64,000 nt of DNA, from IMG/VR virus record IMGVR_UViG_3300037245_001419, positions 147,778-211,777 of that record. One strand, written 5' to 3'. Below the pieces are notes generated by a model. The model had not been told where the DNA came from, did no database searches, and was given only the letters and a program-made list of their open reading frames with translations. This document shows, in pieces, positions 1 to 64,000 of this stretch. Each line of letters opens with the position of its first letter. Within the stretch, counting starts at the first letter, position 1. A program made the position numbers and the translations under genes.

Positions 1-141
1 ATCGTACCGCACAAGATTGTCATTCAACATCATGTATTTGTAGTTGCCAACCAACAAGTTAAAATGAACCCCATCTTTTGAATCACGAGGATGGCTTAGC
101 AGCCATCTTAAATTAATTTTTCTATCATCAAGATTAGCCAT
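1..141 (-). CDS. hypothetical protein (partial, runs off window)
   Basis: ATG at 141 overlapping the end of the upstream gene; MANLDDRKINLRW..., open to the edge. Confidence 0.6.
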   Translation of the reverse strand, partial: MANLDDRKINLRWLLSHPRDSKDGVHFNLLVGNYKYMMLNDNLVRYD

Positions 142-592
142 TTTCAGCCTCCTTAGATTTTTTAGTTGCTAGATACTCAAGAGAGTATTTAATGTTATCG
201 GTTACTTCAGTTACATTAGAAAACAACATGTCTACCTTGTGGTAGTTATTATCATAAATCTTGTATAGCCGAAGACCGTCATCAAATATAATTAATGAAT
301 GCTGAGGGTATTGCTTCAATATTGTTTCAGTGTACTTCAAATCCATTAACGTCTGGTCTAGGTATGCTGCCTCGTGATTCTCCTCAAGTGTGTAATGCAT
401 GGGGGAACTATCACGTACTTTTTCACGCTTAATGTTTTCACATTTATTTTTAGTAATACGTTGTTGTATGCCAAAGCTGTTACCACGCTTATCAATAAGC
501 ACAAAGTTCATCTTAACACGAGTGTGTATTAAGTTATAACACGCTGAAAGCATCTTAGATGATTCGCTTAGTGTAAAATACCGTTCTGTCAT
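134..592 (-). CDS. hypothetical protein
   Basis: ORF in tightly packed operon; no family recognised. Confidence 0.7.
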   Translation of the reverse strand: MTERYFTLSESSKMLSACYNLIHTRVKMNFVLIDKRGNSFGIQQRITKNKCENIKREKVRDSSPMHYTLEENHEAAYLDQTLMDLKYTETILKQYPQHSLIIFDDGLRLYKIYDNNYHKVDMLFSNVTEVTDNIKYSLEYLATKKSKEAENG

Positions 593-813
593 GTTTCACC
601 CTCATAAGAGTTTATTATGTTTACCGCCTCTTCCATGCTATACGTTGGACTAGACTCACTGTCTCTATTTTTATCCATCCTAGCTACTTTCCAATAGTCC
701 GCAGTTCTAGAATTCTCAATATCATCTTCGGTTATTGTGCGTAATGCATCATTTAACCCAATCTGGCCGATCTTATAACACAAGTCATAGTCGGTTAACT
801 TTTTTACATCCAA
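589..813 (-). CDS. hypothetical protein
   Basis: ORF overlapping the next gene by 4 nt. Confidence 0.65.
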   Translation of the reverse strand: MDVKKLTDYDLCYKIGQIGLNDALRTITEDDIENSRTADYWKVARMDKNRDSESSPTYSMEEAVNIINSYEGET

Positions 814-841
814 TCCATTGACCTCTCCAACCCAGTGATTA

Positions 842-1078
842 TTATTCTTCCACGCTCTCTTTTACTACTTTAGTTTGATCTTCCTGACTGTCAATATACA
901 GCTGAAGCATACCACCGACAACGGCATCAAATGATACACTATAACCATCACATACAGTCATGATATGATCTATAGTTTCGTCGCTTATAGTAACATCTAT
1001 CTCTGATACTTTAGTCATGGATAGATGTTTTTCATACAATTTAAAGTATGATTTTTCTGGTACTTTTGGTGTATCCAT
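842..1078 (-). CDS. hypothetical protein
   Basis: TAATG coupling, AGGAG RBS. Confidence 0.7.
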   Translation of the reverse strand: MDTPKVPEKSYFKLYEKHLSMTKVSEIDVTISDETIDHIMTVCDGYSVSFDAVVGGMLQLYIDSQEDQTKVVKESVEE

Positions 1079-1485
1079 TAATGCTCCTTCTCAGTGACTT
1101 CATCAACGAATTCCCATTTTTTGTCGGATGTATTGAATCTGTATATCATAACATCTTGATACTCAACTGCAATCTCAAGTATACCACTACGTATCATTTT
1201 ACCGCTAGTGATTGATTCGAAATACGCAAGTATCTCATCAACATCACTATAGTCTCTGAGATCACCATAGAAGATAACCGCACGACATGCAAGAGCGTTC
1301 TCAGTACCTGTCTTGATAAGCTTGTATTCCAGGCTACCTTCACTACCACACGGCAGTATAGTGTCTTCTACATCATTCTCCCATGTAGATATTTCACCTA
1401 GTTCTTTTTCTGTTATGATGGGTATACCTAGGGCAGGTATTCCGTCATATCTAATTGATGCATTTACATGAGTCCATTGGGACAT
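1078..1485 (-). CDS. conserved phage hypothetical protein
   Basis: MSQWTHV...LPCGSEGSL...GDLRD motifs typical of an uncharacterised phage family. Confidence 0.75.
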   Translation of the reverse strand: MSQWTHVNASIRYDGIPALGIPIITEKELGEISTWENDVEDTILPCGSEGSLEYKLIKTGTENALACRAVIFYGDLRDYSDVDEILAYFESITSGKMIRSGILEIAVEYQDVMIYRFNTSDKKWEFVDEVTEKEH

Positions 1486-1486
1486 A

Positions 1487-1768
1487 TTATTCCTCGTCTT
1501 TGTTGAATATTTCTATAACCTGTTTTACCTTGTCGATCATATGAAGATCATCGCAATAAAATACCCCATCACCAACAAACTCACGCTGTTGAGTAAGATA
1601 AAAGTCAGGAACTTTATCCACTTTAGTTACTTCCTTCAAGACATTAGCTAAAGCAATCATTTTATACTTATCATCCATTTTTGTATCTTCACATACATCA
1701 GTACAAGAAGTAAAAGCTAAAGCACCGATTATTAACTGTGCTTCTTTTTTAGTAATTTCTATTTTCAT
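1487..1768 (-). CDS. hypothetical protein
   Basis: first gene of leftward operon after an AT-rich divergent region. Confidence 0.7.
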   Translation of the reverse strand: MKIEITKKEAQLIIGALAFTSCTDVCEDTKMDDKYKMIALANVLKEVTKVDKVPDFYLTQQREFVGDGVFYCDDLHMIDKVKQVIEIFNKDEE

Positions 1769-1904
1769 AAGTTATTTCACAAAAGTGGCGTATATGTAAT
1801 AAAATAACAAAATAAAAGTTATTGTCAATGTATTTTTTTATTGAAATTAATAATTATATTTACTATACTTATTATATAATATATGTACTAAGATTGGAGT
1901 TAAT

Positions 1905-2105
1905 ATGATTATTTGTGTTGAGTGTCACACAGAGATGAAAGTTGAGAAAAATGGTGTTGTTGTCCGCTATGGTGGAAACCACTGTTACTCAGGAGACAGT
2001 TGGAAATGCCCTACATGCGGTAAAATGGTAATCAATTGCAATAACAGCCCGTACCCTTCAGATGAACCTTTAGATCCGAAACACGATATCGAAATGAATC
2101 AATGA
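1905..2105 (+). CDS. small zinc-ribbon protein
   Basis: CxxC...CxxC; GGAG RBS. Confidence 0.75.
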   Translation: MIICVECHTEMKVEKNGVVVRYGGNHCYSGDSWKCPTCGKMVINCNNSPYPSDEPLDPKHDIEMNQ

Positions 2106-3124
2106 TAAAAATAGTAGATGACTTACTGTACATGATTCGCCAGTTGAAAGCAGTTGAATTGTCAATAGACAAGCTAGACATTATAGAGAAATATCCTCAA
2201 TGTAGAAATTTATTGGAGATAACCTATAATCCTTTTAAGCACTTCGCAGTTGGTACAAAACAGATAGATAAAGAGTTAGAATCTACTTTAGTTGATATTC
2301 CGAAAATAGATAAGCCGTACATCATGATCCATCACTTCTACAATTTTTTAAACGATTCGTTGCTTAACAAAAGATACAGTCGTTCTGTAGGAATCAAAGC
2401 GATAAAGAGATGGTGTACAATATTTCCCGAATATGAGACCCTTATTATCAACATTTTCAATAAGAACTTGAAGTGTGGAATAGATGCTCAGCTTATCAAT
2501 TGTATCTATCCGAAACTTATACCAATGTTTAACCCTACACGACCCAAAATTTGGGATACGATGTGTCCTAAGAGGGTCTTTTCTGAGTACGTTACAATGG
2601 AGAAGGTTGAGGGCGAACTGGTCTACATGAGCATTAGAAACCGAAAGGTGAACATATATAGCAAGCACACCATACCTATTGTCACATTGAATTACCTTAA
2701 GGATGAAGTACAGTCATTTATCGACATTACTGATATTGATAATATCATGATTGAAGGTCATGTATTCATAGGCAACCAGAGCTTTGATGAGTCTCACCAG
2801 AGCATCGTTAGAGGCAGTAAGAAGTTAACTAATATAATATTTAAAGTGTATGACATACTAACCCTCGATGAGTTCGAGGTGTATTACGACGAGTCAAAAA
2901 AATACACAGATCGACATAAGAGATTCGCAGAGATGGGTTTCTCTAATTTAAGTATGATACAAGTCGTACCATACCAGCAGTATGATCCAAACGGTGAACA
3001 CATACTATCACACATGAAAACAACAATTTCCGATAACAATTGGAAAGGAGCAATTCTTCGTAAGAACATACCTTACGACATTAAAATTTCGTATAACATA
3101 ATTAAAGTATACCCCAATTCGTAA
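2102..3124 (+). CDS. ATP-dependent DNA ligase-like protein, degenerate, lacking the OB domain
   Basis: T4-ligase-like N-terminus (ITYNP, KNLKCGI...IYPKLIP); nucleotidyltransferase-like motifs KVEG, IEGH, VYDIL, KGAILRK; ends right after motif V. Confidence 0.7.
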   Translation: MIKIVDDLLYMIRQLKAVELSIDKLDIIEKYPQCRNLLEITYNPFKHFAVGTKQIDKELESTLVDIPKIDKPYIMIHHFYNFLNDSLLNKRYSRSVGIKAIKRWCTIFPEYETLIINIFNKNLKCGIDAQLINCIYPKLIPMFNPTRPKIWDTMCPKRVFSEYVTMEKVEGELVYMSIRNRKVNIYSKHTIPIVTLNYLKDEVQSFIDITDIDNIMIEGHVFIGNQSFDESHQSIVRGSKKLTNIIFKVYDILTLDEFEVYYDESKKYTDRHKRFAEMGFSNLSMIQVVPYQQYDPNGEHILSHMKTTISDNNWKGAILRKNIPYDIKISYNIIKVYPNS

Positions 3125-3140
3125 TTTTACGGAGGTAAAT

Positions 3141-3629
3141 ATGAAAACAATAATTAGTACAGGACTTCGAGGCGCAAGCCAAGGAGCTGTAGGAGCAGCA
3201 TTTATTAATGAGATAGCTGTAGATGGATATTGTCCAAAAGGATTTATCTTGCCAACAGGCAAGCAACCAGAACTCGCATCAATGGGACTCAAAGAGCATG
3301 AGTCAGACTCGGTTGTAGAGTGTTTTGAAGATAACATGAACGCATCAGACGGCACAATATTTTTCTTTATGGAGAGCCTGGTAGACCAACTCGATAAAGA
3401 GTTAATGGACATCGTTGAAGCGTCAAACACACCATCACTACTGATAGACCTTGATAGCCCTTTGGACGTAAGAATCGTTGAGAAATTTATCCAGAAAAAT
3501 GACATAGAGACCTTGCACGTAGACGGCTGTCAAGACTCGCCCCACGATAAAACCATATATAAGTTTGTGTGTGGATATGTAACTAAAGTAGTTAAGAACC
3601 TAAAACATGAGGCTTTATTCGAGCACTAG
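3141..3629 (+). CDS. cpYpsA/SLOG (putative molybdenum carrier)-like protein, degenerate
   Basis: IISTGLRG...DGYCPKG...NMNASDGTIF...LHVDG aligns with the family pattern IISGGQTG...GGWCPKG...NVxDSDGTL...LNVAG. Confidence 0.7.
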   Translation: MKTIISTGLRGASQGAVGAAFINEIAVDGYCPKGFILPTGKQPELASMGLKEHESDSVVECFEDNMNASDGTIFFFMESLVDQLDKELMDIVEASNTPSLLIDLDSPLDVRIVEKFIQKNDIETLHVDGCQDSPHDKTIYKFVCGYVTKVVKNLKHEALFEH

Positions 3630-3636
3630 GAGCAAC

Positions 3637-4125
3637 ATGAGCAAACCCTCACTACTAAGAAAAGAGATGGAAGACAGACGTATAGAGATGAAAGGAAAAT
3701 TAAATGCAGTTGAAGTAGAATTAGTACAGATACCAAATACCCACTTTAAGTCTGAAGAATGTCAACGTCTAAACTCCACAAAGAGATTATTAATTAAAGA
3801 ACTAAACAAATTAACTATAGGGATTAAGAATATCATGGAACTCGAATCAGACCCTAATGTAGTAAAACAAATGGATGACATCTATAAAAAACTTGAATCT
3901 GGCGAGATGTCACCATCTGACTTGCAGAACATGGTAGTCAAGATGGAGGGCGGTGTTGAAAATGACGATGATACCCCAGACTGGCTAACTGAAGTAGACG
4001 ATGATGAGAATGAAGATTCAGACACTATTGAACCAAAAAAAGAGGAAGAGGACGAAAAAGGAGTAAATACCGCTTCAGACGATGATATATCTCAATCTGT
4101 AGACGATCTACTCGACAATTTATAA
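3637..4125 (+). CDS. acidic coiled-coil hypothetical protein
   Basis: AGGAG RBS before ATG 3637; very acidic C-terminus. Confidence 0.7.
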   Translation: MSKPSLLRKEMEDRRIEMKGKLNAVEVELVQIPNTHFKSEECQRLNSTKRLLIKELNKLTIGIKNIMELESDPNVVKQMDDIYKKLESGEMSPSDLQNMVVKMEGGVENDDDTPDWLTEVDDDENEDSDTIEPKKEEEDEKGVNTASDDDISQSVDDLLDNL

Positions 4126-4160
4126 ATAATTTCATAAACACCATATATCTAGGAGACAAG

Positions 4161-4562
4161 ATGAAAATAATCTGGAAAGATATAAAAGGGTTTGAAGGAA
4201 TTTATAAAATATCAAATACTGGCAGAGTAGTTCACAGTAAAACTCAAGCAGAACTCACAGGGCCGGACGTTACCTTAACTAAGAACAATACACGTTCAAA
4301 AGTTAAGATAACAAATATTATGAAGACTCACTACCCAGAGTTATTCGTAGTAAAAGAAATAGTTACAGATACTTTAGTTGAGACTTTAGTTGATGTGTTA
4401 GTGAAGGACATAACAGGCGAACAAAAACTTCTTGTCTTGTCCATCGAAGGAATTGAGTACACTTCTTATAGAGAAGCATCCGACAAATTGAACTTGAAAA
4501 CGTCTACCATAAAGAGACGGGTCAACTCAAAAAAGTTCGAGGCTTACTTAAGCTTAGAGTAA
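4161..4562 (+). CDS. NUMOD4 + NUMOD1-like DNA-binding protein without HNH nuclease core
   Basis: WKDIKGFEGIYKISNTGRV (NUMOD4); C-terminal YTSYREASDKLNLKTSTIKRR HTH; no H-N-H motif. Confidence 0.75.
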   Translation: MKIIWKDIKGFEGIYKISNTGRVVHSKTQAELTGPDVTLTKNNTRSKVKITNIMKTHYPELFVVKEIVTDTLVETLVDVLVKDITGEQKLLVLSIEGIEYTSYREASDKLNLKTSTIKRRVNSKKFEAYLSLE

Positions 4563-4579
4563 CAATTTTTTCGGGAGAC

Positions 4580-4876
4580 ATGGTCATGATTATGAAAATT
4601 AATCATTATGACTTTCTAACAACATATCAACTAGATGATAGGTCTAGCTGGTATTTGTCTCTAAAACCAGAAAAGATGCAAAGAATAAATACGATTGTAT
4701 ACAGCGTATGTACATCTAATAGTTTAGCTCTTCTGTATTCGAAGTTCGAATCTAAAGAGTTTAAATATTTGAGTAACGATATAAACGAGTTGTGTAAAAT
4801 AAAGCTAAAACACAGTGAACCTATATTCATTGAAAGGAAATATAATTATGAGCAAAAAAAAAACATTCGGGATTGA
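4580..4876 (+). CDS. hypothetical protein, paralog family A
   Basis: C-terminal VCTSNSLAL...ELCKIKLK motif shared with 5345, 5625, 6008, 8426. Confidence 0.65.
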   Translation: MVMIMKINHYDFLTTYQLDDRSSWYLSLKPEKMQRINTIVYSVCTSNSLALLYSKFESKEFKYLSNDINELCKIKLKHSEPIFIERKYNYEQKKNIRD

Positions 4877-5345
4877 CGATTACATTAATAAAGACCTGAA
4901 GCAGCTAGGTAAAGAAGAGGATACAACTTCTAAAAAAGCACCCAAGCTTACTATGTTACGCTATATGGTAACGCCTAGACAATTCAATCAAAACTTTGGT
5001 GAAAACAAACCAAATCTAGTTCAGCCTGTAGAAGAATTCAACATGAATAACGATGTGTACAACATGGTTTATGTTCTATTCAATCATGACAAAGAGATTT
5101 GGAGAATGTTTACCACCATGGAATCACAAGAGACTGTAGAGCTTATCAGAGATAATAAAGCTGGCCGTGTCGAGTTGATATGCCGTGAGAACTATCACGC
5201 TATCGTTAGACTTAAAGATGACAACAAAAAAATTCAAGAGCTTGCTGACTTCAAAAGAAAGTATAAGCAAAATATCGATGTGTATCATCTTGAATTAGAC
5301 TTCGCACAAGGTGTAAAGAAGTTCGTCGGTCAAGAAATAGCATAA
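4848..5345 (+). CDS. hypothetical protein
   Basis: AAGGA RBS before MSKKK. Confidence 0.7.
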   Translation: MSKKKTFGIDDYINKDLKQLGKEEDTTSKKAPKLTMLRYMVTPRQFNQNFGENKPNLVQPVEEFNMNNDVYNMVYVLFNHDKEIWRMFTTMESQETVELIRDNKAGRVELICRENYHAIVRLKDDNKKIQELADFKRKYKQNIDVYHLELDFAQGVKKFVGQEIA

Positions 5346-5665
5346 TGAAAACGGTCGTAAAATACGGATTCGACGACCATGGGAATAAGATAGAACCAGA
5401 AAATGTCGATGGAACCTTAAATGGTTCCGTTGGTATTTTATACTATGATATTAATGAAGGTCTTGATAGATTCACATTTTACCACCACGATGAAATAGAA
5501 TTAGCACAAGATATAATGGAATCTGGCAACTTGATTTCGTCTATATTAAACATCCGCAATAATAATAAATACATTTGTAGGTTGTGTGAATGGAGACTAA
5601 AGAATCGTAAGATTAAATTAGTATATGGTGATGAGAAATCCTATAACCCAAGTCTGTCTTGTTAA
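5345..5665 (+). CDS. hypothetical protein, paralog family A
   Basis: ICRLCEWRLKNR motif. Confidence 0.65.
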   Translation: MKTVVKYGFDDHGNKIEPENVDGTLNGSVGILYYDINEGLDRFTFYHHDEIELAQDIMESGNLISSILNIRNNNKYICRLCEWRLKNRKIKLVYGDEKSYNPSLSC

Positions 5666-6005
5666 GATACAAAAAATTTATACTGAAACACGATCAGTAG
5701 AGTATTTTCTTAAGGGTAAAATTACAGACGTATACAACTCAAAAAATTTCGATAACAGATTAAAAGCCTCATTTATAACTAACGATACTGGTTATAAATG
5801 GGGCTTCTTTCGTCACACCTACAGCGAAGAATTCTTTGAGCTTGTCACAGATATATGCTCCAACAATGCAATCGCAATAATCAACATGCAACATGAAGAA
5901 AAGTTTATAAGGAAGCTGGCTTGGTACAAACTGAAGTACAGGTCGTGTATTCCTATTAAGGAAAAGATAGTATTACAAACTCAAAAAAACAGACTCATGA
6001 ATTAA
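5625..6005 (+). CDS. hypothetical protein, paralog family A
   Basis: ICSNNAIAII...IRKLAWYKLK. Confidence 0.65.
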   Translation: MVMRNPITQVCLVKIQKIYTETRSVEYFLKGKITDVYNSKNFDNRLKASFITNDTGYKWGFFRHTYSEEFFELVTDICSNNAIAIINMQHEEKFIRKLAWYKLKYRSCIPIKEKIVLQTQKNRLMN

Positions 6006-6007
6006 GA

Positions 6008-6241
6008 ATGTTCGTTACTATTCTTGTCAATTCAGTTTTGTTTAAACTGGTTAAATACGATGGGGATAAATTTGCAAATAAACTTCAGTTTCAAGTAATC
6101 AAATCAGACATACCTAAGATAATTTCGATATGTAAAAACAATGCTGCAGCCTTGATACATTCAAGAGATGATAGTGAACAGATAAGAAAATTTTGTGTGA
6201 TTAAGCTTAAGCATAAAGAGATGATTAAGATATTTTATTAA
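6008..6241 (+). CDS. hypothetical protein, paralog family A
   Basis: ICKNNAAALI...IRKFCVIKLK. Confidence 0.65.
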   Translation: MFVTILVNSVLFKLVKYDGDKFANKLQFQVIKSDIPKIISICKNNAAALIHSRDDSEQIRKFCVIKLKHKEMIKIFY

Positions 6242-6272
6242 GGGAGAGGATGCGAGTGACACCCTCTCCCTT
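6240..6272. terminator. hairpin between convergent operons
   Basis: AAGGGAGAGG...CCTCTCCCTT 10-bp inverted repeat. Confidence 0.7.
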
Positions 6273-6293
6273 ACACTGACCGAGGGTAAGAGG

Positions 6294-6641
6294 TCAGTGT
6301 TGAGGCTCTTCTTTACAATGTTTAACACGCCCACGCAAGTCTGTCATGACGATAAAATTTTCTCTTCCATAAGACTTGTATAGGTAATAATTAACTTTAT
6401 TTTTACAAACTATAATGGTATTTTGTTGTTTCTCAACATGAACATGCATTAACCCATGATGAGTATGTTCACCATTTACATTATCGACTGTCCTATTTTT
6501 GACACTTAAAGGAGATTCTACTGAATATAAAATAAGACCCCACAAAATTAAACCTATAAATGCAAAAATAATAGAATATTTTTTAAGTTTGTCACTCTCT
6601 TCTTTATTAACATCAAACATATATTTTAAATACCCTATCAT
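6294..6641 (-). CDS. single-TM membrane protein
   Basis: hydrophobic segment IIFAFIGLILWGLILY. Confidence 0.65.
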   Translation of the reverse strand: MIGYLKYMFDVNKEESDKLKKYSIIFAFIGLILWGLILYSVESPLSVKNRTVDNVNGEHTHHGLMHVHVEKQQNTIIVCKNKVNYYLYKSYGRENFIVMTDLRGRVKHCKEEPQH

Positions 6642-6653
6642 CAGTCACACCAA

Positions 6654-6875
6654 TTACTTGCCACGTCTTTTACGTCTTTCTCTTTTCTCTCGATTCTTTC
6701 TTTTGCCAGTAAATATCTTACCTAGCTCTGATCGGTTGTCATGCTTGCTGACTTGCATTAACTCTTCCTGTTTTGCTGTCATCTGCTCTCTATGCACTCG
6801 TTCATAACGCTCAGGGTCTAACCCTTTCATTTCTTCTTTGCTGAATTGCTCAATCATTCCTGTTCTTGTATCCAT
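6654..6875 (-). CDS. small basic phage protein
   Basis: AGGAG RBS; MDTRTG start, K/R-rich tail. Confidence 0.75.
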   Translation of the reverse strand: MDTRTGMIEQFSKEEMKGLDPERYERVHREQMTAKQEELMQVSKHDNRSELGKIFTGKRKNREKRERRKRRGK

Positions 6876-6886
6876 ACTTTACTCCT

Positions 6887-7234
6887 TTAACACCAACACG
6901 ATTCTAAACTTATTTTACTTAATGTTTCTTTATCTGTAACTACTTCTACTTCGATATTAAGTAACTTTCGTATATCGAACCCTTCTTTTCTTCTAAATGC
7001 CCTTGCCCAATAACCAACTTCGGAAGCTCGTATGAGAAGCTTGTTGTTATCAGCTATTTCTATTTCATTAACAGAAAAATAATGCACTTCTTTTTCATAG
7101 CACATTTTTAATTTGTCATTTTGCTTTAAAGTATCTTCTGAATGAAATTCTATTACACATCCATCTAAACCAATCATTCGTCCAGACCGTCTGTCACGCT
7201 CAGCAACTTTTATAGAAGCATTAATTATTTTCAT
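6887..7234 (-). CDS. hypothetical protein
   Basis: GAGGAG RBS before MKIIN. Confidence 0.7.
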   Translation of the reverse strand: MKIINASIKVAERDRRSGRMIGLDGCVIEFHSEDTLKQNDKLKMCYEKEVHYFSVNEIEIADNNKLLIRASEVGYWARAFRRKEGFDIRKLLNIEVEVVTDKETLSKISLESCWC

Positions 7235-7776
7235 GACTCCTCTTCCCCTATCCACTTCCTGTCTTGCAACAATTTAATAATCTCTTCTGCACTAGGTGAC
7301 TTAGGCATCGGCTTCCACAAAATGATCGGGTCGCATCGCTCTATACGATTTTCAGTGAGTTTTCCATCTTTTTCGAAACCATACGCACTAGTCATTTTAA
7401 ACCCGTCTTTTTTACGAAAAAACTCTTGATGTACGCTGGGCCTGTTTAACATAGTACCAGTCCAACAAGGATCATAATCAATAGCCAAAACATATGTACC
7501 AAATCTACCTTCTTGAATTTCTGGTAGTTGATCATCAACGAATATCCACTCGTCTTTTACCTTGTCCGCTATTGCTTCAGCTATGATTTCATCAGACCGT
7601 TTCTTTCTAGCTTCCCATGCTGAACCACCACAATCCTTACAAACCATTTTGTCGTGAAATTTAATTGGAATTATGAAAGCACTGGAAGAAATACAATGTG
7701 GATTGCCGCACTTGTAATAAACTTCTTCGGCTGCCAGTTCTTCTTTTACGATGGCTAGTATTTCTTCTTTATTCAT
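7231..7776 (-). CDS. DUF551-like phage protein with N-terminal Zn finger
   Basis: EWIFVDDQLPE...WKPMPKSP; CxxxxC/CxxC; start moved to MNKEE. Confidence 0.65.
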   Translation of the reverse strand: MNKEEILAIVKEELAAEEVYYKCGNPHCISSSAFIIPIKFHDKMVCKDCGGSAWEARKKRSDEIIAEAIADKVKDEWIFVDDQLPEIQEGRFGTYVLAIDYDPCWTGTMLNRPSVHQEFFRKKDGFKMTSAYGFEKDGKLTENRIERCDPIILWKPMPKSPSAEEIIKLLQDRKWIGEEES

Positions 7777-8062
7777 AAGCAATAGGATATTGAGATTTAG
7801 GCTTGCACTGTATGATCTTGCTGTCTGTACCAAACTTTGCAGATAAAGAAAATATGTGGACACCAGCACTATAAACATATGTAACACCGTCTATACAAGC
7901 TGTTTTGCTATAGTGCTCTATTTGATTAATAAGTCTTTCCTCAGCTCTTTCACGTTCTTTTTTTGAATCGAAACCTTCGCACGCAACAGCGCAGAATAAT
8001 GCAACTATCAATATCACGATTAATGATAGTTGCAGATTAGGATGATCATTAATACACATCAA
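7769..8062 (-). CDS. membrane-anchored hypothetical protein
   Basis: hydrophobic N-terminal helix; CIDGVTY motif. Confidence 0.65.
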   Translation of the reverse strand: MMCINDHPNLQLSLIVILIVALFCAVACEGFDSKKERERAEERLINQIEHYSKTACIDGVTYVYSAGVHIFSLSAKFGTDSKIIQCKPKSQYPIAYE

Positions 8063-8328
8063 TTAAACTCATCAGGAACAGTAACTAACAGAGCATTCCC
8101 TATTATACAATCCATGTTAAAATATTTCCTAACATATTCAGTAGCCCTCAGATTGATTTGTTGGTCTTGTTTTAATCTACTCTCTTCATCAACCAGAAGA
8201 ACTGTGTCTTCGTCAATAGTGATCGCTTCCACCATCTCACAACCTATCAAATCGTAGTATGATTTCAGATGATCTTCACCAATTTCAACTGAAGTAACTT
8301 CACCATTTGTATTGTACAAAGTCGCCAT
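8059..8328 (-). CDS. DUF3846-like protein
   Basis: IGCEMVE...LVDEESRLK...NLRAT...IIGNAL. Confidence 0.65.
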   Translation of the reverse strand: MATLYNTNGEVTSVEIGEDHLKSYYDLIGCEMVEAITIDEDTVLLVDEESRLKQDQQINLRATEYVRKYFNMDCIIGNALLVTVPDEFN

Positions 8329-8425
8329 GTTATTTCCTTTTTATTTGCGTTCCCACATTAAATATAACTAAAAAATATTAATTGTGTTATACTTTTTTAA
8401 TAACAGATAAAAACGGAGTAAGATT

Positions 8426-8770
8426 TTGATAACTAAAGTACATAAAACCGTATTAAGAGTGGCAGATATAACTGACACGGACGTTGATGAGCGCTTATAT
8501 AATTATGTCAGATATAAATCTGACGATATGGAGTTCACTACACATGCAGTATTTGACGGTATTGTAGAGGAAATATTAACTAACAAGAGCTTTGCAATCT
8601 TGTATTCAAGGGATAGAGACAAAAACATTCGTGACTTGGTGAATTACTCAATGAGAAACAAATGCGAGTTTGAATTGGTAAAGGAAGAAGCCGTGTCTTG
8701 CCATGTAGACATGTATGACTGGGAATCTTTATATGTGTCAACATTTTCAGAGACTGCTTTAGCTGTCTAA
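8426..8770 (+). CDS. hypothetical protein, paralog family A
   Basis: GGAG RBS, TTG start; ILTNKSFAILYSRD...IRDLV. Confidence 0.6.
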   Translation: MITKVHKTVLRVADITDTDVDERLYNYVRYKSDDMEFTTHAVFDGIVEEILTNKSFAILYSRDRDKNIRDLVNYSMRNKCEFELVKEEAVSCHVDMYDWESLYVSTFSETALAV

Positions 8771-8842
8771 GATGCTGTGTATTGCTGTTTTAAGGTGTCT
8801 CTAAGGCACTTTCTCTCAGCCTTGGTGTTTAGCTATAGATAC

Positions 8843-8894
8843 AAAAAAACCCCTGCCATTTATCAATAGTTAAGTCAACAGGGCAGGGGTTTTT
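8843..8894. terminator. bidirectional rho-independent terminator
   Basis: A7-CCCCTGCC...GGCAGGGG-T5. Confidence 0.75.
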
Positions 8895-8911
8895 CAATAG
8901 GGTTGTTGCTA

Positions 8912-9484
8912 TTAAGCAACAGCCTTTTGAGCCCGACTTTTCTTTAAAGACCTGTTTTCTTTTTCAAGCTTTGCAATATTAGCCTTCATTGTGTCATGTT
9001 CATCAGCACGACTAATATCTTCCATAACAGCGACAATGCTACTAGGGGTTTCTTCAATCTCTTTAGCAAGCTTATCAGATTCAATCTTTTTACGCATTAC
9101 TGAATTAATTAACTCTTTATGCTCTTTGGTGAAGCTATCAGAACCTTTTGTAAGCTCGTATAACGCCATGAATTTGCTAAGATCGAAACGTCCTTCACCT
9201 TTAGGCATGCTGTATACAGGCTTGCTGTAATCCGAACCTATAGCAAACTGAGCCTTGATCTCTTGTGCGCTATAGCCTTGATCAGCCATGAGAACAACTG
9301 CATCTCTTCTCGTTTTAGCTTCTTCGATTGTTTCCATTGTACCAAAATAATCTTGAGTTTTGCCAACTTTTTTAATTATACGAAACTTACCATTCCAGTC
9401 TACAATATATTTCATCGTAGGGTCTTTTTTTGCTTTTTTTTCTTGGGAGGCGATTGCGTTTTCTGATTTGTTAGATGCGCTCAT
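8912..9484 (-). CDS. AP2-like DNA-binding domain protein with coiled-coil tail
   Basis: KYIVDWNGKFRIIKK...YFGTMETIEEAKTRRD resembles the AP2 three-strand-plus-helix pattern. Confidence 0.55.
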   Translation of the reverse strand: MSASNKSENAIASQEKKAKKDPTMKYIVDWNGKFRIIKKVGKTQDYFGTMETIEEAKTRRDAVVLMADQGYSAQEIKAQFAIGSDYSKPVYSMPKGEGRFDLSKFMALYELTKGSDSFTKEHKELINSVMRKKIESDKLAKEIEETPSSIVAVMEDISRADEHDTMKANIAKLEKENRSLKKSRAQKAVA

Positions 9485-9718
9485 GTTTACCTTTCCTTTT
9501 GAGTAAATTATCTTTCTTTACTAAAGATAGAATATAATTACTAAGAAGTCAAATATTATTTACAGAAATAATATTTTTTATGCATTTTTATTATTAAGAT
9601 GAAATAGTACATATTATTTTTCGCTGTCTTTCAGCTTTTTAAGCTCTAAATACCAATGTAATACAGTTTCTTTGATTTTCTTTGGAGTTTTTTTAATAGA
9701 CATATTATACCTTAAACG

Positions 9719-9747
9719 AAAAAAGGAGTGCCGAAGCACTCCCTTTT
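9719..9747. terminator. rho-independent terminator
   Basis: GGAGTGC-CGAA-GCACTCC flanked by A/T runs. Confidence 0.8.
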
Positions 9748-9748
9748 A

Positions 9749-10465
9749 TTACACAGCTAATTTTTTTTCAGCTCGTGTTAGTCGATTTTGAAGTGACTTC
9801 TTATCCTTCGCCAGAACCTTTGCTTCATTCTTATAGAATAGTAGTTCAGCATGAGGTAAATGTTCTTCCAGACGACTGTTAAGACGGTCTATAGTACCAT
9901 TGATGGTGTCGAGGTCATCAAAGATTTCATCAAAACGCTTAGTATCCTGTTCTGACATATCCAGAGACTTAAGGGTCGCATACATGTTTGAGAATTGTTT
10001 GAGACTTTCAGCATTGAGACTTGTAAAAGATACCAGTTGAGTTTCTGTATTTGCAGTAACATCAATATTCTCAGACTCTAACACACCAGAGTCGGCACTG
10101 GTAGATTGTGTTTCAGTCGCTAGGATTTCTTCGGGTGGTATAAAATCTGAATAATCAGAAGTTTCATCTGCAGAGCTTGCAGACCCTTCAGCTTCAGCAA
10201 CTTTCTCACTTAACGATTCTAAGAAAAGCTTTGCCACTTTTAACTTAGAGAAGTCCATTGATCTAATCTGTGTTTTGATCACATCAACATCATTCCCTGC
10301 ATCAAGCATAGCAACAGTAACATCACGCATACGTTGAACCTGTTTCAATGCGTTGTCTTTCTTATGATTCACACTTCCGAAGTAAATCTGCTTACCTTCA
10401 ATAGTCCTTATAATTTGATAGCATGTAAGCATCTTTGTAATGTATTTCATATTCTTTTTACTCAT
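9749..10465 (-). CDS. AP2-like DNA-binding domain protein, paralog of 8912-9484
   Basis: MKYI...YQIIRTIEGKQIYFGS...RMRD; similar C-terminus (KKSL...KLAV). Confidence 0.55.
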   Translation of the reverse strand: MSKKNMKYITKMLTCYQIIRTIEGKQIYFGSVNHKKDNALKQVQRMRDVTVAMLDAGNDVDVIKTQIRSMDFSKLKVAKLFLESLSEKVAEAEGSASSADETSDYSDFIPPEEILATETQSTSADSGVLESENIDVTANTETQLVSFTSLNAESLKQFSNMYATLKSLDMSEQDTKRFDEIFDDLDTINGTIDRLNSRLEEHLPHAELLFYKNEAKVLAKDKKSLQNRLTRAEKKLAV

Positions 10466-10484
10466 ATGGCATTCCTTTTATTTG

Positions 10485-10883
10485 TTATTGTGTTTTTGTA
10501 TTGTAGTTAAGTAATTCTCCGTTACCTTCTTGTCTAAACAGAAGGTATTCCGCTTGATCAACAACAGTTTTTCTGTTTTTAGTTGATAGCTGTGCGTATA
10601 GATTGTTAATTTTTGATTTCTCTGAAGTCTTAGTGATGTACCCAATAAGTTCATTCACATCGACATTATAAACATTTGCCAAGTCTACTAAAATCATAAT
10701 AGAAGGTTTCTGCTTATCGTTCTCATATGCTGACAATGTTGGAGGTTGGACGTGTATAGCATCAGCAACCTCTTCTTGTGTTAAACCTCGATTGATACGA
10801 ATCTTTTTAAGGATAGTACCAAAATCATATTCAACACCGTACTCAACCTTGTTTCTTTTTATCTTAGTTTTAGCTTTAGCCAT
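10485..10883 (-). CDS. XRE-family helix-turn-helix transcriptional regulator
   Basis: LKKIRINRGLTQEEVADAIHVQPPTLSAYENDKQKPS; AAGGA RBS before MAKAK; own TTGACA-17-TATATT promoter at about 10970-10998. Confidence 0.9.
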   Translation of the reverse strand: MAKAKTKIKRNKVEYGVEYDFGTILKKIRINRGLTQEEVADAIHVQPPTLSAYENDKQKPSIMILVDLANVYNVDVNELIGYITKTSEKSKINNLYAQLSTKNRKTVVDQAEYLLFRQEGNGELLNYNTKTQ

Positions 10884-11119
10884 TTTCAAATTCCTTGTTG
10901 AATTGTTCTCTCGTATAAATGTGCTCCAACTCCATCTTATTACATTTAATAATAACTTTCTTACTATCAAATATAACTATAAAACTAATATCTGTCAAGT
11001 TATTTTCTAAGTTATATAGTTTCTTAGCTAATATTTCTGCGCTAATGACCGATCTATATTGCTTTATATACCTCACACCTAACAGGTTAATAACGTGTGT
11101 TACCTCCTGTATAGATACT

Positions 11120-11578
11120 TTAGTTAGCCAAATTAAGAGTGTCTTCCATTTCGTTAATCTTATCATTTGTATAGTCTCCGAGTGCCTTAATAGTTTGGCT
11201 GACTACATCCTGTACATCTTTAACATCCATAACATTTTCATGGTGAAACTCTATTGCAATCAAAGCATACATAATACTCTGCAATGAGTTATTAGTAGTT
11301 TCAATATTGAGATTAATATATTCTGTATTCCAACCGTCTTTACCAAAGATGCATGATAGTTCAAAGTCATGTTTCTTCGATAGTTCTTCTGCTTTAGCTA
11401 AAAGCTTGTGACACTTTTCCAATGCAGACTTTTTAGCAAAGCTTTTTTCTGCATTAATTTTCGCATATATCCGTTTACTTTTTCTCATCGTGTTTTCCTG
11501 CTCTAGCCGTTTTGTAACAAATAGTGGAGCAAGTATCGTGTATAAACGGCTTGCTCCCATACTTGTTAATTGATTCAC
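11120..11578 (-). CDS. hypothetical protein (start may be 11488)
   Basis: ends AAC-TAA inside AACTAAAGTA. Confidence 0.6.
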   Translation of the reverse strand: MNQLTSMGASRLYTILAPLFVTKRLEQENTMRKSKRIYAKINAEKSFAKKSALEKCHKLLAKAEELSKKHDFELSCIFGKDGWNTEYINLNIETTNNSLQSIMYALIAIEFHHENVMDVKDVQDVVSQTIKALGDYTNDKINEMEDTLNLAN

Positions 11579-11611
11579 TTACATTGAAGTCTGCCTTACA
11601 TACTTTGCAAA

Positions 11612-12469
11612 TCAATCATCATCCTCTTCATCTTCTTTGTATTTGTACTCACCATCTACCAATTCATAGTAATCTTTATTACTGGGAATAACTTCAAACG
11701 CAAGCTCGTAAGCCTCAATAGAACAATTTTCTGGAATAACTTCAGTTGATAATTTACCTTCATCATACGTTAAGCGACCACAATTGCAACCAGTGTCCTC
11801 ATCTGCATATACATATTCAATTAATACAGTTGGAAATTTTTCAGCCATTTTACCAATCATGTCTGGCACACTGCTCCATGCAGTTTGAATTTCAAAAATA
11901 ATTTCGGTTGCAGAATCATGTTTTTTACATGAGTATGAATTCCACTTAGTACCCCAATTTTTAATAGCCCAATCATACCATGTTGTATGACCATATTTTG
12001 CCTTATTGTCAATGTATTGTTGACCAACCTTTAAAGCTTTTTGTTGGTCTTCTTCAGACAATCCCGCAAACCGCTTACGCAATTCTTCATCACCTAAAAA
12101 TGTACTCCCACCAGTACCATTTATGATATACTGCCCAAGTTCACCCTGTGATCCAGAAGAGATATTAAGCTCTTCTGGCATAGGAATAATTTTATTGAAA
12201 TCTGGAAAACGTGTCCATGCTTCAGTCATAAGAGGCTCATAATCTTCGGGAACACCTATAGCTGTATCACCACCCTTAATTTGAAACTCCTTAGTCTTTT
12301 CGTCAAGCCACCCATAACCATGATCCGTACCAATCTTTTTGTATATAAGACGTTCGTCATAACCTCTATCGTGTTCAGACTTATAGTGAGTACTGTATTG
12401 AGCGACCAGTTTATCAATTTCGATCTGTTCACCAGATAGTTTAAGTATGTTTGTTATGTGATTTGGCAT
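11612..12469 (-). CDS. DUF1281/YubB ferredoxin-like domain protein
   Basis: MPNH..N, WYDWAIKNWGTKWN, QTAWS, YADED motifs. Confidence 0.75.
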   Translation of the reverse strand: MPNHITNILKLSGEQIEIDKLVAQYSTHYKSEHDRGYDERLIYKKIGTDHGYGWLDEKTKEFQIKGGDTAIGVPEDYEPLMTEAWTRFPDFNKIIPMPEELNISSGSQGELGQYIINGTGGSTFLGDEELRKRFAGLSEEDQQKALKVGQQYIDNKAKYGHTTWYDWAIKNWGTKWNSYSCKKHDSATEIIFEIQTAWSSVPDMIGKMAEKFPTVLIEYVYADEDTGCNCGRLTYDEGKLSTEVIPENCSIEAYELAFEVIPSNKDYYELVDGEYKYKEDEEDDD

Positions 12470-12521
12470 TTTTACTCCTTTAATTATCTATTATTAAAGT
12501 TAACTAATTAACTAAAGTATG

Positions 12522-12902
12522 TCAATAGAATTTACGTATCCCTAAAACTTTTTGTATTTCTTCTAATTTGTCATCACACCCATCAGTATAGGCTTCATTT
12601 TTTACGTTGCTCATTATAACTTTGATGCGAGGTAATAATTTCGATGGAGTTATTTTTCTCAATATAAGACGATCCAACCACTCTTGTATGGCATTAACCT
12701 TAACATTCTTATTTAACAGGCCAGTAAGGTGTTCACCTTCTTTAGTATCCTTATAGATGGTGATACCTAAATCAAGAATACAATCATCGCACCAGTAACT
12801 TTGTGAGTTTTGTGAAATAGTTGTTATCTCATGACTAACACCACCTGCCGAATTCATCTTTCTACCGTTAGGTTCACCAATTATAATATCATCCCATGAC
12901 AT
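12522..12902 (-). CDS. hypothetical protein
   Basis: ORF in operon. Confidence 0.7.
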   Translation of the reverse strand: MSWDDIIIGEPNGRKMNSAGGVSHEITTISQNSQSYWCDDCILDLGITIYKDTKEGEHLTGLLNKNVKVNAIQEWLDRLILRKITPSKLLPRIKVIMSNVKNEAYTDGCDDKLEEIQKVLGIRKFY

Positions 12903-12907
12903 AATCC

Positions 12908-13984
12908 CTACTTTACTAAATATTGTTTCTGGTTAATCTCTTCTAGCATGCCCTTACCCTTTGTGTATGGCTCGATCCACTTCATACGTCGATCAGTCAT
13001 TTTAATACCACAAGCTTGACTACGCCAATGACCTCTTACAAGCCATTTGGGACACGACACAACGTTCTTTAAGTTTGTCAGGCAACTATACTCATCATCA
13101 GTCAAACGTCTGTTAGAACCTATTACAATGCGACCTATCTTAGACAAATCTTTGTTCTTTTCAGCTACTTTAGTTGCTTCTTTTAACCGATTAGCTTTAG
13201 TCTTTTTCTTCTTAGTAACATATCGCTTAGCAGGGGTATGATTAAACGATTCCATTGAGCAGATATATAACAGAGAATTGATAATGAAACTATAATGCCT
13301 TCTGTATATTGTTTCGTCATCATTAAAGTCAATGTCGGTCATTTTTTTATCTTTAGATGTTTTACGGGCTAATAATACATCGTCAAGACTTAGTTGGATC
13401 ATATCTTCAACTGAAGTACAGTTAAGTCTTAATGACATTCCAGACTGTTCCAACATACGTTGATCGCCCTTTCGCCCTTCTCCGAACGATTGGGCAAGGA
13501 TAGAGTTTTCAGCTTCATTGTATGTCAATACAATGTCTTTAAAAACCATAACTAAATCACCACTAGCTTGAACCTCTAGTGAAGGGATAGACAACACCAT
13601 GTTATCAAAAGGCATTTTAATTAATTCTGGATTGATATTTTTTATCTCTGTATTAACAAGCTTAAAGAATAAGTCTTCAGTTATATTAAACACTTTTGCT
13701 TTACGCATACCCAGATATATTGATGCAAAAGTAGATTCAAACAATGGATTGTTATGAAAAAACATATCCCCATATACTTTGATCATTGCAAAACTACAAA
13801 ACAGCAAACGACTAATGTCAGTAGGGTATGATTCATTGACAAATTTGTTGCCAAACGCATCGGCCCTTTCATCTGATATTGCAGGAAGAGCTTCATCCAT
13901 TTGAGCTATAATATCTATACCTTTATCCTTAAAGTATTCGCATATCTCTTCAATGTGTAAAGGTTCAAATTTCTTAGCTTCCAT
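12908..13984 (-). CDS. conserved phage protein with C-terminal RGHWR motif
   Basis: VRGHWRSQACG...WIEPYTKG. Confidence 0.75.
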   Translation of the reverse strand: MEAKKFEPLHIEEICEYFKDKGIDIIAQMDEALPAISDERADAFGNKFVNESYPTDISRLLFCSFAMIKVYGDMFFHNNPLFESTFASIYLGMRKAKVFNITEDLFFKLVNTEIKNINPELIKMPFDNMVLSIPSLEVQASGDLVMVFKDIVLTYNEAENSILAQSFGEGRKGDQRMLEQSGMSLRLNCTSVEDMIQLSLDDVLLARKTSKDKKMTDIDFNDDETIYRRHYSFIINSLLYICSMESFNHTPAKRYVTKKKKTKANRLKEATKVAEKNKDLSKIGRIVIGSNRRLTDDEYSCLTNLKNVVSCPKWLVRGHWRSQACGIKMTDRRMKWIEPYTKGKGMLEEINQKQYLVK

Positions 13985-13988
13985 CAAT

Positions 13989-14549
13989 TTATCCTACAAT
14001 AAACTTTGTTTCGGTTTCAATTTTGACTTGTGCTTCGATAGCCTTAAGAAGAACTTTTGCATCAAAGTTTTTCTTTGGCTCGATAAATGAAGTACCCTCA
14101 TTCCACGTCTCAACACAAATCTTATTGCTGGTAACAATGATCTTACCAGCGTCGCCAGTTTCTTCACCAGAGTAGAGAATCGTACCATCTAACTGCCTAT
14201 CTAAAGGCATGAAAACTTTTGTTATGAGGTATTCTATCCACTCAGTATAAGCATAGAACTTTTCACTACCACCCCACTCTAAAGTTGTACCATCTTCAGA
14301 AATTTCCCACCTTAACCAAAGACTAGGTTGTGTTCTAGGGGGTTGATTATAATCAGCTATATTGAGTTCATTGTCTTGACCTGCAAAACCCTTACCAATA
14401 TAGAACTCGCCCTGTACTCCATAAATTGATTCGTCAACATTTCTAGCCATTCTACGAGTATCCGCAAGCTTGTTAAGAAACACTACTTGTTGTGGTTCCA
14501 GTGCAGGTGTTATAGTCATTTTGCCTTCAAAATCAGTAGTATATCCCAT
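13989..14549 (-). CDS. conserved phage hypothetical protein
   Basis: MGYTTDFEG...QPSLW...EKFYAYTEWIEYLI. Confidence 0.75.
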   Translation of the reverse strand: MGYTTDFEGKMTITPALEPQQVVFLNKLADTRRMARNVDESIYGVQGEFYIGKGFAGQDNELNIADYNQPPRTQPSLWLRWEISEDGTTLEWGGSEKFYAYTEWIEYLITKVFMPLDRQLDGTILYSGEETGDAGKIIVTSNKICVETWNEGTSFIEPKKNFDAKVLLKAIEAQVKIETETKFIVG

Positions 14550-14638
14550 GCGTTCTCCTTAAGTTTTAATAAAAGATAGTTATTTAGTTAATTTTTGTCT
14601 ATACTTTAGTTAATATTATTCATAAAATATAACTAAAG

Positions 14639-14902
14639 CTACTTGTGTTCAGCTCGTATCTTTTCAGCTAATAAAGACTGTTTTTCGGGAGAAAAGAACA
14701 CATCATCATGTGGTATCTGTTCAGCAGCTTGATCTTGAACTTCATCTAAAAAATGAATTATCCCATTAAGAGTATCATCCTCCGCTTTAGTCAAGTCATT
14801 AGATCTACTCAACAACTCAAGTATAATAAGCTTTTGACCGCTTAGCATCTCCCAGTCCATGTGCTTTAGTTCTACATTTACTACTTTATTAATGTTTGCC
14901 AT
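14639..14902 (-). CDS. hypothetical protein
   Basis: own promoter and GGAG RBS. Confidence 0.75.
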   Translation of the reverse strand: MANINKVVNVELKHMDWEMLSGQKLIILELLSRSNDLTKAEDDTLNGIIHFLDEVQDQAAEQIPHDDVFFSPEKQSLLAEKIRAEHK

Positions 14903-14930
14903 GTTATTCTCCGTTGCTTATCTATTATAT

Positions 14931-14959
14931 AAGATAGCTAATTAACTAAGTCTTGTCAA
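14931..14959 (-). promoter_or_regulatory. representative class-I sigma70-type promoter with palindromic spacer
   Basis: TTGACA-agacttagttaattagc(17)-TATCTT. Confidence 0.85.
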
Positions 14960-14986
14960 CAAAAAAAGATGGAATTAACCACCTTT

Positions 14987-15205
14987 TTAAAAAACCATCT
15001 TTGGTTCTGTCATTGGGAACTGTTTACTAGTTTTTGTAATTTTGTACAGCTCAAAATGAACTATAAACTCTTTATGACAGTCAGGGTTTAAACACGCCAC
15101 ACACCACTCAACGCCACCATGAGACATACTGAACATAGGGGCGCTGACCCCTTGAGTACGCTTGTCATTACCACAGTGCGGACACTTGACTACTTTAGTT
15201 TTCAT
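14987..15205 (-). CDS. small zinc-ribbon protein
   Basis: CPHC...CLNPDC. Confidence 0.7.
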   Translation of the reverse strand: MKTKVVKCPHCGNDKRTQGVSAPMFSMSHGGVEWCVACLNPDCHKEFIVHFELYKITKTSKQFPMTEPKMVF

Positions 15206-15455
15206 CGTTAACCTTTACCGTATGCCTATCTATTGATACACGCTTGATATTGCGGAAACCTAAAGTATATTCTGCTTCAGCTTGAACGTCTATCTCTTCT
15301 TCATAGTTACTTTCGAGATAGTGCTGTTTTTTCACTGTTGCGTACTCGTAAGCAGTTTTAATCGCTTCCGTCACTTCAGCTACTGTTTCAGTACCTTCAG
15401 CCATGTAAAGCCCTAAGGCTTCACCGTTTGCATTTACTACTTCAATTAAGTGCAT
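15195..15455 (-). CDS. hypothetical protein
   Basis: operon context. Confidence 0.7.
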   Translation of the reverse strand: MHLIEVVNANGEALGLYMAEGTETVAEVTEAIKTAYEYATVKKQHYLESNYEEEIDVQAEAEYTLGFRNIKRVSIDRHTVKVNDEN

Positions 15456-15637
15456 GATTTTACTTCCTTCTCGACAACGCCATAGTCGTTACTCTCTTGC
15501 TCATAATCATAAGAGATTGGACATTCTTCATCAACACAAGGGTCACATACAAAATATTCACCATCAGAAAATATACATGCATTGTCATAATTGACTACTA
15601 ATCCACATTGTGCACATTTAACAGTTTGTATTTTCAT
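15446..15637 (-). CDS. small Zn-finger protein
   Basis: CAQC...CDPC; AGGAG RBS. Confidence 0.7.
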   Translation of the reverse strand: MKIQTVKCAQCGLVVNYDNACIFSDGEYFVCDPCVDEECPISYDYEQESNDYGVVEKEVKSCT

Positions 15638-15700
15638 ATGATCTCCTTGTTATCTATTATTAAAGATAGTTAATTAACTAAGCGTTGTCAATGTAAAAGA

Positions 15701-16465
15701 TTAGATTTTCCCAGATTTATCATACTGAAGTTGTTTCATATCAGCAAATGCATCAGCATCTTCTTTATTGAACACAATGCCGACAACTTCATCATTAGTA
15801 GTAGTAAATTCACCAGTAAATCTTATCTCAAAATTTACATCAGTTTCTACAACATAAAAAATTGACAGATACTTTTTTTGCAATTCTTTCATGTCACAAA
15901 TTTTTGAACCCTTTAGGTAAAGCCCTTCATCGTCTGGACAAACATCATGTAGTCGCTGTACCAAGCCTTCAATGATAGTTGTTTGAGATAGCTTCTTAAG
16001 GTCTGCCTTATCAAATGCAACTTCAATGTTACAACTATCACATCCGGCATCTTCTTTTCCAGAGTGGCCACCATCGGGACTATTTGGATCGTGAAGATAA
16101 ATGTCAATATGAATATCTTTAGCTTTTTTAAGAATGTCTTCATCTGAAGTTCCTGTAACGTCCCATGAATGAGTAACTTGAGCTTCAGTAACTTGATAGT
16201 ATACTGTTTTTGTAAACTTCCTTGGCGTAGGGGTATGGGTCTCTTGCTCACCTACCAAGCCCCACTCTTCTGATTCTCTGATAGCAGACCATGTAGAATA
16301 GCTGTTCTTAAAGTGGTTCGTGATAACAGCATCATCTAAACACTTGTCGCACAGATCAACAGTTTCATTTGTTTCTTGAATTAGAGTGCCGTGTATACTG
16401 CCTTCGTGTGATTCTAAATCTACACCAGTGTTTTGTAGGTCGTTTAAGTGTTTACAAATTCTCAT
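15701..16465 (-). CDS. hypothetical protein
   Basis: own promoter and GGAG RBS. Confidence 0.75.
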   Translation of the reverse strand: MRICKHLNDLQNTGVDLESHEGSIHGTLIQETNETVDLCDKCLDDAVITNHFKNSYSTWSAIRESEEWGLVGEQETHTPTPRKFTKTVYYQVTEAQVTHSWDVTGTSDEDILKKAKDIHIDIYLHDPNSPDGGHSGKEDAGCDSCNIEVAFDKADLKKLSQTTIIEGLVQRLHDVCPDDEGLYLKGSKICDMKELQKKYLSIFYVVETDVNFEIRFTGEFTTTNDEVVGIVFNKEDADAFADMKQLQYDKSGKI

Positions 16466-16530
16466 AATAGTTTCTCCGTTGAGGTCTTTAATAAAGATAG
16501 TTAATTAACTAAGAGCTGTCAAGTTAAATA

Positions 16531-17058
16531 TTACCATTCCCAAAGAATAGCAACATCTTTGTGTTGTTCTTTTACAGAAACGTATGTACGGTTATCATCA
16601 GACCTATTCAACATGTCGTCAACATTCGCCCAATTGTTAATAATCAATTTGTCAGAATCATCCACAAATGGAATGTCTTTGTGGTGCTCAAACAATTTTC
16701 CTAAAGTAGGAAAAGAAAATTGGTGTTGTTTCTGAAATTTTTCAAAGTCTGCATCAACTTGTTCTTCAAACTTTGGTATGTGCTTGAAAACATAGTCAGC
16801 TAAAAAATGTATCACTGAAATTTTAACAACAGCACCATGTGTGATAGCAGTAATACTATCAACAGCATTGTATATGTCATCACCAGTTTGATAAGCTTCA
16901 CCGCTCCAATTCTCGATACTTTTTATGTCAGCATCAATCGCATCAACTTTACCTTTGAGTATTTCTACAAGGGCTTCAATAGTTGGGTCGTTTGATACTT
17001 CTAAAATTTTGTTAAGTACAGTTATCATATTTTCTCCATCGATTAATAACATTGGCAT
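16531..17058 (-). CDS. hypothetical protein
   Basis: operon context; start uncertain. Confidence 0.7.
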   Translation of the reverse strand: MPMLLIDGENMITVLNKILEVSNDPTIEALVEILKGKVDAIDADIKSIENWSGEAYQTGDDIYNAVDSITAITHGAVVKISVIHFLADYVFKHIPKFEEQVDADFEKFQKQHQFSFPTLGKLFEHHKDIPFVDDSDKLIINNWANVDDMLNRSDDNRTYVSVKEQHKDVAILWEW

Positions 17059-17189
17059 TCAACATCATCATTACAGCAATGATTGAGCCACATTTCACAA
17101 CATGAACACCAATCCATTAACCCACCACAAGCACAGCAATATTCATCGCCTTCTTCATATTCATAGTGTAATTTATAGTCTTCATTCAT
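17043..17189 (-). CDS. 48-aa Cys-rich peptide, probably leaderless
   Basis: MNEDYKLHYEYEEGDEYCCACGGLMDWCSCCEMWLNHCCNDDVECQCY; ATG 7 nt after the -10 box. Confidence 0.6.
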   Translation of the reverse strand: MNEDYKLHYEYEEGDEYCCACGGLMDWCSCCEMWLNHCCNDDVECQCY

Positions 17190-17221
17190 ATTATATAAGA
17201 TAGTTAATTAGTTAAGTATTG

Positions 17222-17416
17222 TCAAGTATTCTTTATACAATTAATACAATATTTTTTTCCTTTAACGACACCACCCAAATGAGATTTCACGGGGTAGTAT
17301 CGTTTAAACGGAATTTTACTTTGACAATTGTAACATGAAAATAACTCTGTAAGTTTTCTAGCCTTTCTAATAACATATCTTATAGGCTCCCTTAGTGCAG
17401 AGTTATTAACAGTCAT
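17222..17416 (-). CDS. small Zn-finger protein
   Basis: CYNC...CINC. Confidence 0.6.
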   Translation of the reverse strand: MTVNNSALREPIRYVIRKARKLTELFSCYNCQSKIPFKRYYPVKSHLGGVVKGKKYCINCIKNT

Positions 17417-17418
17417 TA

Positions 17419-17925
17419 CTATTCGTCCATTTCTTCAATTACTTCATCTTGTGGGAACTCAGGTTTTCGAATTTCAATAAACAGTTCATCAATAGACTTC
17501 TGAGTTTTTCGAGACTTAAGACAATGTAGAACATACAGCTCATACCCTTCTCTAAGCTCACCTCTATCACCATCACTGGTAAAGCTCAGTGCATCACCCA
17601 AATGGTGTTTGTACACACACAATGAGGCAACAACAATAGCATCGTAATTCTTCCGAGCAGTTTTACAGAACGCAAATTGACCATCCCATTCCTCTTCAAA
17701 TACCATGCCCTCATGACTTTCATCACCAATACCATTGAACGCTACATATTTTTTATCAGCATCAATTACAGGGTTAGTATCTTTTGTACCATGACCATCA
17801 GCCAATATATTAGGCATATCTTTATTGGCCCATTTCAAAAACGATCTTACAGCTTTAATAGAAGACATTTTCTTTGCATCTGTTAAAGGCTTGCTTCCCT
17901 CTTCCCAGTAGTGTGTATAACCCAT
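17419..17925 (-). CDS. conserved phage hypothetical protein
   Basis: MGYTHYW...FNG...FCKTARKNYD; GGAG RBS before 17925. Confidence 0.75.
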   Translation of the reverse strand: MGYTHYWEEGSKPLTDAKKMSSIKAVRSFLKWANKDMPNILADGHGTKDTNPVIDADKKYVAFNGIGDESHEGMVFEEEWDGQFAFCKTARKNYDAIVVASLCVYKHHLGDALSFTSDGDRGELREGYELYVLHCLKSRKTQKSIDELFIEIRKPEFPQDEVIEEMDE

Positions 17926-18046
17926 GTTATTCTCCAATGTTATAGTTAATGTTTCTTATACTTAAGTTAGTTAAATAGCTAACCAATGTCAACAAAAAAA
18001 CCCATTAAAATTAATTAATGGGTTTAAATTTACTTTAGTTTACAAT

Positions 18047-18223
18047 CTAAAGACGAATATACTTATCTGAAAACTCTGATTCATATGTAGATTTCCATCC
18101 ACAACTAGGGCATATAAATTGCCCAGACTCTTTTTTAGTTCGTGGCATCTTACGACAATTAACACTCCCACAATAAGGACGGTAATTAGGGTCGGCTATA
18201 ATATTTTCCCGAACTATGCTCAC
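18047..18223 (-). CDS. small Zn-finger protein
   Basis: GTG overlapping the upstream stop; YRPYCG...CPSCGW. Confidence 0.6.
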   Translation of the reverse strand: MSIVRENIIADPNYRPYCGSVNCRKMPRTKKESGQFICPSCGWKSTYESEFSDKYIRL

Positions 18224-18609
18224 TATTTAGCCTTCCTTAATTCGTCACACTTTTCCCAACAAACACTTTCAGTCACATCTTTAATAACTTCAAATGCTTC
18301 ATTCAATTTATCTAATGCGTCATAGTATTTTTCATTAAACTTATCCATAGGGGCGTTTACTTTAGTTGATAGAATCGCTTCTGCTCTTCTGTCAGCAGTG
18401 GTATCCATTTGATTCCATAATTCGTCGAAAAAGAATTTAGGATTAACATCAATACCATCAATCTGCATGGTAATATCATATGACTTGTTGGATTTATTTT
18501 TGTCTAACCATTCACCGTTAAGTTCTTTAAGCATACCAACAGCTTGTAAAAAGAAGTGACCCATAAGCTCTTTATTGTTGTGCAATAGTTCTTCTCTATC
18601 AAATTTCAT
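18223..18609 (-). CDS. hypothetical protein
   Basis: TAATG coupling to cca. Confidence 0.75.
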   Translation of the reverse strand: MKFDREELLHNNKELMGHFFLQAVGMLKELNGEWLDKNKSNKSYDITMQIDGIDVNPKFFFDELWNQMDTTADRRAEAILSTKVNAPMDKFNEKYYDALDKLNEAFEVIKDVTESVCWEKCDELRKAK

Positions 18610-19976
18610 TACGCCTCCAAACTAAAGTTTTTTATGTAGTCTCTGATTGCATCCATGTTGTCAAGGTCAACCATGTTGTCGTATATCCATTGCTTAGTAC
18701 CTTTAATGATAACCCCAAGCTCTTTACAGGGTTTATCAATACCAGTAATTTCCATTACAAGCTTACCAGATACAAGTTTATCAACAGGCATATTGTTACG
18801 GTTAACAGGGTCGTTATACTTCTTAATAACAAAGTTAACATACTCCATCTTATTATCCCATGCCGATTGAGGAGATAGCTGTTCACCCCTGCACATTTCA
18901 TCACAAAACGCAACCTTTACTAGTGCATCCCAGTTCACATTGTCAGTGAGAGTAATCAGCTTTGATACTCTCATTCCCTTCAGTCTATGGAATTTCATAT
19001 GATTAACACAAGGGTAAACTAAAGTAGCCCTAGTCTTATTATCGATTTTAAGGCGGTCACAGATGGCGTTAACAATAGCCTCCCCTGCACCCTCATGGCA
19101 GTGATAAGTGTTCTTACCGTCCTTTACAACGTGCGTAAGAGCCTTTCCTACATCGTGTAATAGTATAGCCATGTTGATAACAGGATTTTCTTCTTTATTA
19201 ACAGCTAAAGCACTCATAGTATGCAACCATGCGTTTGCACCTTCTGGATGTGAACTTAAATCATGGGGAAATTGATCTAATATGTCAACTTCTGGTAAGA
19301 TATACTTCAGTAGGTTAGAAGTTTTCAATAACTCTAATGCATATGCAAAGCGTTCGCCAGTCTGTTCAGCCATTTTAAACAGCTCTTTTGCGATACGTTC
19401 TTGAGCTACTTTAGTTATGTTGTGGGCGAGTTCTTGAATGGCTTCCATTGTATCATTTTCGATTACAAAATCCATTCTACTTGCAAATCGAATAGCTCTT
19501 AACATTCTTAAATAGTCTTCAGCAAACCGCTCTTTAGGGTCTCCAACAGTTCTAATAATTTGATTTTTAATATCACATTTACCATTATGATAATCAATTA
19601 CACCATAGTCTTTTCTTAAACCCATAGAATTAATAGTAAAATCTCTTCTTTTAGTATCCTCTTCAAAGGTTACACCCAGTACTACATTGTCCGGTCTTCT
19701 ACCATCAGAATATTCACCATCAGTTCTGAATTGAGCAACCTCAAAGTGATCGTCTTTATATTCTACAACAACAATACCAAAGACTTTGTTCTTACCAATA
19801 TCATGAGTGGGGAATAACGATTCTATCTTATCCATGGGAACATTGGTTGCAATATCAATATCAGATGCAATTCTATTCATCAATGAATCTCTAACAGCAC
19901 CACCAACAATATAAGCTTCCCCATACTCTGATAGAAGTTTTATTATTTCCATTCCTTTAGATAATGCATTACTCAT
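18609..19976 (-). CDS. cca: CCA-adding tRNA nucleotidyltransferase with HD domain
   Basis: VGGAVRD, DIDIAT, RRDFTIN, EDYLRMLRAIRFA, LLHDVGK motifs of the class II CCA/poly(A) polymerase family. Confidence 0.92.
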   Translation of the reverse strand: MSNALSKGMEIIKLLSEYGEAYIVGGAVRDSLMNRIASDIDIATNVPMDKIESLFPTHDIGKNKVFGIVVVEYKDDHFEVAQFRTDGEYSDGRRPDNVVLGVTFEEDTKRRDFTINSMGLRKDYGVIDYHNGKCDIKNQIIRTVGDPKERFAEDYLRMLRAIRFASRMDFVIENDTMEAIQELAHNITKVAQERIAKELFKMAEQTGERFAYALELLKTSNLLKYILPEVDILDQFPHDLSSHPEGANAWLHTMSALAVNKEENPVINMAILLHDVGKALTHVVKDGKNTYHCHEGAGEAIVNAICDRLKIDNKTRATLVYPCVNHMKFHRLKGMRVSKLITLTDNVNWDALVKVAFCDEMCRGEQLSPQSAWDNKMEYVNFVIKKYNDPVNRNNMPVDKLVSGKLVMEITGIDKPCKELGVIIKGTKQWIYDNMVDLDNMDAIRDYIKNFSLEA

Positions 19977-20007
19977 ACTACCTCACAATTAACAGTTAAT
20001 ATCTTCA

Positions 20008-20253
20008 TTAATGCTCTATTCCATAACGGAAGGTTTTTCGTTGTATTAAAATATAACCCAAAAACAGATTTTTACATTCATAACCAGCATATCTATAACT
20101 TCCACCTTCCCATTTGGATTTAGCTTCTTTTATACATGATTCGTAAGATAAGGAATTACTTTTTTTTCCTTTATTAACGAAATTAGAATTACTTTTTACG
20201 GCACAGCCAACTAAAGTAACCGATATGAGTAAACATAATATTATATATTTCAT
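20008..20253 (-). CDS. small lipoprotein
   Basis: signal peptide ending in LVGC lipobox. Confidence 0.65.
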   Translation of the reverse strand: MKYIILCLLISVTLVGCAVKSNSNFVNKGKKSNSLSYESCIKEAKSKWEGGSYRYAGYECKNLFLGYILIQRKTFRYGIEH

Positions 20254-20340
20254 TTTATTCCTTCTATATGATTACATTATTAAAGTTAGTTAATTAAATA
20301 AGTTATGTCAATATAAAACTGAAGTATTTGGCGAATTGAT

Positions 20341-20976
20341 CTAATAAGATTTTTTTATTTTTTTCAACTTATAGCGTCCTTCGATATTTTTTGGAAAATT
20401 TGCGAAGTAATTTAATAAAACTTTTTGACTGGAATTATTCCATATTTTCTTATCTATGCCTATTTTACCTTCCCAAGCCTTATATGAATTAGAAACTCTA
20501 TTTACTGGATACATATCTAACCAAACATGTTTTGTATTGATAATACGTTCGTATGGAACATAAGAAGTTGTTTTTGTAGTTGTCTTATAATTTTTATTTT
20601 TATAGATTGATACATCAACTTCACCTAATTTTGTCTGGTTGGGAGTATTCAATTTACCCTTAGTTGTACTGTAGTTAGTTACGGGTCTAACTCCTGTTTG
20701 TTTTGTAGTTGATTCGCTTGTACTAACAAACATAAGATAATCAGCCTTTAAGGTTTTAGTATATACTTGAAACCCTAAACCATTCATTGCTTCGTATACA
20801 TCATAAACCAAATTTCTGTCTTCAATACTACTATTATCCAAAGTAACAATTAGGATTTTAGAATCTTGGTTAATAGATATAGATTTGTCCGATCGGCCTA
20901 AAAAATATGCAGATTTTGTTTTATGGTGAGTACAGTTCATTAATAACAATGTGAGTAGTAATAATAGAATTTTCAT
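20341..20976 (-). CDS. lipoprotein
   Basis: MKILLLLLTLLLMNC lipobox. Confidence 0.7.
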   Translation of the reverse strand: MKILLLLLTLLLMNCTHHKTKSAYFLGRSDKSISINQDSKILIVTLDNSSIEDRNLVYDVYEAMNGLGFQVYTKTLKADYLMFVSTSESTTKQTGVRPVTNYSTTKGKLNTPNQTKLGEVDVSIYKNKNYKTTTKTTSYVPYERIINTKHVWLDMYPVNRVSNSYKAWEGKIGIDKKIWNNSSQKVLLNYFANFPKNIEGRYKLKKIKKSY

Positions 20977-20979
20977 AAT

Positions 20980-21765
20980 TTAGTTCTCCTTGTTAAAAGA
21001 AATATGTTGGCACGGATATACTTTAGTTTCATCGGATGAGCTATAGTAGTATAAACTCCCTATGACAACAATGCTATCGAATTGTGATATTGCAGATATA
21101 CTAGCATACAGATGATGATCACTAAGGTCGTAAGTACTATAATCTCTTGTTCTATCGAACTCCATTAGTTCACCGTCTAGATAGCGGATATAGTCGTCGT
21201 ATATTGTTAACGGGTGCTTAAGGAGTAAATAAGATTCATCACCAATAAAAGCTTCAACTAAAGTATCTGGTAAAAACATCAGTTCCTTATTTTCTAGTTC
21301 ACCTTTTACAGAGTGAAAATAATATTTCAAAACAGAATCACCAATAAGCATAGCAACATCATATTCTGTTGTAGAATCGTATTCGTCGCTGTACACTGTA
21401 AGGCTAAAGAATGTTGTATCACCAAACGTTGTATCAAATACCATATTCCCTAGACTAAGTGTTGTATCAATAGTGAATCCTTCAGATTTGTGATGTATGC
21501 TAGTGTAATTTGCATAGTCTGTTGAGTCATCTGCATTCCAATATCTAGGGTTATTATCTAGACCAAATTCGACAGGATAAAAGCCGATAGAATCGGATAT
21601 TACCAGTTCCCAATTATGTTTTACTGTACCGTCTACAATTTCTGATTCTGAACAGTAGCCATGTATAATAGGGTCTTGTTTAGGCTTAGATGAATATGTT
21701 ATTTTGTCGGAGCACCCAACTAAAGTAATCGACAACACTAGTAGTGTCATAATACATAATTTCAT
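20980..21765 (-). CDS. lipoprotein
   Basis: LVGC lipobox; acidic beta-rich mature part. Confidence 0.75.
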   Translation of the reverse strand: MKLCIMTLLVLSITLVGCSDKITYSSKPKQDPIIHGYCSESEIVDGTVKHNWELVISDSIGFYPVEFGLDNNPRYWNADDSTDYANYTSIHHKSEGFTIDTTLSLGNMVFDTTFGDTTFFSLTVYSDEYDSTTEYDVAMLIGDSVLKYYFHSVKGELENKELMFLPDTLVEAFIGDESYLLLKHPLTIYDDYIRYLDGELMEFDRTRDYSTYDLSDHHLYASISAISQFDSIVVIGSLYYYSSSDETKVYPCQHISFNKEN

Positions 21766-21766
21766 A

Positions 21767-22072
21767 TTACCAAGAACTTTTTGCTAATATACGAGAAGAA
21801 CTTTGATTGACAATTGATACTACAATTGAAGAACCTACTCGTTTCACATAAACATCCTTAATCAAATTTGCCATATCTTCAAGTTCTTCTTTAGATGAAT
21901 CGTATTGAGAACTTGATAGCTGAACCCACAGAGAATTATTTCCAGCATAATAACACTCTATAACTGGCGAGTTTGATATTATATAATCTCCAAATTCTTT
22001 CTGTGTTGATGAAGGTGTGTATGCATACGTCATAGAGACTAAACATATGGTAATAAATATTATTTTTAACAT
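21767..22072 (-). CDS. secreted hypothetical protein
   Basis: signal peptide ending TYA. Confidence 0.7.
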   Translation of the reverse strand: MLKIIFITICLVSMTYAYTPSSTQKEFGDYIISNSPVIECYYAGNNSLWVQLSSSQYDSSKEELEDMANLIKDVYVKRVGSSIVVSIVNQSSSRILAKSSW

Positions 22073-22122
22073 GGTATATCCTTTTTGTTACTAAATTTAA
22101 TTAATTATACATAAATTGTCTA

Positions 22123-22158
22123 TAAAAACTGAAGTACCCTCTCAAATACTTCAGTTTT
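22123..22158 (-). terminator. terminator hairpin built from two inverted AACTGAAGTA motifs
   Basis: AAAAACTGAAGTA-ccctctcaaa-TACTTCAGTTTT. Confidence 0.7.
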
Positions 22159-22170
22159 GCTGTCTGCAAT

Positions 22171-22476
22171 TTACTTTTCAACACCAAAAACTAAATCACC
22201 ACCATCGAATAATCTAGGTAGGTTGTGGGTTTCATCGATCAGAAAATTTGAATCGTCTCTAATGTCAATAGCATAAACTTCTTGTTTATCCCATCGATCT
22301 CTTACAAACACATTAGATACAATATGAAAAGATTCGTCAGATTCAACAGTTATACAAACTGCATTAGAATCTGAAGAACATTGTTCACAACTTTGTTGAC
22401 TGTGAGGCTTAGCACCTCCACAATTTCTAGCTTCACTGCAATTTCTTCTCATAGCACAAATAACTTCATCACTCAT
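22171..22476 (-). CDS. Cys-rich hypothetical protein
   Basis: own promoter and GGAG RBS. Confidence 0.7.
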   Translation of the reverse strand: MSDEVICAMRRNCSEARNCGGAKPHSQQSCEQCSSDSNAVCITVESDESFHIVSNVFVRDRWDKQEVYAIDIRDDSNFLIDETHNLPRLFDGGDLVFGVEK

Positions 22477-22563
22477 AGATTCTCCGTTTGATTATATAAC
22501 TAATATAGCTAAATAGATAAGTTACGTCAACAGTTTTTGTGTAAGTTCTGTTATTTGTTACTT

Positions 22564-22590
22564 AAAAAAATACCCCCTCCGTCGAGGGGG
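22564..22590 (-). terminator. rho-independent terminator after the tRNA-like gene
   Basis: CCCCCTC-GACG-GAGGGGG followed by a T run on the minus strand. Confidence 0.8.
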
Positions 22591-22595
22591 ATTAT

Positions 22596-22717
22596 TCAAT
22601 TAGATGGGATTCAAACCCATACATTCCCACACTATAGACCTTTGCCAAAGATAACCCTTTGTAGTCAATAATGTGTTGGCTCTAAACCAGATACGCTATC
22701 AGTTGCGCCACTAATTA
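22596..22717 (-). tRNA. atypical tRNA-Leu(TAG)-like RNA with 54-nt variable arm, no encoded CCA
   Basis: acceptor TAATTAG/CTAATTG, D-arm GCGC-AACTGATA-GCGT, anticodon loop TTTAGAG (3-bp stem only), T-arm ATGGG-TTTGAAT-CCCAT. Confidence 0.6.
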
Positions 22718-23347
22718 AATATCAAAACCATAATCCCATTTAGCTTTCTGCTCTGCTATCCATTCAGATAAAGAAAAGTCAAGTTCTTTATCCTCATCTT
22801 TATTTACTGGTCTCTCAAACGCCTTCAGCTTTACCATAAGCTTTCTAAGGTCTTCAGATACACCACCAAACCAATCTTTTGCTTGATTTATATCACCATC
22901 TTTAAATGACTTCTCAACACCTTCCATACACTTACGCAAATAAGAAAAAGAATGTATGAACTCTTGCATCACTTCACCCTTATGGGTTTTCGGGTGTGCA
23001 GACTCAACCACTTGACCATATTGTGCACCATAAGTAAGAATGCTACCAACTAAAGTTTCAATAGGCTTTCTACCTTGATCTACATCACTGAAAGCAACGT
23101 GATCTTTTTGTAAATTAACAGGTAGTGGGTAAGAATAAGATAGACCACCGTTGTGACCTTTAAACTCATCCATAAGACCTTTTTCATCAACCTTGTCACA
23201 TTCAAATTCGTCATGATTTTTAACCGCTTCAGCATACCCTTTAGGCTCTACAGAGATATCCCAGTACTTCTTTAGATACTCTAGTATTGCTTCAGCATGG
23301 AATTCAAAATTCTTTACTTTAGTTTCTTTTGATATGTCATAAGCCAT
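22715..23347 (-). CDS. hypothetical protein
   Basis: GAGGA RBS, coupled start. Confidence 0.75.
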   Translation of the reverse strand: MAYDISKETKVKNFEFHAEAILEYLKKYWDISVEPKGYAEAVKNHDEFECDKVDEKGLMDEFKGHNGGLSYSYPLPVNLQKDHVAFSDVDQGRKPIETLVGSILTYGAQYGQVVESAHPKTHKGEVMQEFIHSFSYLRKCMEGVEKSFKDGDINQAKDWFGGVSEDLRKLMVKLKAFERPVNKDEDKELDFSLSEWIAEQKAKWDYGFDI

Positions 23348-23550
23348 TATAAATCCTCATTTAATTCAAGGTACTCAACTTCTCTGTAGTTCCAATACCA
23401 TGTACGTTCAGCAGATAGTTGTCTGCTTAACCATAAAGTCAAGTCTCTTTCAGATTCTTCCAATAATTCGGGATCGTCACTCATTCCGGCACGACCTATA
23501 GCACTAAGCACGTTAAAGCGTACTTTTTTAGTGATACGTCTTTTAGCCAT
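23347..23550 (-). CDS. hypothetical protein
   Basis: coupled start/stop. Confidence 0.7.
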   Translation of the reverse strand: MAKRRITKKVRFNVLSAIGRAGMSDDPELLEESERDLTLWLSRQLSAERTWYWNYREVEYLELNEDL

Positions 23551-23855
23551 TAGAAAAAGTCCTTTATGTCACCTTCAGTGAAAATACTATCAATAGGGTA
23601 AGGCAAATCGTCTTTACTATTAACCCCCCAACTATCACAAAACAACAAACAGTCAGTACCATACTCTTTTTTAATCTGTTCTTTAACTGAAGTAATGTTT
23701 TCTTTAGCCCATTTCTTACAGATTTCAATATCGGTATCCATAAAAACACTCATTGTACCATACTGTTCACCAGTGTCAACAGCCACTTCAAACCATACAC
23801 ACAAATAACCTTGTTTTTCTATTTGAGTGTGAATAAAATTGTTTTGAGCTATCAT
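23550..23855 (-). CDS. hypothetical protein, paralog of the N-domain of 23921-24598
   Basis: WFEVA...CKKWAKEN...LFCDSW. Confidence 0.75.
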   Translation of the reverse strand: MIAQNNFIHTQIEKQGYLCVWFEVAVDTGEQYGTMSVFMDTDIEICKKWAKENITSVKEQIKKEYGTDCLLFCDSWGVNSKDDLPYPIDSIFTEGDIKDFF

Positions 23856-23920
23856 ATTATTCTCCGAGTGCTTATCTATTATTAAAGATAGTTAATTAAC
23901 TAACCTTTGTCAAGTGTTTT

Positions 23921-24598
23921 TTATTTTACAAATATGTTTTCATTGTGGGCTTTATAATAAGCTTTATAATAAGCTTTAATCTTATCCTTATTGGCCTCTC
24001 GATAAGCTTTAATCTTATCCTTATTGGCCTCTCGATAAGCTTTATTATAAGCTTTAATCTTATCCTTATTGGCCTCTCGATAAGCTTTAATCTTATCCTT
24101 ATTGTTCTCTCGACAATCTTTATGATAAGCTTTAATCTTATCCTTATTGGCCTTTTGATAATCTTTCTGGAAAGCTTTAATCTTATCCTTATTGGCTTCT
24201 CGATAATCTTTCTGGGAAGCTTTAATCTTATCCTTATTGGCTTCTCGATAATCTTTCTGGGAAGCTTTAATCTTATCCTTATTTTTGGCATAATAATCTT
24301 TATTATATGCTTTATTATAATCTTTAATCTTATCTATTAATTTTGGATTGTAATTAAAAATTGCTTCTCCATGCGTCTGTACACTTGACTCTGTCTTCAT
24401 AGTCCACTCATCACAAAATAAATATCCCTCTTCTTTGTAAGACTCTTTATTGTCATCAGCCCATTTTTTACAAACATCAAGGTCATCGTCACTAAAAATA
24501 GTTTCTGTACCACCACCATTTTCATCATCATCGTCATACCATGAAATAGCTACTTCATACCATGAATAAGGATATACTACTTTTTCTTCATCTGCCAT
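23921..24598 (-). CDS. protein with C-terminal REANKDKIKAY tandem repeats
   Basis: WYEVA...CKKWADDN...LFCDEW domain followed by about 8 repeats. Confidence 0.75.
   Translation of the reverse strand: MADEEKVVYPYSWYEVAISWYDDDDENGGGTETIFSDDDLDVCKKWADDNKESYKEEGYLFCDEWTMKTESSVQTHGEAIFNYNPKLIDKIKDYNKAYNKDYYAKNKDKIKASQKDYREANKDKIKASQKDYREANKDKIKAFQKDYQKANKDKIKAYHKDCRENNKDKIKAYREANKDKIKAYNKAYREANKDKIKAYREANKDKIKAYYKAYYKAHNENIFVK
23965..24335. repeat. coding tandem repeat (33/45-bp units, core aagctttaatcttatccttatt)
   Basis: direct repeats visible in the DNA. Confidence 0.9.
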
Positions 24599-24765
24599 TA
24601 CATTCCATCCGAATCAAAATTAATGTCAACCTGTCCATCAATGTCGTCGTCAACCATAGAGAATTCCACACGACCACCTGTAGTTTGATCGTATGCATAG
24701 ATAGGGACTGTTTTGTCTTCCACTTGTTGTAGTTCGTCAATCATATCTTGTACAGTTTTAATCAT
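24598..24765 (-). CDS. small acidic hypothetical protein (55 aa)
   Basis: GGAG RBS, class-I promoter; MIKTVQDMIDELQQ... Confidence 0.65.
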   Translation of the reverse strand: MIKTVQDMIDELQQVEDKTVPIYAYDQTTGGRVEFSMVDDDIDGQVDINFDSDGM

Positions 24766-25009
24766 AATGTTCTCCGTGTTCTTACCTATTATTAAAGATA
24801 GTTAATTAACTAAAGTCTGTCTATAAAAAAATCATCATTAAGAATAAAATTAAGATAGACACATAATAAACTAGGCTCAATTTAGTATTGTATCGTATTC
24901 GCTTATAAGTACCGACTATAACTATTATACAACACATTATTTGCAACAGTAAGTCGATACTTTTAATAATTTTTAATACATAATCTAAATATTCCATAAA
25001 TAATCCTTA

Positions 25010-25249
25010 TTAATATATTTCGATTACAGAGCCTAATGTAACACATTCAGCAATTTCTAGTTTGTCTCTAGCCAATAGTTCTTTTGCATTGATTGAACTG
25101 CATACTTCTGTTCTTAATCCTTTAACATTAGCAGTCCAAGAATATGCACCTGATCCAAGCATATGTATTCCTGCATAAGTTCTGCTAAAATTAACAAGCT
25201 CCCAACCAGTGTCTTTTTTGATTTTTTCTGCCAGCTTTTTAAAACTCAT
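25010..25249 (-). CDS. hypothetical protein
   Basis: own promoter and AGGAG. Confidence 0.75.
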   Translation of the reverse strand: MSFKKLAEKIKKDTGWELVNFSRTYAGIHMLGSGAYSWTANVKGLRTEVCSSINAKELLARDKLEIAECVTLGSVIEIY

Positions 25250-25304
25250 ACAGGCTCCTTATCTATTATATAATATAGTTAATTAACTAAACATTGTCAA
25301 CAAA

Positions 25305-25751
25305 TTATTTATATACATTATGCCAGTTATCTCTATCACCTCTATTATCATCTAACATCCTGTCTATAATAATTTTGTGACCTATACTAGTAATATTTGC
25401 AATGATATATCCCATATTATAATCATTAAACATGCCTTCATTAATAAGCAGGTCATAGTTTACACACATCCAATACATACTTTCAACCGTGATTGTGAAT
25501 GAATCACTATAGTTCTTACAATTGTGTGTAATATTGACATATTCACGCCAGAAATTTTGGATAAATACGTTATTATCAAGGTACACTATGTTAAATATAG
25601 TAATTAAATCATAACCTTCAGCAGTCCCATTAATTATATCCTTAAAATCAATATAATCAAGTTTTTCACCCCAGTTAAAGGTGTCACAGCTTCTTATATA
25701 AGCTATAGTAACAGCTAAACTACAGCTTAATTTTTCATCCATAAGGTTCAT
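25305..25751 (-). CDS. hypothetical protein
   Basis: own promoter and AGGAG. Confidence 0.7.
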   Translation of the reverse strand: MNLMDEKLSCSLAVTIAYIRSCDTFNWGEKLDYIDFKDIINGTAEGYDLITIFNIVYLDNNVFIQNFWREYVNITHNCKNYSDSFTITVESMYWMCVNYDLLINEGMFNDYNMGYIIANITSIGHKIIIDRMLDDNRGDRDNWHNVYK

Positions 25752-25877
25752 GGTTAACTCCTTATTGTATCTATTATTAAAGATAGCTTATTAACTAAAG
25801 TATGTCAACGAAAAAAACTGAAGTATAAAAGAAAAATGGGTAAGATTCCTAATATACTTCAGTCTGCATTGGAGTGT

Positions 25878-26321
25878 CTATTTAAACATATCTATGTAAT
25901 CGACACTAGATATACCTACATACCGTGCATAGTTGTAGCCCTCTGTATTGATATACAGAGTCAACTTATCTTTAGATTCAAGCTTAACCACTTCAGCATA
26001 ACAAAACTTTCTAAACTCATTAGAAAGTTTTTCATTTGAAAACCAAAATTTACCTTCAGCATCTTGTTTACAAATCTCTTTGTAAATGTCAGGGTCAATG
26101 TCAGTACCTTCTACATCTTGCCCTCCAATATTATCCCATATTGGATTGTCAGATAACAAACTATTTGTAATCAAATTGTAATCAGTGCTGTCAACAGTTA
26201 AAGTTTTCATAACTCTAGCTTTGGCGCTTGAATAACCTTCTTTCAAAGCTTTATTATTATCTCTAAGACTGTCATTCTTATTTAGACTAGGAAATCTTAC
26301 ATTTACAAGTTCAATAGACAT
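25878..26321 (-). CDS. conserved hypothetical protein
   Basis: C-terminal INTEGYNYARYVG motif; own promoter. Confidence 0.75.
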   Translation of the reverse strand: MSIELVNVRFPSLNKNDSLRDNNKALKEGYSSAKARVMKTLTVDSTDYNLITNSLLSDNPIWDNIGGQDVEGTDIDPDIYKEICKQDAEGKFWFSNEKLSNEFRKFCYAEVVKLESKDKLTLYINTEGYNYARYVGISSVDYIDMFK

Positions 26322-26380
26322 TTTAATTACTCCACTTGTTATCTATTATTAAAGATAGTTAATTAGCTAATCACTGTCAA

Positions 26381-26635
26381 CTAAAAAGATATACATTTTG
26401 AAAATTTTGTTTCATCGACAATATTCATCACTATGAAAACATTTACATCGTCAAATGAAGGGCTTAAGCGAACACAACCATTGCTAACGTCAAGTGTTCT
26501 GTTTTCAAAGTCAATAGATAACACTATACAACGTTGTGGGTCGGGCGTTCGGTTTTTAAACTCACATTCGTAAGGTATTTGTAAGTGGCCGTACAGCCTT
26601 GTGAGATTGGCCTTGTTTATGTATGGTTTATCCAT
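26381..26635 (-). CDS. hypothetical protein
   Basis: start MDKPY overlapping the upstream gene. Confidence 0.6.
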   Translation of the reverse strand: MDKPYINKANLTRLYGHLQIPYECEFKNRTPDPQRCIVLSIDFENRTLDVSNGCVRLSPSFDDVNVFIVMNIVDETKFSKCISF

Positions 26636-26837
26636 GTTTCCACCATCCGCTATAATCCTGCTCTTCACCATCAACTAAAACTGAAGTATGCAATTCACCT
26701 TCAGTATAACCGTGTTGAATCATTTGGTTTGCACGTTCAACAGCTTGTGTTCTAAAATGGTCTGCATGTTCTTTTAACACACAACACTCAACATCAAACC
26801 AATTATATGAAACCTTACCTTGCATTGTACAATTCAT
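26628..26837 (-). CDS. hypothetical protein
   Basis: GYTEGEL...YSGWW motif. Confidence 0.7.
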   Translation of the reverse strand: MNCTMQGKVSYNWFDVECCVLKEHADHFRTQAVERANQMIQHGYTEGELHTSVLVDGEEQDYSGWWKHG

Positions 26838-26840
26838 GTG

Positions 26841-27032
26841 TTAATCCTTAATTAGCTTATCTTGCATTTTTCCACAACGTGAACACGTTCTACGTTGTCT
26901 TAGTTCTTCACCTTTATAAGTCTTACCTCTCATTTCTTTTGGGGCTAAAATTCCCCCTATGAATGAATAAGACTCAATGTATTGTTTCCATTTACTCCAC
27001 TGGTGAAATAATATACACACAAAATACTCCAT
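26841..27032 (-). CDS. small Zn-finger phage protein
   Basis: CxxxH-x-W...RTCSRCG. Confidence 0.65.
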   Translation of the reverse strand: MEYFVCILFHQWSKWKQYIESYSFIGGILAPKEMRGKTYKGEELRQRRTCSRCGKMQDKLIKD

Positions 27033-27066
27033 TGCTTAACTATTATTAAAGATAGTTAATTAACTA

Positions 27067-27378
27067 TTAATAGTCAACCTTTATATCACCAATTTCTGCA
27101 ATATCACCTAATTTATAGAGTACTCTATTTTTGTATGCATCATCTAAAGTGATTCCATCAGAGGTTTTAGAAACCTTGTTTAGAGTTATTGAAATACTAG
27201 TGATAATATCGCCATTAACAGGACTTTTAAAGAATATAACATTCAAACTACACTTAAAACCTTTGTGTGGTGCAACCGCAACATATAGTTGACCACCTAA
27301 GATTTCCCTTTTAACGTCCTCTAAGGTCTTTTGATGAATCTCACACCCTATAGGCTCTTGAATACTAAATACTGCCAT
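27067..27378 (-). CDS. hypothetical protein
   Basis: operon context. Confidence 0.65.
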   Translation of the reverse strand: MAVFSIQEPIGCEIHQKTLEDVKREILGGQLYVAVAPHKGFKCSLNVIFFKSPVNGDIITSISITLNKVSKTSDGITLDDAYKNRVLYKLGDIAEIGDIKVDY

Positions 27379-27545
27379 TATTTACCCTCTTTAATTTCAA
27401 TATCATTATCACCTGTATCAAGTGCTCTTCCCAAGTTCTTACAAATGTCAATAGCTGCTTCTTTTTCAGATACACGCTGTATAAATTCGCCATTAATTTT
27501 AATTTCCCATTCGTAATTATGAGTATACTCAATAAAAAAATTCAT

Positions 27546-28208
27546 TTATTCATCATCCTTAGCTTTGATAGCTTCTAAAACATCAGAAGGGGTAGCCTTT
27601 TCATCAAAGGTATAGTAATCACATAAACTGTTATTACCGCCCCAATCAGCAACATGATCATAGTCTTCTTTTGTATCACACTCATTGTCATAAATGAATT
27701 CCAGTATACATGAAATTTGCGTTTCATCACTCTTTAAATTATCAGCAACTAAAGTCTTATACCAATCTTTAGCTTCATTAGAATACAACGGGCAAAACCC
27801 GTCACTAGACGTAAATTTTGCGGTGAGATAATCTTGAAAGTCTTCATTGTGGTCTTCAATATATTCTACAATCTTTGCATAGTTATTGTTGGTTATAATA
27901 ATTTCAACATATATTTGGTCTGTAGAATAATTGTAGTATTTTGGGGATTTAACCTTTTGAAATTTCATTGAGGTTATGAAACCACCATCTACCAATTCAG
28001 TTTCAACTTCACCTGCATAGTATTTGGCTATTGATTCTTGATATTTCTTTTGGTCAAAATTTAAGTAGTCAAAATTAATGTCAATACCAAAATGTTCACT
28101 TTCACTGGTCAAATGACATTCCCAATCACCACCCCAGGCAGTCTCATAGAATCCTGAAAATGATGGACATACACCATCTACTACTTTAGTTTCTGTTATA
28201 TAAACCAT
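27546..28208 (-). CDS. conserved phage hypothetical protein
   Basis: FSGFYET...SPKYYNYSTDQI; own promoter. Confidence 0.8.
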   Translation of the reverse strand: MVYITETKVVDGVCPSFSGFYETAWGGDWECHLTSESEHFGIDINFDYLNFDQKKYQESIAKYYAGEVETELVDGGFITSMKFQKVKSPKYYNYSTDQIYVEIIITNNNYAKIVEYIEDHNEDFQDYLTAKFTSSDGFCPLYSNEAKDWYKTLVADNLKSDETQISCILEFIYDNECDTKEDYDHVADWGGNNSLCDYYTFDEKATPSDVLEAIKAKDDE

Positions 28209-28261
28209 GTTAATACTCCGTTACTTCCTTATTATAAAGATAGTTAATTAACTAAGCCATG

Positions 28262-28462
28262 TCAAGTGTTTTTATGGTAAGGATACAAATTTAATTCTTT
28301 TTTTATTTCATCTGTATTTAAACCCTGCTCAATAAGAACCTCTACCTTATCTAATACATCGCAAGCCTCTTGTCTGGTATCATACGTACCAAAATATTGC
28401 ACCGCTTTATCAACAGTTTTTAATACTCTAAACTTGTATTCCCATGTTATAATATTTCTCAT
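28262..28462 (-). CDS. stand-alone AP2-like DNA-binding domain
   Basis: KFRVLKTVDKAVQYFGTYDTRQEA; paralog of the 8912 N-domain. Confidence 0.6.
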   Translation of the reverse strand: MRNIITWEYKFRVLKTVDKAVQYFGTYDTRQEACDVLDKVEVLIEQGLNTDEIKKELNLYPYHKNT

Positions 28463-28503
28463 TCTGGTTGCTCAGTTTATTCGTTATTATATAATATAGT
28501 TAA

Positions 28504-28836
28504 TTAACTAAGTCTTGTCAAGGGTTTTTCTAGCTTAAATGTTTTTGGGTCATAATAAGTATCTAACAACTCAATGCTAAAGCGTTCACTTTCATTGCCA
28601 TGAGCCTTATCCCAACTATTATTACTAACTTGATCGTCTGTTAAAAAAACTCTATAAACTCTACCCTGCAAACTCTTTTCAGATACCCATTTTGAACCGC
28701 TATAACCTGTACCATCCCTACCATAAGAAAACACACATAGAAAAGCCCTTCCTGTTCTATCATCTAAATTGTCTCTATCAAATTCTGCCTTTAATCTGAT
28801 AGCTAAATCAATAGACTTTAGTTTGTCCTTATTCAT
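28504..28836 (-). CDS. hypothetical protein
   Basis: GGGGG/GGTG RBS before MNKDK. Confidence 0.65.
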   Translation of the reverse strand: MNKDKLKSIDLAIRLKAEFDRDNLDDRTGRAFLCVFSYGRDGTGYSGSKWVSEKSLQGRVYRVFLTDDQVSNNSWDKAHGNESERFSIELLDTYYDPKTFKLEKPLTRLS

Positions 28837-28837
28837 A

Positions 28838-29407
28838 TCACCCCCAAAAAAATTCAAATCCACACGTCTGGAAAAAGTAAACACCATTACAACTAAAGTA
28901 TTTTATTTCATCACCAGTCGAATCTCTGTACTGCTCCCATGTTTCACCGTCATCTAAAATATCAGCTTTGTACATATCGACGTTCTTTAAAAAATGATCC
29001 TCACTGCATGGGCGCTTATGTTTCATTAAGCGCTTCCACCACCGCTCCCAGTGTGAAGAGTCACGTCTTAATTTGTCGCACTGTCCAAGATACTTTAGTT
29101 TGGGTGTTGAAACAATAACATATTCAATTGTAACATGTTCGGGTATTGTATATTGCTCGTTTGTATATCCATAATTCCGTGTTGTTTTAAACTCATGGGT
29201 AATCGTACGGTCACAATTTTTATACTCAATGATAGGGTACTCTATACCACAAATACAATGTGTTTGGACTTGCTTGTTTATAGTAACTTTACAAGATTTT
29301 GGGTCAATATGTATATATTCGTCACACTTACACTTAAGTGAGTGATATACTATCAACTGTTTTTTAGCATCATGTGTGACATTTCTATGAATGTAAAATC
29401 CTGCCAT
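28838..29407 (-). CDS. hypothetical protein
   Basis: operon context; YFFQTCGFEFFW tail. Confidence 0.7.
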   Translation of the reverse strand: MAGFYIHRNVTHDAKKQLIVYHSLKCKCDEYIHIDPKSCKVTINKQVQTHCICGIEYPIIEYKNCDRTITHEFKTTRNYGYTNEQYTIPEHVTIEYVIVSTPKLKYLGQCDKLRRDSSHWERWWKRLMKHKRPCSEDHFLKNVDMYKADILDDGETWEQYRDSTGDEIKYFSCNGVYFFQTCGFEFFWG

Positions 29408-29408
29408 A

Positions 29409-29669
29409 TTATATTGCCTCCATCATATCACACAATCCAGTTACTTCAAAAAATAAAAATTGGCTCACTTTATCAGTAGTCATATTCGTTCGCTCGACAA
29501 GGGATTTAAAATCATTTACACCATTAATAGTTTCTTTGATTAAAGCAATTTTAACAGGGTGTATTTCATCTTTCAAACGTTTCTTTAACTTTTTTAAGGT
29601 TTTACCTATAGCATCGTTCGCTATTGGTTCATCCTTTTGATTGATAGACATATTAATAATATATGACAT
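29409..29669 (-). CDS. hypothetical protein, paralog of 31249-31452
   Basis: TLKKLK...VKIALIK...DKVSQFL. Confidence 0.75.
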   Translation of the reverse strand: MSYIINMSINQKDEPIANDAIGKTLKKLKKRLKDEIHPVKIALIKETINGVNDFKSLVERTNMTTDKVSQFLFFEVTGLCDMMEAI

Positions 29670-29894
29670 AAGTTTATTTACTCCTTATCTTACCTATTAT
29701 TAAAGATAGCTTATTAACTAAAGTATGTCAACCATTTTTCTTTAAACCAGAATAAAAACTTTCCTATTTGTTTTCCTATTTCCCACCATATAACACAATA
29801 CACACAAAAAACCACAATACATATTATACCAAATGGTATATAGATAACGCACATACCTAAGAATTCTAGTAAACTTAAATCGCTCAACATACAA

Positions 29895-30113
29895 TTACCA
29901 AAAGAAAGGTATTACAATAGGTGCTTTAGCTTGTGACCAATCAATAGTACGTCTATTACCTACAAAGATACCCATTGATATACCCCATATACCCATTACA
30001 GGCAAATGAAAATATAAGAAGTTTTCGTGCAACGGTATACCTGCTTTCCAACAAATAAACATACCTATATGCATGCCAATTACAAAAAACGTTAAACAAA
30101 TCATTTTTAACAT
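29895..30113 (-). CDS. small two-TM membrane protein
   Basis: two hydrophobic segments. Confidence 0.65.
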   Translation of the reverse strand: MLKMICLTFFVIGMHIGMFICWKAGIPLHENFLYFHLPVMGIWGISMGIFVGNRRTIDWSQAKAPIVIPFFW

Positions 30114-30397
30114 ATAACACTTCCTTTTAATACAATTAAATTTGCACTCAATGTATTTCGCTTCTCTTCAACTTGTTGTCTTGTTAGGTTATTACTATTC
30201 AAGTCATTAATTATCCATAGAGTATTAAAATACATATCCCATACATCTGGTGATAAATTACAAGCCTTCATATTTCGCACTTCAATAGAATCGTTATAAG
30301 CTTTTACATTACTAATAGTTTTGGTTACACTATTGTACATAAATATCATGAACACCATGAACGCAACTAACAACACACCTACAATATATTCACCCAT
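30107..30397 (-). CDS. membrane-anchored protein
   Basis: N-terminal TM helix. Confidence 0.7.
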   Translation of the reverse strand: MGEYIVGVLLVAFMVFMIFMYNSVTKTISNVKAYNDSIEVRNMKACNLSPDVWDMYFNTLWIINDLNSNNLTRQQVEEKRNTLSANLIVLKGSVIC

Positions 30398-30597
30398 TAG
30401 TTAACCTCTTCATATACTTTAGTTAAAATCTTATCAACATACCGCTCTATGTTAGTTTCATCAACCCCTATTATGTTTAGTGATTTGACAGTGTTGTATT
30501 TGAGTATGTAGTGTCGAGTGTCTTTTTTACGTATCTTTGCAAATTTTAAATGCTCAATACGTTCTCTTACTACACATAACCCATTATATCCAACCAT
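30397..30597 (-). CDS. hypothetical protein
   Basis: own promoter and AGGAG. Confidence 0.7.
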   Translation of the reverse strand: MVGYNGLCVVRERIEHLKFAKIRKKDTRHYILKYNTVKSLNIIGVDETNIERYVDKILTKVYEEVN

Positions 30598-30640
30598 GTT
30601 TAACTCCTTACCTTACCTATTATTAAACATAGCTAATTAA

Positions 30641-30838
30641 CTAAGCATTGTCAACAGAAAAAGTGATAGTTTTACAAATAGTACATATTGCTCTACCATT
30701 ACCGCCCATTTCTTGAGAATGACTTTTTGGGCACGTACACATATTAAGTGCATCCTGTTCTAGTTTTCTAGATTTTGCATTAAGCTTGTGAGCTTCATTT
30801 ATCATTGCAGTAACTTTTTTAATATCTGATTGTCTCAT
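30641..30838 (-). CDS. coiled-coil plus Zn-finger protein, paralog of the C-terminus of 34251-34640
   Basis: MCTCP...ICTIC. Confidence 0.7.
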   Translation of the reverse strand: MRQSDIKKVTAMINEAHKLNAKSRKLEQDALNMCTCPKSHSQEMGGNGRAICTICKTITFSVDNA

Positions 30839-30848
30839 GTTTTCCTTT

Positions 30849-31247
30849 TTAAGCTAGTACATAGCCCAAGAATAAATTGTTAAGGGAGTGGTTTAATTGA
30901 ACGTCTTTAGAGACTGTAGGGGACATTAGAGGACATTCTTTGTCGTGCTCTATGTCATAGCAAGCGTGTAATAATTCATGGTACACAACATGCTTTAATA
31001 TTTCTGGTTTGGCTACTGTATTTTCTGGAATCCATATTATATTGCCATTACGAACACCCATACCCAAACACTCATTAGAAGCATGAGCGATACGTACTTT
31101 AACAGTGGGTAGTATGATCTTATAGTCTGCTAAAAATGATTTAAGATAGGTTATGTGAACCTTAACGATATTAGCCAGTTTTGTCCGTTCTTTAGATTTA
31201 GGCATTAACTTTAATGTTACACCGTCACAACTTGTTGCACTTGCCAT
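30849..31247 (-). CDS. metzincin/zincin-like metallopeptidase domain
   Basis: YHELLHACYDIEH followed by a CPLM Met-turn-like segment. Confidence 0.65.
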   Translation of the reverse strand: MASATSCDGVTLKLMPKSKERTKLANIVKVHITYLKSFLADYKIILPTVKVRIAHASNECLGMGVRNGNIIWIPENTVAKPEILKHVVYHELLHACYDIEHDKECPLMSPTVSKDVQLNHSLNNLFLGYVLA

Positions 31248-31248
31248 A

Positions 31249-31452
31249 TTAAACAGCGTCCAGTGTATCACATAGTGTTGTTGTTTCATCCATTAAGAAT
31301 GCACTGATTTTATCTGAAGAAAATTTACATCTATCTGATAGCTGTTTAAATTCTTCTACACTTATGATAGCTTTTTTGATTAGAGCAATGCGAACATAGT
31401 CGCACTCATAGCTCAATTTTTCTCTTAATTTCTTTAACGTCCGTTCAATCAT
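31249..31452 (-). CDS. hypothetical protein, paralog of 29409-29669
   Basis: TLKKLR...VRIALIK...DKISAFL. Confidence 0.75.
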   Translation of the reverse strand: MIERTLKKLREKLSYECDYVRIALIKKAIISVEEFKQLSDRCKFSSDKISAFLMDETTTLCDTLDAV

Positions 31453-31454
31453 TT

Positions 31455-31562
31455 GGCACTCCTACCGTTATCTATTAATAAATATAGCTTATTAGCTAAT
31501 CATTGTCAACAAAAAAGAGGTACACTAATTAATTTTAGTGTACCTCTTTTCGGTCGGAGTTA
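31455..31562 (-). repeat. modular intergenic cassette: stop-CTCCGACCG, terminator, promoter, RBS
   Basis: near-identical copies at 33779-33879 and 36351-36461; variants at 35255-35358 and 38188-38303. Confidence 0.85.
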
Positions 31563-31772
31563 AAAATCCTCTATTTCGCTGTCTGTGCCTTCTAAAGCTT
31601 CTTGTATAATATGATATTCGTTTTCACTCATACCTTTATCGACACCCAAGGTTTTAAACACTTCAGCCATTGATAACATTTCATCAATACAAGAATTGCG
31701 TAAAAATTCTTTTGCGTGTCCACACTCTTCCAAAGACTCTTTAACAGATTCTACTAGTTCAGCTCTATTCAT
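31560..31772 (-). CDS. small acidic hypothetical protein
   Basis: followed by the cassette terminator. Confidence 0.7.
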   Translation of the reverse strand: MNRAELVESVKESLEECGHAKEFLRNSCIDEMLSMAEVFKTLGVDKGMSENEYHIIQEALEGTDSEIEDF

Positions 31773-31881
31773 TAGTTTTTCCAATTTTTAAAAAGTTTAT
31801 GTGCAATGAGTTGAATTGCAAAACCTGATACAATACCTAGTATAGTAAAGGTTACATCTACATGATACCCAAACAATTCCA

Positions 31882-32229
31882 TTATTTTTTAAATTGGTAA
31901 CAAATATTATTAGCTACTGTTAAACCGCCACATTTAATAGGGTCTCTAACAAGTTTACAACAACCTTGATAAATAAGCTTGTCTAGTATCCGTTTGATAC
32001 TTTTCTTCTTATTCTGTATGAGAGCACTCTCCATATAAGTAGGGACTTTAGGCTCTTTAAAGATAATACCAAATATTTGGCTGATTGAAAAGATAGTATC
32101 ATTCGTAAAGATGATAGTTCTTACTTTTCCGTACAATTCATCATTTGGTATACGATAACTCAAATTAACTTGACTATCCTTAAAGTATTGATCCTTGACA
32201 TAATTAGGTTTTGTTTGTTCTTTATGCAT
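31882..32229 (-). CDS. hypothetical protein (possibly winged-helix)
   Basis: own promoter and AGGAG; SIKRILDKLIYQG. Confidence 0.7.
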   Translation of the reverse strand: MHKEQTKPNYVKDQYFKDSQVNLSYRIPNDELYGKVRTIIFTNDTIFSISQIFGIIFKEPKVPTYMESALIQNKKKSIKRILDKLIYQGCCKLVRDPIKCGGLTVANNICYQFKK

Positions 32230-32295
32230 TGTTACTCCTTACCGTTTCTATTATTAAAGATAGTTAATTAGCTATCCTTTGTCAACAACTAAATG

Positions 32296-32709
32296 TTAAA
32301 ATCTTAAAGAGTATTTGAAAATGTCAGCTATGCTGTTAAGCTTATTTGATTTTTTGGTTAGGTCTTCAATAGTTATCAATTGATTACATAGTTCAGATAA
32401 ATCGGTTGGTGAAATATCGTCGGTTTCATATAAAGTAATATTCTCTTTATACAGATCTCTCAGTTTTGCAAATGATAAAAATATTGTGGCATGTTTCGCT
32501 GTTATATGCTTTATGATTTGCTTATCACCCTGCATAATTTGAAAGAATGGGTATATTAAATCTACACCAAAATGAGACTCTTCTATTAAAACATGGACAC
32601 CGTCAAAGTATTCTCCAATGATAGCATATTTGAAAGAAGGTGTTATATCGACTACTTCATTGCAGTAAACTATTGCGTAACACTTCTTAATTTCAAATGT
32701 TTTTTTCAT
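32296..32709 (-). CDS. hypothetical protein
   Basis: own promoter. Confidence 0.7.
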   Translation of the reverse strand: MKKTFEIKKCYAIVYCNEVVDITPSFKYAIIGEYFDGVHVLIEESHFGVDLIYPFFQIMQGDKQIIKHITAKHATIFLSFAKLRDLYKENITLYETDDISPTDLSELCNQLITIEDLTKKSNKLNSIADIFKYSLRF

Positions 32710-32773
32710 AAATTATTCCTACAGTTTAACTATTATAAAGATAGATAGTTAATTAGTTATGTACTGTCAACAA

Positions 32774-33058
32774 CTAAAGTAATATTTTAACAATGTAAAA
32801 TACAATTTTACGTTTAAAGTCAATTGGGTATAAATGGTTGATTGTAATTAACACCATGCTTTTATAGCTCTCTTTTATGGTAATGGTCGGTGCACAAACA
32901 TGATGATCTTTTACAATATCGTTTCTAATGAGTGTTATACCTGCTTGAACGTCCGATAAATAAGAGCCTTCTTTAGTTTGTGCCTTAACCAGTTTAGGTG
33001 CTTTACGGTCTCTGTGAGCTGTTTTAATTGCCTGTATAATGTTCTTAATAATATCCAT
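32774..33058 (-). CDS. hypothetical protein
   Basis: stop TAG inside TACTTTAGTT. Confidence 0.65.
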   Translation of the reverse strand: MDIIKNIIQAIKTAHRDRKAPKLVKAQTKEGSYLSDVQAGITLIRNDIVKDHHVCAPTITIKESYKSMVLITINHLYPIDFKRKIVFYIVKILL

Positions 33059-33132
33059 GTTTACCTATAAAGAAACTGAAGTATACTATAAACGGAATAA
33101 CATATAGTATACTTCAGTCGGTCGGGTCGGAG

Positions 33133-33768
33133 TTAATATTGTGATTTGCCTGTAACAATGTTTCTTATCGTTTCATTTTGGGTTAGATCAGGTTCTGCTG
33201 TATCAATTAAACCCCACCATGATCCAAACTTAGTCTCTAAAATTATTTCGTTGTGTTCCTTGAGTGCCTTGAGTATGTGGTCACTAACTAAATACCATCG
33301 CTTAACCGTGTAACTTTCTGAATCTAGACCCTTTAGAGTGGTTAGTTTGTCTTCTATCGTGGATTCAATATCCTCTTTTTCATCTAAACAAGTTCTTACA
33401 TTTGAAACGTCTTCAAGTAATTGTGTTAACTTGTCATCATTGGTCATAGTAGGTTCAATACAGTCCTCAATAGCTTCTAAATCGCTCTTCAGTTGATATA
33501 CTTCAGTTGATACATTGTCTAAATCCTGTACGTACTGTTCAATCAAATCTGTAACGTCATCATTGCTGAGTTGTTCACCTTCCCACATATAATACTCAGT
33601 ATTGATAGCGTCATTTTCTAAATGTGGATTACAATTAATTAAATATTCAACTAAAGTACTTTGATCTTTGTAAACCTCTTCTCTGATAAGTTCATAAATC
33701 CTGTAAACAATGTTACTCTCTTTAAATGATGCTTTAACTACTGCATTGCTTTCGTTTGTATGTGACAT
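33133..33768 (-). CDS. conserved phage protein with coiled-coil insert
   Basis: WYLVSD...WWG motif; GGAG RBS before MSHTN. Confidence 0.75.
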   Translation of the reverse strand: MSHTNESNAVVKASFKESNIVYRIYELIREEVYKDQSTLVEYLINCNPHLENDAINTEYYMWEGEQLSNDDVTDLIEQYVQDLDNVSTEVYQLKSDLEAIEDCIEPTMTNDDKLTQLLEDVSNVRTCLDEKEDIESTIEDKLTTLKGLDSESYTVKRWYLVSDHILKALKEHNEIILETKFGSWWGLIDTAEPDLTQNETIRNIVTGKSQY

Positions 33769-33876
33769 AATTTTCTCCAACTCTTAACCTGTATTAAATA
33801 TAGCTAATTAGTTAACCCCTGTCAACAAAAAAAGAGATACACCAAAATTAATTAGTGTACCTCTTTTCGGTCGGAG

Positions 33877-34188
33877 TTATAGTCTTTCGTAATTTTCAAT
33901 CTCACCATTTGAGACATAAAATTTAATTCTGTCAATCTCTTTTTTAGTTTCTTCAATACCAATACCCATAACTAAATTATCAGAGTAGTTTTTGAGGATT
34001 GCTACAATATACTTTAGTTTTTTGTTTAGCTTGTCGGTATCTCTTAACAATATTTCATCTTGTTCCAGTACATTAAATTGTTTACCTTCTGAAATAGTTG
34101 TATTAATTGTTTCTTGATTTATAGCTATACTACATTGCAATTCACAAATTAAATCTATTGCTGTTCTATTCGCTTTAATGCTACTCAT
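33877..34188 (-). CDS. hypothetical protein
   Basis: AGGAG-tgccaaac-ATG leader. Confidence 0.75.
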   Translation of the reverse strand: MSSIKANRTAIDLICELQCSIAINQETINTTISEGKQFNVLEQDEILLRDTDKLNKKLKYIVAILKNYSDNLVMGIGIEETKKEIDRIKFYVSNGEIENYERL

Positions 34189-34250
34189 GTTTGGCACTCC
34201 TACCGTTATCTATTATTAAATATAGCTTATTAACTAAAGTATGTCAACCC

Positions 34251-34640
34251 TTATTGTGATTTGTGACATACTAAACAAATATTATGACCTTCAATATAGA
34301 TAAAACGTCTAGGGGGACACGTACACATTTTTCTAGCTTCCGCTTCCATCTCTCTAGCTTGTTTAATTAGCTTTTGTGCAGTAACAAACATCCCTTTAAT
34401 TTTATTAGCTTTATCGTCTGTCATTTCACGTTTAAGCCATACTTCAGTTTGATTCTCTATTATGTCAATAACAGATAAACGTATACCCATACTATCATCA
34501 TCAACCGTTACACTGTCAACATCTTGTCTATCAACATCTAACTCTAAGTTAAGATCATTATATACTTCTCTTAAGTGCATAGCTAAATCATGTTTGGCTA
34601 TATCGGGGTAGTTTAACGGTAATACTATAGTTAAATTCAT
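34251..34640 (-). CDS. hypothetical protein with C-terminal Zn finger
   Basis: MCTCP...ICLVC. Confidence 0.75.
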   Translation of the reverse strand: MNLTIVLPLNYPDIAKHDLAMHLREVYNDLNLELDVDRQDVDSVTVDDDSMGIRLSVIDIIENQTEVWLKREMTDDKANKIKGMFVTAQKLIKQAREMEAEARKMCTCPPRRFIYIEGHNICLVCHKSQ

Positions 34641-34656
34641 TCGTTGCTCCTACCGT

Positions 34657-34848
34657 TTAATCTGCAAAATTTGCTGTTATGGTATTACATTCAATATCGA
34701 TTGTGATTTCAGTAAAGCCTAAACCTTTAACATAGCCTTGATAAGTAGGTTTTTCTTTAAACTTTTCTACCGCTTCTTTACAAGTTTTACGTTGTTCAGT
34801 TGAGCACAAATATTCACCGTTCTTAAAGATGTTTATTTTTCTAGCCAT
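34657..34848 (-). CDS. hypothetical protein
   Basis: own promoter and GGAG. Confidence 0.75.
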   Translation of the reverse strand: MARKINIFKNGEYLCSTEQRKTCKEAVEKFKEKPTYQGYVKGLGFTEITIDIECNTITANFAD

Positions 34849-34891
34849 TATTTACTCCAATTCTTAACCTGTATTAAAGATAGTTAATTAA

Positions 34892-35251
34892 CTAAGCACT
34901 GTCAACAATAAAAGGTTTAAATTCACAAATATATTCTTTTTTAACCTCTTCAACTAAAGTCAAAAGCTCATTACTAAAGTAAGTACTATCATTTTGAGCC
35001 ATTGAGTCAAGTGCCTTGACAAATGTCAAAATAATTTGATCTTTGGTTGTGATACTTTTTCCAACTTCTAAAATACTTGTCTTAGTAGCAAGCAATAAAT
35101 CTAAAACAGTGCTCTCCAGATTCTTACTGATAATATCATTAATATTAATATCGTCATACTTTTCAGAAAATCTTAGTATACAAGATATACCACTAATAGA
35201 ATTGCTAATATGTGAACCACAATTAGAGTCACTGATTGAACCAATATTCAT
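34892..35251 (-). CDS. hypothetical protein
   Basis: own promoter and GGAG. Confidence 0.7.
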   Translation of the reverse strand: MNIGSISDSNCGSHISNSISGISCILRFSEKYDDININDIISKNLESTVLDLLLATKTSILEVGKSITTKDQIILTFVKALDSMAQNDSTYFSNELLTLVEEVKKEYICEFKPFIVDSA

Positions 35252-35355
35252 AATATACTCCCTGTATTAAATATAGTTAATTAACTAAGCAATGTCAACA
35301 AAAACTGAAGTATACCAAAAATAAATTAGTATACTTCAGTTTAGGCGGTTTGGAG

Positions 35356-36063
35356 TTATTCTTCTATTACTAACTGCATCACTTTAGCAAGTTTCAAAGA
35401 TTGAGATACTGATAGCTTAGTATTGTAAACCTCAATCTTGATAGTGTCATCTTTAACGTGAATACATAAAGAATTATTTTCATCTGAGTAATAATAATTT
35501 TTGTGTTCAATGTATCTACCATTGGGAAAAGCTATTGTAAGAGCCTCAACCGTTTCGGTCTTGAAATTTTTGATTTTAAGAGCTTCCTGCTCCTGTTTTT
35601 CTTTTACGTCCAGTTCCCATTGATTTTCTCTATCTAACCATGTACACAAATCTGTAAGCTTTGTTTTAAGGGTAACAAGATTTTTAAGAAACAAATTGAT
35701 GGTTTTAGGTCGTTCTTCTATTTCGTCACTGTATTGTTTTGAGTTGTTATTGAATTTAGCAACCCGATACAATGTAAACCTGGGGAATTGTTGACACGCA
35801 CAAAAGAACTTATACTTACCATCTAAGACAAGTTCGTTTGAGTTGTCATTGTATTTTGGATTGTTTAACGTGCTTTCAATGGTAGTGAAAAATTGACTAA
35901 AGAATTGTCTGTATACTTCATTTTGTTCTAGTTCGCATAAATTATCCCAAACTCTCATTGAAGGATTTTTCACTAAATACTCAGCAATATCCGAGCGGTT
36001 TGGATATTTTTTAGTCATCATGTGAATTTTATTGACAGAAAGAATAGTTTCAAAAGATCTCAT
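35356..36063 (-). CDS. hypothetical protein
   Basis: AGGAG-tgccaaac-ATG leader. Confidence 0.75.
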   Translation of the reverse strand: MRSFETILSVNKIHMMTKKYPNRSDIAEYLVKNPSMRVWDNLCELEQNEVYRQFFSQFFTTIESTLNNPKYNDNSNELVLDGKYKFFCACQQFPRFTLYRVAKFNNNSKQYSDEIEERPKTINLFLKNLVTLKTKLTDLCTWLDRENQWELDVKEKQEQEALKIKNFKTETVEALTIAFPNGRYIEHKNYYYSDENNSLCIHVKDDTIKIEVYNTKLSVSQSLKLAKVMQLVIEE

Positions 36064-36141
36064 GTTTGGCACTCCTACCGTTTATCTATTAATAAATATA
36101 GCTTATTAATTAATACCTGTCAACAACTAAATCACTTTAGT

Positions 36142-36348
36142 TTATAATATTTCTTGTCTTATTATTTGATGCAATGTATTGTAGTCTCCTTTTCTATACC
36201 TTGCATCCGTATACAAAACCCCTTTGACTTTTCTTTTTGCCTCATGGTCATTATCAGCCATAAATGGTATTATGGTGTTTTTACTGACATTACCACCCAT
36301 TACAACATCAAATTCTACAATATTGTATGTTAATTCATAGTGATTCAT
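36142..36348 (-). CDS. hypothetical protein
   Basis: cassette leader. Confidence 0.75.
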   Translation of the reverse strand: MNHYELTYNIVEFDVVMGGNVSKNTIIPFMADNDHEAKRKVKGVLYTDARYRKGDYNTLHQIIRQEIL

Positions 36349-36458
36349 GTTTGGCGCTCCTACCGTTATCTATTATTAAATATAGTTAATTAACTAACCC
36401 TTGTCAACAAAAAAAGAGATACACCAAAATTAATTAGTGCACCTCTTTTCGGTCGGAG

Positions 36459-36746
36459 TTAAAAGTGTAAAAATAGTTTTGTTGTTTGCTCAAATGTACT
36501 AACCAATTGATCATTATAGATATTTTCAAATCTATCAACTATCGGAGCGTTTTTGCCATGAATTTTAATGAAGTCGATATCATATAAATCCATGCCATTT
36601 AAAGTTATTTTACAGTAGTTTGAGTGACGACTACCCTTGAATCTAAACATTAGGGAGTTATCATCTTTTAAGAATTGTTTCACCCCCAAGAAGTGACTAA
36701 TTCTTGATCCACCCAATTGCTCTAAAATTGTTTCTGCTACTTCCAT
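36459..36746 (-). CDS. conserved phage/MGE hypothetical protein
   Basis: TILEQLGG...DLYDI...IYNDQL...FEQTT motif. Confidence 0.8.
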   Translation of the reverse strand: MEVAETILEQLGGSRISHFLGVKQFLKDDNSLMFRFKGSRHSNYCKITLNGMDLYDIDFIKIHGKNAPIVDRFENIYNDQLVSTFEQTTKLFLHF

Positions 36747-36799
36747 TTGGTACTCCTACCGTTAACTTATATTAAATATAGTTAATTAACTAAAGTATG

Positions 36800-37213
36800 T
36801 CAAGCGTTTTTTAATGCAAAGTAAATTAAATCTTCAATAGTTTTGCAGTCCTCTATTAATGAGTAGATAGTGTGATTAATATCACTACTACTTATACCTT
36901 GACCACTACCCTCAAAATCGCTTTCAAGTTGTTTTGATGCAATGTCACGTATTGCTGTTTGTATTATCTTATTTGATGATCTATAGAGCTTAAAAACACG
37001 TTTCCAATTTTCGGCGTGTGTTAATTCTTTAACAGGTCTTACAATATCACAAGTGATGCATTCACTCATTACTTCTTTAGGAAATGACTCTGTATTAAAC
37101 ATTTGTCCAACAAAATACTTTTTTATTTCAAAATCTGAACTATCACCATTAACTGAAGTTTTCCAACTGTGACCATTTTCACACGTAAGTGTTGCACTAA
37201 TAAGATTTGACAT
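36800..37213 (-). CDS. hypothetical protein
   Basis: cassette leader. Confidence 0.75.
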   Translation of the reverse strand: MSNLISATLTCENGHSWKTSVNGDSSDFEIKKYFVGQMFNTESFPKEVMSECITCDIVRPVKELTHAENWKRVFKLYRSSNKIIQTAIRDIASKQLESDFEGSGQGISSSDINHTIYSLIEDCKTIEDLIYFALKNA

Positions 37214-37286
37214 ATTTGGTACTCCTACCGTTTATCTATTAATAAATATAGCTTATTAATTAACCGTTGTCAATGGATTATACAAA

Positions 37287-37544
37287 TTAATAATTAATTT
37301 TATAACCTTTTCTTAAAATTATATCTCTAACCAATTCCCTGTCTATTGTATCACCATCAAAATCTAGGTCGGGTAGTTCTTCAGCTCTAATTTCAATAGC
37401 TTCTCTAATATCACTATCTTTTAAACCGTCAATTGGATAAATCCCCTCTATAGAGTAAAAGCTATTAAAGTATTCTATAAACTTCTTTATACAATGTTCT
37501 TTTTTATCAGCCTCTGTCATACCATTCAAAATCTCTAAAGTCAT
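37287..37544 (-). CDS. hypothetical protein
   Basis: FDGDTIDRELVRDI; own promoter. Confidence 0.75.
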   Translation of the reverse strand: MTLEILNGMTEADKKEHCIKKFIEYFNSFYSIEGIYPIDGLKDSDIREAIEIRAEELPDLDFDGDTIDRELVRDIILRKGYKINY

Positions 37545-37589
37545 AATTGTAACCCGTTAGTTAACTATATAATAAATATAGCTTATTAA

Positions 37590-37850
37590 TTAACCTTTGT
37601 CAATAAGTTTCTGTATTTCGTCGGTAATAATAATATTATTTTGTGACCTGTTTTTTTCCCAATGTGCACTGTCTGGCAATACACTATTTTTACCGTCATT
37701 TGTCCATATAGTATATTTTGACTTAAAAGGTTTTTCCTTTAAAACAATATTACCTTGTAATGGGAATGTAACCTCATTGTTACAACTATTAAATTTATTG
37801 TACCCATGGATAATAACTCTTTTGCCACCAACTGTTTTAGTCTCAATCAT
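37590..37850 (-). CDS. hypothetical protein
   Basis: operon context. Confidence 0.7.
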   Translation of the reverse strand: MIETKTVGGKRVIIHGYNKFNSCNNEVTFPLQGNIVLKEKPFKSKYTIWTNDGKNSVLPDSAHWEKNRSQNNIIITDEIQKLIDKG

Positions 37851-37923
37851 AATAAGCCTTTAAAAAAACTGAAGTACACTATACCAATGTCAAAAAATAT
37901 AATGTACTTCAGTCGGGTCGGAG

Positions 37924-38187
37924 TTAAATTACTTTAGTTAGTGTATCGGTAAGGTACTGATTAAAATCCTTTACACTTATATCCATTAATGAGCCGTCAA
38001 CTTCAACCCCGTCAACATAACAACGTTGCACCCAAGTTCTATAACACTTCATAACAACATTTTTACCGTTCAACTCAAATTTTGGATAATACCAACTATC
38101 TTTGTCCTGTTTTCTCACGGTGTTAATGTGCTTTACCGCATCAATTACTGTTTTAATCGGGGTCAATGTAATTGCTTCTTTAATCAT
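37924..38187 (-). CDS. hypothetical protein
   Basis: AGGAG-tgccaaac-ATG leader. Confidence 0.75.
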   Translation of the reverse strand: MIKEAITLTPIKTVIDAVKHINTVRKQDKDSWYYPKFELNGKNVVMKCYRTWVQRCYVDGVEVDGSLMDISVKDFNQYLTDTLTKVI

Positions 38188-38300
38188 GTTTGGCACTCCT
38201 ACCGTTATCTATTAATAAATATAGCTAATTAACTAAGTACTGTCAACAAAAAAACTGAAGTATACCAAATAAATTCAATATACTTCAGTTTGGGTCGGAG

Positions 38301-38714
38301 TTAATTTCTAACTTCAAATCCATTTGTTGATGGATTATATTCCATACGCTTAATATTTTTATGTTTAAGGTAGTTTAATAGCATTCCAAACTGTGTAGTC
38401 GCTTTATATTTAGCAGTGCAAGGGTGTTGCATTGCTTTGATCTTAAAGATCTCAAACCCTCTTATAAGCTTCTGAAAATCCACTATCTTATCATCACTAT
38501 AATCAAATAATACTTTAGGGGCGTAAGGCATAAAATAGTCATCACTTGATTGAAACGTAAATTTGCATATTTCTACTAAACAGTGACGATTTTTATCAAA
38601 TGATCTAATTAAAATAGAGTGCTCTCTAATATCCTTAAGAAATCGATTACTATGTGTACTACTTCCATAACTGAAGTAAATTTTCCCTAATTTCAATTGA
38701 ACATAATCTAACAT
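38301..38714 (-). CDS. hypothetical protein
   Basis: cassette leader. Confidence 0.7.
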   Translation of the reverse strand: MLDYVQLKLGKIYFSYGSSTHSNRFLKDIREHSILIRSFDKNRHCLVEICKFTFQSSDDYFMPYAPKVLFDYSDDKIVDFQKLIRGFEIFKIKAMQHPCTAKYKATTQFGMLLNYLKHKNIKRMEYNPSTNGFEVRN

Positions 38715-38785
38715 TTTTTGGCACTCCTACCGTTTATCTATTAATAAATATAGCTAATTAACTAAAGTATGTCAACCCCTAAACG

Positions 38786-39109
38786 CTAATAACCTTTATT
38801 TTTTAACATGGTTGAAATACCACCTGTATTAGCTAAACCTTCTTTTTTAATTAGACCGTTAATACTTTTATTTAATCCTGTTATAGCTTGCTTTGCTTGA
38901 CTTTCTATTATAGCCGTAAATACTTCAGTTATAACCGTTTTTTTACGCTTTCCTACTTTGCCATTTCGAGCCATTTCAGCTACTCTATAAGCATAAAAAT
39001 CATCAAGCTCCTTTATATCACCACACTCATTAAGATACTTTGTAGATACCTTATTAGCCTTTAAAACTACTGTTATGTTCTTGAATACTTTAGTTTGTAT
39101 AGTAACCAT
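38786..39109 (-). CDS. basic hypothetical protein
   Basis: operon context. Confidence 0.7.
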   Translation of the reverse strand: MVTIQTKVFKNITVVLKANKVSTKYLNECGDIKELDDFYAYRVAEMARNGKVGKRKKTVITEVFTAIIESQAKQAITGLNKSINGLIKKEGLANTGGISTMLKNKGY

Positions 39110-39118
39110 AAATAACCC

Positions 39119-39352
39119 CTAAATACAATTAACTAACATTTTCTTAAGCTTCTTTCTTACTTCAGTTTTGCCGAAAAAATCCCCTTTAATGTGACCTTTT
39201 GGTGCCAGTGATATACTAAATTGAATATTATTAGGTATATCATTACATTTAGTATGTTTACGTATGTATTTTACTCTCAATAAATGACCCTGTTTAGTAT
39301 CAATCATTTTAGTAATAACATGCTTTGTTTTGGTACGTGTAACAGTTTCCAT
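39119..39352 (-). CDS. basic hypothetical protein
   Basis: operon context. Confidence 0.65.
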   Translation of the reverse strand: METVTRTKTKHVITKMIDTKQGHLLRVKYIRKHTKCNDIPNNIQFSISLAPKGHIKGDFFGKTEVRKKLKKMLVNCI

Positions 39353-39364
39353 TTTAAGCCCCTT

Positions 39365-40471
39365 TTAAGCTACTATTTTACATCTGGTTATTTTGGTCTG
39401 CTTTTGTTCTTTGTAGGTGCTGTGCTCTTTTATAGTCCCTGTAATAGTACCTTTTGTGCCATTGTCAAAAAACTTATTTGTAGACCATGAAAAGATATAA
39501 TTTTCTTTAGATTGAATAGTGTAAATAAAAGTAGTACCATATTTTGTATCAAAAGAACTTACCCTTATTATTTCACATTCAAAAGATATTTTGTCTTTAA
39601 CCGCTCCAAAAAATTCATTGACGGTTACTTTAGTTTCTTTTTTCTTGATTAACTCAGTACCGTTTAATAGGTAATCAAAAACAGAATAAACAACTAAACC
39701 CTTTTTAGTACTCATAGTAGTGAGTGATAAGAATATATTACGGGTAAATTCTGAATTGTCGGTTTTGATTTTATTTGTCCAGTATTCATAAAACGAATCA
39801 ATATTAAACAGCTTTATAACCGCTTCAAAATCATCTATCTTTTGAACTACAATAGCGTTTACTATATCTATTGTAGTCATACCGTTATTATCGGGTTTTG
39901 CTTTTGAGTAATACCGCTTATCGTTATAGATGACATAAAAAGCTTTGTTTAAAATTTCATCAATACATTCAACGTGTTTAAAATATTCTACCTCTTCTAA
40001 ATTCTGAATACTTACAAACAGCTTTGTATAGTTATCTAACTGCATTGCAATATTAACACCAAAATACTCTTTTGCACAACTACTGGCAATTTGAATAATC
40101 TCTTTTGTTTCGGTATCTTGAAACAAGTGTACTTTTTTACGGTCTCGAATAGTATTACAGTGATCACAGTAAAATTTAACATCAAAGTAGCTACTCAAAT
40201 CAAGATCATTGTCACTTCTAAAAACCATGTTGCCACCTTCAGTTTTTTCAAGTGTAGCAATATATTCAAAGTTTTCATACTGTATTAAAACCGTATCATA
40301 ATTAACCTTAACTATATAATATGATTCTAACTGAAAATCAATCTTTTCATACTTTAGTTCAGATATTTCATAGCTTAGATTAAGGCCATGCTTTAAAGCG
40401 GTTTTAATCAATTTGCCTATCTTATGCTCAAAGCTTTCTCTTAAATCGGGTGATAATTTTAATTCTTTCAT
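39365..40471 (-). CDS. conserved phage protein with Zn-binding site and C-terminal OB-fold-like domain
   Basis: CDHCNTIRDRK...SSCAKEYFG; C-terminal FDTKYG...GTIKEHSTYKEQKQTKITRC. Confidence 0.75.
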   Translation of the reverse strand: MKELKLSPDLRESFEHKIGKLIKTALKHGLNLSYEISELKYEKIDFQLESYYIVKVNYDTVLIQYENFEYIATLEKTEGGNMVFRSDNDLDLSSYFDVKFYCDHCNTIRDRKKVHLFQDTETKEIIQIASSCAKEYFGVNIAMQLDNYTKLFVSIQNLEEVEYFKHVECIDEILNKAFYVIYNDKRYYSKAKPDNNGMTTIDIVNAIVVQKIDDFEAVIKLFNIDSFYEYWTNKIKTDNSEFTRNIFLSLTTMSTKKGLVVYSVFDYLLNGTELIKKKETKVTVNEFFGAVKDKISFECEIIRVSSFDTKYGTTFIYTIQSKENYIFSWSTNKFFDNGTKGTITGTIKEHSTYKEQKQTKITRCKIVA

Positions 40472-40510
40472 CTTTAGGCTCCAACCTTATGTGCTAATAA
40501 ATATAGCTCT

Positions 40511-40711
40511 TTAACTAACTAAAGTCAACCTATTTTTTATTATTTTAAAATTAACTTTGCATTTTTTAAAATCGCCTTTAACTTCAAATATATTTAAGGT
40601 ATGTTTAATATTTTCAATAGTCAATTTTTTGTTAACCGCAAATTTATTAAACACCTGTATTAATTGGCTATTGTCTTGTATCATGCGATATAATATGTTT
40701 GTATCTTTCAT
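40511..40711 (-). CDS. hypothetical protein
   Basis: directly after a promoter. Confidence 0.55.
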   Translation of the reverse strand: MKDTNILYRMIQDNSQLIQVFNKFAVNKKLTIENIKHTLNIFEVKGDFKKCKVNFKIIKNRLTLVS

Positions 40712-40789
40712 ACTATGTAATATAGCTATTCAACTAATAATGTCAAGGGGGCAAAGAGAAATAAACCTAGATTATTATATTAGCATGTA

Positions 40790-40858
40790 CTAATGAAAAA
40801 CCTTCACTCTCCCCCGTCTTTTAAAGATAGTAGTCAACCGTGGGGTATATTAAATATA
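40790..40858 (-). ncRNA. candidate small RNA, copy 1
   Basis: behind TTGCAA-17-TATATT; homologous to 47083-47160 in inverted orientation. Confidence 0.4.
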
Positions 40859-40915
40859 GAAACTTTTTTGTGTAATTGCAACCAATAAGCACAAAAAAGA
40901 TTAATTAAATATACT

Positions 40916-41236
40916 TTAGTTATCGTTTTTACTATACATCACAGTACAAAATAAACGTACCAATGCACTACGGGGAATTGACATTTTTGCAGTCTCTAAA
41001 GCCTTATCATCTAAACAATTAGTTAAAGCTATAATATTTAGTGTAACAATGTTTTTATTGTCAATATGATCTAAAATATAATCAACAACATCATACTTAT
41101 TTTTTAGCTTTGTTACCCATATTAATTCTAATTTTGATAACCTATAATCAATAGTATTAACCCATTCGCTAAAAATCTGATTATAGCCCATAGCTAGAAT
41201 ATCGATACTAGTATAAAATGTTTTGGGTGTACTCAT
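40916..41236 (-). CDS. hypothetical protein, paralog of 41833-42159
   Basis: YTSIDILAM...YRLS...SALVRLF. Confidence 0.75.
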   Translation of the reverse strand: MSTPKTFYTSIDILAMGYNQIFSEWVNTIDYRLSKLELIWVTKLKNKYDVVDYILDHIDNKNIVTLNIIALTNCLDDKALETAKMSIPRSALVRLFCTVMYSKNDN

Positions 41237-41281
41237 CTGAATAACTCCTTAACCTATCTATTAACTAATTTAGCTTAAAAG

Positions 41282-41638
41282 CTATAACCTGTCAATGCTT
41301 ATCGGTGGTTTCAGCCAATTAATACTATTGCTATCAATATTCTTTACAACATCACCTACCAATTGACCGTCAATAGCATTAGATACATCTTGAAAATAAT
41401 GAACATAACGTTCTATGATTTCACTGGTTTTTTCAACTTCAAAGCTATCTAAGACCCCTTTAATGTAATCGGTTACAATGGTTTCGTTAACACATAAAGG
41501 AGCTGTTAAGGGTGTCGTATCAGCAAATAAATCTGTATATGTATTAACTACATAATCATATTGATAATTAGATACAACACCCTTAATATTATTTTTGATC
41601 TCTTTTTTAATCTTTGATGTAACTAATTGACAATACAT
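41282..41638 (-). CDS. hypothetical protein
   Basis: AAGGA RBS. Confidence 0.65.
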   Translation of the reverse strand: MYCQLVTSKIKKEIKNNIKGVVSNYQYDYVVNTYTDLFADTTPLTAPLCVNETIVTDYIKGVLDSFEVEKTSEIIERYVHYFQDVSNAIDGQLVGDVVKNIDSNSINWLKPPISIDRL

Positions 41639-41741
41639 AATAATCCTTTTATATAAAAAAAACTGAAGTATAATATATCGGAGTAAATATAAAATACTTC
41701 AGTTTATCTGATAGGGTAGATAAGTTATCAGAGTAATTTTT

Positions 41742-41829
41742 TTGTCTTAATCAAACCATGGCTTAATAAAATCTTGTCTTAATCAAACCATGGCTTAATA
41801 GTGAGCTGTTTAGGTAGTGACCTGTTTAG
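41742..41829. repeat. intergenic direct repeats
   Basis: 27-bp TTGTCTTAATCAAACCATGGCTTAATA twice (41742, 41774), then AGTGASCTGTTTAG twice. Confidence 0.85.
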
Positions 41830-41832
41830 CTG

Positions 41833-42159
41833 TTATTCGTCGTCGTCGTCGGTTTCTGTGTACCCACAAAAGAATAATCTTTGTAGTGCACTATCTTCGC
41901 TTAACATTGGAGCCATTCCAGCCCCTTTATTATCACCATCTAAAACTTTTGAAAATTCATAAGAATCAAGCTCTATAATATTTTCATCGTTAGCATTTTC
42001 TAGTATGTGTTCAGCAATAGAGTAGTTACCCTTAACAAAATTAGCCCATTCAATTTCACCTTCAGTCAATTTGTAGGTAACATTTCCCTCAAATAGACCA
42101 CAAACCTCTTCAGTTTCCATGCCTAAAATCTCTTCACTTGTATAAATTTTCGTATCCAT
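41833..42159 (-). CDS. acidic hypothetical protein, paralog of 40916-41236
   Basis: YTSEEILGM...YKLT...SALQRLF. Confidence 0.8.
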   Translation of the reverse strand: MDTKIYTSEEILGMETEEVCGLFEGNVTYKLTEGEIEWANFVKGNYSIAEHILENANDENIIELDSYEFSKVLDGDNKGAGMAPMLSEDSALQRLFFCGYTETDDDDE

Positions 42160-42254
42160 TCTTGACTCCCTGTGACCTGTATTAAATATAACTCTTTAGT
42201 GAATACCTGTCAATAAGATATTAACTAAAGAGCTAAATAAATTAGCTCTTTACT

Positions 42255-42620
42255 TTAGTTTACATTCAAGTGTTTTAAAATACGTTTCAATTGTGATTTG
42301 TTAAAAACCTCTAAATGTATACAATAAGTGACCTCTTCAGATTTTTCATAATCTTCTGTAAAGCTTTGACCATAAAAGGAAGGTTTTTTATCATCTATTT
42401 GTATATTAGATTGATTTGAAATTTGTAAATCTCTACAATATTCTAAAAACGTTTTTACATTTGACTCAATAGCATAAAATTCCTTATCATCTACTAAATC
42501 AATACTATCATTAATCGGTTTATGTATAGGTGATGGAATGTAACTAAATCCATTTTCTGAAGTTTCGCCATTTTCAGCGCTTTCTGGTGTAACATAATCA
42601 TATGTTATATAATATTTCAT
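42255..42620 (-). CDS. conserved phage hypothetical protein
   Basis: ITYDYVTPESAENG; own promoter. Confidence 0.75.
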   Translation of the reverse strand: MKYYITYDYVTPESAENGETSENGFSYIPSPIHKPINDSIDLVDDKEFYAIESNVKTFLEYCRDLQISNQSNIQIDDKKPSFYGQSFTEDYEKSEEVTYCIHLEVFNKSQLKRILKHLNVN

Positions 42621-42930
42621 TGCGTTAACTCCTTAACTTATCTATGAACTAAGATAGCTTATTATATAACACCCGTCAACAATTAAATACATAAAAGATT
42701 AAATAAATTAAATACTGTTTTAAACACCCTATAAGCCCCGATAATTTAAGCCATACAATCACACTAGAAAACAAAAACACCCCGTTTAAATAGCTTTAAA
42801 ACACATATAAACAGTAGTTAACCACCCTATAACACCCACAACATCACCTGGTTAATGTACAAAATACACTAAGGTATATAGACGTAAAAAAGCCCCTGTT
42901 TAGGGGGCTTAATATACTTTAGTTTGGGGC

Positions 42931-43476
42931 TTATAGTGTACCCTCTAACATTTTTCCCTTAATAGTCACTATATTATCAATAGATTCATAATTTAGAGCG
43001 TTAAAAAGTCTATTACAATTACTTTTTAATGACATAATAGCCCGTTTACATTTAGCTTGATAAGCAATATTACTTGATTCGCTTATTTCTTCAGTAAGTT
43101 GAATAATAGTATTAATTGCAACCAAATTAGAGTTAATACATTCAAGCTTAGAAGGTTTAAACACTTCAGTAACTAAATTATTAACATAGCGGACAAATAA
43201 GCGGTATATGTCAAATACCCGAAAATTTAAGCGGTATTGGTTCCCGTTGCTATCTAAAGCCCCTGCATTATGGCACGGGTACATACTTACACAATTTTGT
43301 ACTTTGTATTGATCCCATAAATCTTGGGGTATGGCGTAATCAATTGTATATTTTTCAAAACCTAATATTTTTACTATTTCGCATTTACTCATTCCATTTA
43401 ATAAAGCAACCTGTGTTGCTTCCTTTGTGTAATCGGCCTGTTTATATCGTGTTGCTACTGATTTTAAATCTGTCAT
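42931..43476 (-). CDS. hypothetical protein
   Basis: own promoter and AAGGAG. Confidence 0.75.
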   Translation of the reverse strand: MTDLKSVATRYKQADYTKEATQVALLNGMSKCEIVKILGFEKYTIDYAIPQDLWDQYKVQNCVSMYPCHNAGALDSNGNQYRLNFRVFDIYRLFVRYVNNLVTEVFKPSKLECINSNLVAINTIIQLTEEISESSNIAYQAKCKRAIMSLKSNCNRLFNALNYESIDNIVTIKGKMLEGTL

Positions 43477-43679
43477 TTCGTTAACTCCTTAACTTATCTA
43501 TGAACTAATATAGTTCATTAACTAAAGTATGTCAACACCTAAACACAAAAAAGAATAAATAAATTGCTTTAGCTTTTAAACACCCTATAAGCTCACTATA
43601 TACAAGGTGATACCATATCACCAAACACAAAAAAAGCCCCTTGATAGGGGGCTTATAACGGCTTAAATAGTACTTTAGT

Positions 43680-43922
43680 TTATACTAAATGTATCCTAAA
43701 GTTTGCTTTACTTTTATAATAATATTTATCGGGGTAATTTTCAGCTTTAACTTCCCTATGTTCTTTTAACATTGCTAAAACTTCAGTCTCAATATGTGCA
43801 CCTATACAATTTTGATATGTAGCATCGCCCACTAAATGCGGTATATTCTTTTTAATCACATATACGGTAAACTCTGTAAATTTGTCGGTCACTTTTGTGA
43901 TACTAACTATAAAATTTTTCAT
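43680..43922 (-). CDS. hypothetical protein
   Basis: own promoter and AAGGAG. Confidence 0.75.
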   Translation of the reverse strand: MKNFIVSITKVTDKFTEFTVYVIKKNIPHLVGDATYQNCIGAHIETEVLAMLKEHREVKAENYPDKYYYKSKANFRIHLV

Positions 43923-44068
43923 TGTCGTTAACTCCTTAACTTATCTATGAACTAAGATAGCTTATTAAATAACCGTTGTCAACATAAAAGAGAAAATACT
44001 TTAGTTTAGACAATAAAAAACCGCTCTAAATTAGAGCGGTTAACGAATCAAGATATACTTTAGTTATT

Positions 44069-44590
44069 TTAGGCTGCGATTTGTCCCTGTCTACTTTTAC
44101 CCGCTTTTGCTGAGTCGTGAACGTCTCGAATTTTATTCATTGACCAACTTTTGCGGTTATAACATTTATACCAATTCGGCTTAAACGTCCACGATTTTTT
44201 ACCTTTATTCCAATAAAAGCCTAAAGCTTTAAATAATTGGCCGTTGGTTTTATACTCTTCAATATTTGTTATATACATGTATATACCGCAAATTTCAACA
44301 TCAAAGGTAAAATTACCAAAAAACTGTTTTACTTTCTGATATACATCAAAAATCTCTAAATCCACTGAAGCGCAAAAATCCTCAAAATTCTCAATAGTTG
44401 CACTTTCAGCGCTCCCAATATCGGAACCGATATTTTTACTTAGATACTCGAATTCTGCAAAAATCGCTTGAAAATCCTTAACACTTCCCCCTTTGTCGGG
44501 GTGATTCTTAACGGCTAAATTCTTATATTCCATTTTTAATTCAAATGCATCAAATCCGCTCTTTAGTTCTGTAAAATATTTAATATCCAT
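44069..44590 (-). CDS. J-domain (DnaJ-like) protein
   Basis: ELKMEYKNLAVKNHPDKGG (HPD motif); C-terminal LGFYWNKGKKSW domain. Confidence 0.85.
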   Translation of the reverse strand: MDIKYFTELKSGFDAFELKMEYKNLAVKNHPDKGGSVKDFQAIFAEFEYLSKNIGSDIGSAESATIENFEDFCASVDLEIFDVYQKVKQFFGNFTFDVEICGIYMYITNIEEYKTNGQLFKALGFYWNKGKKSWTFKPNWYKCYNRKSWSMNKIRDVHDSAKAGKSRQGQIAA

Positions 44591-44773
44591 TTTGTTAACT
44601 CCTTAACTTATCTATGAACTAAGATAGCTTATTAATTAACACCCGTCAACATAATAATAACAATTAATAAAAATAAATTACTTTAGTTATTTGGGTTATT
44701 TAATATCGGGGGTCTCACTAAAGATACAAATAAAACCCCGATATTGTCAAGGGGTAAAGAGAAATAATATACT

Positions 44774-44992
44774 TTATACTATTTTATATGTGACTTTACG
44801 ATTATTGATATAATCTAAAGAGAAACTATTTTTATGGTTTTCTGAATACTCTATAGTATTCTCAATATGTTTATTAACCGCTTTCATCCTTAAGGTGCTA
44901 AACTCTGTTAAGGTTGCGCTTTCTTTAATGATTAAAGTATCACTATATACTTTTGAACCTTTAATCTTTGAAGTAATTCTTATAATATTCAT
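44774..44992 (-). CDS. hypothetical protein
   Basis: ORF; AACTAAAGT directly before the ATG. Confidence 0.6.
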   Translation of the reverse strand: MNIIRITSKIKGSKVYSDTLIIKESATLTEFSTLRMKAVNKHIENTIEYSENHKNSFSLDYINNRKVTYKIV

Positions 44993-45612
44993 ACTTTAGT
45001 TAATCCCTATAGTTAGTTGTATATGTGTATTAATTCGGTTTTAAGGGGTATAGAATCAACTTTACCCGATACATTAATATAGTGTGTAGATGTAATCTTT
45101 TTACCGCTTAAAGGCATGTTTAAACCCTTGAAATTTTCACCAATTGTCAACCGCTCAAAAGTCATAATAAACCCCCTATGAAACTAATCTTTCAACATAT
45201 GTTATAGTTACATTGACATATTGTGAACCTTGACAATACAACATATATAGACCATATATAGCTAAACCAATAATAATAATTCTTAACATCCTAATAACTC
45301 CTTATATCGGCTTAACATCACAGTAAGACAATTTACCCTCTAAAACGTTAATCATAGCGTTATACTCTTCATTACTGCTTATAGTCCTATAATAGTCTAA
45401 AGTAATGTTAAGGGGTAATTCTACGATATTTTGAGGTAATTCAGCAATTGTCATATTTAAACCATTTAACTAATTAACTTATCTATTATTAATAATAGCT
45501 AATTAACTAAGTTATTACAAGTAAAAAATGCATAACATACAAAATAAATACACTTTAGTTGTAAACACAAAAAAGCCCCTAAACAGGGGGCTAATCTAAA
45601 GTACTTTAGTTA

Positions 45613-45849
45613 TTATGCTAAAAAATAAGAGGGTTTTGGTAATTTAGTAAATAACTGTTTAAATTCGGATTCTGTAAAATAACCCAAATCAATTATTTTA
45701 TTAGTTTCAATATCAGTATATTGCACTCTAATGTTGTCTAAATGCAAAGTAACTCTAATTTGTATCTCATTAAAATACAAATGTTTAGGCTCAATAGTAT
45801 CTACTTTAAACCCTTGACCCTTAAACGCTGTAATTGTTAAATTTTTCAT
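45613..45849 (-). CDS. hypothetical protein
   Basis: own promoter and AAGGAG. Confidence 0.75.
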   Translation of the reverse strand: MKNLTITAFKGQGFKVDTIEPKHLYFNEIQIRVTLHLDNIRVQYTDIETNKIIDLGYFTESEFKQLFTKLPKPSYFLA

Positions 45850-45979
45850 ATTGTTAACTCCTTAACTTATCTATGAACTAATATAGTTAATAAACTAACT
45901 AAAGTCAACATAATTTACAATATATCCTTAAACACAAAAAAACCCCTAAACAGGGGCTACATAAGAGATTAAATATACT

Positions 45980-46291
45980 TTAGTTTATACGGGCGAATTC
46001 AACACTTTTTACAATTAATACGTTATCGGGGTACATTTTATTATTTGAGCTATGTTGATTATTAATAGAAGTGTACACTTCATACTCAAAGTACAATTTA
46101 AAACCGTTGGGGCCGTCCGTATAGTTAAAGAAACGTACCCCGTTTTTATTCCAGTTATCAGATAAATATTTGCTCCATAAAGCAAAAAACGTTTCTTTTT
46201 CATACAATGAATCAATAGAGGTTAAAACAGAATTTAACGACTCAATAACACCCCTATTAAAATGTACACTTTCCGACAACACAACACACAT
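45980..46291 (-). CDS. hypothetical protein
   Basis: ends AAC-TAA in the 10-mer. Confidence 0.65.
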   Translation of the reverse strand: MCVVLSESVHFNRGVIESLNSVLTSIDSLYEKETFFALWSKYLSDNWNKNGVRFFNYTDGPNGFKLYFEYEVYTSINNQHSSNNKMYPDNVLIVKSVEFARIN

Positions 46292-46805
46292 AATATAAAC
46301 CCCTATCCTTTAACGATTGACTGAAGTTGTGACGATATAGCTATATATTCAGCTACATTTTGAGGTGTACTATTTGCGATACATTCCGCTTTCAATTCGT
46401 TCTTTCTTACATTTAATTCGTTTAATTCTAAAACTGACATTTGATTAACTCCTTAATCTGTGTAACTTATCTATGAACTAAGATAGCTTATTATATAACA
46501 CCCGTCAACATAATAATGCATAAAAGATAAAATAAATTAATTTATACCCATAGACACAAAAAAAGCCCCCTACATAGTAGAGGGCAAAATAGAAACGTGA
46601 TATACTTTAGTTTATAATAAACCGTTAACCTTTGATTGATTCACCTTTGAACGGGGAGCAGTGCACAAATTGAAAGATGTAATAGATTTGCGAGCGATTG
46701 AGATTTTTTGAATAGATTTAAACATATGTGATACCTTTTAGTTATTAACTTATCTATGAACAATAATAGCTTATTCATTAATATAATACAAGGGGAAAAT
46801 ATACT

Positions 46806-46967
46806 TTAGTTATAAACAGGCTTTACATGATACCTATATGCACCATATATATTATCTAATTTATCGGCTCGATTACGGGCGGTTTTTCGTTGGTGTGATT
46901 TATATTCTTTCAATACCTTTTTTGTGTGACCATCAATCAAAGTATAGCCTATTATCTCATTACTCAT
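46806..46967 (-). CDS. small conserved phage protein
   Basis: ARNRADKLDNIYGAYRY; start moved to MSNEI. Confidence 0.7.
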   Translation of the reverse strand: MSNEIIGYTLIDGHTKKVLKEYKSHQRKTARNRADKLDNIYGAYRYHVKPVYN

Positions 46968-47082
46968 ATTATACCTACAAAGTTTATTATGTAACAAATA
47001 TAGCTTATTAACTAAAGTATAGTACATATAATTTTATTTAATCAATCGCCCCGATATACTACACAACATAAGATTATTATAG

Positions 47083-47160
47083 TATATTTAAGATACCCCA
47101 ACGGTTGACTACTATATCTCATTTCGAGAACAACGGGGAGGAGTGAAGACTATTCATTAG
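47083..47160 (+). ncRNA. candidate small RNA, copy 2
   Basis: ATACCCCAACGGTTGACTACTAT...ACGGGG...AGTGAAG...TTCATTAG shared with copy 1. Confidence 0.4.
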
Positions 47161-47232
47161 AATATAAACATATACTAATATACTTCAGTTAAAAAAAAAG
47201 CCCCGTATATACTAGGGCCTATTTACTTTAGT

Positions 47233-47478
47233 TTAAATATTATGTTTAATCTTATCTTGAGTAATTAAATTCTCAGTCATATATACACCGCTCAAAGCTT
47301 GATTCTTAAGTTCATTACTAATAAAACCGCTTTCAGCCATTACTAGTAATATCTTATCGTTAGAGCGTGAATTTATTACACGGGCCGTTAATGAAGGCCA
47401 CCGCTTATCAATACAATCATTTAAACGTCTTATATCTGCTTTTGATAACTTGATTGATTTCTTTTCTAAAACTGCCAT
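47233..47478 (-). CDS. hypothetical protein, first gene of the leftward array
   Basis: own promoter and AAGGAG. Confidence 0.75.
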   Translation of the reverse strand: MAVLEKKSIKLSKADIRRLNDCIDKRWPSLTARVINSRSNDKILLVMAESGFISNELKNQALSGVYMTENLITQDKIKHNI

Positions 47479-47539
47479 TTAATTAACTCCTTAACTTATC
47501 TATGAATAAAGATAACATATTAACTAAGATATACAAGGG

Positions 47540-49260
47540 GAAAATATACTTCAGTTACACGGGACAATCTAAAGAGATTAAACATACAATATATTAAGCC
47601 ATATAAGAGCATATACACCCACTAAAATAGATCTTTAATACCATAGGATACAAAAGCCATAAAAGAGCTTATATACACCTTAAAATAGAAACTAGATATA
47701 CTTCAGTTATAAACGCATAAACAAAACATATTATATACAAGGGAAAAACAGCGTATACTTTAGTTATTTGAGCCAGTTCTCAATGAGCACCAAAAACTAA
47801 AAAAACTAAACATAGCTAATTAACGATGCTCATAATTAGTTAATAAGCTAATAGGATATACTAGAGTTATTATAGTTACTTTAGTTATTAGACCCCCTAT
47901 GTAAACTAAAGTAAAATAAACCTTCATATAACGTACATTATGTAAACTACTCATATGTGCACTTGACAAACTCAAAAAAGTATTACATACCATATAAGAA
48001 GCAAACTAAAGTATTTTATACCGTTTTTACTCTGTCCCCACACAATCCACCAGCACAGTATATTATATAACGCTAATATAGATAGATTCGTAAGTTGTAA
48101 CCACTACAAAGATATATTCATAACCATAAGCTAAAGCACTTTAGTTTGTAACCAATACAACAAAGGAATCAATCTATATCAGTATATGCTAATATGTAAT
48201 CATACTTCAGTTGTACCCGTAACAACTTGTAATGAGTACAATGTAACATACACCACCGCCATGGTACGATGACAAGATGTAACCAATACAACTTAGTACA
48301 CACCACATATATGTAACACACTTTAGTTTGTACTCATTACAACGTAACATTGTAACCATTACATGTATACACTAAAAGAACACTAATAACTAAAGTAAAT
48401 GTCATATGTACAGTAAGGTACGAAAACTTTAGTTTCTTTAGGCGATTAAAGCTCAAAAACAGCACATTTGCGCTGACGGTACTTTCAGGCCGTGTCCTAT
48501 GTGATTATACCCAACCCCCTACAAAAGCCCTTAAGCACACCTTAAAACGTATTTAAAGAGCTATGCAACTTAGCTACAAACTAAAGTAGTATATGATGAT
48601 ATACTTACGGACTAATCAACATAAACCCTTTATGTCAATACGACAGTATGTACTTAATGTACAATATACATACAGATCTACTTTAGTTTACCATCATATT
48701 ATAATATTAGTATATCATCATACAGTCATGGATTACTTTAGTTTATTAGTATATGATGATATTAGCATACAGTGATATACTCATGCACCTATATTAGTAT
48801 ATCATAATATACTGTGTCTTGCAAACCTTAGTGTCAGACTTACACTAAGGTAGGGTCCCCAGGGGTGATGGTTTCCCCCTCCTCCACGAGAGCCAATATA
48901 AGTCTCTCAGAGGGTGGCCGACTCTATATAATTCCGTTTCTCTAAAAAAATTTTAGAATAAAAAATTACTGCAGGGGTCGATGTACAAACTAAAGTAGTT
49001 TTAGTCGCAACTGAAGTAGTTCTTATTGTTAACTGAAGTATAACATTTACTCCATTATTGCCGGATACTGGCAAATTCAGCGTAATACTTATATATCCCT
49101 TGTATTTGCTGTTTAAGACGTTTCTAAAGCAATCTAAAGATACTCACCCATCTGTATTGTAAGAACTGACTAAGGGCCTGGAAGGGTATCTAAAGTGTCT
49201 AATTCGTCTATTGCTGTCCGACATTGTCTATTGTATTAGTCTAAGGCCAAAGGAGTAGAA
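47540..49260. other. 1.7-kb non-coding repeat-rich block (candidate genome terminus or origin)
   Basis: no credible ORF; about 15 AACTRAAGTA copies, TTGTA-N5-TACAA x7, TAGTATATSAT x4, GC-rich hairpins at 48826-48925. Confidence 0.6.
48095..48364. repeat. cluster of 7 TTGTA-N5-TACAA palindromic boxes
   Basis: starts at 48095, 48146, 48211, 48227, 48277, 48328, 48350 (three with one mismatch). Confidence 0.8.
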
Positions 49261-49266
49261 GATACT

Positions 49267-49563
49267 TTAGTTTACTTCCCATGGTTCTTCAGATGATGGT
49301 GTAAGGAACTCAAATAAGATATTCTTAAGTAATTGAATATAGTCTTCATTTGAGATATTTGGATCGAACTTAACAATACCATTAGTTATTTGATCAACAG
49401 CGTAGTACATGAAATCATCGAACTGAGAGTTATCACTGGCTTTGTGTAGATCTGGTTCTTCCAGATATGTGTCAACTAAAGTAGCATACCTGTTGTAAGT
49501 TACTACAAAAGCTTTCGTCTTGTCAGAAGGCCCCACCAATCTATCTAGAGATTCAACATTCAC
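49267..49563 (-). CDS. HLDTLV...PWEV family protein
   Basis: SLDRLVGP ... EPWEVN*. Confidence 0.8.
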   Translation of the reverse strand: MNVESLDRLVGPSDKTKAFVVTYNRYATLVDTYLEEPDLHKASDNSQFDDFMYYAVDQITNGIVKFDPNISNEDYIQLLKNILFEFLTPSSEEPWEVN

Positions 49564-49743
49564 TTAGTTAACCTCCCATGGTTTGTTGTTAACGCCTTCT
49601 AACTCTGCATGAGTATAAAGTCTTGGTTTGAAAATGCTTGGAATAGTCATACCTGGTGTAGGGTTGCGATTAAACTCTTCTGCAGCACAGAACACAGGTT
49701 TTGTTTTAACGAGCGCATCCAGGTGTTTGACTAGATCAATCAC
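49564..49743 (-). CDS. HLDTLV...PWEV family protein
   Basis: GTG start; KHLDALVK ... KPWEVN*. Confidence 0.8.
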   Translation of the reverse strand: MIDLVKHLDALVKTKPVFCAAEEFNRNPTPGMTIPSIFKPRLYTHAELEGVNNKPWEVN

Positions 49744-50069
49744 GGAGGACATCCTTCGTCATAATCATATGTGTGTGGCCCATCTTCGCCAGCTTTCATT
49801 TCGACCACCCAATCCAGATATTCTTTAGATGGTTCATCTAGATCAAAGCGATGATCAATCGTTCCGTCTCTCCATTTCGCTACAGATATGAGAACCTTCG
49901 TACCTTTTGCTATACGAGCACATTGATCCATGACCCATGTCTTATGATGTTCTCCATCGATTCCACCATACTTCTCAATCCAAAGTAACATCCAATCATG
50001 TATCTTGTAAGAGCTATATTCATTTGGATCAGCCATTGGGAATTCCCCTAAGTAATTTTCTTCAGACAT
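49740..50069 (-). CDS. conserved phage hypothetical protein
   Basis: YGGIDGEHHKTWVMDQ motif. Confidence 0.8.
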   Translation of the reverse strand: MSEENYLGEFPMADPNEYSSYKIHDWMLLWIEKYGGIDGEHHKTWVMDQCARIAKGTKVLISVAKWRDGTIDHRFDLDEPSKEYLDWVVEMKAGEDGPHTYDYDEGCPP

Positions 50070-50143
50070 TGAGTTTCCTTTAGGTTGTAAAAAAGCTCCA
50101 GGCTGAGTACTATTACCCTAGTACAGCCCAAAAGCACATTACT

Positions 50144-50323
50144 TTAGTTATTGATCTTCAATGGGCATTTGATAGATTCTCCTGACAATGCACTTGCTAA
50201 AAATCTTTTTACTTTTGGATGACTGCAATATGATGCAGTTCCACTTGTACACCCATAATTGAACCGTTTGATGCCACCATATTGGCACACTCCGGTTTTG
50301 GATAATTCGCACGGATAACTCAT
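50144..50323 (-). CDS. small Cys-containing protein (59 aa)
   Basis: GGAG RBS; MSYPCELSKTGVCQY...CPLKINN* ending in AACTAAAGTA. Confidence 0.65.
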   Translation of the reverse strand: MSYPCELSKTGVCQYGGIKRFNYGCTSGTASYCSHPKVKRFLASALSGESIKCPLKINN

Positions 50324-50352
50324 ATTTCTCCCAGGTAAACCCGATCATTTTA

Positions 50353-50408
50353 AACTAAAGTATAATAGAAACTTATAGACGTGTCAATAGAATAAATGTA
50401 CTTTAGTT
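50353..50408. promoter_or_regulatory. class-II bidirectional promoter
   Basis: minus TTGACA-17-TATACT and plus TAGACG-17-TACTTT, bounded by inverted AACTAAAGTA. Confidence 0.75.
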
Positions 50409-50440
50409 AACTCTATTAATTTAAACATAAGGAATGCTAA

Positions 50441-50869
50441 ATGAGAGTTTTATTACTAAGCATAATAACAATCATGATTGGTTGTGCTGGAATACCTGTA
50501 AACTACCATAACGATCATCCTCGGCTGAACGGATCTAAACACACATATATAGGACAAGACATATACTTTGAAGAGTTCATTATCGGAGAGGGTGATTATT
50601 CAGGTTATATTTTTGGTAACAGTTGTCGTTATGAGCTTATTCTTATGATGGTATCAAAGTCAAAGGTTGTCATAGAATATAATGAATATATAAAATCTAG
50701 TTCCTATGGTGAGTTTCGCATGGATGGGCCTTGGCTCATAAGACAAGGATTCACTAAACAATTCGAATATGAACTTACAGATGGAAAAGGTGAGATCGCA
50801 TATAAAAAATTAAGATTTGTTATTGTTGGGGTTGAAAATCACGGAATATCAACTATTAGGTCAAACTAA
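50441..50869 (+). CDS. lipoprotein
   Basis: MRVLLLSIITIMIGC lipobox. Confidence 0.75.
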   Translation: MRVLLLSIITIMIGCAGIPVNYHNDHPRLNGSKHTYIGQDIYFEEFIIGEGDYSGYIFGNSCRYELILMMVSKSKVVIEYNEYIKSSSYGEFRMDGPWLIRQGFTKQFEYELTDGKGEIAYKKLRFVIVGVENHGISTIRSN

Positions 50870-50886
50870 AGTAAAAAGGAAATAAC

Positions 50887-51939
50887 ATGAAGATAATAAT
50901 ACTATTAGTATTATCAATTTTGTCGGCTGTAAGTGGCGCAAACATAGATGAAGATTATTTAATTTGTCGAGAATTTGAAAAGAAAAAGGATTGGCCTAAA
51001 GTAATTGATTATTGTGACAAATCTATAAAAAACAAGCCTGAAGGCAACAACCCATATTATAAGTTATGTCTAGCACATAGTATGGTAGGCAATAATGAGA
51101 AAGCTCTTGAAAATTGCACCATAGTTATAGTTCGTAAAAAATTAAGTCTAGATTTACAATACTCGTCATATTATTATAGAGCGTTGGCAGGTTATAATTT
51201 AAAGTATTATGATAAAGCTATATCTGATATAGATAATGCTATCACATTAAACAAAAAAGGTATGGCGCAATATATATTACAAGGTAAAATTAGATATAGT
51301 TTAAGTGAATATAAAAAAGCGGATATAAGTTTTTCTCATGTTATCAACCAGGATCGCAATAATTACACTGCAACATATGGTAGATATCTTGCAAGGTTAA
51401 AGTTAGGTAATTACAAAGGTGCATACACTGATATAACATATGCCATAGATATTAATAAAACCAAAGAAATATCCAAGTTATATGTATTACGTGGCATAGT
51501 ATCGAGTAAATTGTCTAGGCACAAGCAGTCATTTGCTGATTTTGATCACGCACTTAGTATAGATTCTACAAATTATAACTCACATATTGGAATAGCAAAA
51601 CTTAAACATAAATTGTGCGACTATTACGGTGCTATTCGTTCATATAACCATGCTATAAAATTAAGTGTCAATAATTCATCAATTTTAACACATCGTGCAG
51701 ATTCATGGTCGGAATTAGGTGAATATAAAAAAGCATTCGCAGACTGCAACCTTGCTATTAAAATAGATGCTAACTACGCAGAAGCATATTATATGCGTGG
51801 TATTATACAATTAAAACGAAATATACTAGACAATAAAGGGTTATATGATTTGTCTATAGCTGCAAATTTGGGTATGTTTGAGGTATATAAAGTTTTAAGT
51901 GAAATACACAATGAACGAAAATCAATCAAACTAAAGTAG
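50887..51939 (+). CDS. secreted tetratricopeptide-repeat protein
   Basis: signal peptide; repeated 34-aa units such as YYYRALAGYNLKYYDKAISDIDNAITL. Confidence 0.9.
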   Translation: MKIIILLVLSILSAVSGANIDEDYLICREFEKKKDWPKVIDYCDKSIKNKPEGNNPYYKLCLAHSMVGNNEKALENCTIVIVRKKLSLDLQYSSYYYRALAGYNLKYYDKAISDIDNAITLNKKGMAQYILQGKIRYSLSEYKKADISFSHVINQDRNNYTATYGRYLARLKLGNYKGAYTDITYAIDINKTKEISKLYVLRGIVSSKLSRHKQSFADFDHALSIDSTNYNSHIGIAKLKHKLCDYYGAIRSYNHAIKLSVNNSSILTHRADSWSELGEYKKAFADCNLAIKIDANYAEAYYMRGIIQLKRNILDNKGLYDLSIAANLGMFEVYKVLSEIHNERKSIKLK

Positions 51940-51965
51940 TATAAATATTGGTAAAAGAGGTACAG

Positions 51966-52127
51966 ATGGCTTACTATCCTAATCATCCACCTACGCTATA
52001 TGGTGACGATGCAGATTATTTTTTAAACAAGTTAGATGAGATTGCTAAGCTTCCTAAGCAAGTAATATCTGATGAAAAGCGTAAGAAGTTTGAAGAGTTA
52101 TTCAGAAGATCCGGTATGCGACTCTAA
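51966..52127 (+). CDS. small hypothetical protein
   Basis: GAGG RBS; stop overlaps the convergent gene. Confidence 0.6.
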   Translation: MAYYPNHPPTLYGDDADYFLNKLDEIAKLPKQVISDEKRKKFEELFRRSGMRL

Positions 52128-52468
52128 AGTACTTCCCATGGATCACACTCACGTTGATCATTGTTCATCATATATCTGCAGAGGTTATCGATATTAGCTG
52201 AAGTATCGTAACCAGGTTTGTAGTTATATTGTTTTAGTACATTGGAGTATAGTTTGCTACCATCGTAAACCCTATTTCTATTTTTGTATTCAACTGTGTA
52301 TAAGCAGTTATTAGGATCAGCCATATCAACCCATCGTCCAATCTTGATATCACCATCAACTAAAGTATAATTCATTTTCAGTGTATAGGCTTTTAACATA
52401 GCGTTATACAATCTATCACATTCAGGAGTTCTTGGCCCAACTAAAGTATCCAGGTGTTTAGGGTTCAT
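52124..52468 (-). CDS. HLDTLV...PWEV family protein
   Basis: MNPKHLDTLVGP ... DPWEVL*. Confidence 0.85.
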   Translation of the reverse strand: MNPKHLDTLVGPRTPECDRLYNAMLKAYTLKMNYTLVDGDIKIGRWVDMADPNNCLYTVEYKNRNRVYDGSKLYSNVLKQYNYKPGYDTSANIDNLCRYMMNNDQRECDPWEVL

Positions 52469-52668
52469 GTTACTTCCCATGGTTCGTTGTATGAATCTGA
52501 GAAGGATATGACACTAATATCACATCCTTCTGGACATAGATATTCGAGAGTTTTTGATATTCCATCTGGGGTATATTCTAAGTATGTAAGCATAAGTTTA
52601 AATTGTATATGATGGATTTTGCAATGATCGCAAGGCCCAACTAAAGTATCAAGGTGTTCTATATTCAC
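52465..52668 (-). CDS. HLDTLV...PWEV family protein
   Basis: EHLDTLVGP ... EPWEVT*. Confidence 0.85.
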   Translation of the reverse strand: MNIEHLDTLVGPCDHCKIHHIQFKLMLTYLEYTPDGISKTLEYLCPEGCDISVISFSDSYNEPWEVT

Positions 52669-52669
52669 T

Positions 52670-53020
52670 TTAGTTTACTTCCCATGGTTCATAAGAACTA
52701 TCCGTATTGCGAGCAAGCATTTTACATTTCTCATCTAAAGACGTAAATCCAATATCGTCAGTAGTACCATTGATATCATGAGTTATATTATCATCGAACA
52801 CCCATATACACCCTGATGTATCCGTTTTAAATACCCTAAGCATTTTAGAACTAACTATGCCAGGGTTATCAATTTTTACTTCGATTGTAAATATACCATC
52901 AGATATAACATCCCCTACTACACAATCATAATACGTTAATAATATAAATTTGTGTAGTTTTTTATATAGATGGCACTTCGGCCCAACTAAAGTATCAAGG
53001 TGTTCAACTAGTTCATTCAC
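52670..53020 (-). CDS. HLDTLV...PWEV family protein
   Basis: GTG start; EHLDTLVGP ... EPWEVN*. Confidence 0.85.
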   Translation of the reverse strand: MNELVEHLDTLVGPKCHLYKKLHKFILLTYYDCVVGDVISDGIFTIEVKIDNPGIVSSKMLRVFKTDTSGCIWVFDDNITHDINGTTDDIGFTSLDEKCKMLARNTDSSYEPWEVN

Positions 53021-53021
53021 T

Positions 53022-53330
53022 TTAGTTAACTTCCCATGGGTTCGAGACATAGGTTAGAGAACTCGGTCTATAACGGCATGAGTACACATAGACAACAGCA
53101 TCAAATATTTCTGCTTTAATATCTTTGCGGACTTCGAAACGATCACAACCTACTTCAGTTATAAATCCTTCCTCGATAAGCCTATCTCTTGTGCTCTCGA
53201 TAATCTTTACTCGATTCTGAGATGGGAATAGAACTTCCCGTTCGACATCTCTATAGAACTTATCCCATATGATTCTCTCATACCCATCGGGTTTAACTAA
53301 AGTATCAAGGTGTTTAATGAGATCAACCAT
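53022..53330 (-). CDS. HLDTLV...PWEV family protein
   Basis: KHLDTLVKP ... NPWEVN*. Confidence 0.85.
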   Translation of the reverse strand: MVDLIKHLDTLVKPDGYERIIWDKFYRDVEREVLFPSQNRVKIIESTRDRLIEEGFITEVGCDRFEVRKDIKAEIFDAVVYVYSCRYRPSSLTYVSNPWEVN

Positions 53331-53511
53331 ACCACTCCATATCTAGAGTACATATTATTTTAACTCCACAGTTGGGACATTTACCATAAGCGTCTTTCAT
53401 GTAATATATTGTACCTTTTGGATAAGATTCTTTAATCTTCAGTACTTTAAACTTTACATACTTCCTGCAGTTCTCACATGTCTTTTCAGCATATTCTTTT
53501 TCAATTTCCAT
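53323..53511 (-). CDS. small zinc-ribbon protein
   Basis: CENC...CPNC. Confidence 0.7.
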   Translation of the reverse strand: MEIEKEYAEKTCENCRKYVKFKVLKIKESYPKGTIYYMKDAYGKCPNCGVKIICTLDMEWYG

Positions 53512-53512
53512 A

Positions 53513-53836
53513 CTAAAGTACTTCCCATGGTATTGGTTTAATATATATTCCCATAATAAGAAGTGCTTTAGCTTCTGTTCGGATTTTTTCAGGAGAATGG
53601 CATATCATACGATAGCTATCATATTCATACGTTATTACATTTTCACTATCTGACATATATTCACAATGTATTACTATACGTCCATTGTGTTGATTATAGA
53701 TTCTAATGGTATCCGTATTGATAATCTGTCTGTTACTATGCATAGCCTTTTTAAAGTCTTCACATACGTCATTAATTCGTATGGTACGCTCGTCCGGCCC
53801 AACTAAAGTATCCAGGTGTGTTATTCTACTGTCCAC
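53513..53836 (-). CDS. HLDTLV...PWEV family protein
   Basis: THLDTLVGP ... IPWEVL*. Confidence 0.85.
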   Translation of the reverse strand: MDSRITHLDTLVGPDERTIRINDVCEDFKKAMHSNRQIINTDTIRIYNQHNGRIVIHCEYMSDSENVITYEYDSYRMICHSPEKIRTEAKALLIMGIYIKPIPWEVL

Positions 53837-54186
53837 GGCTCACTGATTCCTTTAGATCTAATCAACATCCTACATTTATCATCGAGGTCAACCAATCCCT
53901 TTCCTTCTCTAGATATATTAGTAGAAATATTACTTTTAAATATGTACAATTGTACTTTAGTTTCGACATTAGTAATTATGTAACAAAGTTCATTCCTGGT
54001 TACATTACCGTTAAAATCTGCAGTATCAGCTAAAGCACCAACGCACATGTGATATGGATATTCATCAATAACATCATCTGCTTTAAGATCCATGGCTGGA
54101 AACTGAAGTATAAAGTCATACAGTTTTTGATGATGTGGGGATCTGCTCCCAACTAAAGTATCAAGGTGTTTTACAATCTCGTACAT
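53821..54186 (-). CDS. HLDTLV...PWEV family protein
   Basis: KHLDTLVGS ... EPWTVE*. Confidence 0.85.
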   Translation of the reverse strand: MYEIVKHLDTLVGSRSPHHQKLYDFILQFPAMDLKADDVIDEYPYHMCVGALADTADFNGNVTRNELCYIITNVETKVQLYIFKSNISTNISREGKGLVDLDDKCRMLIRSKGISEPWTVE

Positions 54187-54613
54187 ACTGCCCCAGGTTG
54201 TTATTTAGATCAGCGATGTAATCAGCTAGTTCCTTCCCTATGACACCATAAGGAAATAGTTCTTCACCGTGTTCAGTCTCTATAACTTTGCACCAACAGT
54301 CCTTCCCATCAAAGCAATCTTTAACTATCCACTTGCAAATGAACGGCTCTATATTCTTAAGGACAAACTCTGCAGTATCTTCATCCATATCGGTCAATAC
54401 TTTAGTTACCTTCATATTGTGTATATCAGTGATGTATTTAGCCATCTCTTTAGGCATACAGAAGTACTCGAACACTTCATAATCATTATCAGGCCATTGA
54501 TCCGTTACAACCAGATCTACATGGTCTCCATACTTATTAATACAACCTACGACCCACTTTAGTTTATATGAGTCTTCTTGTTGTTTAATGTATTTCTTCT
54601 CGTCCCAGGTCAT
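54161..54613 (-). CDS. hypothetical protein with internal duplication
   Basis: KWVV...KEMAKYITDIHN repeated as KWIV...KELADYIADLNN. Confidence 0.75.
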   Translation of the reverse strand: MTWDEKKYIKQQEDSYKLKWVVGCINKYGDHVDLVVTDQWPDNDYEVFEYFCMPKEMAKYITDIHNMKVTKVLTDMDEDTAEFVLKNIEPFICKWIVKDCFDGKDCWCKVIETEHGEELFPYGVIGKELADYIADLNNNLGQYVRDCKTP

Positions 54614-54990
54614 ACAACCTCATATATGTATATGGTGTTTTTAACAATGTCATCCCAGTATCGTTCAAGAGCAGGAGGATATATAACCATAGCACCTTTT
54701 TCTGTCGTAGCCACAGCTATAATATTTGCAGGATCTAGGCTTTGTATTACGTTGGTTGCAATCACGTCATCAACGTCATCACAGTTAACAATCTTATTAA
54801 TTGGCGTAAGTTCCATTAACTTTAGTTTCTCTTCCAGGGTCTCGACTTCTGGCAAATCTTTGACAAGTTTTTCGATAGAATCTGTCATTAATACTGGACG
54901 CATATCAACCGTAGCGTCAAGATCTAACGCATAACGGAATTTGTTATCTGAGTTTGTAACAACCAGATTTGCAACTATATATTTTTTCAT
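54610..54990 (-). CDS. hypothetical protein
   Basis: GGAG-TACTTTAGTT-ATG start. Confidence 0.7.
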   Translation of the reverse strand: MKKYIVANLVVTNSDNKFRYALDLDATVDMRPVLMTDSIEKLVKDLPEVETLEEKLKLMELTPINKIVNCDDVDDVIATNVIQSLDPANIIAVATTEKGAMVIYPPALERYWDDIVKNTIYIYEVV

Positions 54991-55008
54991 AACTAAAGTA
55001 TCTCCCAC

Positions 55009-55398
55009 TTAGTCTTCTAGATAATGGATTTCAGGTTCTGCAGATTCTTCATACATGACAATAGCGTACATATCTCTCATACCGGAACCATCAGCTATAT
55101 GTGGTTTGATCCAATCGAGGAATGTTTCTATCTCATCCTCATAATTTTTTATATTGCATCTACTAGATAAGTGCCATGCCTTCGATATTTTGTCAAACCA
55201 CATCTTTGCAACTGGATCTATTACACCGAAGTAATAACTTCCAGATCCATTCACAGGGTTCCTCATATCACAAAAATCTTGTATGACTTTAGATTTATCG
55301 TGGTCAATATCAAAGAGATACTTGCATGTTTCTATAATTTCTGGTGGGGTATTTTCGTGAAGTCTTGCCCCAAATATTAGTTCTGTGTACATTCCCAT
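55009..55398 (-). CDS. conserved phage hypothetical protein
   Basis: MGMYTEL...IKNYEDEIETFLDWI. Confidence 0.8.
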   Translation of the reverse strand: MGMYTELIFGARLHENTPPEIIETCKYLFDIDHDKSKVIQDFCDMRNPVNGSGSYYFGVIDPVAKMWFDKISKAWHLSSRCNIKNYEDEIETFLDWIKPHIADGSGMRDMYAIVMYEESAEPEIHYLED

Positions 55399-55411
55399 AA
55401 TTCCTCCGGTT

Positions 55412-55467
55412 AACTAAAGTATAATAGAAACTTGTAGACGTGTCAATAGAATTAATGTACTTTAGTT
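55412..55467. promoter_or_regulatory. class-II bidirectional promoter
   Basis: near-identical to 50353-50408. Confidence 0.75.
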
Positions 55468-55470
55468 TCA

Positions 55471-55621
55471 GCCGGAGAATCGGAATACAGGTGATTCTCT
55501 AAGAGAGTCTGCGACATGGCATAACATCTGAACGGTTTCTATAGAAGTAGGTGCAAGTTATATAGAGGTGCTAGTAAGATGGCCTAGGATAGTTGTACTC
55601 TGTCCTCCCAGACTCTTTTTT
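55471..55621 (+). ncRNA. candidate structured RNA or long 5' leader
   Basis: GC-richer; 8-bp hairpin, then an 11-bp long-range stem (55501-11/55609-19) enclosing further helices, ending in a T run. Confidence 0.45.
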
Positions 55622-55643
55622 AAACTAAAGTAAATAGGAAGTT

Positions 55644-56309
55644 ATGAAAACGATATTAATATTAATAGTGCTGCTATCATCTATGGGTTTTTCAAATCAG
55701 TGCATTAGACTTGACGATTCAGATGCTTATGTCGATTGTTTAATTAAGGCAAATGAGGGTAAAGAAGAACCAGAATCTAAACAAGTAGAGTATATAGAAG
55801 ATTATTATACACATAATGAGGATTCATTAAGAATATATACACTTGTCGGAGCTGGTTATACACAGGGAACCTTTACTAGTTTTAGTAAAATTAACATGTT
55901 TATTGGCGTTATACCAGAAGGTTGGAATAACGGAATTATGTTCAGTGTTAAGATTTCAAATACAAAACCATCTAATATAAAAGATACATCACCACATAAT
56001 TCTAAAGTTTACCGCATTGTCGATGGTGAGATACTTCAACTAAATTTAGGTTTTCCATTCCCATTGCATAATAATATATTTTTGATTCCTATTGTGGGAG
56101 TGGCATCGGTAGAGAGATACACCCAAATCCTCGATGGGGATGATGGTACATATCATGTAAAAAAAGATAGAGACTCTTATAATGTTTTTGGTATGGGGTT
56201 CTTATTTAAAACTAATCGTTTTATTTGGGGAGTTGACATTGAATATCCTTTTGATAGATTCCCAACGATAGGAATTAATATAGGATTATTTATTACGGAG
56301 TTAAACTAA
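55644..56309 (+). CDS. secreted protein, probable outer-membrane beta-barrel
   Basis: signal peptide; alternating amphipathic strands (FGMGFLF, WGVDIEY, IGINIGLF). Confidence 0.6.
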   Translation: MKTILILIVLLSSMGFSNQCIRLDDSDAYVDCLIKANEGKEEPESKQVEYIEDYYTHNEDSLRIYTLVGAGYTQGTFTSFSKINMFIGVIPEGWNNGIMFSVKISNTKPSNIKDTSPHNSKVYRIVDGEILQLNLGFPFPLHNNIFLIPIVGVASVERYTQILDGDDGTYHVKKDRDSYNVFGMGFLFKTNRFIWGVDIEYPFDRFPTIGINIGLFITELN

Positions 56310-56320
56310 AGTAGGTTACG

Positions 56321-56500
56321 ATGAAAGATATTAAGAAAGGTTACTACTGGGTAAAGTTTTACAACCATGATGTAATGCAAGTAATGTTATTTAATGGCAA
56401 GAATTTTGAAGGCTTCAAGAGTGACAAATTAATTCATGATGAGATAGAGGGTTACGAGTATATTGATTACCCACCAGTTGACTTGTGTATCGACAACTAA
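56321..56500 (+). CDS. small hypothetical protein
   Basis: MKDIKKGYYWVKF...; stop within the shared AACTAAAGTA. Confidence 0.65.
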   Translation: MKDIKKGYYWVKFYNHDVMQVMLFNGKNFEGFKSDKLIHDEIEGYEYIDYPPVDLCIDN

Positions 56501-56814
56501 AGTACTTCCCATGGCCCACCCTTCGATGGAGTACTCCACGATAGTGTAAAATACTTGGTTGCTAGTTCAGTAATATCGTCATGCATATATAGTAGAACAT
56601 AATATGGTCGTGAGGGTTCCCAGTATTTAGATTTCTCTAAGACATTTTTGTCTATAAGAACGATCCTCATATCGACAAACACTTCGTTATTGTAGAAATT
56701 ATGGAAAGGATCAGTAAGAGCCTTCACTATTTGCTTTACTAGTTTACCGTATATCTTAGATGCGAACTCAGAGGGTTCAACTAAAGTATCAAGGTGTTTA
56801 ATAATTTCAGTCAT
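56497..56814 (-). CDS. HLDTLV...PWEV family protein
   Basis: KHLDTLVEP ... GPWEVL*. Confidence 0.85.
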   Translation of the reverse strand: MTEIIKHLDTLVEPSEFASKIYGKLVKQIVKALTDPFHNFYNNEVFVDMRIVLIDKNVLEKSKYWEPSRPYYVLLYMHDDITELATKYFTLSWSTPSKGGPWEVL

Positions 56815-57005
56815 ACTTTAATATCTTTTTTATTGGCTATTACTAGTCCATTATCATTCAGTGTTTTAATAAATTCATGCCACTCTATGGTATATGGTGG
56901 AGCGTAATCGTACCCATCATTAAACAATTCACCTTCAACTACCATTTCCATCTTAGGAAATAATCGTTTTAACCGTTCAATCAATAATCTATGCTGGTTT
57001 TTCAT
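56811..57005 (-). CDS. hypothetical protein
   Basis: uses GGAGGT in the upstream WEV codons as RBS. Confidence 0.7.
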   Translation of the reverse strand: MKNQHRLLIERLKRLFPKMEMVVEGELFNDGYDYAPPYTIEWHEFIKTLNDNGLVIANKKDIKV

Positions 57006-57008
57006 ACT

Positions 57009-57311
57009 TTAGTTTACCTCCCATGGTGGGCATATTAAATAAAGTGTAGTAATTGATTTACAATAACTGTCTAATATGATATTAGCTATAGAACTTCCAT
57101 CATAATCAATTACAAATGGTTTTGCATTCTTGTATGTTATCTCAAAACGTTTAATATGATTATCAGTCACGTTGACAATTTTAATATTATTATCAGAATA
57201 TGTACAATCTTTAATTGATAGCTTATCAAATGTAGAAGTTAATAGATTGTGTAAATCTATGTATTCCTGGGGTATCGGCCCAACTAAAGTATCCAGGTGT
57301 TGTATATTCAC
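57009..57311 (-). CDS. HLDTLV...PWEV family protein
   Basis: QHLDTLVGP ... PPWEVN*. Confidence 0.85.
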   Translation of the reverse strand: MNIQHLDTLVGPIPQEYIDLHNLLTSTFDKLSIKDCTYSDNNIKIVNVTDNHIKRFEITYKNAKPFVIDYDGSSIANIILDSYCKSITTLYLICPPWEVN

Positions 57312-57312
57312 T

Positions 57313-57702
57313 TTAGTTTACCTCCCAGGGCTTCATAGAATCAATGTTTTTAATTCTATATGTATGATGAGTTCCCAGATGGGTGTTCGCTTGTGTCATA
57401 TAGCTGTTCTCAACCAATGATATGTAATGTTCCACATCACAATCTTCAAATATTATCATCACTTCACCCTCACCAGTTTTCATAAAGGTTGCATGTCCAT
57501 CATCTACTACAAGGTGCTTAATCTCAGTAAGACTACGCTCATAAAATGAGTGGTATAGTTCCATATCGGCATATACTTCATAAACAAACAATGGCTGATT
57601 TAAAAAATCATCCACAATGGTTGATAGATAGTGATAATATATTGGTGGTACACTACCAGATATTATCGGCCCAACTAAAGTATCCAGGTGATCGACATTC
57701 AA
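57313..57702 (-). CDS. HLDTLV...PWEV family protein
   Basis: DHLDTLVGP ... KPWEVN*. Confidence 0.85.
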   Translation of the reverse strand: MNVDHLDTLVGPIISGSVPPIYYHYLSTIVDDFLNQPLFVYEVYADMELYHSFYERSLTEIKHLVVDDGHATFMKTGEGEVMIIFEDCDVEHYISLVENSYMTQANTHLGTHHTYRIKNIDSMKPWEVN

Positions 57703-57703
57703 T

Positions 57704-58015
57704 TTAGTTTACTCCCCATGGATCACCATACGGTTTAGCATCTACTAGCATCATTAGAGTTTCAGTTATATATCTATCTGCAGCAGGATTTATGCGATAC
57801 ACAGGGTTTCTAGATGAGTATCGTCCTTTCATGGACTTAGTTACAAGCTTAAGTTTTATAAGTCTTTCCCTAAGTTCCACCACAGTACAATCGCTATAGA
57901 ACATAGCGGATGGATCTGTCAGTCCTGCTTTGATTAAAGGGCACATACTTTCTTGTCTGTCCGCATGTCTAGTACATGGTTTAATTAAAGTATCAAGATG
58001 TTTAATATCATTCAT
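57704..58015 (-). CDS. HLDTLV...PWEV family protein
   Basis: KHLDTLIKP ... DPWGVN*. Confidence 0.85.
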   Translation of the reverse strand: MNDIKHLDTLIKPCTRHADRQESMCPLIKAGLTDPSAMFYSDCTVVELRERLIKLKLVTKSMKGRYSSRNPVYRINPAADRYITETLMMLVDAKPYGDPWGVN

Positions 58016-58252
58016 CTGGTGGTCGGTTCCTTATTTCTTCCATGATTTGTTCCGAGCGGCATCTACTTAGCCCACCGAGGATATTAAGGATAAAGAATGC
58101 GGCGAATATCAATAGGAACAGTTCCATACTAAAGTACATCCTTACCAGTCATAGCAGAGAATGCCCATGTGATAGCGACAATGAGTACAACGGTTTCCCA
58201 CAGATGTGAGTAAATAAATTCTATAACTTCCAACATAATGTCTCCTAGGTGT

Positions 58253-58328
58253 AACTAAAGTATATTTTAAATATGTACTATTGTCAATAAAAATATAGAC
58301 AGATACATGGAATATATTTACTTTAGTT
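58253..58328. promoter_or_regulatory. class-II divergent promoters
   Basis: minus TTGACA-17-TATACT; plus TAGACA-17-TACTTT. Confidence 0.7.
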
Positions 58329-58425
58329 AAAACGTAAGGGAGCAAGAGACTTTCACACTCGGACGATTGAGACCTCTCATAACATGAAGATAGCGTTCCC
58401 TTATTTTAAACTAAAGTAGGATTAT

Positions 58426-58668
58426 ATGAAAGAATACGAATATATTGAACAGAATCATCATGTTGAAACTGATACTTCAGTTAAATCTCTTAATAATGGG
58501 CCATGTATAGCTGAGATTCAACTATATGGTGGTGAAGAAACTCACTTCATCCTGAATACTGGTCATGAGGATAAATTTGTAATTGCAGTTGAGGGATACG
58601 ATGGCTTAGAGATCCGACACTTCGGAAAAGCTAGATTGTTCCCTGTTTATGGTCTGCGGTTAAAGTAA
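58426..58668 (+). CDS. hypothetical protein
   Basis: AGGA RBS. Confidence 0.7.
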   Translation: MKEYEYIEQNHHVETDTSVKSLNNGPCIAEIQLYGGEETHFILNTGHEDKFVIAVEGYDGLEIRHFGKARLFPVYGLRLK

Positions 58669-58671
58669 TTA

Positions 58672-58704
58672 TAGACAATTCAATTGAAAATATGTACTTT
58701 AGTT
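58672..58704 (+). promoter_or_regulatory. class-II promoter
   Basis: TAGACA-17-TACTTT(AGTT). Confidence 0.6.
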
Positions 58705-58731
58705 GATACAGTACTTTAAATTGGATCATTT

Positions 58732-59043
58732 GTGAAATATTTAATAATTTTAATACTATGTATGTCGTTTGGATCTGCTTTAGCTGATGACACTGAAGAT
58801 ATTACTCTTGATGAGTTGTGTAAATATGCTGGATATGCGTACATGTTAGGTGATGTGTCTGTATATAATGAGGTACTGCAGCAAGCGTTTGAACAAATAC
58901 AAGTACCACCAGGTGACAGCCTTGAAATAACAACACGTAGATGTTGGGATTTGGTTGATAATAGTAAAAAACTAGGTCTTCCTATCAGTGAAAGTGATGC
59001 AATAGCAAAAAAATTAGTTCGTCTTAACAATCAACTAAAGTAG
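58732..59043 (+). CDS. secreted protein, paralog of 62410-62697
   Basis: signal peptide ending ALA; LCKYAGYA. Confidence 0.75.
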   Translation: MKYLIILILCMSFGSALADDTEDITLDELCKYAGYAYMLGDVSVYNEVLQQAFEQIQVPPGDSLEITTRRCWDLVDNSKKLGLPISESDAIAKKLVRLNNQLK

Positions 59044-59155
59044 TATTGATATGATTCAAAATTGTTATGCTTGCAATAATTATGACACAAAAAAATGCGA
59101 TGGATGTCGCCATTATTCAAATCATAGTGACAACAACAAAACTAAGTAGGATATA

Positions 59156-59896
59156 ATGAGTAAATATAATATACTAGTAACACCAGAAGATAAGCATTAC
59201 GGTGCTGTATGGTTGGATGCGTTAAGAGGGAAGTTATATTACTTTTTCCGTGAGGAAGAGATACCGGAAGAATCTTTGTTAGATTATATCGAGAACGAGA
59301 AGCATGGCATCATAGATAATCTAACAACCTTCAGTAAGTATTCATTATTTAATGCTAGAAGTGTTGTAGAGGCTGAAGGTTATGCTATGTGTAAACAGAT
59401 TGACGGTAGTCTACCAAATACAGTTTACAAGTTTTGGCCGTTCGAAGCCCTTAAGGATATCTGTAAAGAGCCTTCACTTGATAGACGGGAGTTTGAAAGA
59501 GTCATACACATTGAGCGTTCAGTGGCAAAGGGAGGGGCTTTTGTATCTCATACTGGACATGAAAGTGGTGCATGTTCATTAGGATTCAGATATGAGAGAA
59601 TAATTCGGTGCGCTGATAAGAGTGTGCAAGGTGATTATCAATATTTTGAGCTTCCACACCAGGAAGATTTTCTTACATACAAGCCTAAGAATTCTGACAA
59701 GCGAAATAGACCTAACATCTATGGCTCAGTAGTTAAATACACTGCAGAACTATATGAAATGATTGAACAGACAGCTATGAGTTTTAGAGAGTTAAACGAT
59801 AGACTGTTAGATATAATAAAACCTGAGAGTCTTATATCTATATCTGATAGTGGTGTTAAAGTGCTGCCACTTACAACTAAAGTAGGATCAGAATGA
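59156..59896 (+). CDS. hypothetical protein
   Basis: AGGA RBS, 246 aa. Confidence 0.75.
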   Translation: MSKYNILVTPEDKHYGAVWLDALRGKLYYFFREEEIPEESLLDYIENEKHGIIDNLTTFSKYSLFNARSVVEAEGYAMCKQIDGSLPNTVYKFWPFEALKDICKEPSLDRREFERVIHIERSVAKGGAFVSHTGHESGACSLGFRYERIIRCADKSVQGDYQYFELPHQEDFLTYKPKNSDKRNRPNIYGSVVKYTAELYEMIEQTAMSFRELNDRLLDIIKPESLISISDSGVKVLPLTTKVGSE

Positions 59897-60174
59897 AGGA
59901 CGTAATTGGTTGGATTGTATTTGTAGTGTTGTTTTGTATTGTATTATATGTAATTGGCTGGCTTATGGTTGTCAATTTCGGCCCAGAAGCTCAGAACGAT
60001 GAGATTAAGAACCGAGATTACAAGTACGAGGTGACGTGTAGTGTTAACGGTAAAACGGTAACAAAGCATTTTTTGGATTGTTACTCTGGTGAAAGTGGAT
60101 TGCGGTGTGGTAATAGCCGTAGTACTTCATTTTTATGTCAGGGTAATTACAGTTACATACTAGTTCCAAGGTAG
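59893..60174 (+). CDS. membrane-anchored protein
   Basis: N-terminal TM helix. Confidence 0.7.
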   Translation: MKDVIGWIVFVVLFCIVLYVIGWLMVVNFGPEAQNDEIKNRDYKYEVTCSVNGKTVTKHFLDCYSGESGLRCGNSRSTSFLCQGNYSYILVPR

Positions 60175-60180
60175 GATATA

Positions 60181-60567
60181 ATGATTATACCATTTCAAAT
60201 GAAAATATTTAATGAAGAAGATTTTCTTTCATATCCTCGTCATAAAAGTACGATTGTAATTATTAGCATGTGTTATAAAGGATTTGGCTTGAAACTGCCA
60301 AACTTCACGCAATGTGAAGTTGAATGGTATTGGCATGGATGTGTCGATGGCGTTCATGCAGGAGATACACAAGAATTTTCTACAAACGACACTATGGAAC
60401 AATATAAAAATAAAGGGTGGCGTTTAGTCGTTAGTATAAAACAAAATAAACGGAGTTCTCCTATACAATTGAAGGACAAATGTTTATGGCAATATGACGA
60501 ACTCTATAGAACTGATTTAGAGTTAGCTATGCATAGAGCTACACAAGGAAATCAGTATGTAAAGTAG
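60181..60567 (+). CDS. hypothetical protein
   Basis: AGGA RBS. Confidence 0.65.
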   Translation: MIIPFQMKIFNEEDFLSYPRHKSTIVIISMCYKGFGLKLPNFTQCEVEWYWHGCVDGVHAGDTQEFSTNDTMEQYKNKGWRLVVSIKQNKRSSPIQLKDKCLWQYDELYRTDLELAMHRATQGNQYVK

Positions 60568-60608
60568 GACTCAAACTAAAGTATCCAGTTATTTAACGGT
60601 TACTTTAG

Positions 60609-60794
60609 TTATGCCTTCATAATACTGATATAGTTTTCCATACATTTAAGAGAGCATAGGACTATCGTATAGGGTCTTAAGCTGTGTCCGTGTATAGAAT
60701 GCTTAGTGATAGAGAACCATGACTGACCATGTCCCATAGCCTTATAATCGAACTCTGTGGTACATGCGTTGCATATTTGTTTAGAATCTTTCAC
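60609..60794 (-). CDS. small Zn-finger protein
   Basis: CNAC...CSLKC. Confidence 0.65.
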   Translation of the reverse strand: MKDSKQICNACTTEFDYKAMGHGQSWFSITKHSIHGHSLRPYTIVLCSLKCMENYISIMKA

Positions 60795-61063
60795 TTTATT
60801 TTAAGAGTAATTTGAAACAGGACACCGTCCTTAATATACGATTCGATATCTGCGTTTCTAGATGAATGAGATGATATACGGAGATTGTTTGCTTGTAATA
60901 TAATAATTTTATTTTTTCTATAGTCGAATACAAGCAAACAAGGGTTAGGGTCATTCTCACTCATCACAGCGTATTGTGCTTTCCCTTCAGTTATATTCTT
61001 AATAACCTCATCAGCATTCCATGTAATAGTTGTTTTGTTTTGTCTAGTTATAACTCTTTTCAT
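60791..61063 (-). CDS. hypothetical protein
   Basis: GAGGA RBS, 4-nt overlaps. Confidence 0.7.
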   Translation of the reverse strand: MKRVITRQNKTTITWNADEVIKNITEGKAQYAVMSENDPNPCLLVFDYRKNKIIILQANNLRISSHSSRNADIESYIKDGVLFQITLKIK

Positions 61064-61317
61064 TGGTCATCCTCTAATACGTTTGGATATGTCATATTAT
61101 TGTGTGCATCTACTTCATGATCCCACAAGATAGCTTGCAGCATTTCAGTTGAGATACTTTCTTGTGAATATGGTCTGCATATAGTTTTAGTCTCTTTCAG
61201 AAATGTTTTGTACAGCTGAGCATGAGTAGAAGCTGTGATAGTTTTAACTACATGGCCCCAATCTAAAGAGCAGAAGTATTTAAATGTTATCTGGTATGTT
61301 GGTTTAATTTCTTTCAT
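61060..61317 (-). CDS. hypothetical protein, probably leaderless
   Basis: ATG 6 nt after the TATACT -10 box. Confidence 0.65.
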   Translation of the reverse strand: MKEIKPTYQITFKYFCSLDWGHVVKTITASTHAQLYKTFLKETKTICRPYSQESISTEMLQAILWDHEVDAHNNMTYPNVLEDDQ

Positions 61318-61373
61318 AACTAAAGTATAATAGAAAGTTATAGACATGTCAATAGAAAGTAATTACTTTAGTT
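61318..61373. promoter_or_regulatory. class-II bidirectional promoter
   Basis: third near-identical copy. Confidence 0.75.
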
Positions 61374-61397
61374 AATAACGTTATATAAGGAGTTATT

Positions 61398-61832
61398 ATG
61401 GCAAAGAAGTTAGTAGTTAAGAAAGGTTATACAGTTGAAGTTGTCTCATGGGAGAATGATGGAGACCATTACAGCACTATGTCAAAGACTTATGACACTG
61501 CAGAAAAGGCGTTATGTGTAAAGAAGCTGTGTAACGAGTTGTTTTCTTGTTATCACTCTGGTGCTGAAATTGGCATTGGAAATATATGTGACGACTATGA
61601 AATGGCACGAGATAGAACGCTGGTGTACTTAAAAAAGAACCTTAATGTTCTAAAGTTATTTGCAACACGAGCGGATATAGAACTTAAAGATGAAGAAACA
61701 CTCGTTCAGATAGTAATGAATATTAACTTTGATCTACTGGGTGGTTCAGATGTTTATAATTCACGGATATGTGAAAGATGTGAAGTATCCTACTCTGCAG
61801 AAGATATTCACGTAGAAGTTATCAACAAGTAA
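61398..61832 (+). CDS. conserved phage hypothetical protein
   Basis: GYTVEVVSWENDGDHY motif; AAGGAG RBS. Confidence 0.8.
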   Translation: MAKKLVVKKGYTVEVVSWENDGDHYSTMSKTYDTAEKALCVKKLCNELFSCYHSGAEIGIGNICDDYEMARDRTLVYLKKNLNVLKLFATRADIELKDEETLVQIVMNINFDLLGGSDVYNSRICERCEVSYSAEDIHVEVINK

Positions 61833-61859
61833 TCTACACATTGAAAGAGAAGAAATAAT

Positions 61860-62225
61860 ATGTACAGTTTAAATCATACTTTAGTTTGTCAGGAATGCAG
61901 TAAAAAGTTCCTGGGTCGTCTAAACGGCAAGTTCTGTTCTGGTATATGTGGCAGGAGACATTGGAATAAGAACAACACTGAGAGGATCGCAAAGAGCCAT
62001 GATAAGTGGTATATAGCTAATCGTGATACTATTATGGAAAAGAATAAGGAGTATCGTAAAAAGAATAAAGAACCTATTTCAAAGTATCATATCGACTATT
62101 ACAAAGAGAATCGAGACTTGATTAATGATCGAGCTAAAGCATATCATAAGGATAATCGTGATAATATATTACCTCGTATGCGTGCGTATTCAGCTAACAT
62201 GCGTAAGAATAACAAACTAAAGTAG
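61860..62225 (+). CDS. Zn-finger plus basic helical-repeat protein (homing-endonuclease-like N-terminus, no nuclease)
   Basis: CQEC...FCSGIC then YYKENRD-type repeats. Confidence 0.7.
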   Translation: MYSLNHTLVCQECSKKFLGRLNGKFCSGICGRRHWNKNNTERIAKSHDKWYIANRDTIMEKNKEYRKKNKEPISKYHIDYYKENRDLINDRAKAYHKDNRDNILPRMRAYSANMRKNNKLK

Positions 62226-62409
62226 GGCTGAATGGATCAAGAAGAGAAGGTTTGTACCTGGTCATATTCTAACAATTCATTTATGGGTTTTCGAGAGTTT
62301 GAGTATAACACTAGTTGTAATAGAAATTATGACGCTGATATAATCAGACCAATTAATCCTAAGCACTGCCCTAATTGTGGTGGTAAAATAAAACATAGTA
62401 AGTAGGAAT

Positions 62410-62697
62410 ATGAAAACAATTATATTAATGGTGCTGATATGTACTTCAGTTTATTCATCTGACTTTAGCGAGTACGAAACAAAGTCTCTATGTGCATATG
62501 CAGGTTATGCTATTCATGTAAAAGACAAGTTTATGGCATCCGTGTCTCTTAGAATTGCTACCCATAGAGGTGACAGTATAGTATTTGATTGTGGACAGAT
62601 AGCATTGAAGGTAGTTGTATCTAAGAAGATGCCTAGTGGTTTTGATGAGTATCAAAATGACTTCTATAACATCGTTACATATAAATTATTAAACTAA
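62410..62697 (+). CDS. secreted protein, paralog of 58732-59043
   Basis: signal peptide; LCAYAGYA. Confidence 0.75.
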   Translation: MKTIILMVLICTSVYSSDFSEYETKSLCAYAGYAIHVKDKFMASVSLRIATHRGDSIVFDCGQIALKVVVSKKMPSGFDEYQNDFYNIVTYKLLN

Positions 62698-62772
62698 AGT
62701 ATTTTACGTAAAATGTTGACAATATAACAGATTTGTTATATTATTACTATAAAATATAACAATAGGTTACGT

Positions 62773-64000
62773 ATGACTAATACAAAAATATCAATATCTG
62801 CATTAATAGTTGGTGTGTTATTACTAACATTATTAATAAGCTGTGTCAATGACAACAACACAGTTTCAAGAGATTATGTAATAAAAATAGATAATAACAC
62901 AGGGTTGGAAGTTGATAGTGTTGTAGTTTATAGAAGTATAGATGATCATACAGATACTTTAGTTTACGTTAATCCAGTAGAGCCTATACATATAATCATA
63001 CCTATTGAAGGTGAAAAAGATTCTCAAGTTAATATTGAATATAGTTGTTATTATGAAACTGCTAAACTTATGGAAAAAACTGCAGTGTTCACACTTGACC
63101 AAAACTCAAGTGATATATCAACCACGGAATTTATTGACCATGTCAAAATAGATTCTTTGAAAGCTTTGGTATCTAAAATAGATTCTTTGGTATCAGATAA
63201 CAATGATGCCAATGTTAGTTCTAGCTTAAGTAGTTCCCTATTGTCATCTGAACCTGAATCATCATCAGAAGAAACTTTAGTTTCGTCATATTTAATGCAG
63301 AGTAGTTCAACTGAAGTGATTAGCTCATCTGAAGTGATTAGTTCAACTGAAGTGGTTAGCTCATCTGAAGTGATTAGTTCAACTGAAGTGGTTAGTTCGT
63401 CTGAAGTGATTAGTTCAACAGAGATAGTTAGCTCATCTGAGATAGTTAGTTCGTCTGAGATAGTTAGTTCGTCAGAGATTGTTAGTTCGTCAGAGATTGT
63501 TAGCTCATCAGAGATTATTAGCTCATCAGAGATTATTAGCTCATCAGAGATAGTTAGTTCGTCTGAGATTGTTAGTTCAACTGAAGTGGTTAGCTCATCG
63601 GAAGCAATTAGTTCGTCTGCAGCAATCAGCTCATCGGAAGCAATTAGTTCGTCTGCAGCAATCAGCTCATCAGAAGCAATTAGTTCAACTGAAGTAGTCA
63701 GCTCAACTGAAGTGCTTAGTTCAACTGAAGTAGTCAGCTCATCAGAAGCAATCAGATCATCTGCAGTAGTCAGCTCATCAGAGCGTATTAGTTCATCTGA
63801 AGTAGTTAGTTCTTCAGAAGCGGTTAGTTCATCTGAAGAATTAATTGAGAAATATATAGATAAGCGAGTTAATCAATATGGCACATCTACATATCAACCT
63901 ATAAAGATTGGAACTAGAGTATTGTTTAATGAAAATCTAAATTATTATGGTGCTGGTGTATGTTATGATAACGATCCAGATAATTGTGAAACATATGGAA
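62773..64000 (+). CDS. Ser-rich lipoprotein with FISUMP (Fibrobacter succinogenes major paralogous) domain, partial
   Basis: LLISC lipobox; SS[ST]E[VI][VI] linker; YQPIKIGTRVLFNENLNY...VCYDNDPDNCETYG; TTGACA-17-TATTAT promoter at 62716; open to the edge. Confidence 0.8.
   Translation, partial: MTNTKISISALIVGVLLLTLLISCVNDNNTVSRDYVIKIDNNTGLEVDSVVVYRSIDDHTDTLVYVNPVEPIHIIIPIEGEKDSQVNIEYSCYYETAKLMEKTAVFTLDQNSSDISTTEFIDHVKIDSLKALVSKIDSLVSDNNDANVSSSLSSSLLSSEPESSSEETLVSSYLMQSSSTEVISSSEVISSTEVVSSSEVISSTEVVSSSEVISSTEIVSSSEIVSSSEIVSSSEIVSSSEIVSSSEIISSSEIISSSEIVSSSEIVSSTEVVSSSEAISSSAAISSSEAISSSAAISSSEAISSTEVVSSTEVLSSTEVVSSSEAIRSSAVVSSSERISSSEVVSSSEAVSSSEELIEKYIDKRVNQYGTSTYQPIKIGTRVLFNENLNYYGAGVCYDNDPDNCETYG
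63301..63840 (+). repeat. 18-bp coding tandem repeat (about 30 units, SSSEVI-like)
   Basis: agttcaactgaagtgatt / agctcatctgaagtgatt units. Confidence 0.9.

Follow-up and report, generated by a model that had tools for sequence, protein, structure and literature searches.

The stretch of DNA analysed here (the window, 64,000 nucleotides) is the last 64 kb of a 212-kb contig of a T4-like jumbo phage from metagenomes, whose affinity is indicated by RegA, gp2, gp23 and gp15. In it, terminators, sigma70-like promoters, an array of diverged paralogous small genes, a long ORF-free stretch and two genes for putative DNA-binding proteins are all interspersed with copies of one exact word, AACTRAAGTA (Table 1). 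The preliminary description had counted about 130 copies of this word by eye, against about one expected, at roughly 500-bp intervals on both strands, and our exact counts confirm that observation.

Distribution of the word and the elements that contain it

We found 135 exact copies of AACTRAAGTA (99 of the A-variant and 36 of the G-variant; 69 on the plus strand and 66 on the minus strand), whereas 100 dinucleotide-preserving shuffles gave a mean of 1.03 and a maximum of 5. The real core is the 9-mer AACTRAAGT, which occurs 164 times against 2.2 expected and is followed by A in 135 of those 164 copies; Markov models of order 1 to 3 predict 0.3 to 0.9 copies per variant. The enrichment is 75- to 130-fold. 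The median spacing is 323 bp and the mean 474 bp, with 37 copies in 1-33 kb and 98 in 33-64 kb, in agreement with the earlier claim of greater density after 33 kb. The spacing looks Poisson-like, with gaps of up to 2.8 kb, and hence nothing indicates selection for even coverage. By context, 61 copies are intergenic, 26 lie in CDS interiors, 20 in the first 60 nt of a CDS, 12 in the last 60 nt, 13 contain a stop codon and 3 straddle a gene edge, so that 74 of the 135 lie in or touch genes. The density is about 3-fold higher in intergenic DNA, and the word is about 2-fold enriched within 30 nt of gene boundaries.

Some of the copies are built into working elements, namely four strong terminator stems, promoter cores (about 16 copies, those near TTGAC), 13 stop codons and several gene junctions, but most stand alone, and only 24 of the 135 have an inverted partner within 70 nt. 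The contexts listed in the preliminary description, namely recurrent TKV, TLV and TEV peptides, a tandem pair within a gene, stop codons, promoters and terminator stems, were confirmed; lipobox codons were also on that list and rest on the earlier description alone. Paralogy and tandem duplication do not account for the field, as only a few diverged paralog groups exist and the single tandem repeat contributes about 9 of the 164 nine-mers and 2 of the 135 ten-mers.

Table 1. Positions of the word field and of associated features within the window
Feature	Position	Strand	Remarks
Field of exact AACTRAAGTA copies	203..63732	.	First copy at 203, last at 63732
High-density zone	33074..63732	.	98 copies, 3.2 per kb; very small genes and long spacers
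Intrinsic terminator	22127..22156	-	Stem is the G-variant word and its complement, followed by a T-run; -15.8 kcal/mol, z -4.9
Terminator stem AAACTGAAGTAT / ATACTTCAGTTT	35303..35341	-	T-run, then TTGACA of the next promoter; layout resembles a PeSL cassette; -22.3 kcal/mol, z -8.5
Terminator stem of the same type	38253..38290	-	Followed by TTGACA; -17.9 kcal/mol, z -6.0
Terminator stem of the same type	41661..41704	-	-18.7 kcal/mol, z -8.4
Inverted pair bracketing a sigma70-like promoter	50353..50408	-	TTGACA-N17-TATACT; downstream copy overlaps the -10 element (TATACTTTAGTT)
Second copy of this promoter cassette	55412..55467	-	Bracketed by an inverted pair of the word
Third copy of this promoter cassette	61318..61373	-	
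Early-promoter cassette	36781..36810	-	Word directly follows the -35 box (TTGACAT-ACTTTAGTT) and fuses with the palindromic operator TAGTTAATTAACTA; copies 12510, 24808 and 25793 are of the same type; TTGAC at -7 in seven copies
Array of diverged paralogous small genes	52124..58015	-	C-termini end ..PWEV-N-stop (AAC TAA AGT), N-termini read ..HLD-TLV-GP (ACT TTA GTT); each junction carries an inverted pair holding the stop codon and the next start codon; predicted junction hairpins weak (z -0.6 to -1.6)
ORF-free stretch of 1.8 kb	47479..49266	.	19 copies (9-mer core) in both orientations, densest patch of the window; no Rfam family and no tRNA found
Thirteen copies containing a stop codon	11116..62701	.	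Mostly AAC-TAA-AGTA; starts 11116, 15191, 32772, 40912, 42251, 45976, 46802, 49263, 50864, 56304, 56495, 57005, 62692
18-bp tandem repeat encoding a Ser-rich protein	63303..63843	+	Incidental copies, mostly AACTGAAGTG; not independent events
Second, weaker dispersed word GCTAAAGC	1647..62140	.	14 copies; same word with the outer arm pair A..T replaced by G..C
NUMOD4 plus weak HTH protein without a nuclease domain	4161..4562	+	PF07463, 4.8e-09; only the DNA-binding part of HNH endonuclease PHROGs matches; candidate reader on sequence alone; gene holds two adjacent copies (4370, 4382)
XRE-type HTH regulator	10485..10883	-	More natural candidate for the 14-bp palindromic operator than for the asymmetric word

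Selection on the word and its lineage specificity

The word is sharply defined: one-off variants of the core number 62 against 50 expected (49.8) and two-off variants 515 against 499. It is also strongly asymmetric, as AACTRAAGTT has 8 copies and TACTTYAGTA has 4, against 135 for the word itself. Codon-aware null models, on which the preliminary description had said its observation might fail, do not remove the excess, with 69 copies inside CDS bodies against 12.1 +/- 2.8 under a synonymous-codon shuffle and 2.0 +/- 1.6 under a codon-order shuffle. Further, proteins are bent to hold the word; TKV, TLV and TEV are 2- to 6-fold over-represented (TKV, 23 against 5.6 expected; TLV, 26 against 4.6), and the major capsid protein has TSV in two species where outgroups have TAV, TPV, TAI, VAI or LAI. 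Inside genes there are 53 sense and 37 antisense copies, which, together with the equal use of both orientations overall, argues for a DNA-level rather than an RNA-level word and against a polar signal. Local orientation biases change sign without any link to gene direction, although only part of the genome was sampled for this comparison. The flanks of the 135 copies are unrelated and show no complementarity, ruling out a longer repeat, a mobile element, or a MITE- or REP-like unit.

The word was present in every region of the genome sampled, across all gene classes, at 1.45 per kb just upstream of the window (including sugar-enzyme genes) and 1.44 per kb at contig position 40-46 kb, with 13 copies against 0.66 expected in portal-capsid-terminase-sheath DNA. 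It also fills the late structural genes of two sister species at 0.6-0.7 per kb. Two species at 75% nucleotide identity share 6 of 17 sites, where by our estimate about 10% would be expected if sites drifted neutrally, while the remaining sites have turned over. A further relative, at 98.6-99.8% identity, was too close to be informative on site conservation. In contrast, there are zero copies in the nearest outgroups, with 58-62% capsid identity, and in Aeromonas phage phiAS5, in which no 9-mer exceeds 8 copies in 50 kb; hence, the word is not a general habit of T4-like phages. An apparent word in one outgroup (L346) proved to be an internal repeat of a single gene. A nucleotide search of cultured phages found no match, and pattern scans of viral contigs for promoter-type and tandem pairs returned mostly chance or tandem-repeat hits. 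Literature searches for the 10-mers found only primers, and one for over-represented decamers in phages found nothing useful.

Possible roles of the word

Taking these findings together, we tentatively propose that AACTRAAGT(A) is kept at high density all over the chromosome of this lineage as the cognate site of an asymmetric, sequence-specific DNA reader, probably phage encoded, with each bound site acting on its own neighborhood. The likeliest role would be genome-wide transcription or chromosome management, either as operator and roadblock sites, for which copies in promoter cores and near gene boundaries would be expected, or as nucleation points for a coating or silencing protein, with the load heaviest on the small-gene early regions. 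In this view, because the word must be present anyway, evolution has built it into whatever local element can hold it, such as terminator stems, promoter cores, stop codons, Shine-Dalgarno spacers and T-K/E-V or T-L/S-V codons. Our analysis establishes the excess, its sharpness, the selection at the DNA level, the lineage specificity, the partial positional conservation accompanied by turnover, and the reuse in working elements; that a protein binds and reads the word, that this reader is phage encoded, and what it does are inferences, as is our view that the purine degeneracy at the center is typical of protein read-out. Several points sit uneasily with the proposal: no reader has been identified, a regulatory role does not obviously need copies inside late structural genes or about 300 sites per genome, roadblocks of the stoperator type depend on orientation while these sites do not, and a host-encoded reader remains possible.

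The preliminary description had interpreted the word as a self-mark of the phage chromosome, bound by an abundant phage protein for coating, protection from host nucleases, silencing, segregation, or ejection or packaging, and this is only partly supported. Selection at the DNA level rather than the protein or RNA level, specificity to the phage lineage, occurrence in all gene classes and the lack of a match to established pervasive words hold up, but no result shows that a protein coats the genome or that any of these purposes is served. Of the binders it suggested, the nuclease-less NUMOD4 protein is real, though nothing links it to the word, whereas no AP2 domain was found in 50 window ORFs scanned against Pfam, including the paralog group next to the NUMOD4 gene scanned at E <= 1 (20 of the ORFs were also scanned against PHROGs). 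The NUMOD4/HTH and XRE proteins were the only candidate DNA binders found.

Other explanations appear less likely. One possibility is that the word is the recognition sequence of a phage nickase, primase or DNA-modifying enzyme that must act every 0.5-2 kb on both strands, with nicks loading the sliding clamp or starting recombination-dependent replication of the T4 type, or with a role in lagging-strand priming or site-specific base modification. A function acting locally at each copy would explain selection for density on both strands, the per-strand spacing of 0.7-3 kb is, by inference, in the range of Okazaki fragments, the exact asymmetric word with its R degeneracy resembles enzyme recognition sites, and this T4-like phage carries a homing-endonuclease-derived NUMOD4 module. 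However, known primases read 3-5 nt, no nickase or methyltransferase was seen in the DNA sampled, the spacing is irregular, and density is highest in early, small-gene DNA and lowest in late genes, the opposite of what late-transcription enhancers would need, making this account unlikely. Somewhat less likely still is that the word is the conserved core of mobile promoter-terminator cassettes of the PeSL type and of gene junctions, kept as micro-homology for the shuffling, duplication and loss of small genes. In favor of this, PeSL stems have lineage-specific consensus sequences in other T4-like phages (PMC4122927), terminator-plus-promoter cassettes of PeSL layout use the word, the tandem paralog array carries it at both ends of each gene, and it is enriched near gene boundaries and in the plastic small-gene region. 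Moreover, the relative at 98.6-99.8% identity lacks the 3-gene module 20327-22080, an indel bounded by two similar cassettes that each hold the word, although this was the only indel available and its crossover lies in the cassette, not demonstrably at the word. Against it, nine bases are very short for homologous exchange, the flanks share no homology, the 26 copies deep inside genes and those in conserved core genes such as the portal and capsid genes are unexplained, and the sites shared between species imply purifying selection on individual copies.

We consider it doubtful that the phage copies a word read by host machinery, such as an uptake sequence, a Chi-like site for RecBCD/AddAB, or another chromosome-marking word, although the length of 9-10 bp, exactness, both orientations, preferred reading frames with recurrent tripeptides and inverted pairs serving as terminators all match uptake sequences. 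The density of 0.6-3 per kb equals or exceeds that of the host words in Neisseria or Haemophilus, one-off variants are not enriched, there is no polarity, the gp2 end-protector encoded by the phage lowers the need for Chi, and the nearest outgroup phages have no copies. A scan of 185,579 species genomes for the terminator-type pair found 4 single hits in unrelated genera with no local enrichment, which is weak negative evidence only. Least likely is a purely RNA-level element, with copies as halves of hairpins that terminate transcription or couple the translation of adjacent genes. The four very stable terminators, an orthologous hairpin that keeps pairing through an A/T to G/C double change between species, and the stop and start codons within junction pairs favor it, but few copies are paired, the junction hairpins are no more stable than shuffled sequence, sense and antisense copies in genes are similar in number, and the promoter-bracketing pairs lie largely upstream of the transcript; this reading is insufficient for the bulk of the copies and holds only for the terminator subset. 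A MotA-box-like middle promoter was considered because TACTTYA resembles TGCTTYA (the box at -30), but a -10 element TAnnnT lies 11-13 bp downstream in 9 of 164 copies (5%), against 11% at random positions. Similarly, with only about 16 copies near TTGAC, the word is not a general -10 or promoter element.

Parallels with known pervasive words

Among known systems, the word most resembles mycobacteriophage stoperators or uptake sequences but is a member of neither. Stoperators of Cluster A mycobacteriophages (L5, Bxb1), read by a monomeric two-domain repressor (PMC9283540, PMC6550527), are likewise short, asymmetric, exact and lineage-specific words scattered over a whole phage genome, at about 0.5 per kb, with one class overlapping an early promoter and others at gene boundaries and start or stop codons. 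However, they number about 20-35 per genome, are almost all intergenic, are oriented with transcription and belong to temperate phages with an immunity repressor, whereas here there are hundreds of sites, half of them inside genes and in both orientations, in a T4-like and presumably lytic jumbo phage in which no repressor is known. DNA uptake sequences (Neisseria DUS, Pasteurellaceae USS) are 9- to 12-bp exact words at about 1 per kb on both strands, are fitted into preferred reading frames and tripeptides, have inverted pairs doubling as terminators, and turn over individually while density is kept. They are, however, chromosomal words of competent bacteria, read by the uptake machinery, in which one-mismatch copies are also enriched, while the present carrier is a phage with one-off copies at chance and no known host with the word. 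PeSL cassettes of T4-type phages (PMC2839356, PMC4122927) place a terminator stem-loop with a lineage-specific stem before a near-consensus sigma70 early promoter, flanking small variable genes, a layout reproduced here for about 10-25 of the copies only; being intergenic cassettes of 50-60 bp, they do not explain a bare 9-10-mer without flank similarity inside coding sequence and core genes. Chi, KOPS and cyanobacterial HIP1 are also over-represented exact oligomers maintained genome-wide, but Chi and KOPS are 8 nt long, polar with respect to replication and enriched only a few-fold, HIP1 is a perfect palindrome, and the present sequence matches none of them.

Exact words that saturate a genome are known from a few bacteria and, in much smaller numbers, from temperate mycobacteriophages. 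Their occurrence in hundreds of copies in a presumably lytic T4-type jumbo phage, under selection strong enough to change conserved structural proteins, implies a sequence-specific process acting everywhere on the phage chromosome that has not been described for this well-studied family. The reader might represent a new way for phages to mark or manage their own DNA, a new global regulator or a new site-specific enzyme, and the word is a simple diagnostic for this lineage in metagenomes. A further possibility, which we regard as less likely than not, is that this lineage evolved its own chromosomal “self” code of two related words, ACTRAAGT and GCTAAAGC, which a dedicated machinery would read to tell phage from host DNA, for example, for coating, nuclease sparing, packaging choice or global shut-off, with selection strong enough to rewrite conserved capsid and portal residues. 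The outer arm positions of the two words co-vary as a complementary pair while mixed arms stay at chance, a pattern that a single simple monomer or dimer reader does not predict.

Abundance and distribution of the word

An exact search recovered 135 copies of AACTRAAGTA, in contrast to a mean of 1.03 and a maximum of 5 in dinucleotide-preserving shuffles. Of these, 99 are A-variants and 36 are G-variants, 69 lie on the + strand and 66 on the - strand, and 37 are found in the first 33 kb of the window as against 98 in the rest. Substitution of each position in turn showed that positions 1-9 are essentially invariant, with position 5 being A or G, whereas position 10 is A in 135 of the 164 copies of the 9-mer core. 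The 15 bases on either side show no conservation beyond an avoidance of G before the word and a mild preference for T after it, and no complementarity extends the small internal palindrome into the flanks. The peak is very sharp: 164 exact 9-mers are observed against 2.2 expected, 62 one-off variants against 50, and 515 two-off variants against 499. The preliminary description had named higher-order and codon-aware null models as potential refutations; however, Markov expectations up to order 3 stay below 1 per variant, and the 69 copies inside coding bodies compare with 12.1 +/- 2.8 upon shuffling synonymous codons within each gene and 2.0 +/- 1.6 upon shuffling codon order. Hence, the observation made in that description stands, although about nine of the 9-mers and two of the 10-mers lie in an 18-bp coding tandem repeat and are not independent.

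The window is the terminal 64 kb of a contig of 211,777 bp (IMG/VR 3300037245_001419), which shows no nucleotide similarity to cultured phages, while its protein hits point to T4-like myoviruses of Aeromonas and Vibrio. Neighboring and related DNA encodes several T4-type proteins, namely, RegA, gp2, the T4 portal, the prohead protease, Gp23, gp13, gp15, the large terminase, and the tail sheath. A JGI contig of 248,963 bp (3300043172, Ga0484852_0000002) carrying the same capsid gene is probably the whole genome. Two sister species were recognized, species A, which is the window phage and is found in several samples, and species B, which is contig 3300037245_003811; they share 90% capsid identity and 75% nucleotide identity over 12.6 kb of structural genes. 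The next relatives in a database of 5.8 billion proteins have only 58 to 62% capsid identity.

Based on our own gene calls (133 genes, 79% coding), 61 of the 135 copies are intergenic, 26 are deep inside genes, 20 are in the first 60 nt of a gene, 12 are in the last 60 nt of a gene, 13 contain the stop codon, usually as AAC-TAA-AGTA, and 3 straddle a gene edge. Intergenic density is about three times the coding density, and copies are about twice as likely as random points to lie within 30 nt of a gene boundary. In genes, the word sits mostly in the phase where ACT is a codon, giving T-K/E-V on the sense strand (27 copies) and T-L/S-V on the antisense strand (30 copies), with sense and antisense totals of 53 and 37. 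The tripeptides TKV, TLV, and TEV are 2 to 6 times more common than predicted from amino acid composition. The word is not confined to the window: there are 12 copies in the 8.3 kb just upstream, including copies in UDP-glucose dehydrogenase and epimerase genes, 9 copies in 6.2 kb at contig position 40-46 kb, 13 copies in the 21.3 kb of the portal-to-sheath region of species A, against 0.66 expected, and 14 nine-mers in the 20.8 kb of the same region of species B.

Copies in terminators, promoters, and gene junctions, and their evolution

Four pairs of the G-variant form the stems of strong intrinsic terminators, AAACTGAAGTAT-loop-ATACTTCAGTTT followed by a T-run, with energies of -15.8 to -22.3 kcal/mol and z-scores of -4.9 to -8.5, and a TTGACA promoter often follows directly. 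This is the promoter-terminator (PeSL) layout described for T4-type phages, in which each lineage has its own stem consensus (PMC4122927). In keeping with PeSL behavior, a relative at 98.6 to 99.8% identity lacks a three-gene module, and this indel is bounded by two similar cassettes that each contain the word. About 16 copies lie in sigma70-like promoter cores, where some abut the -35 box (TTGACAT-ACTTTAGTT) and others overlap the -10 element (TTGACA-N17-TATACTTTAGTT); three copies of one promoter are bracketed by an inverted pair. In an array of diverged paralogs at 52-58 kb, each gene ends ..PWEVN-stop and begins ..HLDTLVGP, and each junction therefore carries an inverted pair, but the predicted junction hairpins are no more stable than shuffled sequence. 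Only 24 of the 135 copies have an inverted partner within 70 nt. These uses therefore account for a minority, and most copies are solitary.

Between species A and B, 6 of 17 sites are shared in aligned columns, whereas we would expect about 10% by chance for nine bases at 75% identity. One shared intergenic hairpin has changed both arms together, AACTAAAGTA/TACTTTAGTT against AACTGAAGTA/TACTTCAGTT. The other sites are present in one species only, with the other species typically differing there at three or more bases. Individual copies are therefore under purifying selection, yet the set turns over, which is what selection on local density predicts. In the major capsid protein, both species read Q-T-S-V, encoded by ACT TCA GTT, while eight outgroups read TAV, TPV, TAI, VAI, or LAI at the same place; thus, a conserved structural protein has been changed to hold the word. 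The nearest outgroups have 0 copies in 21.2 kb and 9.4 kb, and Aeromonas phage phiAS5 has 0 copies in 50 kb and no 9-mer above 8 copies. An apparent word in one outgroup proved to be an internal repeat of a single gene.

A second word, GCTAAAGC, is also specific to the lineage. The window has 14 copies, 12 of them in genes, against 1.9 to 3.9 under the codon-aware nulls, and 42 kb of late genes from species A and B hold 17 copies, against 1 copy in 81 kb of outgroup DNA; in late genes it is as frequent as the main word. It equals the main word with the outer arm pair A..T replaced by G..C, such that its arms compensate relative to ACTAAAGT, whereas the mixed forms ACTAAAGC and GCTAAAGT stay at chance. 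This pattern is not predicted by a single reader with independent half-site contacts but would be predicted by two paralogous readers or by a reader that depends on pairing between the arms.

Interpretation of the word

The analysis establishes that the feature is real, highly significant, specific to the lineage, and selected at the DNA level, and that a minority of copies have ordinary explanations as terminators, promoters, or junctions, while the bulk do not; that a protein reads the word, and what such a reader would do on binding it, is inferred from sequence alone. The word is exact and asymmetric, has a purine degeneracy, is used in both orientations, lacks any flank signal, and is selected against protein conservation, features which point to a sequence-specific reader of double-stranded DNA. 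Selection seems to act on each copy, and copies are wanted everywhere, pointing to a function that acts locally around each site. Density is highest in the small-gene, sigma70-promoter-rich DNA, and copies overlap promoter cores, gene starts, and gene ends. The closest working model is therefore a genome-wide operator and roadblock, or a nucleation site for a phage DNA-binding protein, as with the stoperators of Cluster A mycobacteriophages and their monomeric two-domain repressor (PMC9283540). Nevertheless, the word is not a member of that system: its sites are ten times more numerous, half are inside genes, they are not oriented with transcription, and no repressor is known. We favor this class of explanation over the alternatives, but only tentatively.

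Among the alternatives, an enzymatic site, i.e., one for a nickase, a primase, or modification, appears unlikely though possible, and a recombination joint somewhat less likely still. Mimicry of a host signal of the uptake-sequence type is doubtful but cannot be excluded in the absence of an identified host; a scan of 185,579 species genomes for the terminator-type pair gave four single hits in unrelated genera, with no local enrichment, and, unlike in uptake sequences, one-off copies are not enriched. A role at the RNA level only is the least likely of these, and an RNA signal is excluded as the general explanation because both orientations occur in genes. A MotA-type middle promoter could also be excluded: although TACTTYA resembles the T4 MotA box TGCTTYA, there is no -10 element at the required spacing (5% of copies against 11% at random positions). 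Likewise, the unrelated flanks exclude a longer repeat or mobile element. A polar signal of the Chi or KOPS type is excluded, for the part of the genome sampled, by the near equality of the two strands overall and by local biases that change sign without any link to gene direction; further, the phage encodes the gp2 end-protector.

The interpretation in the preliminary description, of a self-mark bound by an abundant phage protein with three AP2-like proteins and a nuclease-less NUMOD4 protein as candidate binders, is only partly supported. The window does encode a protein with NUMOD4 and a weak HTH but no nuclease domain, as well as an XRE-type HTH protein. However, nothing ties either of them to the word, and the latter better fits a separate 14-bp palindromic operator. 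No AP2 domain was found in the 50 window ORFs scanned against Pfam.

Other features of the window and its neighborhood

The regions bearing on the above account, along with further features of the window and of the DNA upstream of it, are collected below.

Locations of the word field, candidate readers, and other features (window positions unless stated)
Location	Strand	Feature	Description
203-63732	both	Field of AACTRAAGTA copies	Span of the 135 exact copies
1647-62140		Second dispersed word	14 copies of GCTAAAGC
4161-4562		NUMOD4 plus weak HTH protein	Candidate reader
10485-10883		XRE-type HTH protein	Candidate reader; candidate regulator for the palindromic operator
15669-36810 (for example 15669, 16500, 23891, 25278, 27055, 28243, 28499, 34883, 35276, 36385)	-	Twelve early-type promoter cassettes	Share the perfect 14-bp palindrome TAGTTAATTAACTA between TTGACA and the -10 region; a conserved leader and Shine-Dalgarno sequence follow
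20327-22080		Three-gene module	Absent from the 98.6-99.8% identical relative 3300043171_000184
22596-22717	-	Rfam tRNA match	122 nt, 32.3 bits, just above the gathering score; not called by ARAGORN
23949-24334		Coding tandem repeat	33/45-bp periods inside gene 23921-24598
47479-49266		ORF-free stretch	1.8 kb, A+C-rich, densest cluster of the word; includes a G+C-rich, possibly structured segment near 48850-48970; no Rfam or tRNA hit
52124-58015 (also 49267-49743)		Tandem array of small genes	About ten diverged paralogs with conserved ends: N-terminus ..HLDTLVGP, C-terminus ..PWEV(N/L)-stop
63303-63843		Coding tandem repeat	18-bp period encoding a Ser-rich tract in a probable secreted protein
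18609-19976	-	CCA-adding tRNA nucleotidyltransferase	
2102-3124	+	Ligase-like protein	
3141-3629	+	cpYpsA SLOG-family protein	
4695-13080 of L336 (8 kb upstream of the window)		Macro and NADAR domain proteins, RegA, UDP-glucose dehydrogenase, NAD-dependent sugar epimerase	Macro and NADAR: ADP-ribose removal

The palindrome shared by the twelve promoter cassettes looks like an operator for a dimeric regulator. The three-gene module, with its similar bounding cassettes, is suggestive of PeSL-like shuffling, and in the paralog array the C-terminal codons also supply the Shine-Dalgarno sequence of the next gene. The ORF-free stretch could be an origin or a noncoding RNA region, and the tRNA match may be an interrupted or degenerate tRNA. 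The proteins encoded on L336 may serve as a countermeasure to ADP-ribosylation, or in sugar metabolism for DNA or surface modification. Together, the CCA-adding tRNA nucleotidyltransferase, the ligase-like protein, and the cpYpsA SLOG-family protein form an RNA/nucleotide repair-type gene set typical of large phages.

What the first reader, a model, noticed from the sequence alone, without database searches (positions are those of the whole stretch)
31455..47540. Modular stop-terminator-promoter-RBS cassettes in positional subtypes (PeSL-like gene shuffling)
Seen: at 31-38.7 kb intergenic units read (minus) TAA-CTCCGACCG, hairpin, T-run, TTGACA, palindrome, -10, ATAGATAACGGTAGGAGTGCCAAAC-ATG, with near-identical 100-bp copies at 31455, 33779 and 36351. 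At 42.6-47.5 kb a second subtype has the leader AGTTCATAGATAAGTTAAGGAGTTAA (42625, 43480, 43928, 44594, 45853, 47482) and AGCCCC/GGGGCT terminators. The conserved CTCCGACC directly after seven stop codons has no obvious promoter or terminator role. Established: promoter-stem-loop (PeSL) repeats mediate modular gene exchange in some T4-type phages. Inference: these repeats are recombination joints for gain and loss of single-gene cassettes.
Basis: partly seen in the sequence, partly recalled or inferred. Interest (0 to 1): 0.6.

Follow-up and report, generated by a model that had tools for sequence, protein, structure and literature searches.

The report
Phage promoter-terminator cassettes that shuffle genes
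A T4-like phage from marine sediment has about 46 copies of one terminator-promoter-ribosome-site unit between its small early genes, and strain comparisons show single genes gained or lost by recombination inside these units, which is the known PeSL mechanism in a new lineage.

Summary
The window is the last 64 kb of a 211,777-bp far-T4-like myovirus from marine sediment. On the minus strand, about 46 units share one layout: an optional terminator hairpin, TTGACA, four variable bases, a 16-nt palindrome, a -10 of TATATT or TATCTT, a conserved start region, a Shine-Dalgarno leader and ATG. They span window 12.5-47.5 kb, not only 31-47.5 kb. Leader subtypes are positional (Mantel p = 2e-4), and the units flank unrelated genes with no Pfam family.

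Variant strains in four other assembled samples differ from the window by single-gene or module indels and replacements. Their joints lie inside the repeats: the promoter core, the -35, the Shine-Dalgarno leader and a 10-mer. This is the signature published for PeSL elements of T4-type phages, so I call it a new member of a known kind. Circular intermediates could not be tested because the runs are held only as contigs.

Two extras are less ordinary. TAA-CTCCGACC always directly follows a stop codon and is complementary to the leader of its own transcript, so it may be a 3' anti-Shine-Dalgarno clamp. AACTAAAGTA is about 100-fold over-represented on both strands and sits at three strain joints.

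The parts
31450..31562 (-). Full unit: TAA stop, CTCCGACC, terminator hairpin, TTGACA at 31509, palindromic spacer, TATATT, type A leader and ATG of the 67-aa gene
33056..33135 (-). Terminator-only module: TAA, CTCCGACC with a repeated CCGAC, and a hairpin of the ACTGAAGTATAC family
33766..33879 (-). Full unit: TAA-CTCCGACC, hairpin, promoter at 33825 and type B leader. Its upstream 88 nt are 94% identical to the unit at 36407, but the leader differs (mosaic unit).
34186..34247 (-). Promoter plus type A leader before the 103-aa gene. This promoter and the 129-aa gene upstream of it (34251-34640) are absent from strain L022.
34647..34657 (-). Shine-Dalgarno leader AACGGTAGGAG of the 129-aa gene. 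It is one of the two 11-nt repeats (the other at 34197-34207) between which strain L022 has its crossover.
34846..34905 (-). Promoter plus type B leader. Strain L021 has a different sequence (a terminator arm) immediately upstream of its -35.
35249..35358 (-). Full unit: TAA, variant CTCCAAACC, hairpin, promoter at 35298 and a short type B-like leader
36061..36123 (-). Promoter plus type A leader of the 235-aa gene
36346..36461 (-). Full unit: TAA-CTCCGACC, hairpin, promoter at 36407 and type A leader
36744..36803 (-). Promoter plus type A leader of the 95-aa gene. The spacer begins with TACTTTAGTT.
37211..37273 (-). Promoter plus type A leader. It is the downstream partner of the crossover that removes the 85-aa cassette in strain L013.
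37274..37603 (-). 330-bp single-gene cassette, measured from one promoter to the next, holding the 85-aa gene at 37287-37544. It is present in the window and absent from strain L013. The crossover zone is the 26-nt identical stretch at 37570-37595 and 37240-37265.
37848..37926 (-). Terminator-only module: TAA-CTCCGACC and a hairpin, followed by the ATG of the 86-aa gene
38185..38303 (-). Full unit: TAA-CTCCGACC, an 18-bp hairpin, promoter at 38246 and type A leader. Strain L013 has an extra CCGAC here.
38712..38775 (-). Promoter plus type A leader of the 137-aa gene
42618..42933 (-). Type C unit: stop, AACTAAAGTA, GC-rich terminator at 42890-42910, AT-rich stretch, promoter at 42679 and the GTTAAGGAGTTAAC leader
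43474..43682 (-). Type C unit: terminator at 43634-43654, promoter at 43535 and leader
43920..44071 (-). Type C unit: terminator at 44019-44041, AACTAAAGTA, promoter at 43982 and leader
44588..44776 (-). Type C unit with promoter at 44649. In strain L043 the gene downstream of its leader is replaced, and the 72-aa gene upstream (44774-44992) is missing.
45563..45613 (-). 51-nt terminator module (AACTAAAGTA plus a GC-rich hairpin and T-run) flanked by AACTAAAGT direct repeats. It is absent from strain L019.
45847..45982 (-). Type C unit: terminator at 45941-45958, promoter at 45908 and leader
46438..46585 (-). Type C unit with a longer leader: terminator at 46565-46585 and promoter at 46508
12467..30654 (-). 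Extension outside the finding: about 22 more promoter units of the same family, mostly type D leaders. It includes the 1.75-kb segment 20327-22080 that the close relative L001 lacks.

Best explanation
These are PeSL-type composite regulatory cassettes of a far-T4-like myovirus. Each unit is the punctuation between small early genes of unknown function. It comprises an intrinsic terminator (in about 40% of units), a host sigma-70-type early promoter whose conservation reaches well beyond the two hexamers, a 5' UTR of about 23 nt with a strong Shine-Dalgarno sequence, and the start codon.

The same 60-110 nt recur about 46 times in direct orientation, 0.3-1.3 kb apart. The phage has its own UvsX-type recombinase. 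The units therefore also serve as portable homology. Unequal or inter-genome homologous recombination, or short-homology recombination, between two units deletes, inserts or swaps exactly one promoter-to-promoter gene cassette and leaves one hybrid but working unit.

What is shown: the layout, the copy number, the positional subtypes, the lack of relatedness among the flanked genes, and crossovers inside the units in natural strain variants. What is inferred: promoter and terminator activity, early timing, the recombination pathway, and the direction of each event (gain or loss).

A sub-claim I rate at about 0.35. TAA-CTCCGACC acts in the RNA as a 3' anti-Shine-Dalgarno sequence. It pairs with the leader of its own transcript, and with the next leader in read-through RNA, and it lies within the footprint of the terminating ribosome.
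For: Layout. The unit reads as described. The consensus of 39 in-register units has no information in the four bases after the -35 but strong conservation on both sides of them. That pattern argues for functional constraint rather than recent copying alone.

Promoter and terminator likeness. The top 15 sigma-70 matches are all on the minus strand. Terminator-like sites number 20 against 6.2 +/- 3.1 in shuffles. Hairpins of -12 to -20 kcal/mol abut 10 of the -35 hexamers.

Not gene duplication. Only 3 weak paralogue pairs occur among 80 predicted proteins. 20 of 20 cassette proteins reach no Pfam cut-off.

Positional subtypes. Unit similarity falls with distance (Spearman -0.34, permutation p = 2e-4).

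T4 kinship and recombinase. The portal and DNA polymerase are 31-33% identical to gp20 and gp43 of T4-like phages. TATAAATA lies upstream of 8 of 17 large late genes. A RecA/UvsX-like gene lies next to the polymerase gene.

Strain evidence.
- L013 is 97.5-99.8% identical and lacks exactly one 330-bp cassette. Upstream of a 26-nt shared promoter stretch it equals unit 37603, and downstream it equals unit 37273.
- The exact 85-aa protein is not on record in that sample. Contig depth in run X2 dips at 37200-37599.
- L022 joins the 3' end of a divergent 63-aa gene allele directly to the 103-aa gene through the shared AACGGTAGGAG.
- L021 breaks at the TTGACA of unit 34905.
- L043 and L041 show a gene replacement and an allele replacement bounded by a conserved leader and a terminator.
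- L001 has a 1.75-kb indel with one end at a Shine-Dalgarno sequence.
- Units 33825 and 36407 share 94% of their upstream 88 nt but carry different leaders. This is a past crossover between the -10 and the Shine-Dalgarno sequence, the same zone as in RB49 mini-circles.

The published PeSL definition and behaviour match.

Anti-Shine-Dalgarno sub-claim.
- All 7 motifs directly follow a TAA stop.
- Duplex energy with the leader of its own transcription unit is -10.8 to -14.3 kcal/mol in 6 of 6. A shuffled motif does as well with p = 0.0005, and 0 of 73 other post-stop 12-mers do as well.
- The ensemble pairing probability of GGAG with CUCC is at least 0.93 in 6 of 9 whole predicted transcripts.
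- Only 2 other CTCC occur in 7.6 kb of sense strand.
Against: - No transcript data exist, so promoter strength, timing and start sites are predicted only.
- All relatives are metagenome contigs, and assemblers can mis-join at repeats. The L021 and L022 junctions rest on only 20 and 51 nt at contig ends, and the window-type arrangement co-occurs in the same samples.
- Only about eight events were seen. Several have just one end in a promoter unit, while the other end lies in a signal-peptide coding region or at the 10-mer.
- Crossover homologies of 7-11 nt are short for RecA-type recombination.
- No circular intermediate could be sought.
- The strong conservation of the spacer palindrome could reflect a regulator's binding site and owe nothing to recombination.
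- For the anti-Shine-Dalgarno idea, the pairing has a constant G-A mismatch and shows no compensatory covariation. One transcript gives a pairing probability of 0.05. The CCGAC copy number varies between strains.
Confidence: 0.8

Rival explanations
1. The units are only regulatory. On this view the phage needs a uniform set of early promoters and leaders, perhaps bound by a dimeric phage regulator at the 16-nt palindrome and at the dyad over the -10 and start site. Recombination at them would be an incidental by-product or an assembly artefact with no evolutionary importance.
For: The four bases after the -35 vary freely while the palindrome, the -10 and the start region are conserved. That points to selection on function. 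A second promoter class in the same genome (TTGACT-N17-TATAAT, no palindrome) serves the replication genes, so the palindrome marks a regulatory class. Logan contigs break at every repeat, and their 'joints' are cross-mapping.
Against: The junction contigs carry strain-specific SNPs on both sides. The shared stretches (11-26 nt) are shorter than usual assembly k-mers. Indel lengths equal exact promoter-to-promoter or leader-to-leader distances. The same behaviour was shown experimentally for PeSLs. Regulatory function and recombination are not exclusive.
Confidence: 0.12
2. A site-specific cassette system, integron-like or driven by a homing or nicking endonuclease. A dedicated enzyme would recognise a short site (CTCCGACC after the stop, or the 10-mer AACTAAAGTA) and move cassettes.
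For: AACTAAAGTA has 161 copies against about 1.7 expected on both strands together. It lies exactly at the L019 and L043 indel joints and at the edge of the L001 divergent patch. CTCCGACC sits at a fixed place at the 3' ends of genes.
Against: Crossovers lie at different places within the units: the promoter core, the -35, the Shine-Dalgarno leader and the 10-mer. A site-specific enzyme would not produce that spread. No strain joint lies at CTCCGACC. No integrase was looked for or seen in the window's large ORFs. The 10-mer is spread over the whole genome, coding regions included, on both strands, so it is not a cassette boundary as such.
Confidence: 0.06
3. The repeats are left-overs of tandem duplications of a gene together with its promoter, followed by divergence of the genes.
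For: Neighbouring units are more alike than distant ones. Three weak paralogue pairs exist.
Against: The flanked proteins are otherwise unrelated while the units stay 80-94% identical. Neutral decay would erase 60-nt non-coding repeats before it erased protein similarity.
Confidence: 0.02

Closest known systems
PeSL (promoter-early stem-loop) elements of T4-type phages: RB49/phi1, T4/PST and KVP40/nt-1 (Arbiol et al. 2010, PMC2839356; Comeau et al. 2014, PMC4122927)
   Same: A composite of a stem-loop just upstream of a sigma-70-like early promoter, ending in a Shine-Dalgarno sequence and start codon. The elements cluster between small ORFans in a hyperplastic region of a T4-like genome. Each lineage has its own consensus. 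Indels and replacements between close relatives have crossovers between the -10, the Shine-Dalgarno sequence and the ATG. Degraded 'half' elements also occur.
   Different: This lineage is far more distant (portal and polymerase about 32% identical to any T4-like phage). The spacer carries a near-invariant 16-nt palindrome. Leaders fall into four positional subtypes. A conserved TAA-CTCCGACC precedes seven terminators. Mini-circles, shown by inverse PCR for RB49, could not be tested here.
T4 early promoters with extended conservation, and the host-takeover module of Bacillus phage SPO1
   Same: Many strong, near-identical host-RNA-polymerase promoters with strong ribosome sites in front of short early genes.
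   Different: Those descriptions concern expression only. Here, strain comparisons add recombination at the units.
Integron gene cassettes with attC sites
   Same: Single-gene cassettes in one orientation, separated by imperfect inverted repeats at the 3' ends of genes.
   Different: Integron cassettes lack promoters and move through an integrase at one defined crossover point. Here every cassette has its own promoter and the crossover points vary. The attC core sites are not matched, by inspection only.
5'-3' UTR pairing that masks the Shine-Dalgarno sequence: S. aureus icaR (PMC3868564), B. subtilis hbs (PMC5737220), and long-range anti-SD-like sequences (PMC12697547)
   Same: A pyrimidine-rich anti-SD-like sequence far downstream in the same mRNA is complementary to the ribosome-binding site.
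   Different: Here it is a repeated module placed directly after the stop codon in seven phage transcription units. There is no experimental evidence for it.

Membership tests
PeSL elements of T4-type phages | The host genome is a T4-type myovirus | tested here: met
   gp20-like portal, gp43-like polymerase, sheath and terminase. T4 late promoter TATAAATA before 8 of 17 large late genes. UvsX-like gene. Kinship is distant, about 32% identity.
PeSL elements of T4-type phages | A sigma-70-like -35 and -10 with a spacer of about 17 nt, conserved among many copies | tested here: met
   TTGACA-N17-TATATT or TATCTT in about 46 units. Activity was not measured.
PeSL elements of T4-type phages | A stem-loop (probable terminator) just upstream of the promoter | tested here: met
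   10 of 46 units have a hairpin within 12 nt of the -35, and 9 more have one within 130 nt. The rest correspond to the published 'half' elements.
PeSL elements of T4-type phages | A Shine-Dalgarno sequence and the start codon of the downstream gene at the 3' end of the element | tested here: met
PeSL elements of T4-type phages | Clustered in hyperplastic regions among small ORFans | tested here: met
   About 80 small minus-strand ORFs in window 10-49 kb. 20 of 20 tested proteins reach no Pfam cut-off.
PeSL elements of T4-type phages | Indels and replacements between close relatives end in or next to the elements | tested here: met
   L013, L022, L021, L043, L041 and L001. The sample is small and consists of metagenome contigs only.
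PeSL elements of T4-type phages | Formation of excised mini-circles carrying one hybrid element | not testable with these tools
   The three runs that hold the sequence are kept as Logan contigs. Their 'joints' have sides of 21-42 nt and come from other copies of the repeat.
Integron cassettes | An integrase and a single defined crossover site in attC | tested here: not met
   Crossovers lie at four different places in the units. No integrase-like family appears among the window's ORFs of 250 aa or more. The genome was not scanned specifically for an integrase.
3'-UTR anti-Shine-Dalgarno regulation (icaR type) | The 3' UTR sequence is complementary to the Shine-Dalgarno sequence of the same mRNA | tested here: met
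   Duplex energies of -10.8 to -14.3 kcal/mol in 6 of 6, with shuffle p = 0.0005. Pairing probability is at least 0.93 in 6 of 9 predicted transcripts.
3'-UTR anti-Shine-Dalgarno regulation (icaR type) | The pairing forms in vivo and lowers translation or stability | not testable with these tools
   No RNA data are available. There is no covariation, because the only relatives are near-identical strains.

The most novel reading that the evidence does not exclude
Beyond being PeSLs, the cassettes may carry two undescribed signals.

1. TAA-CTCCGACC may be a portable 3' anti-Shine-Dalgarno clamp. It would close each early mRNA onto its own ribosome-binding site, and the ribosome terminating at the adjacent stop codon would open it again. 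Translation would then be self-sustaining, and untranslated or read-through RNA would stay silent.

2. AACTAAAGTA may be a recognition site for a phage DNA-binding or nicking protein. It has about 160 copies on both strands of the genome, and the promoter palindrome is built from the same half-site (AACTAA). Such a protein could both mark early promoters and seed recombination, which would explain why the 10-mer lies at three strain joints.
Probability: 0.3. Interest if true: 0.7.

Novelty: new member of a known kind. Interest (0 to 1): 0.5.

Why it matters
PeSL-mediated shuffling has so far rested on three pairs of cultured T4-type phages. Here the same layout and the same kind of crossover appear in an uncultured, very distant T4-like phage, in natural co-occurring strains from marine sediment. 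This supports the view that portable promoter-terminator punctuation is a general way for large lytic phages to gain and lose accessory genes without breaking expression.

The region also offers unusually clean natural examples, with hybrid units and single-gene indels, for studying recombination on short homology. It yields two testable side leads as well. One is a conserved post-stop anti-Shine-Dalgarno module. The other is a 10-mer about 100-fold over-represented on both strands.

Tried and rejected
- Nucleotide searches of the phage collection with 31-39 kb and 42-48 kb, in near and distant modes, found no match. The own record may be masked.
- Exact leader patterns found nothing in viral contigs. 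The core promoter pattern found one relative.
- A degenerate promoter pattern in metagenome contigs found three unrelated contigs.
- The search for related loci with the CCA-adding enzyme found only the same relative. Deeper relatives with their own unit consensus could therefore not be compared.
- Laying runs gave only Logan contigs. These break at each repeat, and the listed joints and 'goes back' records have short sides. Their loose ends match other units of the same genome. I do not count them as deletions or circles.
- Gene duplication as the source of the repeats is rejected.
- AACTAAAGTA as the late promoter is rejected. It shows no strand bias, and the late genes carry TATAAATA.
- Compensatory changes between the palindrome halves: none. 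Pair 4/11 shows T-G 14, T-A 15, C-A 5 and C-G 3.
- A RegB-type nuclease that might act on GGAG leaders gave no match, but the control genomes also gave none, so this says nothing.
- Rfam found no known RNA family in the units.
- Integron core sites around the hairpins do not fit, by inspection.

Full report
WHAT THE WINDOW IS

The window is the last 64 kb of a single 211,777-bp virus record. The record has 34.8% G+C and is 93% complete by CheckV. Public runs that hold the sequence are marine sediment metagenomes.

The genome encodes the following T4-type functions:
- a gp20-type portal, a large terminase, a tail sheath, a family B DNA polymerase, a primase, a helicase and a ribonucleotide reductase;
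- a portal and a polymerase only 31-33% identical to those of T4-like cyanophages, Pelagibacter phage and Aeromonas phages;
- the T4 late promoter TATAAATA within 100 nt upstream of 8 of 17 large late genes;
- a RecA/UvsX-like gene next to the polymerase gene.

It is therefore a very distant member of the T4 superfamily. The phage collection holds no nucleotide relative.

CHECK OF THE OBSERVATION

The second subtype is at 42.6 kb. The repeat finder returns families of 11-22 copies that include all the coordinates named.

An independent consensus scan agrees. The 15 best sigma-70 matches in 30-48.5 kb are all on the minus strand. It also finds 20 terminator-like sites against 6.2 +/- 3.1 in shuffles.

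Five corrections are needed.
1. The family is much larger than stated. About 46 units lie from window 12.5 to 47.0 kb, all on the minus strand. The rest of the genome uses a plainer class, TTGACT-N17-TATAAT, without the palindrome.
2. The '100-bp copies' are 82-94% identical, not near-identical.
3. Only 10 units have a hairpin abutting the -35, and 9 more have one within 130 nt.
4. CTCCGACC occurs six times exactly plus one variant.
5. Leaders fall into four types, not two.

ANATOMY OF THE UNITS

The consensus of 39 in-register units is TTGACA, four bases with no information, TTAgtTAATtAaCTAT, then cTT and taaTAatAgatAa. The -10 starts in the last bases of the palindrome.

The uninformative four bases sit inside otherwise strong conservation. 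That means the palindrome and the start region are under constraint and were not merely copied recently. The two halves of the palindrome do not covary. This fits a protein-binding or DNA-shape role better than a hairpin.

Leader types are positional:
- D at 12.5-32.3 kb;
- A (CGGTAGGAGTGCC) at 31.5-38.8 kb;
- B at 33.8-35.3 kb;
- C (GTTAAGGAGTTAAC) at 42.7-46.5 kb.

Similarity of the 35-nt core falls with distance (Spearman -0.34, permutation p = 2e-4).

The genes between the units are small and unrelated to each other. Only 3 weak paralogue pairs occur among 80 predicted proteins. 20 of 20 tested reach no Pfam cut-off.

TEST OF THE RECOMBINATION INFERENCE

Relatives were hard to find. One IMG/VR contig turned up. 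Several short JGI contigs came from looking up exact proteins. They are 97-100% identical to the window, so each difference can be read base by base. Differences are clustered into patches rather than spread evenly.

1. L013 (sample 3300037234) lacks exactly 330 bp holding the 85-aa gene.
   - Upstream of a 26-nt stretch shared by the promoters at 37603 and 37273 it is identical to the first unit. Downstream it is identical to the second.
   - The 85-aa protein is not on record in that sample.
   - Contig depth in run X2 dips over 37200-37599.
2. L022 (sample 3300043218) joins a divergent allele of the 3' end of the 63-aa gene directly to the leader of the 103-aa gene. The join runs through the shared AACGGTAGGAG and removes 450 bp, namely the 129-aa gene plus its downstream promoter.
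3. L021 (sample 3300043171) has a terminator arm in place of the 119-aa gene's end. The switch falls exactly at the TTGACA of unit 34905.
4. L043 lacks the 72-aa gene. After the leader of unit 44649 it has two other genes in place of the 173-aa gene. One of them is 33% identical to the window's 103-aa protein.
5. L041 carries a divergent allele, about 75% identical, of the 108-aa gene between a conserved promoter unit and a conserved terminator.
6. L019 lacks a 51-nt terminator module, has an extra small ORF, and has a patch of 76% identity.
7. L001 lacks 1.75 kb. One end is at a Shine-Dalgarno sequence. The other is followed by a divergent signal-peptide patch.

Inside the window itself, units 33825 and 36407 share 94% of their upstream 88 nt but have different leaders. 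This is a footprint of an older crossover between the -10 and the Shine-Dalgarno sequence.

This is the pattern reported for PeSL elements. Those are composite stem-loop, promoter and Shine-Dalgarno motifs between ORFans in hyperplastic regions. They show indels between close relatives, and in RB49 the mini-circle crossovers were mapped between the -10, the Shine-Dalgarno sequence and the ATG (PMC2839356, PMC4122927).

Crossover points vary within the unit. The mechanism is therefore homology-driven and not site-specific.

CAVEATS

- All relatives are metagenome contigs.
- Two junctions rest on 20 and 51 nt at contig ends. The window-type arrangement co-occurs in the same samples (L030 and L031 are 100% identical to the window).
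- Against assembly error: the shared stretches are shorter than the k-mers commonly used by assemblers (my own knowledge, not checked), and the junction contigs carry their own SNPs.
- Circular intermediates could not be sought. The three runs are held as Logan contigs, which break at each repeat. Their 'joints' have sides of 21-42 nt, and the loose ends match other copies of the unit.

THE CTCCGACC MOTIF

All seven copies directly follow a TAA stop. If ORFs entered the module in random frames, the chance of that is (1/3)^7. The copies precede hairpins of two different sequence families. The motif is therefore tied to the stop codon, not to a particular terminator.

It is complementary to the type A and type B leaders.
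- Duplex energies with the leader of its own transcription unit are -10.8 to -14.3 kcal/mol in 6 of 6.
- The seventh unit starts at promoter 32285, whose leader is CGGTAAGGAGT.
- A shuffled motif does as well in 0.05% of trials. None of 73 other post-stop 12-mers does.

I folded whole predicted transcripts of 350-1077 nt in the ensemble. Each ran from a start site assumed about 7 nt after the -10 to past the terminator hairpin. The GGAG:CUCC pairing has probability at least 0.93 in 6 of 9, 0.55-0.68 in two, and 0.05 in one. In read-through RNA the motif pairs with the next leader in 4 of 7 units.

Apart from the motif, only two CTCC occur in 7.6 kb of sense strand. A looser copy follows a stop codon by 3 nt at 25874.

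Long-range anti-SD-like sequences are known to repress bacterial mRNAs (PMC3868564, PMC5737220, PMC12697547). I therefore propose, at about 0.35, that this is a 3' anti-Shine-Dalgarno clamp placed within the footprint of the terminating ribosome.

Evidence against this proposal: a constant G-A mismatch, no covariation, and a variable CCGAC copy number between strains. No strain joint lies at the motif, so it is not a recombination joint.

AN UNEXPECTED 10-MER

AACTAAAGTA occurs 79 times on the plus strand and 82 on the minus strand, against about 0.8 expected per strand. It has no flanking conservation. It occurs in coding sense (59), coding antisense (50) and intergenic DNA (52).

It is not the late promoter. 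Its reverse complement follows the -35 in 8 promoters, and the promoter palindrome is built from the same half-site.

It lies at three strain joints: the L019 terminator-module joint, the L043 72-aa gene joint, and the edge of the L001 divergent patch. I cannot explain it. It may be a protein recognition site, or simply the commonest microhomology.

VERDICT

The feature is a new, distant member of the known PeSL kind, with clean natural examples of single-cassette exchange. The anti-Shine-Dalgarno module and the 10-mer are the parts that a specialist might find new.

Noticed in passing
whole genome; densest in window 32000-64000: AACTAAAGTA occurs 79 times on the plus strand and 82 on the minus strand, against about 0.8 expected per strand. 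It has no flanking conservation and occurs in coding and non-coding DNA. It lies at three strain indel or patch joints, and its reverse complement follows the -35 in 8 promoters.
   Followed up: partly
window 22596-22717 (-): Rfam scores a tRNA at 32.3 bits over 122 nt, just above the cut-off, while ARAGORN finds none. A T-arm-like GGGTTTGAATCCC lies nearby, upstream of the promoter at 22530. It may be an odd or interrupted tRNA gene.
   Followed up: no
window 18609-19976 (-): A CCA-adding enzyme (tRNA nucleotidyltransferase) gene lies inside the early cassette array. Against the close relative L001 it carries a patch of 87 differences at 18678-19356 inside otherwise 99.8% identical DNA, which suggests allele exchange.
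   Followed up: partly
genome 9000-77000 (upstream of the window), minus strand: A second promoter class, TTGACT-N17-TATAAT without the palindrome, precedes the replication and nucleotide-metabolism genes. The phage therefore seems to have two classes of host-type promoters.
   Followed up: no
window 25871-25880 (-): A looser version of the post-stop motif (TAG, ACA, CTCC, then a hairpin of the ACTGAAGTATA family) lies outside the finding. It is complementary to the GTGGAGT leader of unit 26380.
   Followed up: partly
window 23920-24330: Internal tandem-like repeats inside the 159-aa ORF (self-hits offset by about 45 and 156 nt, 72-79% identical, seen when comparing L001 with the window).
   Followed up: no
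JGI contig Ga0484852_0000002 (L011, L012, L014): A 248,963-bp contig from sample 3300043172 is 100% identical over window 29365-50471 but is about 37 kb longer than this 211,777-bp record. The record may be incomplete, or the contig may include terminal redundancy.
   Followed up: no
window 20008-20253 and 21767-22072 (-): Two small genes with lipoprotein or signal-peptide-like N-termini. The signal-peptide part of the first is about 65% identical between strains while the flanks are 99% identical.
   Followed up: partly
window 11612-12469 (-): A 285-aa protein with a DUF1281_C (Api92-like ferredoxin-like) domain, E = 1.3e-15.
   Followed up: no

Follow-up and report, generated by a model that had tools for sequence, protein, structure and literature searches.

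Gene organization at the locus

The DNA analyzed here, in the following called the window, comprises 64,000 nt (positions 147,778 to 211,777) of the IMG/VR record IMGVR_UViG_3300037245_001419, an uncultivated giant phage with a genome of at least 212 kb. It harbors twelve small minus-strand genes in three operons, the products of which carry x(3-7)-HLDTLV-x-P at the start and PW-x-V-x-stop at the end. The genes, the junctions between them and the promoter elements are listed below by window position and strand.

49267..49563 (-): g49267, 98 aa, GTG start directly after the stop of g49564; N box decayed (SLDRLVGP); ends PWEVN
49564..49752 (-): g49564, 62 aa, ATG start; N box decayed (HLDALVKT); ends PWEVN
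52124..52468 (-): g52124, 114 aa, alpha/beta LDxxC core type; operon-terminal; ends PWEVL
52465..52668 (-): g52465, 67 aa, GTG start; ends PWEVT, with ATGA overlap onto g52124
52670..53020 (-): g52670, 116 aa, GTG start; alpha/beta LDxxC core type (modelled)
53022..53330 (-): g53022, 102 aa, ATG start after the non-member Zn-ribbon gene; aligns with the winged-helix-like group
53513..53836 (-): g53513, 107 aa, GTG start inside the degenerate junction; ends PWEVL before the Zn-ribbon gene
53821..54186 (-): g53821, 121 aa, ATG start; alpha/beta LDxxC type; ends PWTVE
56497..56814 (-): g56497, 105 aa, ATG start; winged-helix-like core (modelled); operon-terminal; ends PWEVL
57009..57311 (-): g57009, 100 aa, GTG start; alpha/beta LDxxC type
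57313..57702 (-): g57313, 129 aa, TTG start; singleton core
57704..58015 (-): g57704, 103 aa, ATG start; first family gene of operon 3; winged-helix-like group; ends PWGVN
52633..52687 (-): canonical junction g52670 to g52465, with C box including the SD, AAC-TAA stop, A, GTG restart and N box; inverted 9-mer pair
52979..53039 (-): canonical junction g53022 to g52670
57276..57330 (-): canonical junction g57313 to g57009; its N box is the crossover point in the related contigs L124 and L125
57667..57721 (-): canonical junction g57704 to g57313 (TTG restart)
49528..49581 (-): junction g49564 to g49267, with the DNA of the N box decayed
53795..53838 (-): degenerate junction g53821 to g53513; about 11 nt are missing and the genes overlap
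52433..52482 (-): variant junction g52465 to g52124 (ATGA overlap)
58253..58287 (-): promoter of operon 3, TTGACA-17-TATACT, with the -10 box overlapping the 10-mer described below
55412..55467 (-): promoter element of operon 2 (11/12 sigma70 match), bracketed by an inverted 10-mer pair
50353..50408 (-): promoter element of operon 1, another copy of the same ~56-nt element

The genes were first recognized in an earlier note made from the sequence alone, which described twelve small proteins with constant termini around unrelated cores, and this observation is confirmed. All twelve ORFs exist on the minus strand, and a scan of all six frames of the window found exactly these 12 ORFs with both LDxL[VI] near the start and PWxV at the end, and none in unrelated loci. 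In the 12-way alignment, the only invariant columns are L, D, L at the N terminus and P, W, V at the C terminus. The C-box DNA occurs 8 times against 0.10 expected. Some details of the account had to be corrected. The true starts of two genes lie downstream of the longest ORF, g52124 starting at 52468 and g52670 at 53020, and g53513 is not operon-terminal but is followed by a non-member Zn-ribbon gene. Furthermore, the motifs are far more conserved as DNA than the note implied. Two candidates for additional matches were discarded: the protein P0013 (805 aa, six stretches) is a false positive, a repeat protein containing ILDDALVES, and L043, which looked motif-rich, is an unrelated tandem array.

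Diversity of the cores

The two core types distinguished in the earlier note are real. One alignment comprises g52670, g53821, g52124 and g57009 plus relatives (alpha/beta LDxxC type), the other g56497, g57704 and g53022 plus relatives (winged-helix-like type). With the termini trimmed, the two groups show no profile-profile similarity, the hhalign probability being 0.1% against 97.8% with the termini included. Within the subgroups the cores are homologous, with 29% identity over 95 aa for g52670/g53821, 32% for g52124/g57009 and 40% for g56497/g57704. In the two AlphaFold2 models, the predicted topologies differ (helix plus four strands plus helices, against helix-helix-hairpin-helix). Both termini lie outside the confident core with pLDDT below 50 in both models, and there is no sign that they meet.

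No known protein family could be assigned. Searches against Pfam, PHROGs, PADLOC and PDB sequences gave no hits, and the best Foldseek E-values were 0.03-0.16. The winged-helix resemblance of the second group is consistent across hits but weak (E 0.1-0.9, TM 0.3-0.4). Megablast of the region and of 25 kb of the window against deposited phages found nothing, and the best relative of the CCA-adding enzyme is about 36% identical. Searching for related phages through this enzyme returned only the same contig and one near-identical strain. A scan of a genome collection for the N box gave seven single chance hits, and two scans of a metagenome collection gave no hits and seven chance hits, respectively. 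Relatives came only from the protein cluster database and from exact-protein look-ups.

Structure of the junction and the window-wide 10-mer

The two protein motifs are the halves of one ~55-nt junction between consecutive genes. It reads C box CCATGGGARGTA, which contains the ribosome-binding site for the next gene, then a window-wide motif in reverse orientation supplying the stop (AAC-TAA-AGT), then a GTG or TTG start one base later, a short leader, and the N box CACCTKGATACTTTAGTTGRRCC carrying the motif in forward orientation. Both boxes lie inside the ORFs, with only 1 nt between stop and start. The junction contains no -35/-10 pair; strong promoter matches lie only at the three operon heads, and no terminator-like sites occur in 48.8-58.8 kb. 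A +1 frameshift at the stop, which would fuse consecutive cistrons, was considered and set aside because the P-site codon cannot re-pair.

The underlying 10-mer, T-ACTT[T/C]AGTT, occurs 164 times in the window, roughly every 400 bases. The form ACTTTAGTT is found 120 times (64 on +, 56 on -) and the C variant 44 times, in both orientations. The degeneracy is strict, with only T or C at position 5, T at -1 in 99 of 120 copies, and almost never C at +1. Pairs show a preferred orientation (12 against 2). In window-wide statistics, which rest on crude gene calls, the motif shapes the proteins: TLV is the commonest tripeptide (34 against 5.3 expected), 30 of 34 being encoded by the 9-mer against 7% expected, TKV, the reverse reading, is second, and 20 genes take their stop from AAC-TAA-AGT. 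A literature search for the 9-mer returned only incidental primers and sites.

Constraint acts on the DNA as well as on the protein. In 19 canonical distinct boxes, the third codon positions of GAT-ACT-TTA-GTT have zero entropy (0 bits), while the flanking Leu and Pro third positions have 1.4 and 1.9 bits and core dS runs from 0.44 to saturation. On the other hand, codon variation in the tails has three-base periodicity: the first Leu uses five codons, the Pro of PWEV four, and Val GTA or GTT. The two members that lost the DNA motif still keep L, D, L, V (P = 0.013 and 0.003 under neutral decay, joint P about 4e-5), so the tails are not merely passive. The residues after TLV (G/K/E, then P/S/T/F/L) and the E of PWEV vary.

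Position dependence and rearrangements in related contigs

The last residue (N or L), the start codon (GTG/TTG or ATG) and the leader residues follow the position of the gene in the operon, not its core. The same g53022 core starts MVDLIKH with ATG and ends PWEVN here, whereas it starts VNIKY with GTG in the related metagenome contig L122 and ends PWEVL where it is terminal in L120. Non-ATG starts occur in 6 of 7 internal genes against 0 of 5 others (P = 0.015).

In related metagenome contigs, cassettes are lost, gained, reordered or fused with crossovers exactly in the N box, the C box or the 10-mer. These unpolarized comparisons cover only about six independent events from five metagenome samples. 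The g57704 leader is joined to the g56497 core in the N box (L120, L121), and the N box of g57009 to the N box of g56497 (L124, L125). The g53022 core is joined to the g52124 end in the C box (L120). A 13-nt TACTTTAGTTTAA crossover removes gene 55644-56309, and a 10-mer crossover sits inside a lipoprotein signal peptide (L101). In total, 10 of 28 breakpoints lie within 3 nt of a motif copy (P = 5e-6 against random positions, 1e-4 to 5e-4 against a gene-boundary null).

Interpretation

We favor the view, with a probability of roughly 0.6, that the twelve genes are unrelated small early-gene cassettes held together by the junction module, and that the constant protein ends are this module translated on both sides. 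The layout of the module, and the fact that the boxes and the bare 10-mer are the points at which related phages differ by loss, gain, reordering and fusion of cassettes, follow directly from the sequence comparisons. The remainder is inference. The module would couple translation of successive genes by termination and restart, a mechanism that rests on geometry alone since the junction RNA is no more stable than shuffled sequence. Recombination between modules, by short homology or possibly helped by a factor that recognizes the 10-mer, would both shuffle cassettes and keep the ends identical. The encoded tails would be tolerated as flexible ends, with a few residues constrained at the protein level. 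The cargo proteins are probably host-takeover or counter-defence accessories, and one subgroup may be a winged-helix DNA binder. Early expression is likewise only suggested by the near-consensus sigma70-type promoters.

The earlier note proposed that the two ends meet to form a shared docking or sorting tag delivering diverse cores. On this reading, the N- and C-terminal peptides would be a shared recognition signal for one partner, such as a hub, a protease, a chaperone or the capsid, and the DNA identity would be secondary. This interpretation is only partly supported: the unrelated cores and the protein-level selection on a few tail residues hold, while the joining of the ends into a tag, its central inference, is not supported. 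A tag role is not excluded but appears unlikely. In its favor, the constrained residues (L, D, L, V and P, W, V) sit on unrelated cores, the tails are predicted to be flexible, as short linear motifs usually are, and the T-even internal proteins offer a documented precedent (PMC3012670). Against it stand the dependence of the last residue, leader and start codon on operon position, the frozen synonymous sites, the variable residues in both tails, and the origin of TLV and N-stop as copies of a window-wide DNA motif. No prediction shows the ends meeting, and the promoters suggest early expression rather than late, virion-directed expression. The argument of the note that PWEV is kept in operon-terminal genes, where no downstream ribosome-binding site is needed, fails, because relatives show the same core switching between internal and terminal positions by recombination in the C box.

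Somewhat less likely still is an active, site-specific cassette system, in which the 10-mer would be the recognition site of a dedicated phage nuclease or recombinase that mobilizes the cassettes, comparable to an integron, a homing system or Chi, and the family junction a specialized double site. The extreme over-representation of the motif at a cost to protein composition, its strict degeneracy, the preferred pair orientation and crossovers using only 10-13 nt of identity speak for it. However, no integrase, recombinase or nuclease was seen among the roughly 40 proteins screened in this 64-kb part of the genome. Crossovers in the family use 11-25 nt of identity, which ordinary phage homologous recombination can exploit, and the proposal is without direct evidence of cleavage or binding.

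A doubtful alternative is an RNA element, in which the inverted 9-mer pair forms a hairpin that hides the restart codon, and selection on that hairpin keeps both boxes constant. There is a perfect 9-10 bp complement between AACTAAAGT and ACTTTAGTT, 19-25 nt apart and spanning the stop and the start, and an orphan pair at 60574-60610 folds well (z = -3.35). However, the junction folds are no better than shuffles (z -0.65 to +0.8), with competing structures, and Rfam gave no match. First-in-operon genes keep the N box without any upstream partner, and the orientation-independence of the motif across the window points to DNA rather than RNA. Finally, an ordinary paralog family, in which all twelve descend from one ancestral gene and the ends are the best-conserved structural elements of a common fold, is very improbable despite the homology within subgroups, given the trimmed-core comparison, the differing predicted topologies, the position of the termini outside the confident core, and chimeric genes showing that leaders and cores assort independently.

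A more far-reaching possibility, speculative and improbable on present evidence, is that the 10-mer is an actively recognized crossover or "linker" signal, a phage counterpart of uptake sequences or Chi that spreads by molecular drive and makes almost every gene of a jumbo phage a swappable cassette, and that in this family the linker-derived peptides have additionally been co-opted as a shared two-ended tag on unrelated effector cores. If the motif is recognized by a dedicated factor, this would be a new way for a virus to organize gene exchange, and would also provide a natural toolkit for modular assembly of phage accessory genes.

Phage genomes are mosaics, but the sequences at which modules are exchanged are rarely visible. 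Here they can be read directly, as a 10-base motif and a 55-base joint built from two copies of it, and relatives differ by clean cassette swaps at those points. Because the joint lies inside coding sequence, recombination would give unrelated proteins identical ends, which is a caution for reading shared termini as a targeting signal. The family itself is a pool of uncharacterized, presumably early proteins that can be screened for host-takeover or counter-defence activity.

Comparison with known systems

Among the closest known systems are the PeSL (promoter-early stem-loop) cassettes of T4-type phages (Arbiol et al. 2010, PMC2839356; Comeau et al. 2014, PMC4122927). Both are short conserved regulatory cassettes, repeated in a hyperplastic region full of small early ORFans, which carry the stop of the upstream gene and the SD and start of the downstream gene, and both serve as crossover points for insertion, deletion and replacement between close relatives. 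The differences are that the junction here has no promoter and no stable terminator hairpin, that it lies inside the coding sequences instead of between genes, so that unrelated proteins acquire identical N- and C-terminal peptides, and that it is built on a 10-mer also scattered through genes in both orientations. Separate promoter cassettes containing the 10-mer do exist in the window and are closer to true PeSLs.

The T-even internal proteins with the capsid targeting sequence (CTS; Rao and Black 2010, PMC3012670) are likewise otherwise diverse small phage proteins that share only a short constant terminal peptide, and a constant N-terminal leader on diverse proteins is also found here. The CTS is N-terminal only. 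It is removed by the prohead protease at an (L/I)-x-E site in late, packaged proteins. Here, there are two constant ends, host-type promoters that suggest early expression, and no conserved Glu or cleavage motif in x(3-7)-HLDTLV-x-P, only g52670 happening to have LVE.

The DNA uptake sequences of Pasteurellaceae and Neisseriaceae (Findlay and Redfield 2009, PMC2817400) are, like the 10-mer, 9-12-nt motifs present in both orientations at about one per 0.4-1 kb, embedded in coding regions in the reading frames that tolerate them, here TLV and TKV, so that they shape tripeptide usage, and found as inverted pairs at gene ends. In contrast, this is a phage genome and not a competent bacterium, no uptake machinery is implied, and the motif coincides with recombination breakpoints and promoter positions.

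Integron gene cassettes with attC sites are also promoterless cassettes of unrelated genes in arrays read from a common promoter, each bounded by a repeated site that contains an inverted repeat. The sites described here are 10-55 nt rather than 57-141 nt, consist in the junction of a 9-10 bp inverted pair 19-25 nt apart, lack the attC core sites, and are translated; no tyrosine-recombinase integrase was found among the window proteins screened. The stoperators and start-associated sequences of mycobacteriophages are comparable as 13-nt-class motifs repeated many times in a phage genome at gene boundaries, often overlapping stop codons. Those number 10-35 copies, depend on orientation, and are repressor or translation signals, whereas the motif described here is present in 164 copies in 64 kb in both orientations, many of them inside genes.

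Genomic context and the twelve-gene family

The viral contig IMGVR_UViG_3300037245_001419 comprises 211,777 bp, with a 248,963-bp version also existing, and the window, its last 64 kb, has a GC content of about 33%. The spacing of N-box matches in the contigs L004 and L006 equals that in the window, and the coordinates agree. The window encodes a DNA ligase and a CCA-adding enzyme and showed no close relative among deposited phages. On the minus strand between 49267 and 58015 lie three operons, each of which is located behind a copy of the same near-consensus promoter, TTGACA-17-TATACT, at 58287, 55446 and 50387. Together, these operons contain exactly twelve ORFs that start with x(3-7)-[HS]LDxL[VI] and end with PWxVx-stop, and the observation of twelve small proteins with constant termini, made in an earlier note from the sequence alone, is therefore confirmed. 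Two start codons were corrected in the course of the analysis, such that the genes g52124 and g52670 (named, like all members, after their coordinates in the window) start at 52468 and 53020, respectively.

A single junction element encodes both termini

When read as DNA, the end of one gene and the start of the next form a single junction of about 55 nt, which contains the following parts in this order:

C box: CCATGGGARGTA, which encodes P-W-E-V and contains the GGGARG ribosome-binding site
Stop: AAC-TAA, giving N and the stop codon
Restart: one A, followed by a GTG or TTG start codon
Leader: AAT-ATA-NAA, a short leader
N box: CACCTKGATACTTTAGTTGRRCC, which encodes H-L-D-T-L-V-G/K/E-P

The sequence AACTAAAGT, which spans the stop and start, is the exact reverse complement of ACTTTAGTT, which encodes T-L-V. 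In 19 canonical distinct boxes from the window and its relatives, the third codon positions of GAT-ACT-TTA-GTT never vary (0 bits), whereas the third positions of the flanking Leu and Pro codons carry 1.4 and 1.9 bits. Codon usage alone predicts ACT-TTA-GTT for only about 7% of T-L-V tripeptides. The cores are real genes (dN/dS 0.31-0.51) with synonymous divergence ranging from 0.44 to saturation, and the frozen sites therefore cannot be explained by recent common ancestry.

The terminal C box (52124-52141, 53513-53530 and 56497-56514) reads GGGAAG-UA-CUU-UAG, that is, an SD-like element, a short spacer, CUU and a stop codon. This arrangement resembles the RF2 frameshift site, and at every junction the next cistron lies in the +1 frame, one base after the stop, but the resemblance is probably coincidental.

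A 10-mer motif distributed over the window

The T-L-V part of the N box belongs to a motif that is found throughout the window. ACTTTAGTT occurs 120 times, 64 times on the plus strand and 56 times on the minus strand, where about one occurrence is expected. The motif extends to T-ACTT[T/C]AGTT, with T at position -1 in 99 of 120 copies. At position 5, only the C variant is also enriched (44 copies, with 5 for the next best variant), and the base that follows the motif is almost never C. In total, 164 copies were counted in the 64 kb examined, which is about one per 390 bp, and these are densest between 44 and 60 kb. The motif also occurs in another part of the same contig (L051) and in a second long contig (L078), where it is used in the same ways. 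An unrelated viral contig with 40% GC (L043) has at 8870-9140 a tandem array of ~40-nt units containing AACTAAAGTTAGTT-like palindromes, which matched the inverted-pair pattern by chance.

Based on a crude call of 149 genes, 38 copies are intergenic, 20 supply a stop codon as AAC-TAA-AGT, 30 lie in frame as T-L-V and 21 lie antisense as T-K-V. TLV is the commonest tripeptide of the window (34 against 5.3 expected), and TKV is second. Pairs in the order reverse-then-forward, 10-45 nt apart, occur 12 times against 2 for the opposite order. Genes in general are therefore flanked by the forward motif at the 5' end and the reverse motif at the 3' end, and in the family these flanks lie inside the ORF. 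Beyond the family, the motif was found in or near the following features:

12510, 25793, 29716, 34232, 36788, 38760 and 43520 (minus strand): seven copies of a ~55-nt promoter-leader cassette
20209-20217 and 21718-21726: motif copies inside the signal peptides of lipoprotein genes
46300-49260: a stretch of about 3 kb without any ORF of 90 aa or more
50353-50408, 55412-55467, 61318-61373 (and 58253-58287): three to four copies of a ~56-nt promoter element
60574-60610: an orphan inverted pair of the motif between convergent genes

The promoter-leader cassette (TTGACAT + 9-mer + AAT.AGCTAT.TTTAATAATAG ... AGGAG), in which the motif follows the -35 box, is often located just after a GC-rich hairpin. 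In addition, the motif overlaps the -10 box in four promoters. Each copy of the ~56-nt promoter element (TTGACA-17-TATACT) is bracketed by an inverted pair of the 10-mer, and at 61318 the motif runs straight into an ATG, which suggests a leaderless transcript. The orphan pair at 60574-60610 is the only such pair that folds clearly better than shuffled sequences (z = -3.35), so it may be a bidirectional terminator. The stretch at 46300-49260 is packed with motif copies, fragments of promoter cassettes, GC-rich hairpins and short repeats such as TGTAACCAATACAAC. It gave no match in Rfam and could be a regulatory or replication region, or consist of decayed cassettes.

The termini follow operon position

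A profile of the family found only 16 proteins among 1.84 billion representatives, all of which are from this phage lineage except for one false positive. The related contigs encoding them (L120 to L126 among them) show that the ends depend on the position in the operon and not on the core. The core of g53022 starts with MVDLIKH and ATG in the window, where it follows a non-member gene, while the same core starts with VNIKY and GTG in L122 and L120, where it follows another family member. It ends with PWEVN where another cassette follows, and with PWEVL in L120, where it is the last gene. The terminal form CCATGGGAAGT-ACTTTAG is the same 9-mer in the other orientation, again giving an in-frame stop. 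Non-ATG starts occur in 6 of 7 genes that follow a member and in 0 of 5 others (P = 0.015).

Rearrangements between related contigs

Segment-by-segment alignment of the related contigs to the window revealed clean crossovers, which represent about six independent rearrangements from five samples. In L120 and L121, the leader of g57704 is joined to the core of g56497 inside the 25-nt N box, with about 1.2 kb absent, and the protein P0004 is therefore chimeric. In L124 and L125, the N box of g57009 is joined to the N box of g56497. In L120, the core of g53022 is joined to the terminal end of g52124 at CCATGGGAAGT.

Outside the family, the plus-strand gene 55644-56309 is absent from L124 and L125, with a 13-nt crossover, TACTTTAGTTTAA. 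Furthermore, window 20220-22080, which holds lipoprotein genes, is absent from the related strain L101 (10037-10178), where the homology to the window ends at the 10-mer that encodes the TLVGC lipobox region within the signal peptide. Mature domains are therefore swapped behind a shared signal peptide. Of 28 unique homology ends, 10 lie within 3 nt of a motif copy, which gives P = 5e-6 against random positions and 1e-4 to 5e-4 against a gene-boundary null.

Further differences in gene content were seen in three contigs (L126 459-530; L120 4426-4692; minus strand of the locus; and L123 1-1299). In L126, a complete junction follows a terminal family gene with no family gene behind it, whereas in L120 an 88-aa gene ends with DEPWAVN-stop and has the C box but no N box. 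In L123, a second strain in the same sample (3300037245), a diverged g57704-type gene (P0006) is located between the operon-1 promoter and the 49740 gene, while the window (49937-50501) has a 59-aa Cys-rich gene at that position.

Cores and protein-level constraint

Within subgroups, the cores are homologous at 29-40% identity. With the termini trimmed, the two main groups show no profile similarity (probability 0.1%, E = 0.68), compared with a probability of 97.8% when the termini are included. AlphaFold2 models computed from shallow alignments have moderate confidence (pLDDT 67 and 70) and predict a helix, four strands and two helices for g52670 and a helix-helix-hairpin-helix arrangement for g56497. 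In both models, residues 1-11 and the last 3-12 residues have pLDDT below 50. The top Foldseek matches of the g56497 model are all winged-helix regulators, but these matches are weak (E 0.1-0.9), and the g52670 model has no match in the PDB or the viral library. Searches of Pfam, PHROGs, PADLOC, PDB sequences and Rfam gave no match.

In addition to the constraint on the DNA, constraint at the protein level is real. The first Leu uses CTC, CTG, CTT, CTA and TTG, the Pro of PWEV uses all four codons and the Val uses GTA or GTT, while first and second codon positions stay fixed. The genes g49267 and g49564 have 8 and 10 base differences from the consensus N box, yet both keep L, D, L, V (P = 0.013 and 0.003 under random substitution). 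By contrast, the H, the residue after TLV, the following P and the E of PWEV all vary.

Interpretation and comparison with known systems

The best-supported account, to which we assign a probability of about 0.6, is that the constant ends are the translated halves of a junction module. This module would supply the ribosome-binding site, the stop and a restart codon, and would serve as the crossover site for cassette exchange. The order of the elements in the junction and the position of the crossovers can be read directly from the sequences, whereas it is inferred, from sequence alone, that recombination keeps the module homogeneous, with a few encoded residues under additional protein constraint.

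The earlier note proposed that the two ends form a shared tag on diverse cores, and this interpretation is only partly supported. Such a two-ended tag remains possible, although doubtful, but it is not needed to explain the constancy of the ends, and the arguments in its favor are weakened by the dependence on operon position and by the window-wide motif. A dedicated enzyme acting at the 10-mer is a still more tentative possibility.

The closest documented system is the PeSL cassette of T4-type phages (PMC2839356, PMC4122927). The junction works like a PeSL but fails three of its four defining features, and within the window the seven promoter-leader cassettes come closest to a true PeSL. The way in which the 10-mer is embedded in proteins parallels bacterial uptake sequences (PMC2817400), and the T-even internal proteins with their capsid targeting sequence (PMC3012670) represent the analogue at the protein level.
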